A stretch of 64,000 nucleotides of DNA from Paragordius varius. Its lineage: Eukaryota; Animalia; Nematomorpha. The notes under the pieces are model-generated. The model was not told the DNA's origin, searched no databases, and worked only from the letters and a program-made list of their open reading frames with translations. The translations under genes and the position numbers were made by a program. Positions 1-64,000 of this stretch are shown one piece after another (within the stretch, counting starts at the first letter, position 1; every line of letters starts with the position of its first letter). The DNA lies in assembly GCA_964247055.1 (NCBI GenBank), contig OZ176060.1:1612001-1676000 (forward strand), written 5' to 3'.

Positions 1-166
1 GCATGTAAAAATTGGTATAAATTACATTTAAATAGTCAATAATTTTAAATAATTATAAATACCCAATCTCTTTACGAGTTCAATTTAATATAATAAATAT
101 ATTGCATCATCATAAAATAGTGATTAACAAAAATAAGCAAAATAAAAAATTTTAAGAATGATATAC

Positions 167-256
167 TTGGTGGTAAACATTCACAAGTTTGGCATTGAAA
201 ATGGTCCATTTTGAAGCCATAGAGACAGGTGTTGACGCAAACAGGAGGTATGCATG
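167..256 (-). CDS. Exon encoding an antistasin-like six-Cys domain (TCIPPVCVNTCLYGFKMDHFQCQTCECLPP)
   Basis: Acceptor tttattgtttag|, donor a|gtatat, 90 nt, phase 1-1. The pattern C-x4-C-x3-C-x2-GF-x2-D-x3-C-x2-C-x-C matches the antistasin family. Confidence 0.9.
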
Positions 257-371
257 CTAAACAATAAAAATAAAGATTATTTGTATGTGAGAATTGCTAA
301 AAGATTAGTGTTATTGAAAAAATTCAATTTTATGAAATATTTTAACGTAAATGAATGGTTGATAAAAATAC

Positions 372-1436
372 TTTTGGTAATAGATGTAGTTGAAAGCATT
401 TTTAAGATATTTTCGCTACTTTTTATATTATCGGTTGGTATAAAACCAGTCATATTTATATGCTCGTTTATGGTAGATGTTAATAAGTTTGTTGTTGTTT
501 CAAATTTAGTTGTTGTATGGGTTAAGTTATTATAGGGAGTAGTAATATTTAGGGTTTCATTATTTAAAGGGGTTGATTTAATTGTTGTTGTGATATTTGA
601 AGATTTTGCTATAGATGTAGTAAATATATTTTGCCTAGAACTATGGGTATTAGAGGTGTTGTAATCTGAGTGTCCAGTTAATGTTATGTTTTCCTCAATG
701 GTCGTTAAAAGTGTTGTAGGAGAAGAGGTTGATGATACAGACCGCTCACTTGATACTGTAGGAGAAGTTACATTATTCATCGTATTTGCGGAAACAGTAG
801 TTATTAAAAGAGTTGTATTTAAAATTCGAGTGGTTAAACTAGATGCATTGAAAGGCGTGGTTGTATAAGTTGCATTTTTACTAATTCCCTCGCTAATTGT
901 GATAGAGGGATTTGAGTTTAATGTAGTGGTTATGGTGTGCGGTGTTAATGGAGTCGTTGTAATAGTAACTTCTGGTTTAAAAGGACTAGAGTGATTTAGT
1001 GTCACTTTCGGAATCGTTAAATTTATTCCAGGTGTTGTAGTGTTTTCAATTATTTTAAAAAATCCAGTAATGCTGGAATTTTCGTTGATTGTTGTTGTAG
1101 GGACAGACAATGTACTGCCCTGACTTACATTAAACCTATTTTTACCGGTGGGTGTGGGATTATATGAACTAATATTAGTGACAAAATAGCCTGTAACGTT
1201 AACTTGTTCGCTTATGGTAGAGTGTGTTTGCCCATTCGTCGTATTTTGTTCTTTAGGTGTTCGTAGAGTTGACTTTTCCCCATTATTAGTTTCGTTGTTA
1301 AACTGTAGAGGGGTGATTGAACTTGTTTTAAAAGTTGATATAGTACTATGATTGTTTGGAGGAACTGTGGTGACTTTTAAGGGTGTAAGTCCTGAAGGGG
1401 TGTTTAGCTCTACGATAAGAGAAATGCTGGTAGATT
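372..1436 (-). CDS. 1,065-nt exon encoding a Thr/Ser/Asn-rich mucin-like stalk (ESTSISLIVELNTPSGLTPLKVTTVPP...LSTTSITK)
   Basis: Contains ORF 277..1110 and stays open upstream to acceptor aaaactag| at 1436. The phase-1 donor a|gtattt at 372 joins the antistasin exon in frame across a 115-nt intron. Very Thr-rich with many N-x-S/T sequons. Confidence 0.9.
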
Positions 1437-1775
1437 CTAGTTTTTATATTGTAGAATATTTTAAATCGATAACATTTTAAAAATTATAGAAACACCTCTT
1501 AACTTTAAAAGGTGCAATATTAAATAAAATATTGTTTTAAAATAATACAGTTAAAATTGAAATCATACGGACAAAATGCAAATATATAAAGCAAAAATTT
1601 TTTAACAAAAGACAACCATACTTTTTTAAACCTTAATTTATCCTATAAAAAACATTTATTTATAATGGTAAAATACATAATTGAGTATGTTACCAATTTA
1701 CATTACTATATTATACTATGCATTTTAAAACAACGAGATATATTTAAAAAATTAAATTAAGATTCAAAAGAACGC

Positions 1776-2490
1776 CGCATTTTTTCAAGCAAAAGCACAG
1801 TTTTGTATAAAGTAGAAATTTTTTTAATATAAATAATTTAATATTAAGGATTCATTTAATTTTAAATTGATGATTATTTAATTTTAGCGTTGAATTATGA
1901 TTTTTAATGTTTTATTATCAATATTTGGTGGTAAAAAGATTATGTTCAAACATTTTGCCCATAACTTAATTCTATTATTTATTTTATTAATTCTATTTTT
2001 TTATAATCATGTTTATTTTCATTTATGAAAAATATTTTAATATTGGATTTGTATTTTAAGCAGAATTCCAAGAAAAAATTAATACTTGAAAAATTTACCT
2101 GGTTATGTTTGATACATGTGAAATATTAAACATCAAAATATTTGATAATAGATTGTTTATAGATTAAAGTTCAATATCAATTTAAAAATATTTTAAAAAT
2201 ACATAATAATAAAATTAAATTATGGACAAAATGTATGAACATAATTATTGTACCTATTGAAAATAACAATAAAAATCATAATTCAACTATCAATTTAACT
2301 AATCATTAATTTAAAGTTAAATGATACCTTATTATTAAATTTCTGAAATATAAAAAAATTTGTTACTTTTTGCAAAATGTTGCTTTTCTTGAAAAAATGA
2401 TATTTTGGTTGAAAAAATGATATCTTTGCTTGATGAAATGTTGCGTTTGCTTGAAAAAAAATATTTGCGAAAAAAAATTGTTTTTGACTC
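1776..2490. mobile_element. Foldback-like element with inverted arrays of a ~21-bp repeat at its ends
   Basis: The left end has tttttcaagcaaaagcaca-type units. The right end has aaaatgttgc(g)tttgcttgaaaaaa units, the reverse complement. The internal AT-rich core is shared with 37376..37950. Confidence 0.6.
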
Positions 2491-2566
2491 AAAAAGGATA
2501 TTTTGTTCTTTATTAAATTATAATTTTTTATGGTTCAACAATGTATTTATATACCATTTTTCAATT

Positions 2567-2690
2567 GTAAGCAACATTTTTTAACAAACCCAACACTTTT
2601 TCAACCAAATACAACATTTTTTTAACCAAACGCAACATTTTTCGTTCTGTTGGGATGGAAAATGTTGCGTTTGGTGTTGCTTTTGACTGA
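2567..2690. repeat. Short inverted pair of the 21-bp minisatellite (caacatttttt... / aaaatgttgcgtttgg)
   Basis: Four caacattttttcaaccaaa-type units are followed within ~15 bp by aatgttgcgtttggtgttgcttttg. Confidence 0.65.
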
Positions 2691-2751
2691 AAAGTATTTA
2701 TACATTAATCCAATTTAAAATTTATATGTTATAATAATTTTTTTATATATA

Positions 2752-3235
2752 CCATTTGCGCTTCAAGAGTGAAAATTTAAAGTTGGTGCTTGAACATAAA
2801 AAAATCCTTGAACATTTCAATGATTTTTCATTTTTTAATTTTGTTTTTAGATTTTATCTATCAAACCGTGTATCCATCTATTTTATCATTTTTAACCTAT
2901 TCTTAATCAGTATCAACTTTTAACAGAAACAGCTTTTACTAATAAATTTTTATAAAATATATTATATATTAATATGATATCTAACTTAATTAAAAAATAT
3001 ATTATTCTGGGTTATTAATTACAATTTTTCATTCAAAACATTCATAAATTAATACTTTTGTTGAATAAAATTTAGTTTGAAACAAAAAAGTGGTTTTTAA
3101 ATTAATTTTAAAATGAATAAATAATAATAAATAAAGTTGGTTAAAAAATAATAAAAAATCTAAAAAAATGGTTAAATCTAAATTTAAAAATTTTAAGGAC
3201 CATAAGGATTGAAGTGGTCAAGGACACTGTTAAAA
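2752..3235 (+). mobile_element. MITE family A copy (terminus TA|CCATTTGCGCTTCAAGAG); 3' end decayed
   Basis: The same terminus occurs inverted at 44041 and 49857. Internal sequence such as ttctgggttattaatt is shared with 43455..44041 and 49500..49857. Confidence 0.6.
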
Positions 3236-3476
3236 TAATAGTCTTAAATTTAAGCAGGTATTTATATAGTTGTCAAACACGTATCTCCAACTAAATGGAG
3301 GTATATAATAACAACAAATTTTATATTGTCGCTTGGCAAAACAATTTAAAGGTGCCATTATGGAAATTTTACTTATCATAAAAATTGTTTTTCAAAACTA
3401 AGCTGAGAATATTAGAATTAATAATAAATCTTATTATATAAATAGGGAAGATCATTTTGAAATATTAAAAAATAAC

Positions 3477-3572
3477 CAAGAGGAGTGCTTTTCGTGATTG
3501 GGGGGCGAGAACTGGCTGATGGAGGTGAGGTTGGTAATTCTACTATCAACGATACCGTTGTTGATGATTCAG
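3477..3572 (-). CDS. Ser/Thr/Pro-rich exon (TESSTTVSLIVELPTSPPSASSRPPITKSTPL)
   Basis: Acceptor atatacag|, donor g|gttatt, 96 nt, phase 1-1. Lies inside ORF 3418..3600. Confidence 0.8.
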
Positions 3573-5055
3573 CTGTATATGTACATGTGTATATAGTCAA
3601 AAATGTAATTAATTAAAGTTTGTATTAATCCACCTGTTATCCGAAAAAATAGGGGTTCACTTTAAAAGTAAATGATACTATTTAGCCGGAATCTGGAAAG
3701 AATGCAAAAGATCTTATAAAACGATTCTTTCGAGTCTTTAAAATGACACCTCCCGCCCAATTTTCGTCTGTTTACGGCAAAATTTGTTAAGACAAAACGC
3801 AAAAACATAGTATGATTGTAGATAACATAATTGATTGTCTACCAATGTGCTTTTCTTTTTAAAATTAATAAAATGGTATACTTTTAAAAAATATTTTCCT
3901 ATATATTTTACGTTGTGTCCGTATAAAACCGATTTTTATAAGTAAACGCGCCACATAATGGTTTATGATATATTTTAATGATAATTTATGGAAGAAGCAG
4001 TTAGCTTTTACCAAAAAAGTATCATGTGAACGAATGCATTTTTTTATAGGGAGCAGTTGCAAAAAGTGTCAATAACTTTCTAGTATCACTCTTAAGCGAA
4101 GAAAACCAAAAGCACTCTAAGAATCCATATGTGTTTTTTACCATAATATGTGTAATTCCTTAGGTATTTTTTATCTGGACTGTATTTATGAGTTTTAAGG
4201 AGTGCTAATAATATAGATGAATAACAAATCCCATTATTCAAACTAGGCTCTGTATTAATTAAATGTATATCATTTAATACCGCGATCAAAAAAAGTTATG
4301 AGCGAATAAAAATAGCATTAATTAAAAATAAAACATAATATATAATGAAACCTATCAAAAATAAAAGCTGTAATTTAAGTATATTTCATGCGCATATCAG
4401 TTTCGTTTTTTTCAATATTTTAACACTTCGATTCATATTGGGGTATATAAGGCTAGGGGCCCCATACTATATTTAAATACATATTTTTAAAATAATTGAA
4501 ATCTCCAATTTAAATTTATGCTTGTATTCTGATAAAAATTATATAAATAAACGAAATATCTAATAAAATTAAGTTTTAAAAAAATGTTTTATATCAAATT
4601 TCATTTTTATTTTAAACATTTTTGTAAAATATTATGATTATTGATTCTAACGCTAAATTAAAGCTTTTTATTAGATCTAACATTGATATAATCAAAAACT
4701 ATTCTTTTCGCATTATATTTATATTTAGCTAATGTACCAGTTAAAATTTTTAACTTGAGTTTTTTCATAAAATAAGTAATATCAAGTAAGTAATATCAGA
4801 TTTTTTAAATGTTTCGGTGCATCAATGTTATATAAGTGACTTTTGCCATTGTTTCAATTCATTCCATATTTTTATAAATATTTGATCATAAACAGGCCTG
4901 TGGTCCCCAAAAATTTGAATTAGAGACTAAAATGAATGGTTGTTTCCAAGTGCAAAATACCAATAACAACTGAATAGAAAAATTATATTGCCAAAAAAAC
5001 ATTTGTTATTTTATGTCTAATAACACCTTTAAAACACAGATGTAAAAAATATCAC

Positions 5056-5220
5056 TTGTCGTTAAATGCAAGGATCTAGTGGTGTTTGGCAAGTTAGATT
5101 CATTTTCATGGATCTCGGATGATCTGGTCAAAGTTGATAAATTAGGTGCACCTGATGGAGGGGAATTTGTTGTGTTTAGCGTTATGGTTGTATTAAACCA
5201 ATTTATTGGAGAAAAATCCA
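5056..5220 (-). CDS. Ser/Thr-rich exon (LDFSPINWFNTTITLNTTNSPPSGAPNLSTLTRSSEIHENESNLPNTTRSLHLTT)
   Basis: Acceptor ctacaaag|, donor a|gtgata, 165 nt, phase 1-1. A 123-nt intron separates it from the upstream exon. Lies inside ORF 5006..5242. Confidence 0.8.
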
Positions 5221-5343
5221 CTTTGTAGCAATATATATGCAAAATTGAATGATATTAAAAATTTACGACTTTTATATAATTGAATGTTTAACTGATAAAG
5301 ATAATCATATTACAGTCTTATATAATAATAATAATGGATTTAC

Positions 5344-5524
5344 AAGGCGGAGGGGCATTGTTACATTTGTATTGGTAGTCGATGGGATAATAGGGTAGTA
5401 TTTCAAGTTCCCATTTTTCATTATTAGACATCTCAAAAGAAGCATTATTTAGCTGGTGAATAACAGATTTTTCTATGTTGTTGTGAAAACGTCTAACATA
5501 TCTGCCAATCTCTTTTCCATGCGA
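5344..5524 (-). CDS. Exon (SHGKEIGRYVRRFHNNIEKSVIHQLNNASFEMSNNEKWELEILPYYPIDYQYKCNNAPPP)
   Basis: Acceptor aataatag|, donor t|gtaaat, 181 nt open, phase 0-1. Not in the ORF track because it has no start codon. Confidence 0.85.
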
Positions 5525-6243
5525 CTATTATTTTATATGAAAAGATCGATAAATATACTCATTAATATCTAATTTGTAAAATAATTGATTGTTACATATA
5601 TTTAAACTCAGGCGTAGCAACCAATTTAGTTAGTTACAGACGATGAATAAATCCTTATTAACTTTATCTTTAAAAATAAAATTGTCAGCAAAAAGTCTTT
5701 TAATCGCATAAAAACGAAGCGTAGCCAAAATTGATTGCTATAATGACTAACGAAATCCAAAAGAGGGCAAGAGAGGACAATTATTGAGATCACTTATGCG
5801 AAAAGTTAAAACAGATGACATAAATAACCCTAACTTTTTTGCTCATGCAAAGAATCTCATGAAAAAAATTGTTTTGTTAAACAAATTAACCCTCATTTTT
5901 GCAAACAGTCAAATTAGTATAACATTTGTAATAAGCTCTAAAAATAAATAATTTAAAGGTTACGATGTGATCACCACAAACTTAAAATTAGCGCTGTTTT
6001 ACAGAAATAACTAATATTTTTTCTGGTCAATATTGAAGTAGTAAAACAGCTCTAGTTACATAATAAAGCTATTTTTCTAATTTTTTTATAAAAGCAGTAA
6101 ATACCTTAAAAAATGTGAGTGGATTTTAAGTATATACTGATTTAATTAACAAATATTTTTATATTAATTATTGATTTTTACACGGTTTATAAAATATCCA
6201 GTTCTCCTAGAAAAAACTTTGTTAAAATGGTTATATCAAATAC

Positions 6244-6375
6244 CGTAATGGAGAATTCGAAATTGTAAAATTTTCTAATAGCGTTGTATCGTGTCAATGT
6301 CCGATAATAGATGTACTGAGCCGTATCGACATATTGGGATAAACGACTTTCATCATCTATCTCGTCTTTATTACA
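6244..6375 (-). CDS. Exon (CNKDEIDDESRLSQYVDTAQYIYYRTLTRYNAIRKFYNFEFSIT)
   Basis: Strong acceptor tttttccctacag|, donor acg|gtattt, 132 nt, phase 0-0. Fits in frame between the exons ending at 10864 and starting at 5524. Lies inside ORF 6187..6438. Confidence 0.7.
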
Positions 6376-6395
6376 CTGTAGGGAAAAATACTTAC

Positions 6396-6430
6396 GATTA
6401 GACTCTGTTTCTCGCGATTGCATAACACAT
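6396..6430 (-). CDS. Candidate 35-nt exon (xVLCNREKQSLI) immediately upstream of a 20-nt GT-AG interval
   Basis: Acceptor aatgtatag|, consensus donor c|gtaagt. Phase 1-0 in the only frame that joins the next exon after removing the 20 nt. Confidence 0.35.
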
Positions 6431-7132
6431 CTATACATTTAAATTTTTTATTACGATTAATTATATGGATGCATAAAAAAATAATGCTATAAAAAAGTCC
6501 CTTGATGCATAAGACTGTGATTTTTCAATTTTAAGTATTAATTACTATTTGTAAAACATTAATGGCGTTTTTTCCCTCATTTTATATTTATACCAGTAAT
6601 CCAATAATATGAAATTAGGGCTTATTTAACATGGGATATATAGTTTTGGGGTAATGTGATTTTGATACTTTTCACAATTGTATAAAATAAATAGTTCCTA
6701 ATAAGTAGTATTTTCCTATATTATGGGTCGGTTGAAAAATAGTATTTACCACCTAATTTCATAAATACTACTGTTAAAAGATTAAAAATAATTAAAGATT
6801 ACTATGTTGCATAATAACATTTTGTCTTAATACAGCTAAATTTAATAAACACTATTTTTACGTGAATTTAAATAACAGATATGTCAAAAATAATATGAAC
6901 AACATAATAAATAAGAATATTGAGATAAAGATTAAATATATTGATCCTTGAATTAAAACCGTGAATAATAATAAACTGGAATATTTTTGAGGTTTCAGAT
7001 TTTATTAACTGGAAACAACTTTTGAATAACCGTTTAATAAAAATTAATTCTAATACTTTTTTCATATTAATTTGATACATATTTAGTTTAAATATATATA
7101 TATATAGATATATATGTATAAGTATATATATC

Positions 7133-7226
7133 GTTTGCCAGTCAAAAAAACATTTTCCTAATCAATAAACGTTTTCTTAGCCAATCAAAACATTTACCAG
7201 TCAATCTAAACATATTCTAAGTACAA
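7133..7226 (+). repeat. Second ~20-bp minisatellite (aaacattttccagtcaat-like), 4-5 degenerate units
   Basis: Tandem units are visible. Reverse-complement units occur at 9205..9315 and same-sense units at 48330..48410. Confidence 0.55.
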
Positions 7227-7244
7227 TAGCGTATGCAGTAAAAG

Positions 7245-8285
7245 ATTGTTAGTGCAAAATAATCTAAAAAACACATTTTTAATAAAACAGGGGGATATTA
7301 TGGATAGTGTATAGAAATCAAGGGACAATCTTGGTATATGTAAAAATGCGCGTTTGGTTTTTTTTTGAAATTGCGATAAAAAATTGTAGTGAAACATAAT
7401 TTCGCAGATTTCTTATAAAAAATGTTAACTTTTTATTTATTGGTAGAACATTCGTGATTTGAATTATGACATTGTATGCAAATACAATTAGATATTATAC
7501 AAGATTTTTATCTTAATTATAACTTGCTTTTCTCGATCTATTTAAAACTGAATATGCGTGAGGTGAAAATTAAAGAATTTTCAAAATTTGGGGTTTTTTG
7601 TAGTTAAAAATAAATTATTTACTTGTTAAATGCATTACTATTATTTTTATTAACCGACACCTTGTTTTTTTTACAGATTCACGGAAATATTTATAAACAC
7701 AATATTTTTAACAATGCAACAATAAAAACCATATATTATAATAATAAATATCTATTTTTAATACTATTGTGAAATATGTATATTTGAACAATAACTCTAA
7801 CAACATCATTTAATAAATTTTCTGTAACGCAACTTCTGTCAAAATCTTGTGTGATTTTTCATACTGCTTTCTAAATGACTGTTTACTATATAAACGCACA
7901 AAAAATAATAAAAGTAATGCATTTATTAAGTAAACTTTTGTAATTTATTTTAAACTACAAAAAACCTCAAATTTTAATTTTTCACCTCACGCTTATTCAT
8001 TTTTAAGATCGAGAAAAGCAAGTAATAATTTAAATAAAAATCTTGTATAATTTCTAAGTTCAATAATTCAATTCACGAATGTTCTACCATGAAATAAAAA
8101 ATTAACATTTTTTATAAGAAATCTGGGAAATTCTGTTTCACTAATATTTTTACAATTTTTCATCGCAATTTTACGAAAACCAAATGCCTATTTTTACATA
8201 TACCAAGATTGTCTCCTGATTTTCTATACATTATCCATAATATCCCCCTGTTTATAATAAAAAAGACCAACAATCTTACGCTACT
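7245..8285. mobile_element. Long-TIR palindromic (foldback) element with ~400-bp arms and a ~250-bp spacer
   Basis: cagggggatattatggata (7288-7306) is inverted at 8232-8250, and acttgcttttctcgatct (7522-7539) is inverted at 8006-8023. The arms are colinear between these anchors. Confidence 0.85.
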
Positions 8286-9573
8286 ATAAATGGAACGTCA
8301 TTTTTAATGAAAATAATCAAAACAAATAAAAATTACTTTAAATCGTTAGTACGTGGTCGATAAAGAAGAAAATAGAACAATAAGAATGTTAAAGGAATTT
8401 CGCAATAAAGAAAAAAATATAAAATAACAATATAAATAACGTTACAAACTTTTTTTATAAAAACATTACACACATGTTTTTTTAATTACATATGTCACTA
8501 AATACTTTTAATTTATATTTTAATCTAGTTTTATTTTTTGCGTTTGAACAAAGATTACTCGTAATTTAAATACCCAAATAAATTCATCAATTTTAGTAGA
8601 ATTATATGCATAAAAAATAAGGATATATAGTTTTTGAGATATTTATATAAAAAATATATTTAAAAATCATAAACTTTTTATTTTAACCATTGAAATAGAT
8701 AATTCGCTATATTAATTGAATCTCAAGTAGGTCATTCCCTTTATTTTGGTTTTTAAATATTTCATCCATGATAAAATTGTCGAAAAAAACATTTCTTTAA
8801 ATGATAAATGTTGATTTTTAATAAAAAAATTTGATTAAAAATATAACTAATTTAATACAGTACATAAATTATGGTAAGAAAATGTTTAAAAACGAACTTG
8901 AAATGTTTAAGAATCAAATAGTTTTAAATTACCAATATTCAAATGGTAAGCGAATCATCGATCTCAATGTTAAAATAAAAAAGTTTTTGAATTTTAAATA
9001 TATATTTCTTTATATATATTTAAAATTCCATAATATACTATCCAATTATTAATATATTAAAGAATAAGTTATTATTGATTACGTGTTGGCATAATAAAAA
9101 AAAATATCATTCTTTTTCTAAAAAATAATATCCCTATTAGTGTGCATTAATGAGGAAAAGTTATTTATATTTCTTGTTTTGATATTTATCATCAAAATGA
9201 AAACGTTTATATTGACTAGGGAAACGTGTTAATTGTCTCGAAAAATATTTGAGTAAGTAATAGTTTCGAGTGACTGGAAAAATGTTGGGATGGACTGGGA
9301 ATGTTTATATTGATTTCTCGCCATTATGTTTTGACTTAAATTTCAAAATCCAATTATTATTTAATACATACCCTAAAATTGGAAAAGTTTTGAATTCAAA
9401 CAAGTACTCATATAATTTTGAATGAACCCAGTTTAATAAATCTAGATATTACAATTGTTAAATAGTCGATATTGGATATCTATTATTTAAAGCAAACACC
9501 CCAGCTAAACATTATATTATCATCCTGAATCGCCAAGTCCGCCATATTGTGAACGATCACTGCCATAACATAC

Positions 9574-9637
9574 AAGTGGATGTAAATATGTCAAAGATAT
9601 GGCATTCCATAAGACAATCAGTAAATATGTTTAGTTC
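9574..9637 (-). CDS. Candidate exon (ELNIFTDCLMECHIFDIFTST)
   Basis: Acceptor cttaaataag|, donor t|gtatgt, phase 0-1. It would bridge 10864 (phase 0) to the 6430 candidate exon (phase 1). It is not needed if 10864 splices directly to 6375. Confidence 0.35.
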
Positions 9638-9689
9638 CTTATTTAAGAATCCCAATATTGTATGGTAGTACCATTTTTTATGCAAAAAC

Positions 9690-10290
9690 AATTTTTCAAG
9701 CGAGCGCAGCATTATTTCAATCAAAGACAATATTTTTTCAAACAAACGCAACATTTTTTCGAGCTAAGACAACATTTTTTCAAACAAACGAAACATTTTT
9801 TCAAGCAACTTGAAAATTTAACGCCCTTCCCTTAAAGTTGTTTCTACATTTTTGATTTTGCATACAATCGTTATTATTATGTAAGTATTTATTTTTTTAT
9901 AAAACACCTAATATCTTTATTTATTGGTATTATATGATGAAAATTAATATTTTCACTTTATAAAATTACTGTTTTGAAGGTAATGAAACATTGTTCTCCC
10001 TATTAGATTAAAAATCTGTTATTTTTTACAGTTTTGTGTCTTCTATAGGCTAAAAGTTGGAATTGATTTAATAATTTAGGTAAAAAGAACCAATCAGGAC
10101 TTTCTTAAAATAATCTAATCAACAAAAAATTGAATTTAATAAACTGGCATAAAATAAAAGAAATATTTTTAAATTTAAAAAGTTGCTTTTGCTTTAAAAA
10201 TGTTTTACTCCAAAAAATGTTGCGTTTGCTTAAAAAGTGTTGCGTTTGGTTGAAAAGTGTTGCGTTTTGGTGAAAATGTTGCTTTCGATG
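9690..10290. mobile_element. Foldback-like element with inverted 21-bp minisatellite arms
   Basis: About six caacattttttcaa-type units at 9690-9812 and about five aaaatgttgcgtttg-type units at 10180-10290. Confidence 0.65.
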
Positions 10291-10863
10291 AGAATGATAA
10301 AAATTGAATTAAAATTTAATTAATACTTAATAATAAAATATCATAAGATAATATTTGGCCTGAAAATAAAATACATGTTGCCTAGCGAAATGTGGTGACT
10401 GAAAAATGGTTCTTACAATTACCTGGTGGTAAATTATATTTAATTGAGTTAATTATACACACTTTAACTGCATACTTTTCCTATTTATTTTTCAATCGAC
10501 CCATATATTTCATGTCTAAGCTAAGTTGTTTTGTAAAATATGTAAAAATTATTGTAAGAGACCTTGATATTTTCACTTGACACTTTAAACATAAAATTTT
10601 GTAAAAAAATTTAACAAAAAACTTTTATACCTGCAGGGATGATTATATTTCATATTATCGCACAAAATAGAAACATAATCATAACAAATTTGTATGTTAG
10701 GAGGAACTTGATATATAACCGTATTCTCTGTTAGTTTACTTGTTTTTAATTCGACACGGCTTGCACATTCATACAGGGTTTTATCCGCGACCTGACGCTG
10801 ACAATTTAAAAATCATTATTATATAAAAATTAATAAGGATTTGACAAAATTTTTTTTATTTAC

Positions 10864-11032
10864 CTTAACTACTAATTCAATAGTTTCATCCAAAGGGTGA
10901 CATTGGCACACTTTAATAACACGAGAAAAACTGAGATGTAACTGATTAAAGCGTCGCATAAAATAGCTGTGATCAAAACCATCACACGTTAAACGAATTT
11001 TCTTTTCAGTAGAATAAAGTTTAGGACTGCAG
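10864..11032 (-). CDS. Cys-containing exon (CSPKLYSTEKKIRLTCDGFDHSYFMRRFNQLHLSFSRVIKVCQCHPLDETIELVVK)
   Basis: Acceptor attgtacag|, strong donor aag|gtaaat, 169 nt, phase 2-0. Lies inside ORF 10819..11040. Confidence 0.8.
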
Positions 11033-12386
11033 CTGTACAATTAATATATAGCGAAAATTATAATAAAACTAAAATCACATCGCATGGACCCTCTTAATTT
11101 TTAAGCATTATTTAAAAAATATATAACATTATATTAGAGTGCTTTACTGTTTTCGGATTGATTATTACAGAAATTTTGTTGTTAATATTTAGGTTTTATA
11201 AAATAAATTTTTGCCTTTTAAGGACGTTAATAGAAAAACCTGATTTTTTAATCTGACTTTTTTAAAAACCCTAATATGATTTTAGACAATTTATAAATTG
11301 TAAATATCTGCTATTGATAATAAACCAAAATATCTTATATCCCTAATTATCCCTAATTTTTACTCTTTCATTCTTTTTTCTCTGATATTTCAAAAACAAG
11401 GTCGTCAGCAAATTAACATTTTGGCCGCAAATGAATTTGCTAGTTATAAGCTGTCTCGTTTAAATTTTTGTTAAAAAATCGACCCTCTGTGAAGTTATAT
11501 AATAATTTTTGATAAATGCTAAATGACACTTTTTTGAAGATGTATACTTAGCTAAAATAGTTGTTTTTTGCAATATTTTGAAATTTTTTCATTATTTTTA
11601 TTTTGAGCATGCCTTTAACGGTTTGAAACCCCTATAACAAAACAAATATAATTCAATGTTGAGACCTATATTTGCAAAATCGTGATTAAAAGACTCAATT
11701 TAGGTAATTACGACAATCTATAATATATATTATTAGATAAATGAGTTTTGTTTTTTTACCGTTTTTATCTTTAAAATATCACAGCGCTTCAACTAAATTT
11801 TGCCAGAATAAGGCAAAGTATGAATGTTTTCAAAAAATGTGTCATAAACTATTTACAAAATTAATCCGCTTTTTTGCGTTTTAAAATAACCTATTTTAGC
11901 GACAAGGTATTATAATCAGCGCTTATATATCAAAATAAAGTTTACTATTAATTTGTTTTTTTATATAACAATTCACGCCATTTTTTAACTAGGGGAGTAC
12001 AGGCATATATTTTATATATAAGGTGCAGAAATTTATTATATATAAAGTTATAAATAAACGTAATTTAGTAAACCTGAAAATTATAGCTTAATCAGCTTGT
12101 GTTCTTGTGCTTTGTTATAAAGCTTTTTAATCTCAATTTTTTTCATACTGCAACCCTTATATATTCTGCCAAATTGATTATGACAAAACGTCCAAACTAA
12201 TCGGAAATTTACACATGTATATTTATATAAATGAGGTATTATGTTTCCGAAATATAAACGGGTTTCATACATACAATTTGTTTTGTTTATTAGTTTGCTC
12301 ACATTTGTGTGGTTTAATATTTCAATACAGTTTTTATATGTTTACAATAAAATCTTATGTGTGATGAAAATATAAAATTTTATTAC

Positions 12387-12399
12387 CCATAACCCCAAT
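12387..12399 (-). CDS. Candidate 13-nt micro-exon (D-W-G-Y-G)
   Basis: ttatacacag|attggggttatgg|gtaata. Phase 1 in and phase 2 out is exactly what reconciles the 12945 donor (phase 1) with the 11032 acceptor (phase 2). Confidence 0.35.
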
Positions 12400-12767
12400 C
12401 TGTGTATAATTTTAAATTAAGAAAACACTATTTCATCTGATAAAAGGTTTATTAATTAAAAATTTTAAAAACCTGCAGGGAACAGCATAGTTTAAGTAAT
12501 CACACATCATATATACTGGGTCCTCTATACCACCACCTTTAATAGTATTAAAATATTACATGTTTAACGAATAAATAACTTACAGTCCCAAACTTTCCCC
12601 TTAACTTTGTCTTTCATCAAATTGTCATAAAAGGTTTCCAAGTAATCTAAATAATTAAAAAAAATATTAAGCATTGTAAGGAATAAACTATGTTTATAAC
12701 GGCATTTTAGAATGATTATCGCCATAAATCAAATAGTATAATTTAACAAAAAAATATTTCCTAATTT

Positions 12768-12772
<5 letters not shown>

Positions 12773-12802
<30 letters not shown>
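12773..12802. repeat. (TA)n microsatellite
   Basis: Uninterrupted TA run. Confidence 0.95.
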
Positions 12803-12806
<4 letters not shown>

Positions 12807-12944
12807 CTGAAAACGGTGCAACCATTCATAAATATTTTTAAATACGGTTTTAACAACAAAAGCTCCATTAAATCCTATCAACGTTCGTAAGCAATGTCGA
12901 TATTTATAATAATCCAATTAAATGTATACAATTCTAATATTAAC

Positions 12945-13167
12945 CTATAATATTAGTTAATTCGGTGGAATTTTTAGTATTTCTAGCCCAGCCTCTTAGC
13001 ATTGAAAATAATTGATTTAATTGTTTATGAATTTCATTAGATCCAAATTTCGGGTCAATTGGTTCTTTTAAATCGCCTAGTTCACCTGCTAGTGGGCTCT
13101 CAAAAAAATGTTTCTTTGGTTTTCGCAATAATGCAAATCCTGGTACATGGTAAGAATCATCTATAGC
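12945..13167 (-). CDS. Exon (AIDDSYHVPGFALLRKPKKHFFESPLAGELGDLKEPIDPKFGSNEIHKQLNQLFSMLRGWARNTKNSTELTNII)
   Basis: Open frame extends ORF 12940..13128 upstream. Acceptor is tgtatttag| (13167, phase 0) or gctatag| (13160, phase 1). Donor g|gttaat is phase 1. Confidence 0.75.
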
Positions 13168-14856
13168 CTAAATACATAATGAATATTTATCCATTTTAAA
13201 CGCAATTATCCAAAAATTATTTTTAATAGAAAAATATTTATTTAAAACATACTGTTAGTAATTCAAAATTAATTGTAATAAGAATCCATAATGCCATGTA
13301 TATGAATGCTTTTCCGGAAGAAACCATTGCTTGTTTCCTTGTCAAAAATATGTAGGGTTCACAAGGTTATCTATATAATTTATAAAAATTATTATCATTG
13401 TATGTCAGATTTAGGGTTGTTTGTGTGTTGAAGATTAATTTGTACATAAATAAAATAAAAACACTGAATTGGAAAATAGAATCCTTAATCCCTAATTTTT
13501 GCCAGTAACAGAATGCAAAAAAATTGATATGTATTCATATTATAAAAAATGAAGGTTTTAGGATTTTAATCGTGCTTTATGGAGCTTAAAAAATAAAGGG
13601 AAAATATTTAACTTTTTACCCTTTCAAAAAATTAAAGTACAAATGCCGACATTGCATAAAGATTTTAAATATATGCTAAAGTTTTACATCAAAAAGTTTT
13701 TGCGAAAAAAAATTTTGGCTAACCGAATTTTATGAATGTATTCTTAAGCATAATAAAAATGATGAGAAAAAACATTTAATTTTTTCTAATTTGATGATAT
13801 ATCACCTGAAAATTAATAAAAAATTTATTTTTCTTTATTTTATAATTAATTATAAAATGTTTATTTTACAGAAGATCTCTATGAAAACAAACATGTTAAT
13901 CAACGAGTTGATAATGTTCAGCATCTTCGAATAATATAGATAAAGTCTTTATTTTAATATGCTTTACCATTTTAAATAAATTATATTTTAAAACATTGTA
14001 TGCGTAAGCAAATATATTTATTATGTCTAGGTACTAGTAATATTTTTTAAAATGAAGCAGTTATTCACCAAAAAATCTATTTAAAAAATGTGCACTAATC
14101 TTGGCATTTTTCTCGAGCAGTGACCACAAAAGTATATATACAAGAAATCTAAAGGGGATAGTGTTTACATCGTTTAATAGCTGCCGATTGGATTGGTGAA
14201 ATAATTTTTTGTATCTAATTGGGAAAATAAATATTGTTGAAAAAATATTGTAATTGGCCTTGAACACCCTCTATCTGATTTTTCATCATCTGGTTTAATT
14301 TTACATTAAATTATTGATTATCAAATCATTTAAACGAAAAAAACAGGGTGCCAAAAACAGATTTATTTTTTAAAACGACTCTGGGGAAAAACTCTATATT
14401 CTATTTGTAAAAAGTCATCACTTTTCTCAAAAAAAGATTTCATTCTAAGATGTAAGTATATTATTCATTAAATTTTATAAGAAATTAATTTGAATAATTC
14501 AAAATATCCCTTTTACCATTAGTTTCAAAATATTTTCGAATGATTGTCTTATTATTTGGCAGTATCGTTTATATCTATGGTATAAGGATAGTTTATTTTG
14601 GGTATTAAACAATAAAATAAAATTTTAAATGTTATCAACGATTGAAAAAATATTTATATAACAACTATCCCATATCATGTTAAAAACATTTGCATTTTAA
14701 ACTTAATGAAATTAATAATAAATATATTAAAAATTTTAATTTTTGTAGTCAAAAATTTCTTCAATGAAATGCAGCTTTGGTAATGATATATTTTTCGAGT
14801 TATCAATAGCTTTTTAAAATAAATATTATCTAAAAATAGTCTCTGCCCAATAATAC

Positions 14857-14898
14857 TGCCGGCATGATTATAGCAAAGTTCGAGCCACTCATTTATTG
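14857..14898 (-). CDS. Candidate 42-nt exon (TINEWLELCYNHAG)
   Basis: Acceptor ccaatattag|, donor a|gtatta, phase 1-1. Lies inside ORF 14675..14941. Supported only by phase compatibility. Confidence 0.3.
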
Positions 14899-15567
14899 CT
14901 AATATTGGAGTTAAGTAGAAAAACTTTAGCGAAATTAACATGTATGTATTTTAGTTTAATTAATCGATAATGGGAATTCATGATTTTTTGAATTCTTTCG
15001 ATAATATCCTTTTCTTTTTAGCGATCTTAAATAAATTACAAATCATGTTTTCTTGATAAGGAAACAATTTTAAAAAAACGTTATTAGAATTATATATTCT
15101 AAATTTGAAAAATGAGTTTTGGGTCTGATACATATTGGATACAAAACCCGATTTTTATTTTAAATTATATATTTCATTTAGTCACATTATATGAGATGCA
15201 CTAGACACTACCTTAAGAATTATCTCAGCAGGTTTATTATAAGTCACAGTTATGGTATAATGCAATCATGCCGGAAACTAACCCTAATAATACGTATAAT
15301 AGACGCTGGCAAATCGCAAAATTTATTTTTTTAAGGCAGGTGTGTCATTTAATAATATAATTTGTGAAAAGCGTTCTAAAGCATGGACATTTCGCATCTC
15401 TATATTTATAAAAATACATGAAACGCTGAATTAATTTAAAAACAGAAGTAGAGGTAGTATGAACAATATTAAAATATATGGTAATTGATAATTATCCTAT
15501 ATTAAATTAGTAAAAATAAATGCGTATTTAATTATTAAAATATATGTTTTCGAGTAAAATTGTTCAC

Positions 15568-15677
15568 TCTGTGTAGAGTAAAAAATATAATGGGATAGTG
15601 AATTTCTGCAGCTTTTATAGCTGTGGGAATGTAGATGAAAAATTAGTTGATTCATGAAATCATATAATGAAGAAGCG
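15568..15677 (-). CDS. Candidate exon (DASSLYDFMNQLIFHLHSHSYKSCRNSLSHYIFYSTQ)
   Basis: Acceptor tatcgtttag|, donor a|gtgaac, phase 2-1. It would continue from the phase-2 donor at 25851. The frame is about 70 codons stop-free in AT-rich DNA. Confidence 0.3.
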
Positions 15678-15886
15678 CTAAACGATATTATTATAGAGAT
15701 ATAATTCTTTTTATTTTATTTCTGAGAAGAATAACCAGAGGATAGTAACTTTATTTTTTATACATTACAAATATTTTGCAAATATTGATGTATCCTTATT
15801 TAATTATTTTTTTCATTTTATGCTTACTAAGTAAATTTAAAGTGTAATATAAATTTTAATTCTTATATATATAAATTTTACTACTA

Positions 15887-16232
15887 TCCTAGTTTTAAAT
15901 TTTTTGTAAAGCGGGTAATTGAGAGAGAAAGCAATAAACCACCCTCAATTTTAATTGCCAAAAAATAGGTACGATTTGATTCATTTTATAATCGGGTCCT
16001 GGATTGTGCGTTCGTTAACAGAAACCAAACAGGTTATAATTGAAAGGGAAATGGAAAGATTGAACTCAGATATACTAGATTTAACGAAGACTAAGCAAAA
16101 AGGTAGCGCAAACAAAACGAAAAAATATGCCTTGCTAAGATCGGGGACAGACGCTGAAAATCAGAAGGCTTGATGTATTAATAAACGAATTAAATAAAGT
16201 CATATGAGTTATACACCATATACACACCGGAT
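15887..16232 (+). mobile_element. 5' fragment of an RTE-clade LINE (start of the AP-endonuclease)
   Basis: Translates as GSWIVRSLTETKQVIIEREMERLNSDILDL, a WNVRSL-type APE start. It is an inverted homolog of 23212..23558. Confidence 0.8.
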
Positions 16233-16239
16233 TATAATT

Positions 16240-16992
16240 AGGTTAAAATGATATTTATTTTATTTTCAATATGTGTTGTTAAATAATTATGTTCATACAT
16301 TTGCCCATAACTTAATTTTATTATTCTGTAAAAATATTTTTTTATTAAACCTTATTCTATAAACAATCTATTATCAAATATTTAGTTGTTTAACACATGT
16401 ATCAAACATATACATAACGAGGTGATTTTTTTAAGTATTCATATTTTCATGAAATTCTACCTAAAATACAAATCCAATTATAAATATTGTTTATAAATAA
16501 AAATAAACATGATAGAATATATATTATAAATGATTATTAAAAAAAAGTTACTATATAAATAATGAAGATAAATTAATAAACCGACAAAAAGAAATCAATC
16601 ATATCAACCCAATAACGGATTTTTTTATAAATAGATATACATCTTATTTTTATAAAGTATTTCATAATTTTAATTATCTTTATCTTATTTTGTGTTGATC
16701 CTAATAAGTTAGAGGATTCTAACGAAAATTCATTAATAAATTTATTATTAATTTTGCTCATATCGCATCAAATCATTTTAAAAAAATTACAATTATGAGC
16801 AAATCATTTCACCATTAAATCAGATGATGAAACATTAAAAATCATAATCAACAAAATTCAACTAATTATTTATTTAAAAGTAAGTAATGGATACTTAAAT
16901 TAAATAGTCATAAAATATAAATGTAATTTAAAAAATGTTGCGTTTGGTTGAAAAAATGTCGTCTTTGTTTGAAAAAATGTTGCTTTTGACTC
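16240..16992. mobile_element. Truncated foldback-like element (core plus right 21-bp array)
   Basis: Has the core ...tttgcccataacttaatt at 16290-16320, an inverted core at 16810-16870, and aaaaaatgttgcgtttggttg units at 16930-16992. Confidence 0.5.
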
Positions 16993-18066
16993 TTAATGTT
17001 TACAAACAGGACCCCATATTTTTAGCGATTTTTTTAATAATGTTTCTTAAAATTTTTTAGCTAATCAAACAAAGAAATTAAGGATTGCATTTAAATAATG
17101 ACTATATAAAATATATTCAAAAGAAAGGTTTTGCGTTTAATGAATTTATGTTTAATATCATTATTGCAAAAAACTGTTCCTATAAAATTTATTATTATAC
17201 TTGGAATAATTGAATTTCGGATAATGTAAATTTTGAATACAAATTTAATTTTTAAAAATATAATAAAAGCATTGTGTTAAATTATTGAAGATCATAATGT
17301 TTAAAATTATTTTATAAACGTTTTGTATTAAAAAAATATATATAGAATACCCGTTCTATAATTTGTTTATTTACAAATTGTACATACTTGTTAAAAAGAG
17401 TATGTATAAATAGAAACCGATACTGGGCGTAAAAAGCTGTTCTTTTCAAATTAACGCTTTATTTTAAATTAAATTTTTAAAATATGCAAACTTTGGTTGT
17501 AGATAAAAATGATCAAATTTAATTATTTAATTGATAATGTTATTTTTGTGCACATTATGTTAAATTAAAATGTTTTGTGACCACTAAGTGCATATATCAA
17601 AAATTTTATTTATATGAGAAATTATATATAAGCCAAACAATATTTATAGTAAACTTTAATTTTGATTGTTAACGCTTAATATCTCTAATTTTTGACCTGA
17701 AATGTATTTAATTAATATACGATCGCAGAGATGGGATAAAATTTTTTATGTATGCTAGGTTATAATATCAAAAAATCATTTTTAAAATACACCTTTGAGA
17801 ATTTAAATTTCACAAAAAAAATTTTGGGCATGCATTTCGAATTAGGTGAATTATACAAATACTTTTATTATACATAACAGAAATAATATATATGATAGAA
17901 TAATTTTCTGATAGAAAAATGTTGGTTTTGATACGATTGATTCATAAGTATTATGTTTTTCAGTAATTGCAGAATATCGAAAAATCGTATATTTGATCCT
18001 ATACTTCTAATAAAATTTTTTGGTGGAGGTAATTCATTTCAAAAAACATAGTCAAAATATAAAAAC

Positions 18067-19808
18067 CAAGGCTTCTTAATCTTTTGTAATTCCCGACCCT
18101 AAATATGATTGTGAGTTTAACGACCCCAACAAATAAAACGAAATATTAAATAATATTTTTTTATAATATATTAGTAAGTAATAAACATATGCATATGAAA
18201 ATAAATAAATTTAGAATTCGTTATGAAACATGTAAAAATGTAAAATTAAAATATGCACACAATATTATTGAAATGTTTGATTATACAAAAACAAAAGTGG
18301 ATTCTAACCGTCTTAATTATCTCCAATATAAAGTAGTTGCGTGGTAAATTTAAATTAAGGTTTACTTTAAAAATTTAATGAGATGGATGTGCCTGTTTTT
18401 TATTGCAGAACAAATAAAATCTTGGTGTAAAGTTTGAAAACGCTGGACGTAAGACCTCTTCAACATTTTTTTATCGCTGAACGATATTGGGATTCAATGT
18501 TTATTAAAGCTGACAAATTAACATCACATAAATATGTGTGTTGAATGGCAGAATTACATTTAACGCCATATCGGCGATTGTGGGAAATTCAGTTCTAGTT
18601 CCGTTCCAGGATTAAGTCAAAGTCTTTTTTGGAATTGTAGTTTTAAGTTTATGTCACCAAAAGCTCAGCCACCTCTTGTACGATCAATCTCACTTAAGTC
18701 AATCCACGGCTTTTGAATCACTATTTTTTGTAAATCAATATTTAATATAAAATATGTCTGGAACTTTACTTTTAGTTCTTGTTAGTGATCTTCAATAGTT
18801 TTTGCGATAAAAATTTTACAATGAAGTTTCTCAATTACATTGGTTACACTGGAAATTTTAAACAAATTTTTCCGACCCTACTTTCCCAAATGATGATCTT
18901 TTTAATAAAACTTTCAATTTTATCGTTGAGAATAATTATAAATTTTCCTTGAAGAGTCAAGTTAAGATCGTTTAACTTCGCAAAAATATCTGACAAATAA
19001 CACAGCTTGAATAGCCACAAGTCATGAAAAAGCAGCGAATTCACATTTTCGTTCAGTTTAAAATATTTCGATTTCCTCCTTTGATAACAATAATTTTTTA
19101 AACTTTGCTTGACCCTCTGTATGTAATAAAAAAGTTGTCTAGTTGGAATAGGTATCCTTACAGAGATTTGAAAATAAGCGACTGTTAAGGGCATGGCTCT
19201 TAATATAATTTATGACCTTAACAGCATCCTAAATCATATAGTTTAACTCTGGTGCTAATTTTTTTGCTGCAAGAGCCTCTCGGTGAATATGGCAATGAGT
19301 AAGGGTTAAATGATCCTAATAACAGTTTGAAAAAATGATTTTAAACCAAAATTTTTGCCCGTCATCGCTCTTGCACCATCGTGCATATTCCACAGCAATT
19401 TTTCCATTCTAAACCTTCTGCTTTTAAAAAATCTTCAACTTTTTAAACTAAATAATTCGAAATAACATGCACTTCATTCACAATCATACAATGGCTAAAT
19501 ATTTTGAAATAATACTTAGAAATTTTGGTGATAATATTTATCAGGATTATTTCGGTAAGAGATTGACAAAAATCTACATTATCTTCTGATTCATAAAAAT
19601 TTATACAAGATATTATAATGGGCGGAATAGAAATGCTGGTATAAACAGTCTTTTTGAAACCAGAAGATTTTATGATGTATTTATCTACGATTATTGTTAT
19701 TTTTCTTTATAACAATAATTTTACAAGTTTAAAAATTTTTTTTATTAAATTGTATTTTTATACTCGCGAACCCAAATGAGGTCACGACCCATCGTTTAAG
19801 AAGCCCTG
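18067..19808 (-). mobile_element. Internally deleted hAT DNA transposon (Buster/Charlie/SPIN-like) with both TIRs
   Basis: TIRs are caaggcttcttaa (18067) and cagggcttcttaa (reverse complement ending at 19808), a 12/13 match. Decayed transposase motifs read WKNCCGICT-DGARAMTGK, THCHIHREALAAK and WLFKLCYLSDIFAKLNDLNLTLQG. No clean 8-bp TSD is seen. Confidence 0.85.
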
Positions 19809-21017
19809 CATAAACTAATAAAAGTTTTATCTTCAGATCTGCTTTCCGAAAGTCTCATTTTTTTGGAATTCTTGTTTAAAATTGGCTCTGTTAAAATAGA
19901 TGCCTATGTTACGCGATGTTTTTATTATATATGATAATTGACACAAAAAACTTACCAAAAAAATATGAATTTTTGATTTAACATTACATTTGGTGCGAGT
20001 TTTAATGCATAAAGCATGATAGTTATAACGCTTTTTAAACATTATTCGAGGATGCTGAATCTTATATCATTTCAGAATATTTATAGATTTGTTTGCTTGT
20101 AATTTTTGTAAACTGATTATTTATATTTACCATAATATTAAAGACGATCATATTTTCTTTTTAAAATTCTAAAATAACTCAGCAAAATCGTATATAGAAA
20201 AAGTATTTTTACAATATATTAAAGAATATTATACCGTTTATGCTTCAAAATATCGTAAGATTCGCCAAAATTTGGCTATAAAATAAATTTTTGAGTAAAA
20301 TATACAATTGTTGGAAAAACTGTTTTTGATGTCCAGAAGACTTTTATTTAAGTGAACTTGCTCATTTTAAACGGGTCCAAAAATTTGGGAGTTTTAGAAA
20401 CCACATGCAAATTTAATATAAAAATACTTGCCTTTTATACGCATAAGAAGTGATATTTTTGTAATATATGATTTAGTTTAAATCAAAAGAAATATTATTG
20501 CCAAATTTTGCCATTTTCTGATATGGCGCAGTTCCCCAAAAGCGGTAACTTTTTCTAATACACCTAATTTTCACAAAAAGCACCATGAAATTCCTAAATT
20601 AATTATCTATTAATATATATATATATATATTACAACAGGATACATTTTACACTTTGATATTGATGTTTAAACATGATTAAAATAAAGATATACTCTGTTT
20701 CGCAGCAATGTGACTTAGCGAAAACATTATTAATGAATCAATAATATACACAATAGAAAAATAACGGCCTTACAACAGTGTTATTTGAAGTGCTTTTATG
20801 CAGAAAAAAACAATTGTTGTATCAATAAACTCATAATCCGAAAACTTTCTTGTTACTTTTATGTGTGGCTTAAAAACAACGTTTTTTTATAAAATAGGGT
20901 AACTGACGGTCACACTACCCACCTTAATTTATTCAAAAGTAAATATTAATTATATAACAATAAATAAATAAAAAATGAAAAATTTCACTATTAAATAATT
21001 TACTATATATTTTTCAA

Positions 21018-21540
21018 CTAGCGTAAATCTCGTGCTGCTACGCAGCCCGAGGAAGTCCTTCGGACTTCTGGGGGGTGGGGGGGGGGGGGGGGGGGGTATT
21101 TGAAAAAAGGGACAATAAAATGATCCACATATGTGGATTTTTTCGAAACATTATATAATATCTATGATCTCATAGGAATTCTAACAGGTGCATTCATACT
21201 AATATATTGTTTACTTGGGCGAAAAATAGATTTAAAAAAATATTTTTGTGGACTTTGTTTTTTTTAAAAAAATGGCATTTTACGGGGGGAGGGGTAAAAA
21301 GAGGGCCTAAATTAAAAACCGAGCCGACTATGTTCGGCGCAATCGAAAATTAGTAAAAAACATATTTGAAATTGAATGGTCCAACAATGACCGCGAGAAA
21401 AAATATTTGACTAATTTTCTTTTGGTTTCAACCCCTACGCTTTTTTTTCCGAATCTTAATTAATTTGGTCATAGCTTCCATACCCAATCCTCCTTCTGAG
21501 GAGTTGAAGGAGCCTATTTAGAAAAGAGCACCCAAAAACG
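21018..21540 (-). mobile_element. Helitron-like 3' terminus with a relatively GC-rich body; 5' end not located
   Basis: On the minus strand, a GC hairpin cgggctgcgtagcagcacg (21031-21049) lies ~9 nt before CTAG|T (21018-21021), the canonical Helitron 3' signature. Confidence 0.55.
21070..21096 (+). repeat. Poly-G tract (26 G with one T), G-quadruplex-capable
   Basis: gggggg t g(20), read directly from the sequence. Confidence 0.95.
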
Positions 21541-21879
21541 TTAATTGATTGACTAATTCATTTTTATCTCTATAATAATCGTAGGCTTTCCTACAGTACA
21601 TAATATTTTGGTTTTATTAGGCTAAAAGACCATAAACTCAAAATTTCATTCGGTGCACATAGAACAGATAAGGGGATAAGCAACACCCTTGTCTGACTAA
21701 TTTCAAGATAATTATTTTTTCTATGTCCCCTGCTGATGTTCTAATAATCGCTTTTTATTTACATGAGAAGTGGGACGATACCCCTAGTAACTTTACTGTT
21801 TCTTAAAAGAGTCATACCGAATTATAAGCTAGTTTTTAAATAAAAAACGCGTAAAATTCTTTCTAAAACTCTCTATATG

Positions 21880-23558
21880 TTTCCATTATCCTTTTCATGT
21901 TTGATATATGGTCTCTTGTGCTCTCATACATCCGGCTTGATATTCTGGTATTTCCAACTGTATAATACTGCATCCTGTTTTGTATTATTTTTAGTATTAC
22001 CTTACTAAGGTGGCTAATAAAAGCTATGTTTCGGCAGTTTTCGCACCGGAGTATATTACCTTTTTAGATATTGTGAGATATGGAGTTGATATCCAGTCTT
22101 TTGACCACACACATGTTTCCCAAACTTTTTGGCATAATAACGTTTCTACAGGAATAGCTTTTATGAGTATTAGGATATTGTCGAATCAGTTCGATTTGCT
22201 GTTAAGCATTTGTTGTAAGGCGATTACATCATCCTCTCTCAATATACTGGAACACGTTCCTCTTTTAATTGCAAATATTTTACTAGAGGTGCCTGATAGA
22301 GGTTTTAGGTGTATTCCTTCCGTATTTTTCGTACTTCTGTTTGTTTGCACAATATGAAGACATTCTCCTTTTTAATATTTTGGGAATATATGGGATTTGT
22401 AAAACATTTGCTTCAGTCTCGGGAACGGTGGCTGCAATATTGTTTATTAAGAAAGCCTTCATAATCCTTCCATGTTTGTCGTGAAATTTTTTTATATATG
22501 TTAACCATATATCCACCCTTGATTTAGCTTTTCTCCGCTTTTCTGTTATATCTAATCTCTTTTCCGAGATCCATTTCTTTTTCCATTTTACCCAACCTTT
22601 TCATTTGCCACTTCATTAATAACATTTTTTAAAGCTTCCCATAGTTGTTCAGAACATTAATTGAGTAATCTATGTTTTGTTTCTGATCTACATTTGGAGT
22701 GTTACGGGTGTCATGTCTGTATTGTTTGACGTTATTTTTATTATTTTATGTTTGAATTTTGTTATTAAAATCTCATGATCGCCAGAGCAATCACTGTTTG
22801 TGCTTCATCTTGTATCGATTATAAAGCTTTTTCATTTTTGTGGACATATTATATAATCGATTTGAATTTTGTATTCGCATGGAGAAATCCATGTGTATAG
22901 TTTCCTGTTGTGCTGTGGAAATCATGTGTTGGTTATCATCAACTCATTTTCTTGGCAAAAATTGATCAGTGCCTCCCCGGCCTCGTTTCGTTCTCATCCA
23001 TATGGGCCAACTATTTGATCTACTCTACCTCTACCAACTTTGCTGTTCCAATCACCTCCTATGATAATCATATCTCCTTTCTTCGTTTCATCCAAAACTA
23101 TTTGCAACTTTGCATCAAAATCCTCTATGTCTTCTTTGGGAGCATTTGACGTAAGAGCATTACTATGTATGGAAATTTAAGTGGCTTAGCATTCAGTCTA
23201 ATACTCCTGATTCTGGGTGTATATGGTGTATAACTAATGAGACTTTTATTTAATTTGTTTTTTATTAATACTGCAAGCCTTCTGATTTCTGATCATCTCT
23301 CCCCGATAGCAAGGCATATTTTTCGTTTTGTTTGCGCTACTTTTTTGCATAGTCTTCGTTAAATCTAGTATATCTGAGTTCAATTTTTCCATTTCCCTTT
23401 CAATTATAACCTGTTTGGTTTCTGTTAACGAACGCACAATCCAGGACCCGATTATAATATGATCAAATTGTACCTATTTTTTGGCAATAAAAATCGAGGG
23501 TGGTTTGCCATTGCTTTCGTTCTTTACCCGCTTTACAAAAAAATTTAAAACTAGGATA
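21880..23558 (-). mobile_element. Decayed RTE-clade (BovB-like) LINE: 5' end, AP-endonuclease, linker and start of RT
   Basis: Motifs include VRSL, EDIEDFDAKLQIVLD, IIIGGDWNSKVG, NEAGEALINFCQENELMITNT, YTWISP, IDYII, SGDH, LCQKVWET..WSKDW and KIIQNR, with stops and frameshifts. Confidence 0.9.
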
Positions 23559-25850
23559 AAATTCAGCTTTTTTAAATATGGTAAACACATATTGGCACAA
23601 AACACCCTCATCATTTCGTTGTGTCGCTTTCTCTATATAATATCAACGTTTTAAATATACCTTAATGCATTTTTTTATTTTTTGAATATATTAGGGCATT
23701 CTTCGTTTTTTTTGAAAATATATTTTATACTTTTTTATAGAGATCTATATTTACAAACTCATGAAGTGCAAATGGTTTAAATATTAATCAAAAATTACGA
23801 AAACTCGATAAAAATTTGTTTTAAGAGGTTACTTATTTTATTTAAAAAACAAACCTCCGAAATATTTAATGAGTTTTTAAATCTACACATATTTTCACGT
23901 CTTCACAACTTTTACAATAATATATTTATAATATGTTATCATATCTATATCCTTTCTTAATATTCTTAGATTAAATTATTTTTAGTTTTATCAACAGAGA
24001 GCATTACATATTGAGATCAGTTCTTTAATATAGAATTAGTTTTTAACATAATATTAGTACTGTATTTAAAACTTGTTATATCTCAATTAATCCATTTCTT
24101 AGATAACTTCAACCTGTTAAACATGTATAATGGCATAAATTTATTTATCATTAAATATACATATAAGAATAAAAACATTATAATCGAAAGATTTAGAAAA
24201 TTTCATTCCTCTGGATTCGGGATCTGTTATATAATATATTTAAATATATTTTTGATATGAGTAATTGCAAACCCAAAATTTTTAATATTGAATTTAAACA
24301 AAATGTTATTAACTCGTGGATGAAAGAGGTACTAATCTAATGAGTTTAAGAAAGGAATAAATTTTGTTACATGTCATTAATAATTGTAATTAATATTTGA
24401 TCGGAGAAACTTGCCCCCTACTATCCTAATATATCGGGATAAATTTGGTTATAGTATATATATAAATAGCAATATTTATATTTAATATTAATTAAAATAG
24501 ATTCTGAAGTTTTACATTATTTTGCTGAAATATTTAGTATTCCTAAAATAAAGGCAGAAGTGCAGAAAATGGGACAAAAATTTATAAGCTAGATATTGAA
24601 ACCCAATAATAGCATATATTTAATGTAATATTAAATATTTAAGAGTTTTACTATTTTATATCATAAGAAAACGGTATAAAAACACTTTGAGGTAGAATGA
24701 AAATTCCTCTGCATAATGCGATGATTATAGACAATTCGATAAAAAGTAGTCTTGAAAAAATTTTTAGACATAAAACTTATTAAATTGAGTTGATAGTCAT
24801 AATTTTATATAAGAATTTAATATTTTGTTTTATCCTGTTCATATATGCCTTTTTCAAAACCAATTTTATATGATATTATAATTTAGCTTATCAACACCGA
24901 TTCCCAAAAATTTTATTAATTAGTTTTTGTTATTTGGAATCCTTAAAGGTTTAATACAAAAAACTATTAAGTTGTGAAAGTCTGCTCAACCGATTTAAAT
25001 TTTGTTTTGAAATGGGAAAAGTGCATGATGATAATCATGAGTTATGGCATAGGGATTTGTTTAATTAAAAGAGCTTATTATCAGGGGATGTTAAAGCCTA
25101 TGCCTTTTAAAATTGTTAATATCAGTTTCGGTATAATTACGACCTTTTGGCATGGCTATTATGTAAATGGAAATTTTTTTAAATCACTGGAAAGAGCACA
25201 TGAGAATTTTAAAATTTCCTATTAGAATATCAATTATCATGATCTTAATTATCGGCAGTGTCATTTTAATGTGACCACAAAAGATGTTGAGGGATTAATT
25301 TATCCCCTTATCTCCTAAAAAAATAATTAAATTTTGGTTATTATATTAATTGCAAGTAGTTTGGGGGTTGATGAAAAGCATTAGAATATAAGAGATGTGC
25401 CCACTAAAACACTAAATTGTAAATAGATGAATGAAATAAGATTTTTATTGGACATTAATAAAATTTCAATTTTTAAATTATGGCTACTACTAAATGTGTC
25501 CAAAGCTGTATAAATATATTTTAGGAAATGCCCAATTCTTTAAAATTATACCATCCAAAGAATTCAATATACCAGTTTATCAGCTCGAAGTATATATGTG
25601 TATAAAAAATTAGCTAGACTGGCTGAAAACATATAATCGGATTTATTGGCTGAGTTAAAACAGACGGTATATGTGTTAAGGGGCTTGGGCCTTCGGTTAA
25701 GAAGAAACTCTAATGAAAATGAACAACCATATTAATAACGTGTCAAAAACGAGATCGAGGAAATTAAATTTATAGCTATATGATAGGTTGTCTTATCTGA
25801 AGCTGTTACGAATAAAAAATTTATAATAGATATTAATAATAGTGACTTAC

Positions 25851-25939
25851 TCTTTAACAAGGCAAGTAAGATTATATTTGCGGGGATTGAAATCGTTTTT
25901 ATATAAAACATCAACTTCTGCCCACATGTAAGTAGCATT
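25851..25939 (-). CDS. Second half of ZP-N module 3 (NATYMWAEVDVLYKNDFNPRKYNLTCLVK)
   Basis: Acceptor attatatag|, consensus donor ga|gtaagt, phase 0-2. Carries the aromatic strand and the fourth Cys of ZP-N. It is in a different frame from ORF 25732..25938. Confidence 0.85.
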
Positions 25940-27499
25940 CTATATAATATAATTAAAAATTAGAATATATTTAATGTTAATAACAAAGTGGGCTAAAAAT
26001 ACTTTTATAAATCCCATATCAATCGTAACTAAAGTTTGGTATAAATATTAAGTTAATAAATCGGTGCGAATAGTAGAAAAAGGTTTGGCTAGATCATATC
26101 GCAATTTATTAGCACAGGTCGTGTATAAATACACACGGCCAGCTAATATTAATTCCTATAGCATTGACAGCGAAAGTGTTTTTCAACACTTAAAATTTTT
26201 AAGCTGTTCTTTAACATTTAAAGTTGAATAATTTTTTAGACTTTGCGTATGACCATATTTTCCTATTTTTTTAATTTATTTTTTTATTTAAATTAACATT
26301 TTTTATTATTAAAAACTTTTCTAATTTTCACCAATTCACAATACAAATAGTTAATGTTTTTAACTAAAAATGTAAACAAGAAACCACAAAACTTATATAT
26401 TTTTTAGTATCTTATTTTAAATAGAATTTAAACTCTAATAAATATATACAGTACATTTGATAATCTTTAAAATGGGTTAAATTAAGAGATACGTTTAAAT
26501 TGATAAGAAAAAGTTTATGGTTACTAAAAGTGAACGAAATTAAAATGTTGAAGGGCCAACGTGAAGTGTTCTTTAACACTCTTGAAGTGAAAATGATATA
26601 TTTACTACTAATCCCAAATGGCAAATAATACATTTAAGATTATATTTTGTAGTAATAAACTTTAAAATATTAAAAAATAAAATCGCCCTTTGGCTTCGAA
26701 GTTAATTAAACTAGCGATTTTGCGGTAAAATATTCAATTAATAATTTATTTGCATAAATATTTACCCACAAGTATAAAAAATAATTTAAATATTTAATAA
26801 AAAAAGAAATCGTCTTTATGATGACTTAAGTAGCATATAATTTTAATAAAGTAAACAATTCGAGGCGAAAAAAATCCTTATTCAGTCATTTGATGTTGTA
26901 TTTAATATTTTTGTCGCTATTTTGGGCTTTTGATCACTTTACCTAAAAATTCCAACAACAGCGGAGTTCATGTATTTTTTTAAGACTGTGTACACAAAAA
27001 TAATTTTGAGGAGGTATGTATTATCTGATGGAAAAATGTACATATGCTTTTGCTTTTGGGTTAAAAAGAGTCATTTAGGAAAATTATACAGTTTTGTAAT
27101 AATTGATCCATATTGAAAATCTGATAATTTTACAATGTGAATAATAAAATTTTTTGGTGAAAACTAAAAGCTCCATTTCAAAAATTATCCTTAAAGTTTA
27201 TGATATGATTAAGAATATCCCTACAAATTCAGAAGAATTTGAGATGGCTCAAACGATATCGTTATAATATATATCTTTGATGTTGATCCGATAATAGCGC
27301 AGATTTTGATCCGATAATAGCGCAATTTAAGCCACACACACATCGTTTTTTATAATCTAATTGCTTTCATCACATGCCATCTGACTTGCAGGGTATGAAT
27401 ACTTTAAAAGTAGGCTTTGTTTGAACTTATACCCTAGTATTTTATAATTATTAATTTTGTTCCGACTATTTAATATACCTATACATAATTAAATTCAAT

Positions 27500-28600
27500 T
27501 TTGCTATAATCTATTTTCTGAGGTCCAGGAATCACAGCTATTATGCTTTACTGATAAAACTTCATTTCTATTAGTCGCTTTTTAATTCAGTCGGGAAATT
27601 TCTTATTTTTAAGAATTAAGTTTAATTGTTGCATTTTTATCCTTGTTACTCTTTTGTTAGTGTCTATTGTAGAGGTGCCATTTATGGAGATAATTGCTAT
27701 AAGGTGTGTAAGGTTGTTCTGTAAATTAGTTTTATTTGTCATATATTGAGTTTTCTTGGGGTTAATTTTCAGCTCCAACTTAATGCTTTTGTTTTCTATA
27801 TTTTTAAAAGTCTTAGTAAGTCCTCCTTTGTTTCGGCAAGAATCGTTTCGTCGGCAGAAGCAAGATATTGATGGCCTCACCTCCTATTTTGATGCCTGTT
27901 GAGTCTTCTTCTATTGTTTGCATGGTGTTTTCAGAATATAAGTTGAATGGAGGTAATAGTGTGCAACCTCGTCTGACCCTCATTTGTATATTTATTGTTT
28001 GGTCGGTGCCTTCGAAGATAACTGCTTTTTGATTTTTGCAGAGATTGTCCATTATTTTATTATGTGTTGCGGAATGCCTTTCTTTATTAGTGTATTTCAT
28101 AGTTTTCCATGGTCTCTTATATCATAGGATTGTGAAGGAGACAGATTAAAATATTCTCGTTGTAATCATTGGCTTATTTCAATTTTTAAAATCAGTGTTA
28201 GATATGAAGTTATTGTACCAAATCCCCATTTAAAATTTCTTTGAGAAGATTTCGTTTTTGGGTGTATAACGATATTATTCGGTATTCGTATTCTTTTTCT
28301 AAATCTTTTTAAAAATTGATTTAAAGATTAGTCCAATCTTTTGGCCATTCGTAATTTATCAAAATCGTTAGGCATTAATTGGTTATGTTTTGGTACTTCC
28401 CTCGGAATGCCGTATATCTTGGGGGTTTTGGTTTAGAGATTTGTAACGCTTATTCAATATTTGCCCGCGTTAATCTAGGATCTTTATTCTAGTGATTATG
28501 GTATGTTGTATTTGTTTTAAATTTTGCCTCAATAATTTATTTTTTCCTTTTTAAATTCCCCCAGTTGTTTACAATGGGGTAGATTGCGAACACGTTTTAT
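27500..28600 (-). mobile_element. Decayed RTE-clade LINE reverse-transcriptase fragment
   Basis: Motifs include WPKDW, DHGKL..TLIKKGIP, VRRGCTLLP.FNLYSE..M, GIKIGGEAIN and LKINPKKTQYM (ORFs 27587..27880 and 27813..28100). Confidence 0.85.
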
Positions 28601-28669
28601 ATAAAAAAAATCAATTTTTATTATATACATCATCACCTAACCATAGCAAAACCCAACCATTTATATATA

Positions 28670-28980
28670 GTCAGACCATCAAGATGGACGGCACAATAGA
28701 AGAACAATGGAATGAAACTAAAAAAATAGGTTACGCAGCACTGTTAGAAAAAAGAACTAAACTAACTATGTTTAGAAATCGCTGATAGGAAACATGCCAA
28801 AGCTTACAGGCAAAACACTGATCGCGCCTTGTAAATAAATAAAGTGAGATACAGACAATATATGATGTGAAATTGAAACAGATTAGATCTACTTCTTTCT
28901 AAACAAATTCATCTTTAAAAAGCACAACAATAACAATGAAGGTAACATGCTAACCAAAATTAAGGAAATTAGTATAAAAT
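28670..28980 (+). mobile_element. RTE LINE linker-region remnant
   Basis: DGTIEEQWNETKKIGYAALLEKRTK resembles the RTE endonuclease-RT linker. Heavily decayed. Confidence 0.4.
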
Positions 28981-30999
28981 AATCATTTTATAAAATTTTT
29001 AGTTAATGTGAGATCGAACGTCTTAATTATTCCCCTTCTAAAGTGGGCCTATAAAATGAACGCATATACCGATATTACGTGATAAACATTTTAATATATG
29101 CTGGATTATGGCATCAAAAACATATTTTGAAAATTCATAATTTATTAAAAAAATTAATTTCTAGCAAAACTTTGTTGAATTATACATCATACTATTTCGA
29201 GGCGGAAAAAAAAGTAAACGCTTTCTATATTCGGATGATGAACATTTCTATCACCATAGAATTTTATTTTCGCTTTTCATCAAATTTAATTAAACATTTG
29301 TATAAAACAATTTAATTTAATAATAATTTGAAGACGAACGAATTTGTAATCGAAATTCTGAATAAGAGAAATGTTCAGCATCATTGATATATGTATAAAA
29401 AGTGTTGTTATAATATTTTAAAGTTTCCAATGCTTTTTCGCTAAAAATTAAATATTAGAAAATGAATGCATTTTTCAAAATTTTTATTGAATAAAATTTA
29501 TCTTGATCTCGCCATTTTGTCCTTATTTGTTAGAGAACTAGCCCAGCCGGTAAAAATAACTAAAAATGTTGTTTTGCTTTTAAAATATAGCATACGACAA
29601 AATATTTTTTGGAACATTTATAAAAAAATTAATTAGCATAATGTGAGAAAATTTTGCTATTTCCCGAATTTCCTGAAAAGTAAATAAATTTTTATATATT
29701 ATTTAAACCTCAAAACCAAAAGCACCATGATACTCTTGATACATTAATCCATATGATATTATATATTTCATCAGGATATTATTTACACCCTCGATTTTTG
29801 CGCAGTGTTAGATATTTTTATTATATATTTATATAATTAAAGGCATATTCTCCGCCTTATTCAATAAGTTCTTACTTTATAAAAACCCGCACCTCAGAAT
29901 TTTAATATAGGATACATCTAAAATTAAATGATTTTGTAAAACAATTTATATATAACATAAATCTAAAGATGAACAAATCAACACTTAGAAGTGATATCAG
30001 TGCTCAACAAAAAATTTCCTAAAATTAAATTTTAACAAAGTATGCTTGCGCTAATTATAAAGCCCCCTTAATAGGGGCACAAATTTAAACTTTCGCATCT
30101 TTTATTAAAAATATATTTATTATATAGCATAGCTTGGCAAAAGTTTTGTAACAAAGTATTCAAAAAATTTTTAACATAATATGCGCTATTGCGATTTTAC
30201 GACGAACAAATATTACAAAATTGCATATAACTTTCTTTTAATACTAGTAAGTACGTCAAAAACAACGTAGTACTAACTAATCTATCAGGATATATAGATA
30301 TATATTTCATCAGGATTTTAATCCCCCCCCCTATGATTTTGTGCGCATTATTATTCTTTATACTTATATTTATATGTATTATTCGGACATTCCATAAACA
30401 TTGCCGAAATATTTTATAATTTTATGAAATGTTTTGAAAATACCTTCCAAATTGCTGGACATTTTTGGAACAAAAATGTAGCCGTCAAATTGTACTGATT
30501 ATTGAACTCGGCGGGACATATATAATGGTTTTGTTTATTGTCCTTTAATACAACTTTCGCATCCACTGGTTTTTTATGAACAAATGTAACGATAAATCCA
30601 TCATCCTGACATTCTGTTTCAACTAGATGTATTGAAAAATAATTTAAAAACTTTAGTTAAAGTTTACGAAATTTATGTTCTTAAACTTATTAAAGTCATT
30701 AACGTTTAAAATCATGGTTTTGTAAATTTTCCGATAATATGATTATATTTAGGTTTTTTTCATTTATCACAAGTTATCTTTTAAAAGTTTACATTGATCC
30801 TGAAACATTTAATTAAAACTTGCTTACCTAAATTATATAAAGTATTTAACTTTTAGTGAACTATCTTTTTCATTCAAAATCAACATTTTCATCTAAAAAA
30901 AATTCTTAGTTTAGTTTTTCAAACATATTTTAATCAAGGACAACCTTAAAAGGTTTAAACAAAAATTTCGATTTAAATTTTCTCAAAGCCTGGTTTGAT

Positions 31000-32330
31000 A
31001 TTGGAAGTTAAAAAAATCACCAAACGAATCCTTTATCAAATATGTGAAGGAAGCCGCTGTTAAATGAGGCGGCATTGATATCGAGGCGAAAATTAGTGAT
31101 GCATTTATAAACAGGTTGCAACTGAAAGCTTGACTTAGAACTCCTAACAAGTTTTTATGACGCAAGAATAGATGGGGAACCGATATGTTTGAATAGTGTA
31201 TTCGACATTGCCATAAATTATGTAAGGACGGAAGAATGTTTCGCTGTGAGTGAACAATAGAAGCATTGCGATTGGAATTCAATGACACTATGTAGCAAAT
31301 GTGTATATCGACACACAATCAATCGATGTCCTCCGCTGAGAAATAATGCTTTAGCTACAAAATAGGAGGGAGCATTTTCAATCGAAGGGCATGAAACCCG
31401 GGTAAAATCGATAGTATTGGATTCCACAGCAGCCGCCAAGATAAGCGTAAGGCTTAAAAGGCTATTGAGACAAATTCAGTAGGACACCGGGTCTTCTGGA
31501 ATCAATCATCACTCCTGAGAGGTGAAAATTGGTTGGCAGTCCAAAAACGAAGGCGCTCAATGTTAACGTGGTGAGGTATCGGAAAAACAAGGTACGGACG
31601 TGCAATGTGGAGCTTTTGGCTGGAATGGAAAATCGGGAAAAATGGTGAAATGCATTGTGTTTGAAAAACACCAATTATTGATATTTGATTGAATTAAATT
31701 AATGTCTTCAATAATAACCAGTGCAATCATATAAATATAAATATTTTAAATAAATTTAACAAGCTTTTGTGCGGGGTTTGGATGTTTAAAAGGCTCCGAG
31801 GTTAAGTTATTTCCAAAGAGCGAGTATACCCAAAAAATTAAGTAAAGAAGAATCTTGTCACTGCAACCCAAATTAAGGAAGAAATAACGCGTTTGGTAAA
31901 AGCAGATATAAAACCACTAGACCAACGAAAGAAAAACTTACATAGATTTTCCCTTCAACTGTTGCCGATTATAGATTAACTCTAGGTGACGATAGCCATA
32001 CAATTTACTCGTTTGAAACACTAATTTCTAAAGTAGGGTTTAATATTTTTCAACTTTGTATGAAATACACATATTACCAAATCCCGATACACGAGATTCA
32101 ACATTTAACGATCGCCACTAGAATACCATGCTTACCTTTCTGGTCTTCTGCACCTATTATGTTTCATCGAGTCATGGATTGTTTAATCGATTGTCTCGGC
32201 ACCTCTAAATATGTTTAAATGGCGTGCCTACCGGCTACAGAGTTAGAGCACAAACAAAGCTTATAGCAAATTTAGAAAAAATTGCAAGATGCCGGTTATT
32301 TACGAGAAGATAAAATTAAGCTTTTCAATT
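31000..32330 (+). mobile_element. Decayed Ty3/gypsy LTR-retrotransposon internal region (gag knuckle, protease, RT)
   Basis: Motifs include DAFINRL, CSKCVYRHTINRCP (gag zinc knuckle), DTGSS (protease), QIKEEITRLVKADIKPL, VADYRL, YYQIPI and SAPIMFHRVMDCLI (RT), with many stops. No LTRs were identified. Confidence 0.75.
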
Positions 32331-32704
32331 TTTAATAACTCTAAAGTTATCTTTCATTAAAGTGTTGCATTTGGATATGTTATATATTAAGTATTTCATC
32401 AGCATTTTCTTTAAAATATATTTTTATAAATATATTTTTTATAATATTTATTTTTATTCAGCAAATTTATTAAAAAAGATCCTGATTCTAATCCACTATA
32501 AAATATTACTATAACCCCTTTTGATATTCGAAGCAGCACTTGTAATCAAATATTCAAAAATATAAGTGTTATATTATTTAAAAGTACAATTTATAAGGCT
32601 AATAGCTGATAAGGTAATCGCGTAAATAAAACTAATCGTATGAAAAACACATTATCTGTAAATATATTTCATACTTGATCCTGGATAGTTCAACTCCTAA
32701 AATA

Positions 32705-32710
<6 letters not shown>

Positions 32711-32756
<46 letters not shown>
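32711..32756. repeat. (TA)n microsatellite
   Basis: TA run with one interruption. Confidence 0.95.
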
Positions 32757-33179
32757 GTAATGAGTTTAGTTTATCAATTACTCAATAATTATGATATCTA
32801 ATTATAACATTTAACATTCTTGTAATAAATTTAAGGACCAATATCTTTCATATATATATAAAGTCATAACTACGTAAAAATTTAAAGCCTTCTTATGAAA
32901 AAATTATTTATACATTTTATAATACCCCCCCACCAGAATAGTGTCCGGGAAAAGACAAATATGCTTAAAAATTAATGTGACTAAACTGTTTCAAATTAAC
33001 TAAAAAAAACTGTTGATGATAAAGAAATAATTCTGGAAAAGGTTAGAAAACATTAGCATCAGCGAATATTATTAAATAAAAATTAAATAATAGATTTAAA
33101 ACTTTGGAAACAAAAAAGAATTAAACTTAAATATTGTGCAAATAATAACTAATAAGGACTTGATATGTCCATATACATG

Positions 33180-33930
33180 CCCTTAAATTCAAGCAATGGA
33201 ACAAAACGCAATGGTCTGCGAAATAATGATTTCAAATTTGATGTCTAAATACACGGAATAGTAAAAACCACATTAAATTACCCAGATCTACACTTACCTA
33301 CAAATGCTTGCTCCGATGAAAGACAGCGAAAAGTTTTATAACAATTTACAGACAGTTATATCGAAAACGTCTAAAAAGACATATCTTTAACCGCGAATAC
33401 GACTCCATTAGAAAACATCAGAGAGATTTAAGCGAAAATAATTTCAGAGGTGATATCATTGACTTGTGCCAACCAACTTAATTAATTCTCGCCAATTCTC
33501 AGTCTAAGAAGATGGCATTGCAAAATTGATACAGATAAGTGTATTTTAGGCTTATTTGTATTTAAAACATTTTTTAAAATTTAAATGAAGTGCACCCTAC
33601 TTAGAGTAATTAATCATTTATTTGGGTAATTTTATAGGCGCCTCATCTTATAGTGCCTTCGAAATTTAAAGAAGAATTATAGCTAATAACATGAATGAAT
33701 TATTAATCTCATTTCAACAAAACCAACACTAAAAATGATCAATTAATGCGTTAATAAAACCATTCCTATCAAAAGGTCAAATTACTAAACATCATAATAG
33801 TCCGGGCATGTCATTTGGGAAATCATTGATGGTCGTCAATTAAACGGATACAGAAAACGAGGCTTCATTGATGGTGTGATACACATATTTCCCCAATTTA
33901 TCTCTCCGCACACTTACAATACCGAAATAA
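33180..33930 (+). mobile_element. Decayed, internally deleted RTE LINE remnant
   Basis: An APE-like LPTNACSDE / EKFYNNLQTVISKTSKK is followed by a C-terminal-like GHVIWEIIDGRQLNGYRKRG. Confidence 0.5.
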
Positions 33931-34691
33931 AAATTGAAGAAATATTTTTACTAAATCGGTTAAGGTGATCGACGCATATGCATCATCAATAAAACACATA
34001 AATAAACATATTAAAGCAATAAAAATTAAGACGAACGGGGAAGATCCTTACGACAGAAAAATAATTACAAAAATGGTCAAACAAAAATGTAGGTGTTCAA
34101 AAATATTTATATTATAATATACCTTTATCATTTGATATCATTCATAAGGATAATAAGAAATATGCTAAAAAAAACTTATTTCTTAAACCCAATTTTTAAA
34201 AAGTGAAGCAAAAAACTGTGATTTCTACACGTGGTTTTTATTTGGGCTCCTTTAAATGTAAATTGGTAAAAAGAATGAAAATATATAAATTAAAACTCGG
34301 CTCGGAAAACAAAAATACCCCTCCAAAATTAAACGTTTTTGATCTAAAAATAGGAATGTCAAGAAATGTTTTTCGGTAAAAAATATTAATAAACGGCTTC
34401 TTAGCCTCAGAATGAATATTAGGTGATACCATTAAAAAGTTTAATATAAAAAAGTAAGTATAAAACAAACCAATTAAATCTAGCATAATTTTAGCATGTG
34501 CCTTACATTAATCTAATGTGATAAGAAGGGATATACCACACAATGAAATACCATATTTTAAAAATTATTTATTAAGCTTGCAGTTAAGCAGAGTTTATGA
34601 CACTGTGTGCAAAAAAAATTTAACATAAAAATTTTTTTTCATGAAAGCTAGTTTGTTTTTAACCCGGAAATTTTGGACAGTTGTCGAAAAA

Positions 34692-34743
34692 GTATGTATG
34701 TTAATTATATATATATATAAATATATATTAATTAACATACATA
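34692..34743. repeat. AT-rich palindrome (atgtatgttaatt-(TA)n-aattaacatacat)
   Basis: A perfect 13-bp inverted repeat surrounds a self-complementary TA-rich spacer. Confidence 0.85.
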
Positions 34744-36830
34744 TATATTAAAAGAGCAGCAGTTTAGTTTGATTAATGCCAAAAAATACAAATATAAAAA
34801 CGTAAATTCTTACTTTGCGTATTTTGAACCGACGGAATCGACAAAAAATCTGGAAAGTTTGACGTTGTCCACTTTCATATTTTAAATGAATCACATTTTC
34901 ATACCTTTCATCATCAATCTTATGTTTTTTTATGAAAAATAGATAAAAAAATTTTAACATTAATTAATATATTGTTTAATAAAGTTTGTGTCTAAGCGAT
35001 AAATTAAAAATTCTTTATATGTATGAAAAATTAAAAAAACAAATATTATTATTGTTTAAATATAACATTTTTAATTTATATAGGAAAATAATTATTATAA
35101 ATATGAATGTGGCCTTTAAGACATTTTTTAAAAAACTTTGGGCCCATTTGAATTTTCCCAGTTAAGTCCCACCTCTAAAAATATAGTGTTTTAAGAAATG
35201 AAGTCTCCTGAATACGAGACAATTTTCACATATTTTTATATTTTTTTGATGCGCCATACATAGTCGCTCACCTTTTTGATTGCATCGGTATTTACCCGCT
35301 ATCCCCGTAAAACGCCATTTTTGCAAATAATCCGACTAAAATGCAACAATGACTTAGTTTTGAGAGTTAGTCAGAAATTATCGGTATAAAGACAATTTTA
35401 CAGCGCTTTTGTTAAATTAGTAGAAAAGTCAGCTTTCTGCAAAATATAACACTTATAAATACATCAGGGCTTTAAATAAAATTTCGGAAAACACAACACA
35501 TAACTATTTCCATGAGGTCGCTGTTGAGACTTTTTTAATTAGCCACTGGTTGGGATTTTATCCTCTGTAAAAGGCTTCATCATCAAAAATAACGTGGCTT
35601 AGAAATGTTTCGCCCAGTTATAAGAGGTATTTATGAAAATTACCGCTTATTAGTTTTAAGTCAAATTCGCTTAAGTGCTAGTTTTTGGCTTTAATATGTA
35701 AATCTTTTTAAAAATATTTGAAAAAAATTAAAAATTATCGATATTTTGTGTTTGTAGTTATCCTTATGCTATATTTCAACAAATGATGTTTAGTTGATGC
35801 GTCTTTCTCTATTGTATTAATTTTATTTGACCTAATGTGTGCGACAAAAATGCCATTTAAATCGAGGTAATAGCAGAAACAAACTTTTCATCGATATTCA
35901 TTATCCTGAATATTTATTTTGGTGGCGGACATTGTAATAAAATGACAATCAAATGCGTGTATTATTAGAATGGCATGTATCTTTTTAAGAGCCTTGTACA
36001 ACACCATATATATAGAATAGTTTTTTACCAAAAAAATAAATGAAATTACAAAAGATTTCTTACAAAACATTTTGCGGCAAATATATTTTTTTACTGAAAA
36101 CACTTGCGCATTGAAAATAAATTAAACACACTGATTATTGATATTATACGGACAGCAATCTCGTTGAATAACGAATACAATTATGATTGCATTGTTAACC
36201 TCTTATTACAATAAAGAATAAAATTTATAACCGGCAAAAGGGATAAAATTATTTGGTCTAAAGAATCAAACCAAATTATAAGATGGTTTTAGTATTTGTA
36301 CTAACCGAGTGCCGCATTTTCAGCTGAAAAAAATCTGCAGCAGACATGAATTAATATTTTGATATATTGCAAGCAAGGGACTGTAAAAAATTAGCAGCAA
36401 CTATTTATTTCAATTTTTGCCTATTCTGTTGGCAATGTATTCAAAATCGCATATCTTATTAAACAATAAGTAAAGTTTATAAAAATTTTGAATTATATTT
36501 GCGGTTTTCTTCAATAAATTATAATTCTGGCCTTAGAATATACTTAAAAAATCTAATTTAATGGTTATATGTAGACTAAATATTTTGCCGAAATAATTAG
36601 TAGCGTTTTTTGCATAATATTATAATTTAAATATATAATTAGTTAAAAATAATATTTTAAAATGGATGATATAAATTTTTTAATTTTATTAATATATTTT
36701 TTTAAAATAAATTGTATATATTTCTTTTTTTTTTAATTTTCGTGAAAAAAATTGGGAGGGGCGGCGTGTTAGGCGCCTCTTATTTAAAATATAATATTCA
36801 TCTATATATTAATATAAAATAAGATTTTAC

Positions 36831-36991
36831 TTGTGTGCTATGACAGGTGTCAAAAGGGAATTTAAAATTGATTGCATACTTTTCTTTAATCTGCTTAACA
36901 CAAGAACCATTATTACCCATTATAGTCCCGGTAAAGGGTTGCCTAAATTGGAGACTAACTTCATGAGAATCAGGGTGGCATTTGGATACCA
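36831..36991 (-). CDS. First half of ZP-N module 3 (VVSKCHPDSHEVSLQFRQPFTGTIMGNNGSCVKQIKEKYAINFKFPFDTCHSTQ)
   Basis: Strong acceptor ttttttctatttttccag|, donor caa|gtaaaa, phase 1-0. Has the cuticlin-like C-x4-EV-x2-F-x2-PF-x-G-x-I...C...FPFDTC motif. Confidence 0.9.
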
Positions 36992-37375
36992 CTGGAAAAA
37001 ATAGAAAAAATTTTTAAGCAATTATTATATAAGGTAGTAAGATCTGAATACTTATTATGTTTTAAAAAACAAATTACAAAATAATTTTTTATACATGGAG
37101 TTTTGATTAGGATTATAAATTTTATATATGATTTTCAGATACCGTTTTTATTGCTATTCTGGATAAGGCATCCATTCGTTCCCGTTTCTTAACTCTTTTT
37201 CTTTATCAGGAATGGATTTTCGAAATTAAATTATTATATAAATAATCTGCTTAAGCTTTTTAAAAATTCAGGTAAAAATAATGCTGTCTACTAATATTTT
37301 TAAATTAAAAATTATAAAATTTATTAAACATTGTTAATACGTTTGAAATCTGTTACATTATAAAAATATACAATT

Positions 37376-37950
37376 TTTCAGCAACAACAATTTTTCAAGC
37401 AAAAGCACAATTTTTTCAGAATTAAGTACAATTTTTTTTATTTTTCAAAAATTTAATACATTTAATTTTAAATTAGTTAAATTTTAGCGTTGAATTATGA
37501 TTTTTAATGTTTTATTATCAATATTTGGTGGTAAAAAGATTATGTTCAAACATTTTGCCCATAACTTAATTCTATTATTTATTTAATATTTTTTATTTTA
37601 AATTTATTTTTACTTGAATTTTTAAATATTGGAGTTTTTAATATATATGAATATAATAAAAACATAACGTTAATTTTTTTTAAATATTAATCATTAAAAA
37701 ACTCCAACTTGGAAATATAAGTTAGAAATGAAAATAAGTTAAATATAAAATATATTAATATAATAAATTCAATTAAGTCATGGGAAAAAATAATATTTTT
37801 GAAAAACAATAAACAATAATAATCATAATTAACGCTAAAATAAAAAATTTATTAATTTTAAATCAAATAAATACTTAATAAATTGTCATGACATAAAAAA
37901 ATTATCTTAATTTTAAAATGTTGCGTTTTAAAATGTTATTTTTGACTAAA
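37376..37950. mobile_element. Foldback-like element with inverted 21-bp minisatellite arms
   Basis: Has left tttttcaagcaaaagcaca units, right aaaatgttgcgtttt units, and a 105-bp core identical to 1880..1984. Confidence 0.65.
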
Positions 37951-38299
37951 TGGTTTATATAAAATATAGGAACAATTTAGAAACTTTACTTTTTTAAAAT
38001 ACTTTTAATCGCGGTCTCATCCTGATAGAAAATTATGATACATTAATGCATAAAAGATTTATTACGGTACTATATAGGGTTTAAAATTAACTTCTCATAT
38101 ATATTAACATTGAAATAAGGGGCCCCGCTTATTAATGGGTTTGTTGGGTTTTTCTTAATCGGGTATTTAATCATTAAAAATTTTTTCAAATATCTTATAA
38201 TATATTATTATTCTATGAACGCTGACACCCTCAATAAAATTAAACCTAATCCTTATACGGCTTAAGCCTTAAAATAAAACTCTTACTTCGGCCACATCA

Positions 38300-38760
38300 C
38301 TAGAGCCAAAAACTTGGGGTATCACTTTATGTCGGGTAACCTTGAAGGCTCAAGAAAACGTGATAGTTGTAAAATGCGTTCGATCTATAATTTAACTAAA
38401 GAAACCAAACTATCAATGCAACAGTTGATAGGCACTCCACCTAACCGTACAATATGGCGTAACTACAATTACGAAATATGGACAAATCTACACAACAACA
38501 ATTTATTGAATATTAACCAATTTTTTGGAGTATTATATCCCAAAGTCTTAATTTTTGTGCTAGTCCGCAGCGACTCTTAGCTTTCTTATCAATAAGCGTT
38601 TTACTTTCCAGAAGATTTTGAGACTTTCAGATTATTTGAGAGACCGTGTATATTTTAAATCTTATCATGATGTAAGGCAGGGTGTCCAGCAGGCCCTCAG
38701 AGACTTTAAAAGAAAAATTTTGAAATTTATTATTGCAAAAATATGCTCACAAAATCTTAG
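38300..38760 (+). mobile_element. Possible Tc1/mariner transposase C-terminal remnant
   Basis: TKETKLSMQQLIG-TPPN..IW and RLSDYLRDRVYFKSYHDVRQGVQQAL loosely match the HPPYSPDL / L..HL.G..F....V tail of mariner transposases. Confidence 0.4.
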
Positions 38761-39479
38761 CAAAATCGATATGTTACCAATTTTTTTAAATAAGTCTACC
38801 AAATTAAATGCAATATTACCTAGGCATTTTGTAGTCGTTTGAAAACTAATGAATTACACGAGTCGACAAATTTGGACTTTTTCGAGCACCATCACTCTAT
38901 TAAAATTTAATTAATTTCAGTGTTCTAAAACCGAATCTAAAACTTTGATCTCCCTAATCAGAATTTTGAAATATTAGGGGTTTTTTTTTCAAAAACAAGA
39001 GAAAATAGACAAAAATCAAATATAACTTTATTTAAAATTATTTTATAAAATTAATATTGTTTAATAAAGCGTTTTAAATTCTATCTTTTAAATATAAATA
39101 TGTCATTTTACTGGTATAAAGATTAAAATTTAGTGTTTGTAAGCTAATTTTAAACACGTATAAATTTGCATTATCAAATACTAAAAGAAATATTTTGTGG
39201 TTTAAACCTTCGGCTTTCAGATAGGCCATATATATTTTGTTAGTTTTGGTTATTTTAGTACTTACTAGGGTTTTTTTTCGGTTGATTTCTATAAAAAAAC
39301 CTTGTTAATTATATCTAGTGGATATTATTTATTTTCAAAATCATTGGATGCGATATATTTTAAATTTCAGATGGATGTTGGGCAGCCACTTTTTGGTGGA
39401 TATCTTATCATATTTTTATGGGCTACAATAGAACCGCTTGTACTTTTCTAATCTTATTATCCGATTTAATTGTCGAATA

Positions 39480-39800
39480 TGTATAACTCTATTCTATAAA
39501 TAGGTTAATTTGACATGTCAATTTCCCTGGATTTACGTTATTCTGCAGGTCTCCTCGGCTCTATGATCACCTCATTGTATATCCTTTGCCATATCTGGCA
39601 TAATTATAGGAACGCTTGGGGGATGTTATATTGCAAAACTTGTGCAAGCCGCTCGGATCTATCACCATGCATTAGCTCTTTGAGTTTTTTAATATTTATT
39701 ATTTTTAATACTCTTTAGCTCTTAGCAATTTATTTTAATTCTATATTCTTAAAGTTTCGTATTCTCTTTTATTTAATACATAGAATTTTTCATTAATATA
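39480..39800 (-). mobile_element. RTE LINE C-terminal remnant
   Basis: LKELMHGDRSERLAQVLQYNIP...RRP resembles the RTE GH..R....R..K.L.Y...RGRP tail. Confidence 0.5.
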
Positions 39801-42800
39801 TTCAAATAAATGATATTTATTTATTGTATATTGTCTATTTCTATGTCGAATAACAAGCCCGAATAAGACGTTTTTCTCGTGCAAAAGATAGCAATCCTTC
39901 AGCAGCGATTTTGGTCAGTTTTATTTTAATATAAAGATCGACAAAATTTTTATCAAGTTCTATTATATGAATCATCAATCGTTAATAAAAAATCCTCCGT
40001 GGTATCGTACACCAAGACAGATATATTTGGCTCATTTGCATTTTTGTTCTAAAATTATAATGAAAAACCTGGCTTTGGAATACCACTAGTGCTCGTTCAA
40101 ATATTTAACGAGGAATAATTGTTTTGTAAAATTAAATACAAAATTAAATTTAAAAAAATCGGGTTTGCGGCCTCATTTTTTTTTGTTTTAGCCTTTACAT
40201 GCCATTAGGTTACAGAAATGCAAAAAATGGGGTGGTACAAAACCTTGTTTATATATTTTTAAAGTGAATTATATACATTATATGGAAAATCAAAGTTTAA
40301 GAACATTGGCGTCTAAAAAAATATGCGGCTTTAAGTTTTGTGTTGAGCACCCCTGATTTAAGGTATTGGGCCAAATTTAAAATATTTTTAGCTTTTTGGC
40401 GCATTCTTCAAAATTTAAAAATGTAATAATATTTCTCATAAATGCCAAACGCTTCAATCCAAAAAAATATTTTTTAAATTTATCACAAACTATAAAATAA
40501 ATATATATAAAATTTTGGAACAGAAAGAAAATTAAATGGGCTAGTTCGTAAAAGTGCGAAGCAAGTAATAATAAATGTATGACTTTAAAGGATATTATTA
40601 AAAAAAATCATTTTTATAAAAAATTTTTTTAATTACCTTAGAATTTATACATCGTCTTGAAATGTACAAATATTTTATATTTTCAACCTATATTTGAAAG
40701 CGAAATTTTTATATTTGAGCTGAGTTAATAGAAATGATCATCATTAAATTATATAGAATAAATGTTATTTATAATACTTAAAGGTTGTCATAGAGTCACC
40801 ACTCTCTTTTAAAAGGTATCATTTTATAGATATAAAATTAACGAATCATTGCTTTTTTGCATTAATTATAACAAAACTACATTCTATAAATTAAATTAAG
40901 CAAAATATCGAATTTTTTGGAAAAAAAATTAATCCCATAATTTTTATACTTATTTTTATCGCGCAACCTCAGGATTTTATTTTTATTAAAGAAATTACCC
41001 ATTTTAGTAATTAAAAACTTAGGGCGTACAAAGCCCACACATCCTATATTAAAAACTTTTACCGCTAACAACCAAAAGCACCAGGATTTTTCTAATAAAT
41101 TATCAGTATCGCATAATTCATCAGGATATTATTTATACATTCCATTTTGTGCGCTGTGTAATTTAAAGTATCAATGTTTTACGTTATCGATACACTATTG
41201 GGATATTATATGTTTATTTTTAAATGTTAATAGATAAAAAAAAGTTTGAAGAGGCTAATAATATTTATTTATTATGCATACTTTTTGGTCTGGGCTCCAT
41301 ATTCATCTAATAATAAATATTAAATATGCATTTAATGAAATATATTCTATAGACAATTTTTCATGAAAAACGCGCACACAATGACATTCACTTGGATACA
41401 ACACATTCATTTTTGTCCTTCGATTCGAATTGGGTTAGTTAATACCCCAGACCTGTTTAAAACTAAATTCTTTAAAAAAATATGGAAGGAATCGAAACCA
41501 TGGCAAAATCTTGCACTTATAAAAAAAAATTATTCAAAAATACTTGATATTACTTATTTTAAGCTAAAATCGAAAAGTAAAAATTTAGTCAATGTGACAT
41601 GTATGCAATGATAAAATTGGAAATCAATGCAAAATAAACCGCTTTTTCTATTTCTATCAATATTAGATGTAATTTCAATAAAAAATTAGCTTTAATTTTA
41701 CCTTTAAAATTAAAGGTAGACGATATTTTACAAAAATTTTGTAAAATAAAAATGGCGTCGAAGTAGTTTGACATGGAACTTTTTTTTCAAAACAAAATAT
41801 TTAGATATTTTGGCATATTTATATAATTTTTATTAGGAGATAAGCATAAATTTAAATTGTGAACGTTTCCTTCAGTAGTTTTTTAAAAATCCTAACTCAA
41901 ATTTTGTCAAGGGTATTTAGATACCCCAATTTGAATCAAAGTGTTAAATATCAAAACATTTTGTAAAAAATTAATAATATTTTACTTTCATCATTCCAGC
42001 AGTGCAAACAGAAAATAGGCTTAGTTTATTTGAATAGCCCTTAAACATTCTTTTGGGATATTCAATTATCAAATCTATCCTATATCCAGTAGAATCCTAT
42101 AATAAATAATTATTTAATGATAATAACTATAACCATGATTTAATTAACAAAATAGAGATTTAAGTTTTAAAATTTAATATTAATGGCTAATTATAAAAAT
42201 GTTAGTGTTTAACGTTAAAATAAAGAGCCTGGAACAATATGAATCTATTAAAACTCGATATAAAATTCACAAAATTTATATATTATAAATTTGATAAAAT
42301 GCAAATTAAAATAGTTAAATTTATATTTCCTCTCAAATAAAAATCATTTATATTTATATTGGTAAATATGCGCGTTCTGATTCGGTGCATATTATCAAAA
42401 AATTCTTGCTCATAGTCATAAATAATTTTTTAAAGCCTGTTAACCTTATTTATCAACACGATATTCATTATTCTGAAGCTTTTAACGATAGGTTGATAAA
42501 CGTATATCTTTGCTGCGCACCTTATTATAGAATGAAAAATAAAACTAAAATTTGTCTTTTGGTAACCGTTTTATTGGCGTATAAATTGCTAATTTGTTAC
42601 AATTAAATTTATTATTATATGGCATTTGTCTAAATTACAGATTTAATAAGTTTTACTTTAATTAAAAATCAAAATGGAAAGACACTTTCCCATTTTTGAT
42701 CTAAATTCTTAAAATTTCAATGTACGCAATTTTCAATCAATTGCATTTATATATCCTAATTATTGTTAATACCTTAATAGTTCCACATCTTCTTTGAGGA

Positions 42801-43040
42801 ATTTCCCATAAAACAATGTTGCTGTAATTTACAGGCTTTATACATTCATTATTTTTTGTCAAAATTCTGCCCTTGAAACTGTAGATAAAATTGAATCGGA
42901 AAACAAAGGAATCTTTGGTGCATTTTAATTCGACTATAATAATAATTTATATTTAATATGCAAAAAACATTTTTGTGGTTGTTATATATTTAATAAATAC
43001 TGTTTTGTTTAAACACTCGAATATACATTTTTAATGGATA

Positions 43041-43068
43041 TATATATATATTATATATATATATATAT

Positions 43069-43100
<32 letters not shown>

Positions 43101-43101
43101 A
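43041..43101. repeat. Interrupted (TA)n microsatellite
   Basis: TA runs separated by periodic extra T residues. Confidence 0.95.
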
Positions 43102-43454
43102 TAATTTAAAATTAAAATCATTTATTAAACAAGAGGTATTAGCAGTCAAAATTCAATTGGCTTATTATTCTAAACCAAAAATAAATAAAAGCTAGGCGCA
43201 CCAATAGGGCGAGTGCCATAACATTTAGAACTAAGAGGTTTATTGAACATATACAATTATTCATGCAAATCATTTTTTCAACCAAATGCAACATTTTTCA
43301 ACCAAGCATTTTTTCAAGCAATCCAACATTTTATTTTTAACCAAAGACAACATTTTTCAAGCAAAACCAACAATTCTTTTTAAATTAAAAAGATTTTTTT
43401 ATTTTATGACATAAATGTAATTTAATTTTAGCCTAAAATTATAATCTTTATTGT

Positions 43455-44041
43455 TTTATGCAAGAGTGTCCTTGAAAACTTCATGTACTTGAACATCCAG
43501 TTGGTCCCTGAACACATCAAGCTTGAACATAGTTGGTTTTTAAATTTTTTAAATTTTGATTTAACTATAATGTATTTTTTATTTTATTTTTTAACCTAAT
43601 TTTCTTTGTTTATTATATCTTTATACATTAAAAAATTAAAATTTTTATTCGAAAAACACTTTTTAAAACTAATTTTTTTCCAATTTAACAAAATTATTAA
43701 CTTTTAATTGTTTTCAATGAAAATTATAAATAATAACCCAGTAAAACTTATATATCTTAAGGGCTTATATTCTTATATATGAAAATTTTAAGAAAATTTA
43801 TAAGGATATATATTTCTCAATGATTAAAAGTTGGTATTGATATAAAATTTATGTTGAATAGTAGAAAATAGAATAAAAACGATAAAATAGATGAATAATT
43901 TACGATTTAATTGATAAAAGTTAAAAATAAAACAAAAAAGGCAAAGTATTGAAGTTTTAAAGGACCAACTTGAAATGTTCAAGCAACTTGTAATATTCAA
44001 GCAACTTTAGGTCTTCAAAGACATTCTTAAAGTGCAAATGG
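43455..44041 (-). mobile_element. MITE family A copy in the opposite orientation to 2752..3235
   Basis: Ends ...cttaaagtgcaaatgg|TA. The internal sequence is the reverse complement of 2752..3235. Confidence 0.6.
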
Positions 44042-44133
44042 TATAACATTAAATTTAATGATATAATCCGAAAATTGCATTATTTATTTGTAATATTTTT
44101 TCCTCTACAATTTTAGTACCAAATCAATCTATA

Positions 44134-44464
44134 CAATTTGCGCCTCAAGAGTGTATTTTGAAAGATTAAATATTGTTTACTTAATGTTCCTTACATTTTT
44201 TGCTATATTTATTTTCAAAGTAAACAATTTTATTTGTTTCGAACTAATCTACTTTATTTGATAAATATTATGAACTTATAAATGGTTTAAACTAATATTA
44301 CGATCAATACACTTATAAGTTTAGTTTAAATAAAGAGAATAAATGTAATAGGATAGAATAATATTTTATTGCTTCAAAAAGTTAAAATCAAGATTAAAAT
44401 ATTGAAAGACCAGAAGTGCTCTGGGACCAACTTTAATTCAAAGACAATCTTGAGGCACAAATTG
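44134..44464. mobile_element. 331-bp Tc1/mariner-type MITE (family A variant) with TA target-site duplication
   Basis: TA|caatttgcgcctcaagagtgt ... acaatcttgaggcacaaattg|TA. The TIRs match at 19 of 21 positions. Confidence 0.8.
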
Positions 44465-44921
44465 TATTTATTGATTAGGTGAAACTCTTGTAAAGAAAAT
44501 ATTATTATATTAACTAAAAATTAAATAAATACCTTATAATTGAATTGTCATAATATAATAAATATTTTTTAATTTTAAAAAAAATTGTTGTTTTTGCTTA
44601 AAAAGATGTTGCTTGCTTAAAAAATTTTGGCACTTGCTTGAAAAAATGTTATGGTATATCAGCCACATTATACCTAATGAAATCTTACAGTTTCAAAATT
44701 ATATTAATAAATCTTATGAGTTGTTCTACGTCATCATGCACCATCTCTAAAGCTCACTCCACGCATACAAAATACCTATTTTTCATTGCCTTTGGTATTA
44801 AATATTTAATAATATGTAGGCTACTTTTTAGGATTCAGATTTGTTATATGCCGATATTTTATTATCTAGCACTGCGTTAAATTTAATCTTTGATAAATGA
44901 AATAAGAAATGTATAAATTAC

Positions 44922-45129
44922 ATTCAACATTTGTCTTCGGTGACATTTTATTGATTGGTTTCTTCGTACGATTGAAAAATGTGGAATTTTTACCCTCAAA
45001 ATAATCGTTAAGATCCACTTGTCCACCTTCAATACTTGTTTGTTCCTCTTCAAAAAAATCTTCTCCATGAGAACCTGAACCTATCAGTTGTTTGCCGCTA
45101 GCTGTTATATTTCCGATTTTATCAATCCA
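44922..45129 (-). CDS. Acidic Gly-rich linker exon (WIDKIGNITASGKQLIGSGSHGEDFFEEEQTSIEGGQVDLNDYFEGKNSTFFNRTKKPINKMSPKTNVE); boundaries ambiguous
   Basis: A long open frame different from the one in ORF 44883..45068. Acceptor is at 45129 (phase 0) or 45101 (phase 1). Phase-1 donors at 44994 (g|gtaaaa) or 44922 (t|gtaatt) both join the 36991 acceptor. Confidence 0.65.
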
Positions 45130-45908
45130 CTATAAAAATTATCAACAGCGATATCATGTTTTGTGATCAATGAATTCACAAATAAATAAATGTAAATTAA
45201 AAAATATACCATGTATTGATCTTGGTCATTTAACAATGTTTTCTCTTTGATTTCATTTTTATGATTGGCTGGATTTCGATCTCCAATATATGTATGTAAA
45301 GAAAACCATTAATAAGTTAATCTATATTTCTAAACTTACTTTCTAATGTGAGCGGAAATAATATATATTTTTTAGTAAGTACCAGATTAATTAAGCTTAT
45401 AATTTAAAATTTCTTTGTTAGTATTCTCTAGTGTGGTGCCCTCATTCAGAGATTACGTGACTATTTGACTTTTTCATGATTTGTAAATATACACTCAATT
45501 TTTTTAAATAATTTTTAATGGGAATTTAATAGCTCCATTGTTTACTTGAAAGTTAAATAATACATTGAAACCTACCAGTTCTTATTCAACAATAAGAAGA
45601 AAAATGGATAACAGTCAGCTGTTTTAGATTTTTGTCATAAAATTATTAAATATAAAGGGTTAAAATTTTGCTAATCAATAGATATTAAATGACAAAAAAG
45701 TTAAGACGCTAATGTACAAAGCGTTTTGGATAAATGTAAATTAACTTTTTACAACCTACATAAAAAATGACGAAATTATATGAAATACTTTCAAAATGTT
45801 CCACCATAAACCCAATTAGACAATATTTTATTTAAGAAATAGTTGAAATTATTAAACTGAGACCAATTTTATGTTGATTATCATTTCCAAGTTTACCAAC
45901 TGACTTAC

Positions 45909-47943
45909 CTGGTAAGTGGCCTTTATTTTTCGTTTCATTTAAATTTATAGGACCACCATATTGAATTCTATCTTTTGCATTTCTGTAAGGCAGTGTAGAA
46001 TTTAATGGCAGAAACCAATTATATACCAAATGATTTTCCATGTAAATATTACGAGGTTGGCGTATTTTTCTATTGGAAATCGGATTACTCGCGTCACTTT
46101 TCAACGATGTTTGAAGAGTGGGCGAAAAATATGATATTAAAGATGATTTAATTTTTTTGCTGATAATTGAAACAGGGATATGATTTTCTGGAAGAAAATC
46201 AATAGTTCTGGCATTATAATTTTTATCACGTTTATAGAGTTTCAATGAATTTCGCTTTTTGTCATCATCAATGATATCATAGTTAATTAGTGGTTGTTCT
46301 ATATATTGTTTTTTTCCTTTGAATTTATAATTAATTTTGTGAACAATTCCTTTAACTTTCCTACTTTTCACCTGGGATTTCTTCCTCTGCTTGGAAAATA
46401 TTTTTATATTCTTTTCTACATTATAACGGTTTTGCATATTGATACGTTCTGGTTGTGAATCCTCATATATAGATGCAAATCCTTGTTTATAATGAAGGGT
46501 TTTAACTCGTTTCTTTTTGCCGATACCTTTGTGTCTTATATACATTTTCATTTTGGCTAAATCATTTGTTTTGTTGTGTATATGATGCGAATTCATAATA
46601 TCCAACCTATTCCTTATTTGATTGGTAATTTTTAAATTATCTATTTGCGCTGTCATATGAATCTTTTGCTTATTAAAATGGCATAAAAATGATAATAACT
46701 TTTCTCTTTCCTCCTGTCCCATATTTTCAATGGATGCCAAAATATCATCTTTGGATTTCTTAATTGAGTATAGCCTACTCATCAAATCATTTTCGTGCAA
46801 AGACTTATCACAAATTAATTTAATAAGGCTGGAAAACAGTGCAAACTTTTTAGTATTCAACCAATTAAAAAAAGAGACGTATTGTAGAGTTTCATTGTGC
46901 TCCAAATAAAACAAAAATATTAACCACTTTAAAACTAACTGGTCACTCAAATTAATGACACCTTTTGATATTTTTTTCCTTATTTCGCTATTTTCTACAT
47001 AAGATAATATAATATCGGGAATTTTAATAGTGATTTTGTTGGTATTTGTTTTATTTTCAAAAATAATGGTTAAGGTGAATAAATTTTTATGCATGTAAAC
47101 ATTATGGTTACCATGTTTTGAGCGTATATCCATTTCTTCACCGCCACTATTGTATTTTACTGAATGATTAGCATATATGTGATTGCTTCTAGTCAGGGTA
47201 TAATTTTTGTTATAAGAATGCCCAGAAGAAGCGAACATTTTTCCATGTCCCTCTGTAATAACAGTTTCAGCATTGTTTTCAGGGTGTAAAGTTAAATTAT
47301 CTGTGTCGACTCTAAGTGGGTGATTATTATATAAAAAATCTTTTGTTTCATTGAACTTCTTTTTAGGTATTTTTAAAGCACGAGTCGTTTCTAGCACCAA
47401 ACTGGAAAATTTTATTTCATTGAAAGAGCCCCCTGCTGGCTTATTATCATTAATTATTCCTGTATTGCTTGATTTATTATTTGCGTGTTTCAAGCTATAT
47501 GCCTTAAAACCTGTAGGAGATAAAGTAGACTTGCTCGAGGTCACCAAATTCTGTGTTTGAGTTTTTAATGATGGTACTGTAAACACTATTGTACCAAGAT
47601 AATTCACGAATACATTATTATTATTATTACTATTTTTCGGATTTAATTTATTATAAGTATTCTTGTCGATATTAGTTACTGCTTGACCTTCTTTATCGAA
47701 AACCAGATAAGAGTTGGGATCGATTAACATTTGATCATTTTGGTTAGAATTTGGGAAAATTCGTTTTGGCTCCTCCTCTTGCCATTTTGCATAATCGGTT
47801 CGGATTTCGTTAAGCCCTGACGAAGGCGTCCCTTTAACGTTAAATGTTTCGATTGGACATTCTCCTGTGTAATAGAGGCGGTATGCATAAGAGGAATCCG
47901 TTGATTTCAGCGTAAAATTGTAGGTGTAAAATGGTTGATGTTT
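45909..47943 (-). CDS. 2,035-nt exon: second half of ZP-N module 2 (KHQPFYTYNFTLKSTDSSYAYRLYYTGECP) followed by a ~650-aa Lys/Asn-rich region
   Basis: ORF 45832..47730 stays open upstream to acceptor ttttgtag| at 47943 (phase 0). Consensus donor cca g|gtaagt at 45909 (phase 1) precedes the ORF stop. Confidence 0.9.
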
Positions 47944-48903
47944 CTACAAAACAATTTGTTAATGATTAAATATTTGATAAAGCTAAACAAACCTAACTTA
48001 GTGAAAGAGAAAGTTACCAAAGCGATAAAATATTCTAAACGCGCAATCAAATATTATTGACCATTAATTTTTTTTGGTTGAAGAAGCGAAGCTTTTTTTC
48101 ATATTAGAGCGTTAAATGGTTAGTAGGAAAACCAAAATTGCTATTAAAGCATTTTTCACAACAAATCATACAATGAGATAGAGTTTTAATATTAAATTAA
48201 AGATTATTTGCAAATTCATGTAGTATTCTTAAAATATGTATACATTAGCAAAAATTTAATAAAATATATACAACCTTTTTAAGAGAGGAAATGGCACACA
48301 AAGAATTATTTTTATTTAATACAGATGTACTCGAAACGTTTTTTCAGTCAATAATACATTTTTTCAATCAATAAAATTCAGTCAATAAAAAAGATTTTTT
48401 TTGATGACAAATATCAAAACAAAATATTAAAAAACTTTTATCATTAAGAGCACACTGATAAGGATTATTTTAAAGAAACAAAATTGTCGAATGATAATTT
48501 TTTATTATATGCCAATACAGATCATTTATTCTCTAAACGCTAAATTTTATTAACAGGAGTATCTCTCTATATATTAACTCTAAAAAGGTAGCTTTCATCA
48601 TACCAAAGGAAGCATGAACATAATGTCGAAGGTGTGATGGGAAGAGACTGAAAAACTATTTTTATTTCTAAATAATCTCATTGAATGATTTATAGACCTA
48701 TACCATTTGGTCATAGCACAAATTAAATCACTCAATTGATTTAGACAATAATATAAAATGTTTAGTTGCAAAAAGTTTAAATTTGCCATTTTATATTAAA
48801 ACCAATTATTTTGAATTATCAATTTATTTCATTCGGTTTGTGAATGCTAATTTGAGCATTAATTAATTTTGATGTATTCATAATAAATGAAAAGGAATTT
48901 TAC

Positions 48904-49073
48904 CTTTATCATACCACAAATAGATAGGTCAAATAAAGATATATCTTGTATATGTCCGGCAATCATTTTTTCACAATTGGCTTGCGAATTAAAATTGGAA
49001 TATATGATTCCATTAAAGGCTTTATTGAAATGAAAGGCTAGTTCTATCATGCGACCCATACAACGAACAAATG
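48904..49073 (-). CDS. First half of ZP-N module 2 (xFVRCMGRMIELAFHFNKAFNGIIYSNFNSQANCEKMIAGHIQDISLFDLSICGMIK)
   Basis: Acceptor tattttag| (phase 1; an alternative phase-0 AG lies further upstream), donor aag|gtaaaa (phase 0). Has three ZP-N Cys and the F-x-G-x-I-Y motif. Lies inside ORF 48859..49086. Confidence 0.9.
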
Positions 49074-49499
49074 CTAAAATATTCATGTAAATAGTGTTAA
49101 ACTATAAGCAAAATAACATCGATCCATAATTGAATTCATCCAAGAAACTCTTTTATCTAATATTATATCTTTATAGATCGGTTTTATCCGTCAGCAAAAT
49201 AAAAGTAGAATATTGTCAACATCAACATTTTAAATAGATATAGAGAGACCTACCATTAAAAATATTTTTTTCTCATTGTTGTGTAAATTAAGTCCCAATA
49301 CTCAAATATTTATTTTATTTTAATTATATATATGATAAAAATATTTTATAATTTCATTTGATTATTTATTTAAAAATAAAACTTTGCTTTTAAAATTAGT
49401 ATTTTGCATTTTAGCTAAAAAAGTAGCCAAAAAACAGCTGTCTTTGTATTTTATAATTATTTCACGTATATGACGCTTGGTTATATATATATAATAAAT

Positions 49500-49857
49500 A
49501 TGGTAAATGTTAAATAAATATCAACTTTTAATCATTCAGAAATTGTATATCTTTATTTGGTTTTTAAAAAATATATTAATTTTTATAATTTATATGTAAT
49601 TGAAAATACAAATTTTCTGGGTTATTAATTAAAATTTTCCGTAAAAACATTTATAAGTCAATATGTTAAATTAAAAAATATATCGAAACAAAAAAAGTCG
49701 TTATTAAATAAATAATTATACAATAGATATGCATTTAAGGTAAAAAATAATTTATGCCTAAATCCAAATTTTTAAGGACCAATTAAGGGCGCAAACACAT
49801 TCTTGAAATTTTCAAGCAACCTTGAAGTGTTTAAAGACGCTCTTGAAGTGCAAATGG
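49500..49857 (+). mobile_element. MITE family A copy, 5'-decayed
   Basis: Ends ...gctcttgaagtgcaaatgg|TA. The interior is colinear with 2900..3200. Confidence 0.6.
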
Positions 49858-50146
49858 TATATACATATATATATATATATAAAATTTTACCATCATCTGG
49901 CTTCGCGATCTAAATCAATGATATATATTATTATTTATTAAAAAATTTAATTAACAATTTTATAAGTCAAAAAAGTTATAATTAATATAAAAATTAAAGC
50001 AACTAGTACAATATTCTATTTAAACCACAGATAAATGTGCAGAATACATACTTTTCGGTCAGAGTTTTGTATATATATGTGTAGAGCCTTATATATTTTC
50101 AAAACAAGACGAAGTTTGTATTAAGTCCAGAATTTTTAATATATTA

Positions 50147-50152
<6 letters not shown>

Positions 50153-50199
<47 letters not shown>
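50153..50199. repeat. (TA)n microsatellite
   Basis: Uninterrupted TA run. Confidence 0.95.
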
Positions 50200-50201
<2 letters not shown>

Positions 50202-50899
50202 TATTTAGATAGAAGATATTTATTATATAATAGCAACACTACTAAAATGTAATATATATAAATACATAAGTATTTCTAATAATTCTCAGTTGCAAAGCCA
50301 ATATGGCAGCTTCTATTTTAGCAACAATAAACAATATTATGCGTTGAAAATATTTAATGCTTGTCTAGCGCATAATAAGATAAAAATGAATTATAAATTT
50401 TTATAACCGTTAATTTTTAGAAAAAATATTGTTAATTTTTTGAAATCAATATATTAGCAAAAACATAAAAAAAAACAATCAAGCTCTGTCATGTACTTTT
50501 TGACTTTATACCAACATAGCTTTTTCTAAATCCTTTTTCAATTATAATATAATAATCAATTTTTAGAAATTTGTTCATTTTTAAAAATTTAGCATTTCGA
50601 ATTAAATTGGGTCTAAATACCTCAGACCATATTTAAGTTGATATTTTTGAAAAACTACTGAAAGAAATAAATTTCATATCAAACTACTGCGACGCCATTT
50701 TTGTTTAAAAATTTTTGGAAATTTGTTTATTTGATTTTAAGGCTAACGTTAAGTTTATTTTTTATTTAAATCACATCTAACATTATAAACCGAAAGAGTG
50801 GTATAGTTGCACAATTTTAACATTTACTAATGCACACACCTCATGTAGACTAAATTTTTGCCTTTGGGTACAACGGATCACGTTTAATTGGTTTATTAC

Positions 50900-53010
50900 A
50901 AAATAGTTTAACAATAATAAACACCTTTTATAAAAAAATCGGAATAAACATATGACTCAGTAAACCACAAATTTATGATTGATTTGTTCTTGACAAAGAA
51001 AAATCAAAGAAAACATCCCACTAATGGTTAACCAATATACGAACTGCAATTAAACCGCAAACTGATAGTCTTAGTAGACACAACCTTAACATGTCTTAAG
51101 CTAAAATCTCCAGACGACCGAATCATCAGAATATCTGACATAAGATGTTTACAATAAAAAACTGACAGATGTCGCGGAGAAAACGGCCAAATTGTAATCT
51201 CCCATAACTGAAAACTTAAAATAAACTTTAATCTTAGACCGACTTGGAAAAAAAACTTATATTCATGAAGTTGAATGTTTAGTGGGGAAAAAATTAATAA
51301 AGGTATTCCAAAAAAATATTAATTTTGGTGGAACAATAAAGTGTTAGAGCATATAATACCGAAAAATTTGGCACATAACATTTGGTTTAAGGAAAGGTCA
51401 CCATTACAATTGTATCTAGAATCCAAAAATTTATGTCGAAAAATTATCAGGGCAGCCAAAAATGAAGAAGCTCTAAAGTATGCGAAAGAAATCGATATAA
51501 AAACTAAAAAACTGTATATACATGGGCTATTCAGATATCAATACCGCTTTATTCACAATGAAAAATAAATAACTCCCTGGCCCTTCTGAGCTCCCAATCG
51601 ACATGCTTAAATTTACCGACCCTCAGATTATCAGCTCATATCTTACAACTTTTTTCAATATAATAAAAGACGAAAAAATGCTAGCTGACTGCGAAAACAG
51701 CCATATCATACCCATATAAAAAAAGGAGACCCTCTCCTGCCCAAATCCTACCGGACAATAAAACTAGATCACAATGAAAGTGTATGAAAAATGCATTTAA
51801 AAATGCAATGCGGCTTCCAGCCAAACAAAAGTACAATAAATGCCATATTCACGTTAAGATAACTTTAAAGCGCATACATTAAAAAGCTTTTATACTACGT
51901 TTTTCTTGACATGGAACGAGCCTTTGATGCCATTCTAAGAGACCTATCATGGGCTCTTAGACGTCAAGACATTGACGAATGGCTGATAATTTCAATAATG
52001 CTCTTATACCGAAATACCAGAGCCTAATAAGCCAGACTCTTCAATGTCATTCTGAAATAACTAAAGACTCCGCAACCGGCATGCCACACCAAATACTTTA
52101 TGTCGACGAACTCGTAATAACAACGACCGAAAGCGATCTCATAGCAAAAATTCGTTTTTGGAATAGCACCCTACAAAGTTACGGACTAAAAGTCGATTTC
52201 TCAAAAACTGAATTAATATCGATAATTACACCCCTAAAACCCGTGTAGCATATGTAAAAAAGAAGTTAAATCAAACTCAGTGAGCTGTAATTTTTGTTCT
52301 TTATGGGTACATAAAAATATAGTATTCTCATAACTCTAAATGACTACGATAAAAATTACAAATGCTCGGGATGTTTAAAAATAATAACATCAATAATTTT
52401 CAACAATCATCTCATTTTCCAGCCCTTTCATATAATAGTAAGCACTTTCTACTTGGGCGATATGATATCAGCCGGTAGTGAAATAAAACATGCAATTAAA
52501 CAATGCACATCACAAATGTGAAAAAAATACCATTTGTTAAAAATAAATAATAATAAACTACAAACTATGTGTGCCATGTTTACACAACAGCCATTTGTCC
52601 CGTCCTCACATACGGATCCGAATCCTGGCTAATGTCAAAACAAACGAATTCAAACTCAGAAACGCTGCCAAATTACTGAAAACAATATTATTCGCACCCA
52701 ATCTATCTAAATTCAATTATACCGAATCCATAAACCCGTATCCTATCAATCTCAACCCGATTAACAACGTCATCTGGAATCTCCGGTTACATGGGCTCGA
52801 CATGTTGAGAGACGGCAAGATAGCCATATCCTTTTAACTATAAAAATTACTCGGTTTTAACTATCAACCAAATCCGGTCTACATCTTGCCACTTAGCTCA
52901 ACACAATAACAAAAGACCTCGAATCGCTTAGTTTAAAACTAGATTTAGCCAGATCAAGAAAAGGGAAAAAATTAACGGGTGTACTGTCATTATCCCTATA
53001 CAAATGATAA
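50900..53010 (+). mobile_element. Decayed non-LTR retrotransposon (RTE-like) RT region
   Basis: Motifs include PGPSELPIDMLK, IIPI-KKGD...SYRTI, QCGFQPNKST, FLDMERAFD, LYVDELVI, GLKVDFSKTE and RLHGLDMLR. Confidence 0.85.
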
Positions 53011-53039
53011 TGAATGATGATGAACTTTGTGAGAATTTA

Positions 53040-53900
53040 TTTAAATTATTATTCGTCGGCTTGTACCTATTTCGTCCATCTCACAGGTAGGATATAAATG
53101 CCATGCCGAAAAGCTGATTGTCTTTTGCAGCAAATTGTTTCGTAAATTCTATCCCGAATCAATATTATTGATGTGCTACTCTGCTAAGTCTGCCCTATTG
53201 GTGCGTAGATGTATTAGGCAGAGGCCAGGTTATGATATTGATGCTAAAGATTTTTGCGATTTTAAGGCTTACACTGGTTATGCTGCGTAAAAAACATTTT
53301 TATACGACACAATCATTTTTTTCTGGCTCATTCCGGGTTTTTTTCGATTAATGCATCTTTTTAAGGTAATTGTTAGCGATATAACGATTTCGCCTACCTC
53401 AAATTTCATACCGCTTTGATTCACCAGACACACAGTCTGGTTTTTATGCCAAAGCAATTTGGTCTAATTGTAGATGGAACTTGACAGGGTGAAAATTGCG
53501 ATTTTTCCGCTTTGGATTAGAATGATTTCTCATTAGCCTTGTGATTTGGTTCCTTTCATATGTGTGGAACCTTTTTACCGAGTTCATTGGTTTGTTTCAT
53601 TGCTCACAGACGTCTATTAATTATTTTGTGTGATATATCTAATGCTTTTGCCAAATGCTTTTGAATTAGAAAGGTCATCCAATACTCTTGCAATCTTCTA
53701 CGCAATTGTGTAGTCTACCAGAGCGCCCACTCTCTTTCATATTAAAATTAAAAGTGATTTGAACAGCCATGTTATAAAAATGTGGTGCTTTTTGGCGGAT
53801 TTAATTTTTTATGTGTTTGCACATTAATGTCAGATAATGTTTATTTTCGCTAACATCTTCTGTAATTTCCGTAACGATATATGACAACATCTTTTAAATC
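53040..53900 (-). mobile_element. Decayed mariner-type transposase
   Basis: Motifs include ESGRSGR, LDISHKIINRRL, ELGKKVPH (WVPHxL motif), KTRLCVW and ALIEKNP, with multiple stops and frameshifts. Confidence 0.75.
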
Positions 53901-55388
53901 GGATTTGTAAATTAATATGTAGAAAGAAAACATAGAACTATCAAGTATCATTACTATTTAAATAAATAAGTTTCGTTTTCATAGTCAGTAGTAGCGATAA
54001 AAAAATAAATACGACTTTTACATTAAACAAGGTATATTGAGCAATTAAAAATTGAATTTGAAACCTAAATTAATAAATAGTAATATCATACTAAAAAAGG
54101 ATTGGCGATGCCTAGAAACGTTGATTGCCGCAATTTCGTGTGAATGGTTCTAAAATATATGGCATATATATTAATATAAGGCAAATATGCGTTGGACTTG
54201 TCCAAAATGTGGATAAAATAAATTTCGTGCTTGAAATATCAGAAAAAATGGGAAATTTGGATATTTTTCGCCTATTTTTTGCTTACATTATTTAAAATCT
54301 CAACAAGCTAATAAATATTTATTATTAATAAATTTAATAATTAATTTTAAAATTTTGATCATATTTTACCAGGAAAGTGTTATATATTTTTATTTTTTAA
54401 TACAGCTATTTGTTTCAATCGCTTAAAATCATAATTTTGAAATTAGATAAATAACTGTAAAAATATAAGCTTTTTTGATTAATAGAGGAAGTGTGCTCTA
54501 TTATATATTAACCAAAATAACTTAAACAGAATTTGCAAACTAAAGCTCATCTATGCCAATAATTGTCTCCAAAAATTTAAATGGTAAAAAAGTGTTTAAT
54601 ATATTTGCATTAAGTACCTATGTGTAACACTGGACAACAAATTTTTGTGCCACTCCATTTTTTGCATTTTTCGATATTTACTATTCTTTTAACAGTCTGA
54701 TTTAAAAATTATGATTTTACCTAAGAATTGTAATTACATTTCTTTATAATTATGCGCCTTTTTTTCATAATACTAAAAAATGCCTTTTCTATTAAAATAT
54801 ACTACAAATATTTTAGGGTATGAAAATTTTGACCATATAAAGCAAAATAATTACATCAGATTGAACTATATTACTAATTGCTAAAGATTCAATCTTTTGC
54901 CCTACGAATGATATAAAATACATGACTATATATCTAAAATATTTTAGAAAATTTCGAGTTTACATAACGGAGAAAATTTTCGGTAAACTCAAAAAAATTC
55001 TTAGGTGTTAAACCAATTTTTTATATATTATTTACGTAATTTAATGAACAAGATTTTAAATTTACAAGAATGAAATTTAAAAAAAATCAAAATTATAACG
55101 TATTATTTCATCAATAAAATTGTATTGATTAAAATTATATTTATTTTTAGGTTAACGATTAGGATTAATAAATCATATAAGGGTGTTTATCATGTATTTT
55201 TTTAGGGCAATTATAATATCACGTGCCTTAAATTTTCAAAACCGGAGAATCATAAGTTTAAATTTTATTTACGATGACGATGATTTTGTAAGGTTCAAAA
55301 CCAAAAATAACTATGATATATTTTCTGATGTGAATTTTTAATTTGTATTAGGTACAACGAACTGTATAAATAAAATATTAATTATTAC

Positions 55389-55525
55389 TTTGATATTTTT
55401 TCGAGCGTGTGTTGATTGATCGCTACCGGTAACTTATCAGGACTTTTGCAGAAAAATGAATACATTATACGCCATTCATTCGTACTTGATTCAATTATAA
55501 TCGAATTACGGTATTCATCTTCAAT
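55389..55525 (-). CDS. Last part of ZP-N module 1 (IEDEYRNSIIIESSTNEWRIMYSFFCKSPDKLPVAINQHTLEKIS)
   Basis: Acceptor ttggtgtag| (phase 0), donor aa|gtaata (phase 2; alternative ccg|gtagcg is phase 0). Has the Y-x-N-x-hydrophobic strand and fourth Cys typical of ZP-N. Confidence 0.85.
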
Positions 55526-58498
55526 CTACACCAAACAAACATTTTACATTTTTAATTATAATAATATTTGTAATTAATAAACATTGTAACGCAATATGGT
55601 AACTTATATACATTATGAGTAATTTCTGCATATTGCTCTTCATATATTAAAAAATATCGAACTTTACAATCATAATATTCATTTTTTTTTATTATCATTT
55701 TAACATTTAATTTATTTATTAGATTTATTTATACTCTAATACCAAATCAAATTTTTTTGTATTGTATTTTTTACCCAAACCCGTTTTCTGTCAGCAAGGG
55801 TATCAAGATAGTAAATGTTCTACATGACATGACTATTTATAAAGATTAGCATTTTTTATAAAAAGATCTATCTATTAAAGATATATAAAGGATTAATGAG
55901 ATAAGTTGTAGTGTAGATTTTCTTCCTTGGCTAGCCTCCAAGGACCCAATTGATTATTCAGAATTATTATTGACTTACGTAATAAAGACGAATCCATTAT
56001 TTAAAACGATATTTATCATATTTGCGCTAAGATTTTTATTATGAAACATACTAACCAATAAAATTAAGCTCTGCGCTTTCCAGCATCTTTTATTTTTTTA
56101 GACCTAAACGATGATAACACGATATTTTGGCTAATAACAGAAAAACTAAATTACTTCAAGCATTTTACCCGTATTTACCTGACGCTTAATCTATAGAATG
56201 ATATATGATTTATAAACATTTTTCCACATTTTTATGAGTTGCAGTAAGTAAACCTACGAGATCATCCTAAAACTTACTGGTTAAAATAATTAAAATTTAA
56301 AATTTGGTATTTGAAGTGGACAGGTATGTACCGCACGAATGCACAGATGAGTGCCACGTGTAATGAAAAAATATTAATTATTAAATTTCATATTGTTTTA
56401 GGGTTTAATTAATATGATATTGCGCTCTTTGAATGCAATGGTGGAATTTTTAAAAATTTAAATTTTCGGTTAAAGTCTGCATTTATTAATATTTTTAAGC
56501 ATCGATCTTAATAAATTTGTTTTTGTCTATGTGTTTGTTGGCAAAACATATTTTGAATAAATTAAAAAGAACACAAAATTGACTCGAGATCTACCAGACA
56601 CTATTTTGTGCATAATATGAGAACTAACTACCTCGAGAAAGATAGGGACCTACCTTACCTCCTATCTTAATATTATTATTTCCTCTCACATATGAGCTAA
56701 GGAGATAGACAGCAAACTACTTAATTCCTTTCAATAGCAAATGTGTTGTTGTCTCTTTCGTAATTAGAAAATCCATTCCTTGATTGCTATCTGAAGTACA
56801 ACTTATATTATCAAATTGATAGAAAGTCAATAAAGCGCATATCACCATTATGAAACTCTTTAGTCAGTACTTTTCATGTTTGATGTTTTCCAAATCAGTC
56901 TGATTTTTAGATATTTCAACTGTATAATGTGTCATTGTTTTAATTTATCTTAAGCATAGCCTTAATCTTCAGGTTTCCCTAACCTAACAACTTTTGTTAG
57001 GTCATTTGAAGGTATAGATAATATTAAACATGCATTTGTGTAATTCGATTGCTTTTAGGGTATCTGTTTCAGACATATCTGGCTCCTACAGTCAAATTGT
57101 CTTGTTCTTTGATCATACACTACACTAGGCACATAACAGATAGATAAATGTATGGATTTTCATGGTACTTTTGGTTTTTGTCCTTTGTTAATGATTTTAA
57201 AAGGTTATAACCATTTTGTGGTAATTTCTCGATTAGGAAATTTTTTCTTACTAAGTCCAAAATATATCTTTGAATAGAATCTATTTTTGAAAAGCAAAAC
57301 AATGCTTTAATAAAATTAGAAATTTAGACGTAGGCTTTGAAAGTCTTTATTTTAATTCGTATTTTTAAAATTAACACAAAATTCCGAGTTTCGGCAAAAT
57401 TTTTAATTTATGGTAGATTATGGCATTAAATAAAATTATTTCTAAAAATAGGCATAGTTAATGAAATAAATTTTTAACAATTTTTTTGAAGCTGAGATAA
57501 TTTGATATATTAGGAACACTTAAATTAGTATATTATAAAAAGACATATCCACTAATTTTTTAAGATGCAAATATTTATAAGACCTTATTTTTATCCATAC
57601 TTAAATTTAATAAATTCAAAGTTTTTTACGATATATTTAATAAAATTTGCTGTGGAACAAATTTATCATCTAAAGTAATAGAAATATTTAGCGCATTATG
57701 GATTATATTGAAAAAATGTTTTTGTATACCGACCTTTTTCTACCGTTTTCACCATGCACCTAAATACCATGAATCTCCTTTGACTTGTTTATTTTAAACA
57801 AAGTATAATTTTTTAAAAATAATAGGCTATCCTATATTAAAAATTGTTTTAGCCCAATTTTTGCATTATCGCGTTTTTTGTGAAAAGTTCTTTTGTAACT
57901 ATCCAATAATTTGCGACTTTTGGATATAATTTCAAAATTAATATAAATATTGTTATGCTATTTATTGATATATATAAATTTAAGACTTAAGCCTTTAATA
58001 TCTAGAAACTTTTTTGAAAATGTGCGATGACGGTATTTCGGAACAATTAATCCAAAATTAAAATAATTTATTACAGCTCATAAACACCATGAGAATCCTG
58101 ATATGTTTGAACAATAGAAAATACAGTTTTTAAATATGTTAAAGATTTTTTATATTATGATATATGCAATAGATCATCCAGATTTCATCATATTTTTTTA
58201 ATCATGATATGGCTTATTGGCTAATTTTGCGATTTTTCGAAATAATGAAATTCAATAAGGGAGTAAATAAATTTATAAAATGACTCGTTATTTACCATTA
58301 GCACCATATACATTTCTATCAGAATTTACATACTTTATCGGTAATTTTTTTATACCTTCTATACTAAATACCTAGTATTTTTTTAAATATTTAATGTTTA
58401 AAAATTTTTTTGACGGAAAAGCAGAGTGTGTCGCTATAGTAAATAAAAACACCAACTATTTTTTAAAAATTTTATGTTACAACATTCAGTGTCTTATA

Positions 58499-58866
58499 CA
58501 CTGTGTGCCAAAAAACTCCAAACAAAATTAGCTTATTTGACGACTTAGTTTTTAAAATATTGAGATAAAATCAAAATTATGCAAAAAAAATAAGGATAAT
58601 TAAAAAAATAATCACAATACTTGAGATATTATGGTTTATTATCATTTTGGCAGATATTTATTTATAAATAGCCTAACATGTTAGGGTTTTTATGAAAAAA
58701 ATCCCTGTCCTAAAATTTTCACTTTTTGCTTATTTCGATTTTCTCTCAATTTTTTAAAAACTTAGTAGTCAAATAACAATTTTTGCGGCTAATGAATTGC
58801 CTGGTCATAAGTTATCTTATGAAAAAATAATTATTAAAAAAGTAACCCTCTTTTTTGCACACAGTG
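58499..58866. mobile_element. ~370-bp MITE with cactgtgtgc(c)aaaaaa TIRs
   Basis: ta|cactgtgtgccaaaaaa ... ttttttgcacacagtg|aa. The same terminus appears at 34601. Confidence 0.65.
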
Positions 58867-58944
58867 AAATAAGTAGACATTTATTAATAATTAGATAATA
58901 AATTATAATTTTAAACCATCTTGAACAAATTATTAAAAATTTAC

Positions 58945-59098
58945 CTGTTTTGTATTACATGATTCGAATGGAACAATTAGATTACTAGAGGTAGCATTAG
59001 TTATTTTATTTTCACATCCTGTTGCTTTGGGATCTAACAATTCTTCGTCTACATTGTTGCTGTTTTTAAAAATATATACATTTTTGAGTTCCAAAATC
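58945..59098 (-). CDS. Middle of ZP-N module 1 (ILELKNVYIFKNSNNVDEELLDPKATGCENKITNATSSNLIVPFESCNTKQ)
   Basis: Acceptor tttttatataag| (phase 2), strong donor cag|gtaaat (phase 0). Carries Cys2 and the LIVPFESC Cys3 motif. Confidence 0.85.
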
Positions 59099-60139
59099 CT
59101 TATATAAAAATCGATTATTATTTTTAATTATATATGTTGCTCATCTAAAATGAAATAAATATTATAACTAATTGAGTGGGTAACGACGAGAGTTTGTAAT
59201 GTAAATGATGTTAGAATCGTCGTAAATTAACGCAAAAATAAAATATAATTTATTAATTCTCAAATTTTCGCCATAGGTATCATCAGGAGATTAGTTAAGA
59301 ATAATATATATAATATAAGATAATAAAAATTAAATTAAAATTTAAATTTAAAAAAGCCAAAAAACCCTGTTATAAAGCGGTTCATTCCTTTATGGTTAAA
59401 CAAAAATATTTTTTGATATATTAATTTTAAGCAGTGTTCACTAATTAATGTAAAGGACTATCGCTCCTCATTAATTTTTAATATATATAAAATTTTAAAA
59501 CCATATAAACCAATTGCTATAAATTTAATAAGTGTATTAGGATAAATATGTTGATACTGGTATTGTTACAAATAGGTGTGTTGAGAGTGACAAACCCCCA
59601 TATATAAATTTAATTCGAAACAAAATATATGAGATTATATGTGGTCAATTTCGCATTATATTAATAAAGACTTAAAACTATTATATTAATATATTTAAGT
59701 CTCCAAAATTGACCTCTTTGTGGATTGAATGCAACTAAAATTACTAATGCTTCCATTTAAGTTTAAACGCTTGAAATCATTTATTTATTAGTTGTATTGC
59801 TGCCTGATATTTTAACTTAATTTGATTACTAATAATTATATTTTTTCTTTTTTGGGTTATATCTCGGTAGAGCATCCTTAACCTTGATATGGGAGTTTGC
59901 TGTTACTTTAAATCGTTACACTTAAATACTTTAGATTTGTTTTTATGTATTTTATAATATTTGTTTGAATAATGCGTTTTCATTTTTTAATATTATAATC
60001 ACACGATAGCAGTGAGCCTAAAACTTTTATTATTACTTCTTTGATTTAAAATAATTTAAAATTTTAATAAATAAAATAGTTTAATTATTATATAACACAA
60101 CCAAAAAAATTTAAAAATATATATATTATGATAAAAAAA

Positions 60140-61100
60140 TCTATCAGGATTTCATGTGCAGTTGGTTTTGGACCTTATGTGTGATTTAATAAAGTTAATA
60201 TCATTTTTATGGTAAATGCTCCATATCAGAACATATTAAAATCTGCAAGCATTTGTTTTAAAATTTTTTAGTAAAGTTATATTCCCAAAATATAACTAAA
60301 ATATATCATAATATTATAAAAAGTATATTTTTAAAACATTTAATTTAAAGATGTGGGCTCCGAAGGTCCCAAATTTTTTCGCGTTACTAAAATGGGCTAT
60401 TTCTCGTAAAATAAACGTAAATATGCCATTACGCTAAAAAATCGTAGATATATACTAAATTTTAATGAACTTAAAATGTTTTTTATAAGCATATTTTTAA
60501 AAATTTATTTATCTTGTTGCATCCTAATTTTTTGAAGCATTATGAAAAACTATAAAAATGCGTTAATATATTATAAATGCGATATTACTTAATTCACTAT
60601 GCTGAACATTTCCATCGATTCAGAATTTTTAAAGGTTTGTCTTATTTTTAACATAAATTTGAAGACGAGTTAACATTTTAATCAAAATTCCGAGGTGATA
60701 AAAAGCTAGCTTTTATCGAATATATAAACGAAGGGTTTTTTCATATCGTATAGCGTTTCTATTCCATTTCCGTCATGCCTCAGATTATGCAGTACACTTC
60801 AACAAAATTTCACTAAAAATTAAATTTCAATTCATTTTTTAAATAATTTTAATTATTTAAATTTATCATAAATTTTCCGTTTCTTTTACGTAATTCACCC
60901 ATGGACTCTCCACATCTAAAAAAAATTTTTTTTAATATATTGTTTGCTTTTTATATTACTTATGATATATTAGTAAAAATATTTTAAATTTTTGGCTTTA
61001 ACCAAAAACAAAATATATTTGTGAAAACGTGCTCAAATTTTGTCATTTTTATATGGAGCACGTTTCTATTTAGGTCTCCCCATAATGAAAATTTTAAACA
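60140..61100. mobile_element. Decayed long-TIR palindromic element
   Basis: aaagatgtgggctcc / aaaagtatattttt (60320-60360) appear inverted at 60900-60960. The centre resembles 29160..29400. Confidence 0.5.
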
Positions 61101-61420
61101 ACTTAAATTGGTCGTTGGGTATACTTCCAGCTTCTGTAAAATAGGCTATCATAGATACATAGCATGGGGAAGCAACATTTAAATAGGAGGATGTGTAATA
61201 TCAATAATGATTTTAGCTATTTCCCGTAAAAAATTTTGTCCCGGCACCTTTTTTAAATATGTTTAATTTCTTGTATGCTACGTTACTTATTAGCTATGCA
61301 AATTATGAATGGTGAATTATTCTATCCAACGATTAGAAAACTATATTTTTGACAATAAATTTTACACATATTTATATGCTTTTATTAATATTAAATTATT
61401 TATAATTATAAATTAATAAC

Positions 61421-61547
61421 TTTTTTGTCTTTCTGACATTAGTTTCGTTTGAGGTTGATTGGCCAGCAACAGTAAATATTCGACCAGTAAACGCTTTTTG
61501 GAAATCCGCAAAAACTTGCATTCCGGAATTCAGACATACACCATACA
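61421..61547 (-). CDS. Start of ZP-N module 1 (xYGVCLNSGMQVFADFQKAFTGRIFTVAGQSTSNETNVRKTK)
   Basis: Acceptor atattttatag| (phase 1). The C-x3-GM-x-V-x2-F-x-K-x-F-x-G-x-I motif is cuticlin-like. The phase-2 donor aa|gttatt joins 59098 in frame. Confidence 0.8.
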
Positions 61548-61729
61548 CTATAAAATATTTACTAAATATAATATGTAATATTGGGTTCCATTAACAGGAG
61601 GCTAAGTTAAGAAAATGAATGATAAGCGTCAAGGAAATTAAAACATGCGCACAAAAAAATTCAGCAGCCGACATTATCAATATGGCGAATAACACAATAT
61701 CCATAAATATCCTGATTATAATTCTCATA

Positions 61730-62650
61730 TATTTTGATTAGAAATATGAGAATTATCATATTGATTTTGGTTTGGGCCCTTACGAGTGATTTTAAAAATG
61801 TTATTTACACTTATTCATATCAAATTGCAAAATTTGCACATAAACAAATTTTTTTTGGTAAAGGTTATGCTTTTAGAAAATATCACCAAAATACATCATA
61901 AACCGCATATTCTTTCTAACTCTTTGCCCTTCTAATATGGGTTGGTTCTCTCGAAATAAACTTAAAAATGCGCTAATGACATTAAAAACCTTTTCCGAGA
62001 ATATGACATATTGTTGAAAAATTTAATTTATATCAAATTTTATATAGCATACATCATGCATCATATTATTTTAAGGCATGATGAATAAATAAAATATATT
62101 AAATAATTTTCTATATAATTCGAAGATGCTCAACACTTTTACCTCAGAAATTAAAACATTAAATCAAATTTATATTAAATAAAATTATATTTCTGCCAAT
62201 GTATACCCAAATTTAAAAGCAACATCCTTTAAATTAAAAATTTCAGATGATAGATATGTCTATCTTCATCAAATAATATAGAAAAAGTATTTTTATATTA
62301 ACTTAATATGTTTTTTTTACCGTTTCTAATACCATAAAACTTCCCTTCCACAAAATTTTGTATAAATTTAATTTTTAAGCAAAAAATATTTATCAAAAAT
62401 TTCGTCAAAAGGCATATATTTAATTTTATCTATCTCAGAATTTTCCGTTTGAGAGAAATAGCCCATTTTTGAAGGACAAATAATTTGGCACTTTCGGAGA
62501 CCACTCCAATTAAAGTTTAGATTGCTTTTTATATGTAGTTTATGATTTTTAGTGATATTTTTTGGAATGAAGCATTTAGCTTTCACCATAAAATTTTTTT
62601 ATTTAAATGTCCCTATATTTTGCGATTTTCCGATATGAACGGTTACCGCA
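61730..62650. mobile_element. Decayed long-TIR palindromic element, same family as 60140..61100
   Basis: 61730-62130 is colinear with 60140-60560. 62280-62650 is its reverse complement; for example aaaatgggctatttctc appears as gagaaatagcccattttt at 62453. Confidence 0.55.
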
Positions 62651-62693
62651 AGAGTAAGACTTTATTATAGCCAAAACTAAAATATTATATTAC

Positions 62694-62742
62694 TTTTCGA
62701 CGCAGAGATTAATATATTAGGCAAAATTGGGTTACCAAAGAA
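62694..62742 (-). CDS. Candidate upstream exon (FFGNPILPNILISASK), possibly part of a signal or leader region
   Basis: Strong acceptor ttttaccttttttccag|, donor a|gtaata (phase 1, compatible with 61547). An upstream donor tac|gtaagt at 62818 gives a 75-nt intron. The start codon is not resolved. Confidence 0.35.
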
Positions 62743-63408
62743 CTGGAAAAAAGGTAAAAAAGCCAGTAATCTTTTGCTAATAAACTTAACATTTTTTGCC
62801 ACCCAATTAGAACTTACGTAAGTTATTTTGATCATTTTCAGCCAAATATGAAATAAGGCACCAACAACCAATAAAATATATTTATTGAAGTTTTATACAT
62901 GTATAAATATAAAAATTTACCTTTAACGTTTATAAATTTACATAACGTTATGCAATTGTAAACAAGGTCATACCCTTATTAATAAGATATATTTTTCAAT
63001 CAAATTTACGATATTTAATTGTTCATCAAATATGAACATTAACAGAGTTTTTCCAATTATTTCATCCTCTTTTGTATTCACTCAATTCAAATAGGTTGAT
63101 TAGCCAACAATTATCAAATATAACTTTTTAACATACAAATTTTCAAATTGCATATAACTAAATTAAATTGGCCAAAAGCAAAATTATCTTTAAAAAAACA
63201 GTTACAAAACTTGAGTTATAGTTTATTATTATAATAAGCCTAAAACCAGAAAGTTGGAGTTTTTATAAAAACACAAATCCAAAACTCGCGTTTTTCTTTT
63301 AACGTCTTTAGAAGATAAAAAAACTTATGAAACTATAAGCAAATAATTAAAAACTTAGAGCTATCTCAAAAAAATTTTTTTGTTAAAAAAATTTAACCCT
63401 TTTGTACA

Positions 63409-63413
<5 letters not shown>

Positions 63414-63441
<28 letters not shown>
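63414..63441. repeat. (TA)n microsatellite
   Basis: Uninterrupted TA run. Confidence 0.95.
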
Positions 63442-63444
<3 letters not shown>

Positions 63445-64000
63445 TTCAAAATATTTATTTTATACATATTTTTAAATCTATCAAATACGCCCTACACCAC
63501 ACTCAAATCTTCAAGCTTTTAGGTTATGATTTTTTCCTCCAAATCTAGTTATCCTGCCTGTAACACCCCTAATGTTAAAAAATTTTTTATGACGTGAAAC
63601 CAACATGACTTGACAAACTTGCAAAAGTTAAAAAAAAATTATAACCCCATGTTGACAGATTCAAATCCATACAAAAATGCCAATGTAATTTTTAAATTGC
63701 ATACATTATTTAATATGTTTTAAAGTTTAAGGTAAAACCATATTTCATGAGGCATATAGTTAATTTTCTTATGCAAAAGCACCCCGTATTTTAAAAAAAC
63801 TTGCCCCTTTGGACGGGTCCAAAAAAAATCCGGAGCCACATATAAATATAATATATTATTTAACTATTGTTTTGCTTTTTATATGTTATGAGACATAATA
63901 ATGATATTATTGAAACATTTAGTTTTCACGAAAAAAATTTTTTTAATGTGCGCATCTTTCGCCACTTTTTCAATTACCACAAAGTGAAAATAATTTTTTT

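Follow-up and report, generated by a model that had tools for sequence, protein, structure and literature searches.

Does the minus strand of this stretch of Paragordius varius DNA carry one hidden gene of more than 60 kb, and what would such a gene encode? The window, i.e. the whole stretch of 64,000 nucleotides that was analysed (contig OZ176060.1, positions 1,612,001 to 1,676,000), had been predicted to contain phase-compatible exons that together spell a filament-forming or ligand-binding matrix protein. The reading favoured here, with a probability of about 0.5, is that of a real, unannotated, exon-poor minus-strand locus for one or more secreted, glycosylated extracellular-matrix proteins composed of ZP-N modules of a divergent cuticlin type.

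Exon map and openness of the reading frames

Twenty-one minus-strand exons with AG/GT borders were mapped across the very AT-rich window. The exons of the original prediction, including those with the outermost ends at 61547 and 167, are all present on this strand and have such borders. The intervals separating the exons are filled with minisatellites, a repeat of high copy number and remnants of decayed retroelements, which is what introns would be expected to contain.

Open frames of 40–90 codons are frequent in the window, which would be consistent with the exons being no more than chance openings in AT-rich DNA. However, at 0.0755 stops per codon the 703-codon open frame at 47943-45835 (minus strand) has a chance probability of ~1e-24 and the 388-codon Thr-rich open frame at 1443-280 (minus strand) one of ~6e-14, and the longest frame seen in 100 shuffles was 176 codons; hence neither frame is due to chance. 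The repeated architecture of the modules and the Pfam matches described below argue in the same direction. Chance is effectively refuted by the frame lengths beyond those of the shuffles, together with the nine of nine in-frame junctions of the 3' unit, and is given a negligible probability.

One further exon-like piece was noted.

12945..13167, minus strand: 74-codon open piece flanked by good splice sites, entered in phase 0 and left with 1 spare base

It is compatible with no exon chain and belongs to no Pfam family, and an Atlas search with it gave unnamed clusters only. The locus was found in none of the runs on record as RNA, and nothing from two assemblies of this species that may be RNA-derived mapped to 41960-47959.

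Candidate first exon

61596..61728, minus strand: candidate first exon with an ATG at 61728 and a second ATG at 61704, followed by a hydrophobic signal-peptide-like stretch

This exon ends with 1 spare base before a weak GTTAAT donor (score -0.5) and is in phase with the exon starting at 61547, from which it is separated by a 48-nt intron. Its hydrophobic stretch is the strongest among all minus-strand ATG-ORFs, in DNA so AT-rich that hydrophobic ATG-ORFs are fairly frequent (~1 per 7 kb). Judged from these features, 61728-61596 is a candidate signal-peptide-like first exon, and its position directly upstream of 61547 argues against a gene that extends farther upstream. At the other end the coding sequence passes the window start at 167. 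The exon at 61728-61596 was not part of the original prediction.

Four ZP-N-like modules

61421..61547, minus strand: module 1, exon a, with Cys1 and an F-x-G-R-I motif, starting in phase 1
58945..59059, minus strand: module 1, exon b, with Cys2 and Cys3, ending in phase 0 five residues past Cys3
55389..55525, minus strand: module 1, exon c, with Cys4, a strong GTAATA donor and 2 spare bases
42773..42933, minus strand: module 2, exon a, with Cys1-3, ending C-G-T-I-K; 161 nt, in phase with the large exon
41986..42096, minus strand: module 2, exon b, with Cys4, a GTAAAA donor and 0 spare bases
36831..36991, minus strand: module 3, exon a, with Cys1-3
34814..34918, minus strand: module 3, exon b, with Cys4, a GTAAGA donor and 0 spare bases
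30444..30622, minus strand: module 4, exon a, with Cys1-3 and an alternative acceptor at 30650
25851..25939, minus strand: module 4, exon b, with Cys4, a GTAAGT donor and 2 spare bases

Where three ZP-N modules had been claimed, four ZP-N-like ones are present; the one overlooked is module 2 (42933-42773 + 42096-41986). The modules span two or three exons each. All four contain exactly four Cys in matching places within some 90-115 residues, with Cys1 near the start and Cys4 in the last exon. Each of them begins in phase 1 and is interrupted by a phase-0 intron 4-5 residues past Cys3. Exon a of module 2 has the same length of 161 nt as the exon at 36991, and module 2 is similar to this exon of module 3 (tblastn E = 2e-4).

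The modules were compared with the ZP-N-type Pfam families PF23344 (ZP-N, cut-off 24.7 bits) and PF25057 (CUT_N, cut-off 27 bits). CUT_N was matched by spliced module 1 with E = 0.012 (16.5 bits) and by module 4 with E = 0.05 (14.5 bits). Exon a of module 3 alone matched ZP-N with E = 0.041 and CUT_N with E = 0.048, and the spliced module 3 (36991/34918) matched ZP-N with E = 7e-4 (20.3 bits) over profile positions 1-100 of 101. The Pfam search with module 2 gave no match, and the profile scores of the other three modules are all under the curated cut-off. Except for a weak KH look-alike, the Pfam matches of these three modules are confined to the ZP-N clan and cover corresponding parts of the profile. 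PDB sequence searches with the modules gave no match. No database homologue of the modules was found, so there was no alignment for structure modelling; a single-sequence AlphaFold2 model of module 3 had a mean pLDDT of 39.7.

The ZP-N identity is therefore favoured by the consistent clan matches in three modules and weakened by the sub-cut-off scores and the lack of any match for module 2. The proposal of a matrix protein agrees with the secreted, Cys-rich character and the matrix-type modules. The sub-cut-off scores and the lack of a match for module 2 would also fit some other four-Cys extracellular fold, or an array that is partly decaying and silent, as would the failure to find a homologue or to find the locus in any RNA run. 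A protein-language-model search with one exon pointed to KH domains (score 0.87, a lead only), but a cytoplasmic RNA-binding domain is ill-suited to a four-Cys module behind a signal peptide. Moreover, three independent modules match the ZP-N clan only, at matching positions, and the exons are all open, with four Cys kept per module and intact splice sites. Another fold or a decaying array is thus regarded as very unlikely, and the assignment of the modules to a divergent cuticlin-type ZP-N, weakly ZP-N-like in sequence, as partly supported.

Large Lys/Asn-rich exon

45909..47943, minus strand: large Lys/Asn-rich exon of 678 codons with acceptor ttttgtag, donor CAG/GTAAGT and 1 spare base
44994..45129, minus strand: Gly/Glu/Asp-rich exon of 45 codons between top-ranking splice sites, entered in phase 0 and left with 1 spare base

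The large exon encodes 12% Lys and 11% Asn, and its open frame continues to a stop at 45832. A search of 1.84 billion representative proteins gave no homologue of it, nor did it have a Pfam family or an Atlas match, and its region has single-copy depth in DNA runs. Modules 2 and 3 can both follow this orphan exon in phase; its join to module 2 is in frame and gives 769 aa. The phase of the exon at 45129-44994 fits module 2, not the preceding large exon.

The 3' unit

10864..11032, minus strand: Cys-rich region, exon 1, with 4 Cys including C-x-C
10631..10797, minus strand: Cys-rich region, exon 2, with 4 Cys
6244..6430, minus strand: Cys-rich region, exon 3, with 2 Cys
5344..5524, minus strand: Cys-rich region, exon 4, with 1 Cys and a GTAAAT donor
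5056..5220, minus strand: Thr/Ser/Asn-rich stalk, exon 1, phase 1 at both ends
3477..3572, minus strand: stalk, exon 2, with an opening motif S-L-I-V-E-L common to stalk exon 3
372..1436, minus strand: stalk, exon 3, 355 codons
167..256, minus strand: antistasin-like six-Cys unit, C-x4-C-x3-C-x10-C-x2-C-x-C, with 1 spare base before GTATAT

Module 4, the Cys-rich region, the stalk and the knot are joined in frame at all nine junctions to give 795 aa with no stop. The Cys-rich region (11032-5344, minus strand; 235 aa, 11 Cys), which had gone unmentioned in the original prediction, is sited between module 4 and the stalk. Its first Cys follows Cys4 of module 4 by 4 residues, there being no interdomain linker. 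Neither the single exons nor the spliced halves of the 235 aa after module 4 gave any Pfam match, to ZP-C or to another family, although a very divergent ZP-C could escape such a search, and no ZP-C was detected within the window. Hence, a complete polymerising ZP module, with ZP-C directly after ZP-N, does not appear to be encoded.

The stalk comprises 442 aa with 23% T, 14% S and 7% P, no Cys and 26 N-x-S/T sites; this composition, the absence of Cys and the number of sequons bear out its description as a mucin-like Thr-rich stalk. Stalk exon 2 is related to 1434-1342 (tblastn E = 0.007). The internal similarity of the stalk is weak (tblastn 3e-9), and TRF at score 60 found no tandem repeats in 372-1436.

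The predicted six-Cys antistasin motif was confirmed at 256-167, just over the Pfam cut-off for PF02822 (22.2 versus 21.2 bits, E = 2e-4, profile positions 2-26 of 26). The 1 spare base before GTATAT indicates that the coding sequence passes the window start.

Joining of the exons

The phase compatibility that had been claimed holds only within blocks. If the strong donors are used, the phase breaks where 55389 is spliced to 47943 (from module 1 into the large exon) and again where 41986 is spliced to 36991 (from module 2 into module 3), and at neither place was a convincing linker exon found. A stop-free chain of 17 exons and 1,714 aa could be rebuilt, in agreement with the predicted length of more than 1,700 aa, but it skips module 2 and requires two very poor donors, CCG/GTAGCG (score -3.1) and TCC/GTCGGT (score -6.3), both of which are under the median of all GT sites. 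Stronger donors (scores 6.2-6.3, top 1.5%) sit a few codons downstream of the two weak ones, and the acceptor at 30650 joins 34814 to module 4 in frame, replacing the second weak donor with a strong one. As far as the coding sequence runs before leaving the window at 167, the 1,714-aa chain has a hydrophobic segment only at its N-terminus and contains no R-x-K/R-R site.

The existence of this chain is consistent with a single linear gene exceeding 60 kb, in which all predicted exons from 61547 to 167 are joined to encode 1,700 aa with three ZP-N modules. So is the lack of a signal-peptide-like start of their own in modules 3 and 4 and the large exon, which calls for an upstream start. Such a gene is unlikely, given that it needs the two poor donors despite the good ones adjoining downstream and leaves out both the intact module at 42933-41986, in phase with the large exon, and the well-formed exon 45129-44994. 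The locus was, in addition, in no run on record as RNA.

The phase breaks coincide exactly with the boundaries between units that could instead be two or more tandem genes. In that case 61728-55389 would encode a small secreted single-ZP-N protein, the 632-aa ATG frame 47730-45832 would perhaps stand alone, and a 3' gene would run from before 36991 or 30650 through the stalk and knot. The signal peptide and module 1 make up an ORF that is complete, running from the ATG to a stop one codon on when exon c is left unspliced at 55389, and a weakly signal-peptide-like ATG exon at 45212-45131 (minus strand) is in phase with module 2. The last exon of every module, when unspliced, likewise reaches a stop within 0-21 codons, but these stops prove nothing, since a stop is expected anyway just past a GTAA-type donor. 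Against separate genes, a search for a start or signal-peptide exon of modules 3 and 4 and of the large exon found none. Furthermore, the very first codon of the large exon adjoins a consensus acceptor, and the exon ends in a perfect CAG/GTAAGT donor whose phase fits the module that follows; such borders are odd for a stand-alone gene. Tandem genes are therefore considered possible, at clearly less than even odds.

For the favoured locus of matrix-protein exons, the chances are roughly balanced that the pieces belong to one transcription unit with its start near 61728. The out-of-phase joins would then reflect unrecognised small linker exons or alternative module use. Modules 2 and 3 are possibly mutually exclusive, as they have the same phases and a first exon of 161 nt in both.

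Comparison with known proteins

The egg-coat proteins ZP2 and ZP1/ZP4 of mammals and VERL of abalone are secreted glycoproteins that carry serial ZP-N modules, which serve for binding and not for filament formation. The locus resembles them in having several, here four, four-Cys ZP-N-type modules in series. However, the egg-coat arrays precede a complete ZP module with ZP-C, cleavage site and membrane anchor, none of which was detected in the locus. In contrast to ZP2 and VERL, the modules are also parted by long introns and the orphan 678-aa Lys/Asn-rich region, and they show too little sequence similarity for any PDB match. An architecture of the ZP2/VERL type, with ZP-N repeats N-terminal to a full ZP module, thus does not appear to be present in the window.

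Cuticlin-type ZP proteins of nematodes and arthropods (CUT_N PF25057 and ZP-N PF23344) are the only Pfam families approached by the modules, which share with them a V-x-C start, an F-x-G-x-I motif, C-G-T at Cys3 and a hydrophobic-x-C at Cys4. A cuticlin has a single ZP-N with a ZP-C after it, whereas the locus has several sub-cut-off ZP-N and no ZP-C was detected in it. Should 61728-55389 be a separate gene, its product would resemble the stand-alone ZP-N proteins of the PLAC1/OOSP1 type, by its architecture alone, in having a signal peptide, a single ZP-N and nothing more. For the ZP modules of nematodes, one study reports ZP-C domains that stand alone, and a search of its text by terms turned up no ZP-N arrays (PMC7456536).

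Without a ZP-C, cleavage site or membrane anchor, none of which was seen as far as the window reaches, classical ZP polymerisation would not be expected. The ZP-N modules would more likely dock onto other ZP/cuticlin filaments or onto ligands, the stalk may act as a hydrated spacer, and the C-terminal knots could confer stability or, possibly, protease inhibition.

The six-Cys unit shares its Cys spacing and a G-F-x-x-D motif with the antistasin-family inhibitors (PF02822). The family consists of small free inhibitors, whereas the part of the locus inside the window shows a single unit of 26 residues, with no assignable reactive-site loop, as the tail of a large matrix protein. In the literature search, ZP and antistasin domains were met in separate, interacting shell proteins and not in one chain (PMC9290575).

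The stalk is similar to secreted mucin-type stalks in being rich in T, S and P, free of Cys and supplied with 26 sequons, and differs from them by the absence of a clean tandem repeat and by its high content of Asn and Ile. Both residues are abundant in the stalk as in everything in this genome.

Exons and open reading frames of the locus

The minus strand was read around each place for which an exon had been claimed, and the borders were then set by script. The exons of the original prediction do exist as pieces bounded by AG and GT, of which the minus strand carries 21. Open frames of 703 codons (47943-45835) and 388 codons (1443-280) are far longer than chance allows (P ~1e-24 and ~6e-14, respectively, at a stop fraction of 0.0755 per codon); the longest frame in 100 shuffles of the sequence had 176 codons. 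Frames of 40-90 codons are abundant in the window, and hence the small exons are individually non-significant, while as a set they are significant. The parts of the locus, all on the minus strand, are as follows.

61728-61596, minus strand: candidate start exon
61547-61421, 59059-58945 and 55525-55389, minus strand: ZP-N-like module 1
47943-45909, minus strand: large Lys/Asn-rich exon
42933-42773 and 42096-41986, minus strand: ZP-N-like module 2, absent from the original prediction
36991-36831 and 34918-34814, minus strand: ZP-N-like module 3
30622-30444 and 25939-25851, minus strand: ZP-N-like module 4
11032-10864, 10797-10631, 6430-6244 and 5524-5344, minus strand: Cys-rich region, between module 4 and the stalk
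5220-5056, 3572-3477 and 1436-372, minus strand: stalk
256-167, minus strand: antistasin-like exon

An ATG at 61728 (with a second at 61704) lies immediately upstream of 61547 in the frame of module 1, and the stretch that it opens is more hydrophobic than any other part of the chain. The one stop codon between this frame and module 1 is removed by a 48-nt GT...AG intron that keeps the split codon, and the segment 61728-61596 looks like a candidate first exon encoding a signal peptide. Its donor, GTTAAT, is weak and is of a type present at two other exons of the locus. If this exon is real, the gene begins inside the window. No convincing signal-peptide exon was found for modules 3 and 4 or for the large exon.

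The large exon comprises 678 codons (12% Lys, 11% Asn, 3 Cys). Its first codon directly follows a consensus acceptor, and a perfect CAG/GTAAGT donor lies 77 nt ahead of the stop of the frame. It has no recognised relatives: phmmer with the 703-aa frame gave 0 matches among 1.84 billion representative proteins, no Pfam family was matched, and an Atlas look-alike search gave nothing usable. Downstream of it, at 45129-44994 on the minus strand, lies a 45-codon exon rich in Gly, Glu and Asp, whose splice sites rank among the best 0.5-1.5% in the window. This exon is in phase with module 2 and out of phase with the preceding large exon, to which it may be an alternative.

ZP-N-like modules

Three ZP-N modules had been proposed; modules resembling ZP-N were found, but they number four. 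All four open in phase 1, their first two bases completing a split codon, and each has a phase-0 intron 4-5 residues past the third Cys, with the fourth Cys in the last exon. Duplication of an exon pair would produce such a shared layout. The first exons of modules 2 and 3 are equal in length (161 nt), and that of module 2 is the best internal match of that of module 3 (tblastn E = 2e-4). Comparison with Pfam gave the following matches.

Pfam matches of the ZP-N-like modules
Module 3, first exon alone: ZP-N, E = 0.041, 14.6 bits (cut-off 24.7)
Module 3, first exon alone: CUT_N, E = 0.048, 14.6 bits (cut-off 27)
Module 3, spliced: ZP-N, E = 7e-4, 20.3 bits (cut-off 24.7), profile positions 1-100 of 101
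Module 1, spliced: CUT_N, E = 0.012, 16.5 bits (cut-off 27)
Module 4, spliced: CUT_N, E = 0.05, 14.5 bits (cut-off 27)
Module 2, spliced: no Pfam match

Because all scores lie below the curated cut-offs, they do not formally place the modules in the ZP-N family. Three independent modules nevertheless approach one clan, that of ZP-N, at corresponding profile positions with these sub-threshold scores. The sole competing family is a weak KH look-alike arising from a G-x-x-G-like stretch, and an Atlas search with one module exon likewise gave KH look-alikes, below lead level. The modules probably adopt the ZP-N fold. An AlphaFold2 model of module 3, computed from the single sequence without an alignment, had a pLDDT of 39.7, too low to be of use. 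A word-indexed search for homologues of spliced module 3 gave no candidates, and searches of PDB sequences with a single module and with a profile of the four first exons gave chance matches only.

Cys-rich region, stalk and antistasin-like exon

The Cys-rich region (235 aa, 11 Cys) matches no Pfam family; as a candidate ZP-C domain, 11032-5344 likewise receives no support from Pfam. Within its exon 6430-6244, a 20-nt GTAAGT...CAG stretch at 6404-6385 (minus strand) resembles a micro-intron, but its excision would create a stop codon, and it is therefore read through.

The three stalk exons encode 442 aa rich in Thr (23%), Ser (14%), Asn (11%) and Pro (7%), with 0 Cys and 26 N-x-S/T sites. The antistasin-like exon 256-167 has the six-Cys spacing of the family and scores 22.2 bits against a Pfam cut-off of 21.2. 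Its end leaves one spare base followed by GTATAT; hence the coding sequence runs past position 1. Protease inhibition by the six-Cys knot, for which the basis is one threshold-level motif, is conceivable but rather unlikely.

Continuity of the chain

Joining the exons at their borders gave four blocks.

Blocks joined in frame
Start exon through module 1: 3 of 3 joins in frame
Large exon through module 2: 2 of 2 joins in frame, 769 aa
Module 3: 1 of 1 join in frame
Module 4 through Cys-rich region, stalk and knot: 9 of 9 joins in frame, 795 aa, 0 stops, chance ~(1/3)^9

Module 3 would further connect in frame to module 4 from its strong donor via an acceptor at 30650, which ranks within the best 21% of AG sites and is on par with other accepted acceptors of the locus. 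Two joins fail. The strong GTAATA donor of module 1 leaves two spare bases and the large exon begins on a full codon; module 2 leaves 0 spare bases and module 3 requires one.

The locus had been described as one gene of >60 kb. A single chain of 1,714 aa, presumably the one seen originally, can indeed be rebuilt, but two of the donors required score -3.1 and -6.3, against 1.7-7.5 for accepted donors and a median of -0.4 over all GT sites on the same matrix. Module 2 and the well-formed exon 45129-44994 are left out of this chain. Linker exons were sought by enumerating all AG...GT frames of the required phases, and their coding scores were at chance level (e.g. 32696-32675); no micro-introns that would mend the phase breaks were found. 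A further open piece of 74 codons at 13167-12945 (minus strand) has good splice sites at both ends and resembles coding sequence in composition, with no Pfam family and only unnamed clusters in the Atlas (scores 0.92-0.93). It was rejected as a member of the chain since its phases fit nowhere between 25851 and 11032.

The two broken joins could instead mark borders between separate genes. No start exon was found ahead of the large exon or ahead of modules 3 and 4, which argues against fully independent genes. Modules 2 and 3 have identical entry phases, exit phases and first-exon lengths, and either could stand between the large exon and the acceptor at 30650; thus, they may be mutually exclusive. 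With exclusive use of these modules, the sole poor site needed is the join of module 1 to the large exon. The locus would then encode one secreted hairworm protein that has ZP-N without ZP-C, carries mutually exclusive two-exon cassettes at 42933-41986 and 36991-34814, and closes with an unassigned Cys-rich domain followed by a mucin stalk and antistasin-like knots, a reading to which we assign a probability of roughly 20%.

No run recorded as RNA was found to carry the locus, and two possible RNA assemblies of the species placed nothing on 41960-47959, a segment chosen because it spans the acceptor, donor and stop of the large exon, exon 45129 and module 2. Runs under two other organism labels (X3 and X4) gave low-depth 151-nt contigs identical to the window over this segment. 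It seems that DNA of the same species is present in both, whether as host, mixed sample or mislabel, and the identical contigs hence offer no divergence by which conservation across species could be judged.

Possible function and relation to known proteins

In the ZP modules of cuticles, egg coats and urinary or ear matrices, ZP-N is the half responsible for polymerisation and binding. Polymerisation depends on a cleavage step and on a ZP-C with its internal and external hydrophobic patches, while extra ZP-N repeats serve binding, as in ZP2 and VERL. The predicted product of the locus combines a signal-peptide-like start, disulfide-rich ZP-N-type modules, a glycosylatable Cys-free stalk and a small six-Cys knot; within the window, neither a ZP-C nor a furin-type site nor a second hydrophobic segment was found. 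By analogy, a role in docking or cross-linking within a ZP/cuticlin-based matrix is more likely for this product than filament formation. The ZP-N modules would dock onto such a matrix, and the stalk would act as a spacer.

Stand-alone and repeated ZP-N domains are already known, and arrays of them that lack ZP-C have been described chiefly in egg-coat receptors. To our knowledge, the matrix proteins of the hairworm phylum are unstudied and nothing molecular is known of its cuticle or egg matrix, for which the locus would supply a first candidate component. If the proposed reading is true, cuticle or egg coat would contain a docking or cross-linking protein that has ZP-N only and in which the choice of binding module is built in, and a ZP-C-less ZP-N array with mucin stalk and Cys knots in a horsehair worm would mean a further reuse of ZP-N among animals. 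In a search of the literature, ZP and antistasin domains occurred only on separate shell proteins that interact with each other (PMC9290575). Stand-alone ZP-C is reported in a survey of the ZP modules of nematodes, in which a search by terms gave no ZP-N arrays (PMC7456536). Full-text searches for Nematomorpha with cuticlin, or tandem ZP-N repeats with cuticle, found no paper.

Surrounding sequence

The GC content is 23-31% along the whole window, most of which looks non-coding, and a whole-window search gave no tRNA and no Rfam family. The exons are small, lie far apart in ~25% GC DNA and lack homologues in databases; automatic annotation is likely to overlook or fragment them. Runs of (AT)n are present, and six dispersed places carry short tandem arrays of one 20-21-nt unit (approximately AAAATGTTGCNTTTGGTTGAA) that probably belongs to a small dispersed element. 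A high-copy repeat at 43160-44160 lies within a putative intron; contig depth there climbs from below ten into the hundreds or thousands in two DNA runs, with numerous variant copies and internal joints.

2374-2642, 9686-9808, 10213-10282, 16930-16988, 37370-37437 and 44594-44650, both strands: 20-21-nt minisatellite arrays
20900-23600 and 27500-28500, minus strand: decayed non-LTR retroelement pieces, weak Pfam matches, stop-broken frames
51000-53800, plus strand: decayed non-LTR retroelement piece, weak Pfam matches, stop-broken frames

The matches of the retroelement remnants are to a Pfam endonuclease/reverse-transcriptase family (E = 0.014) and to RVT_1 (E = 0.005), both weak. One remnant contains a C-rich run at 21045-21103 (minus strand) that reads as poly-proline in all three frames.
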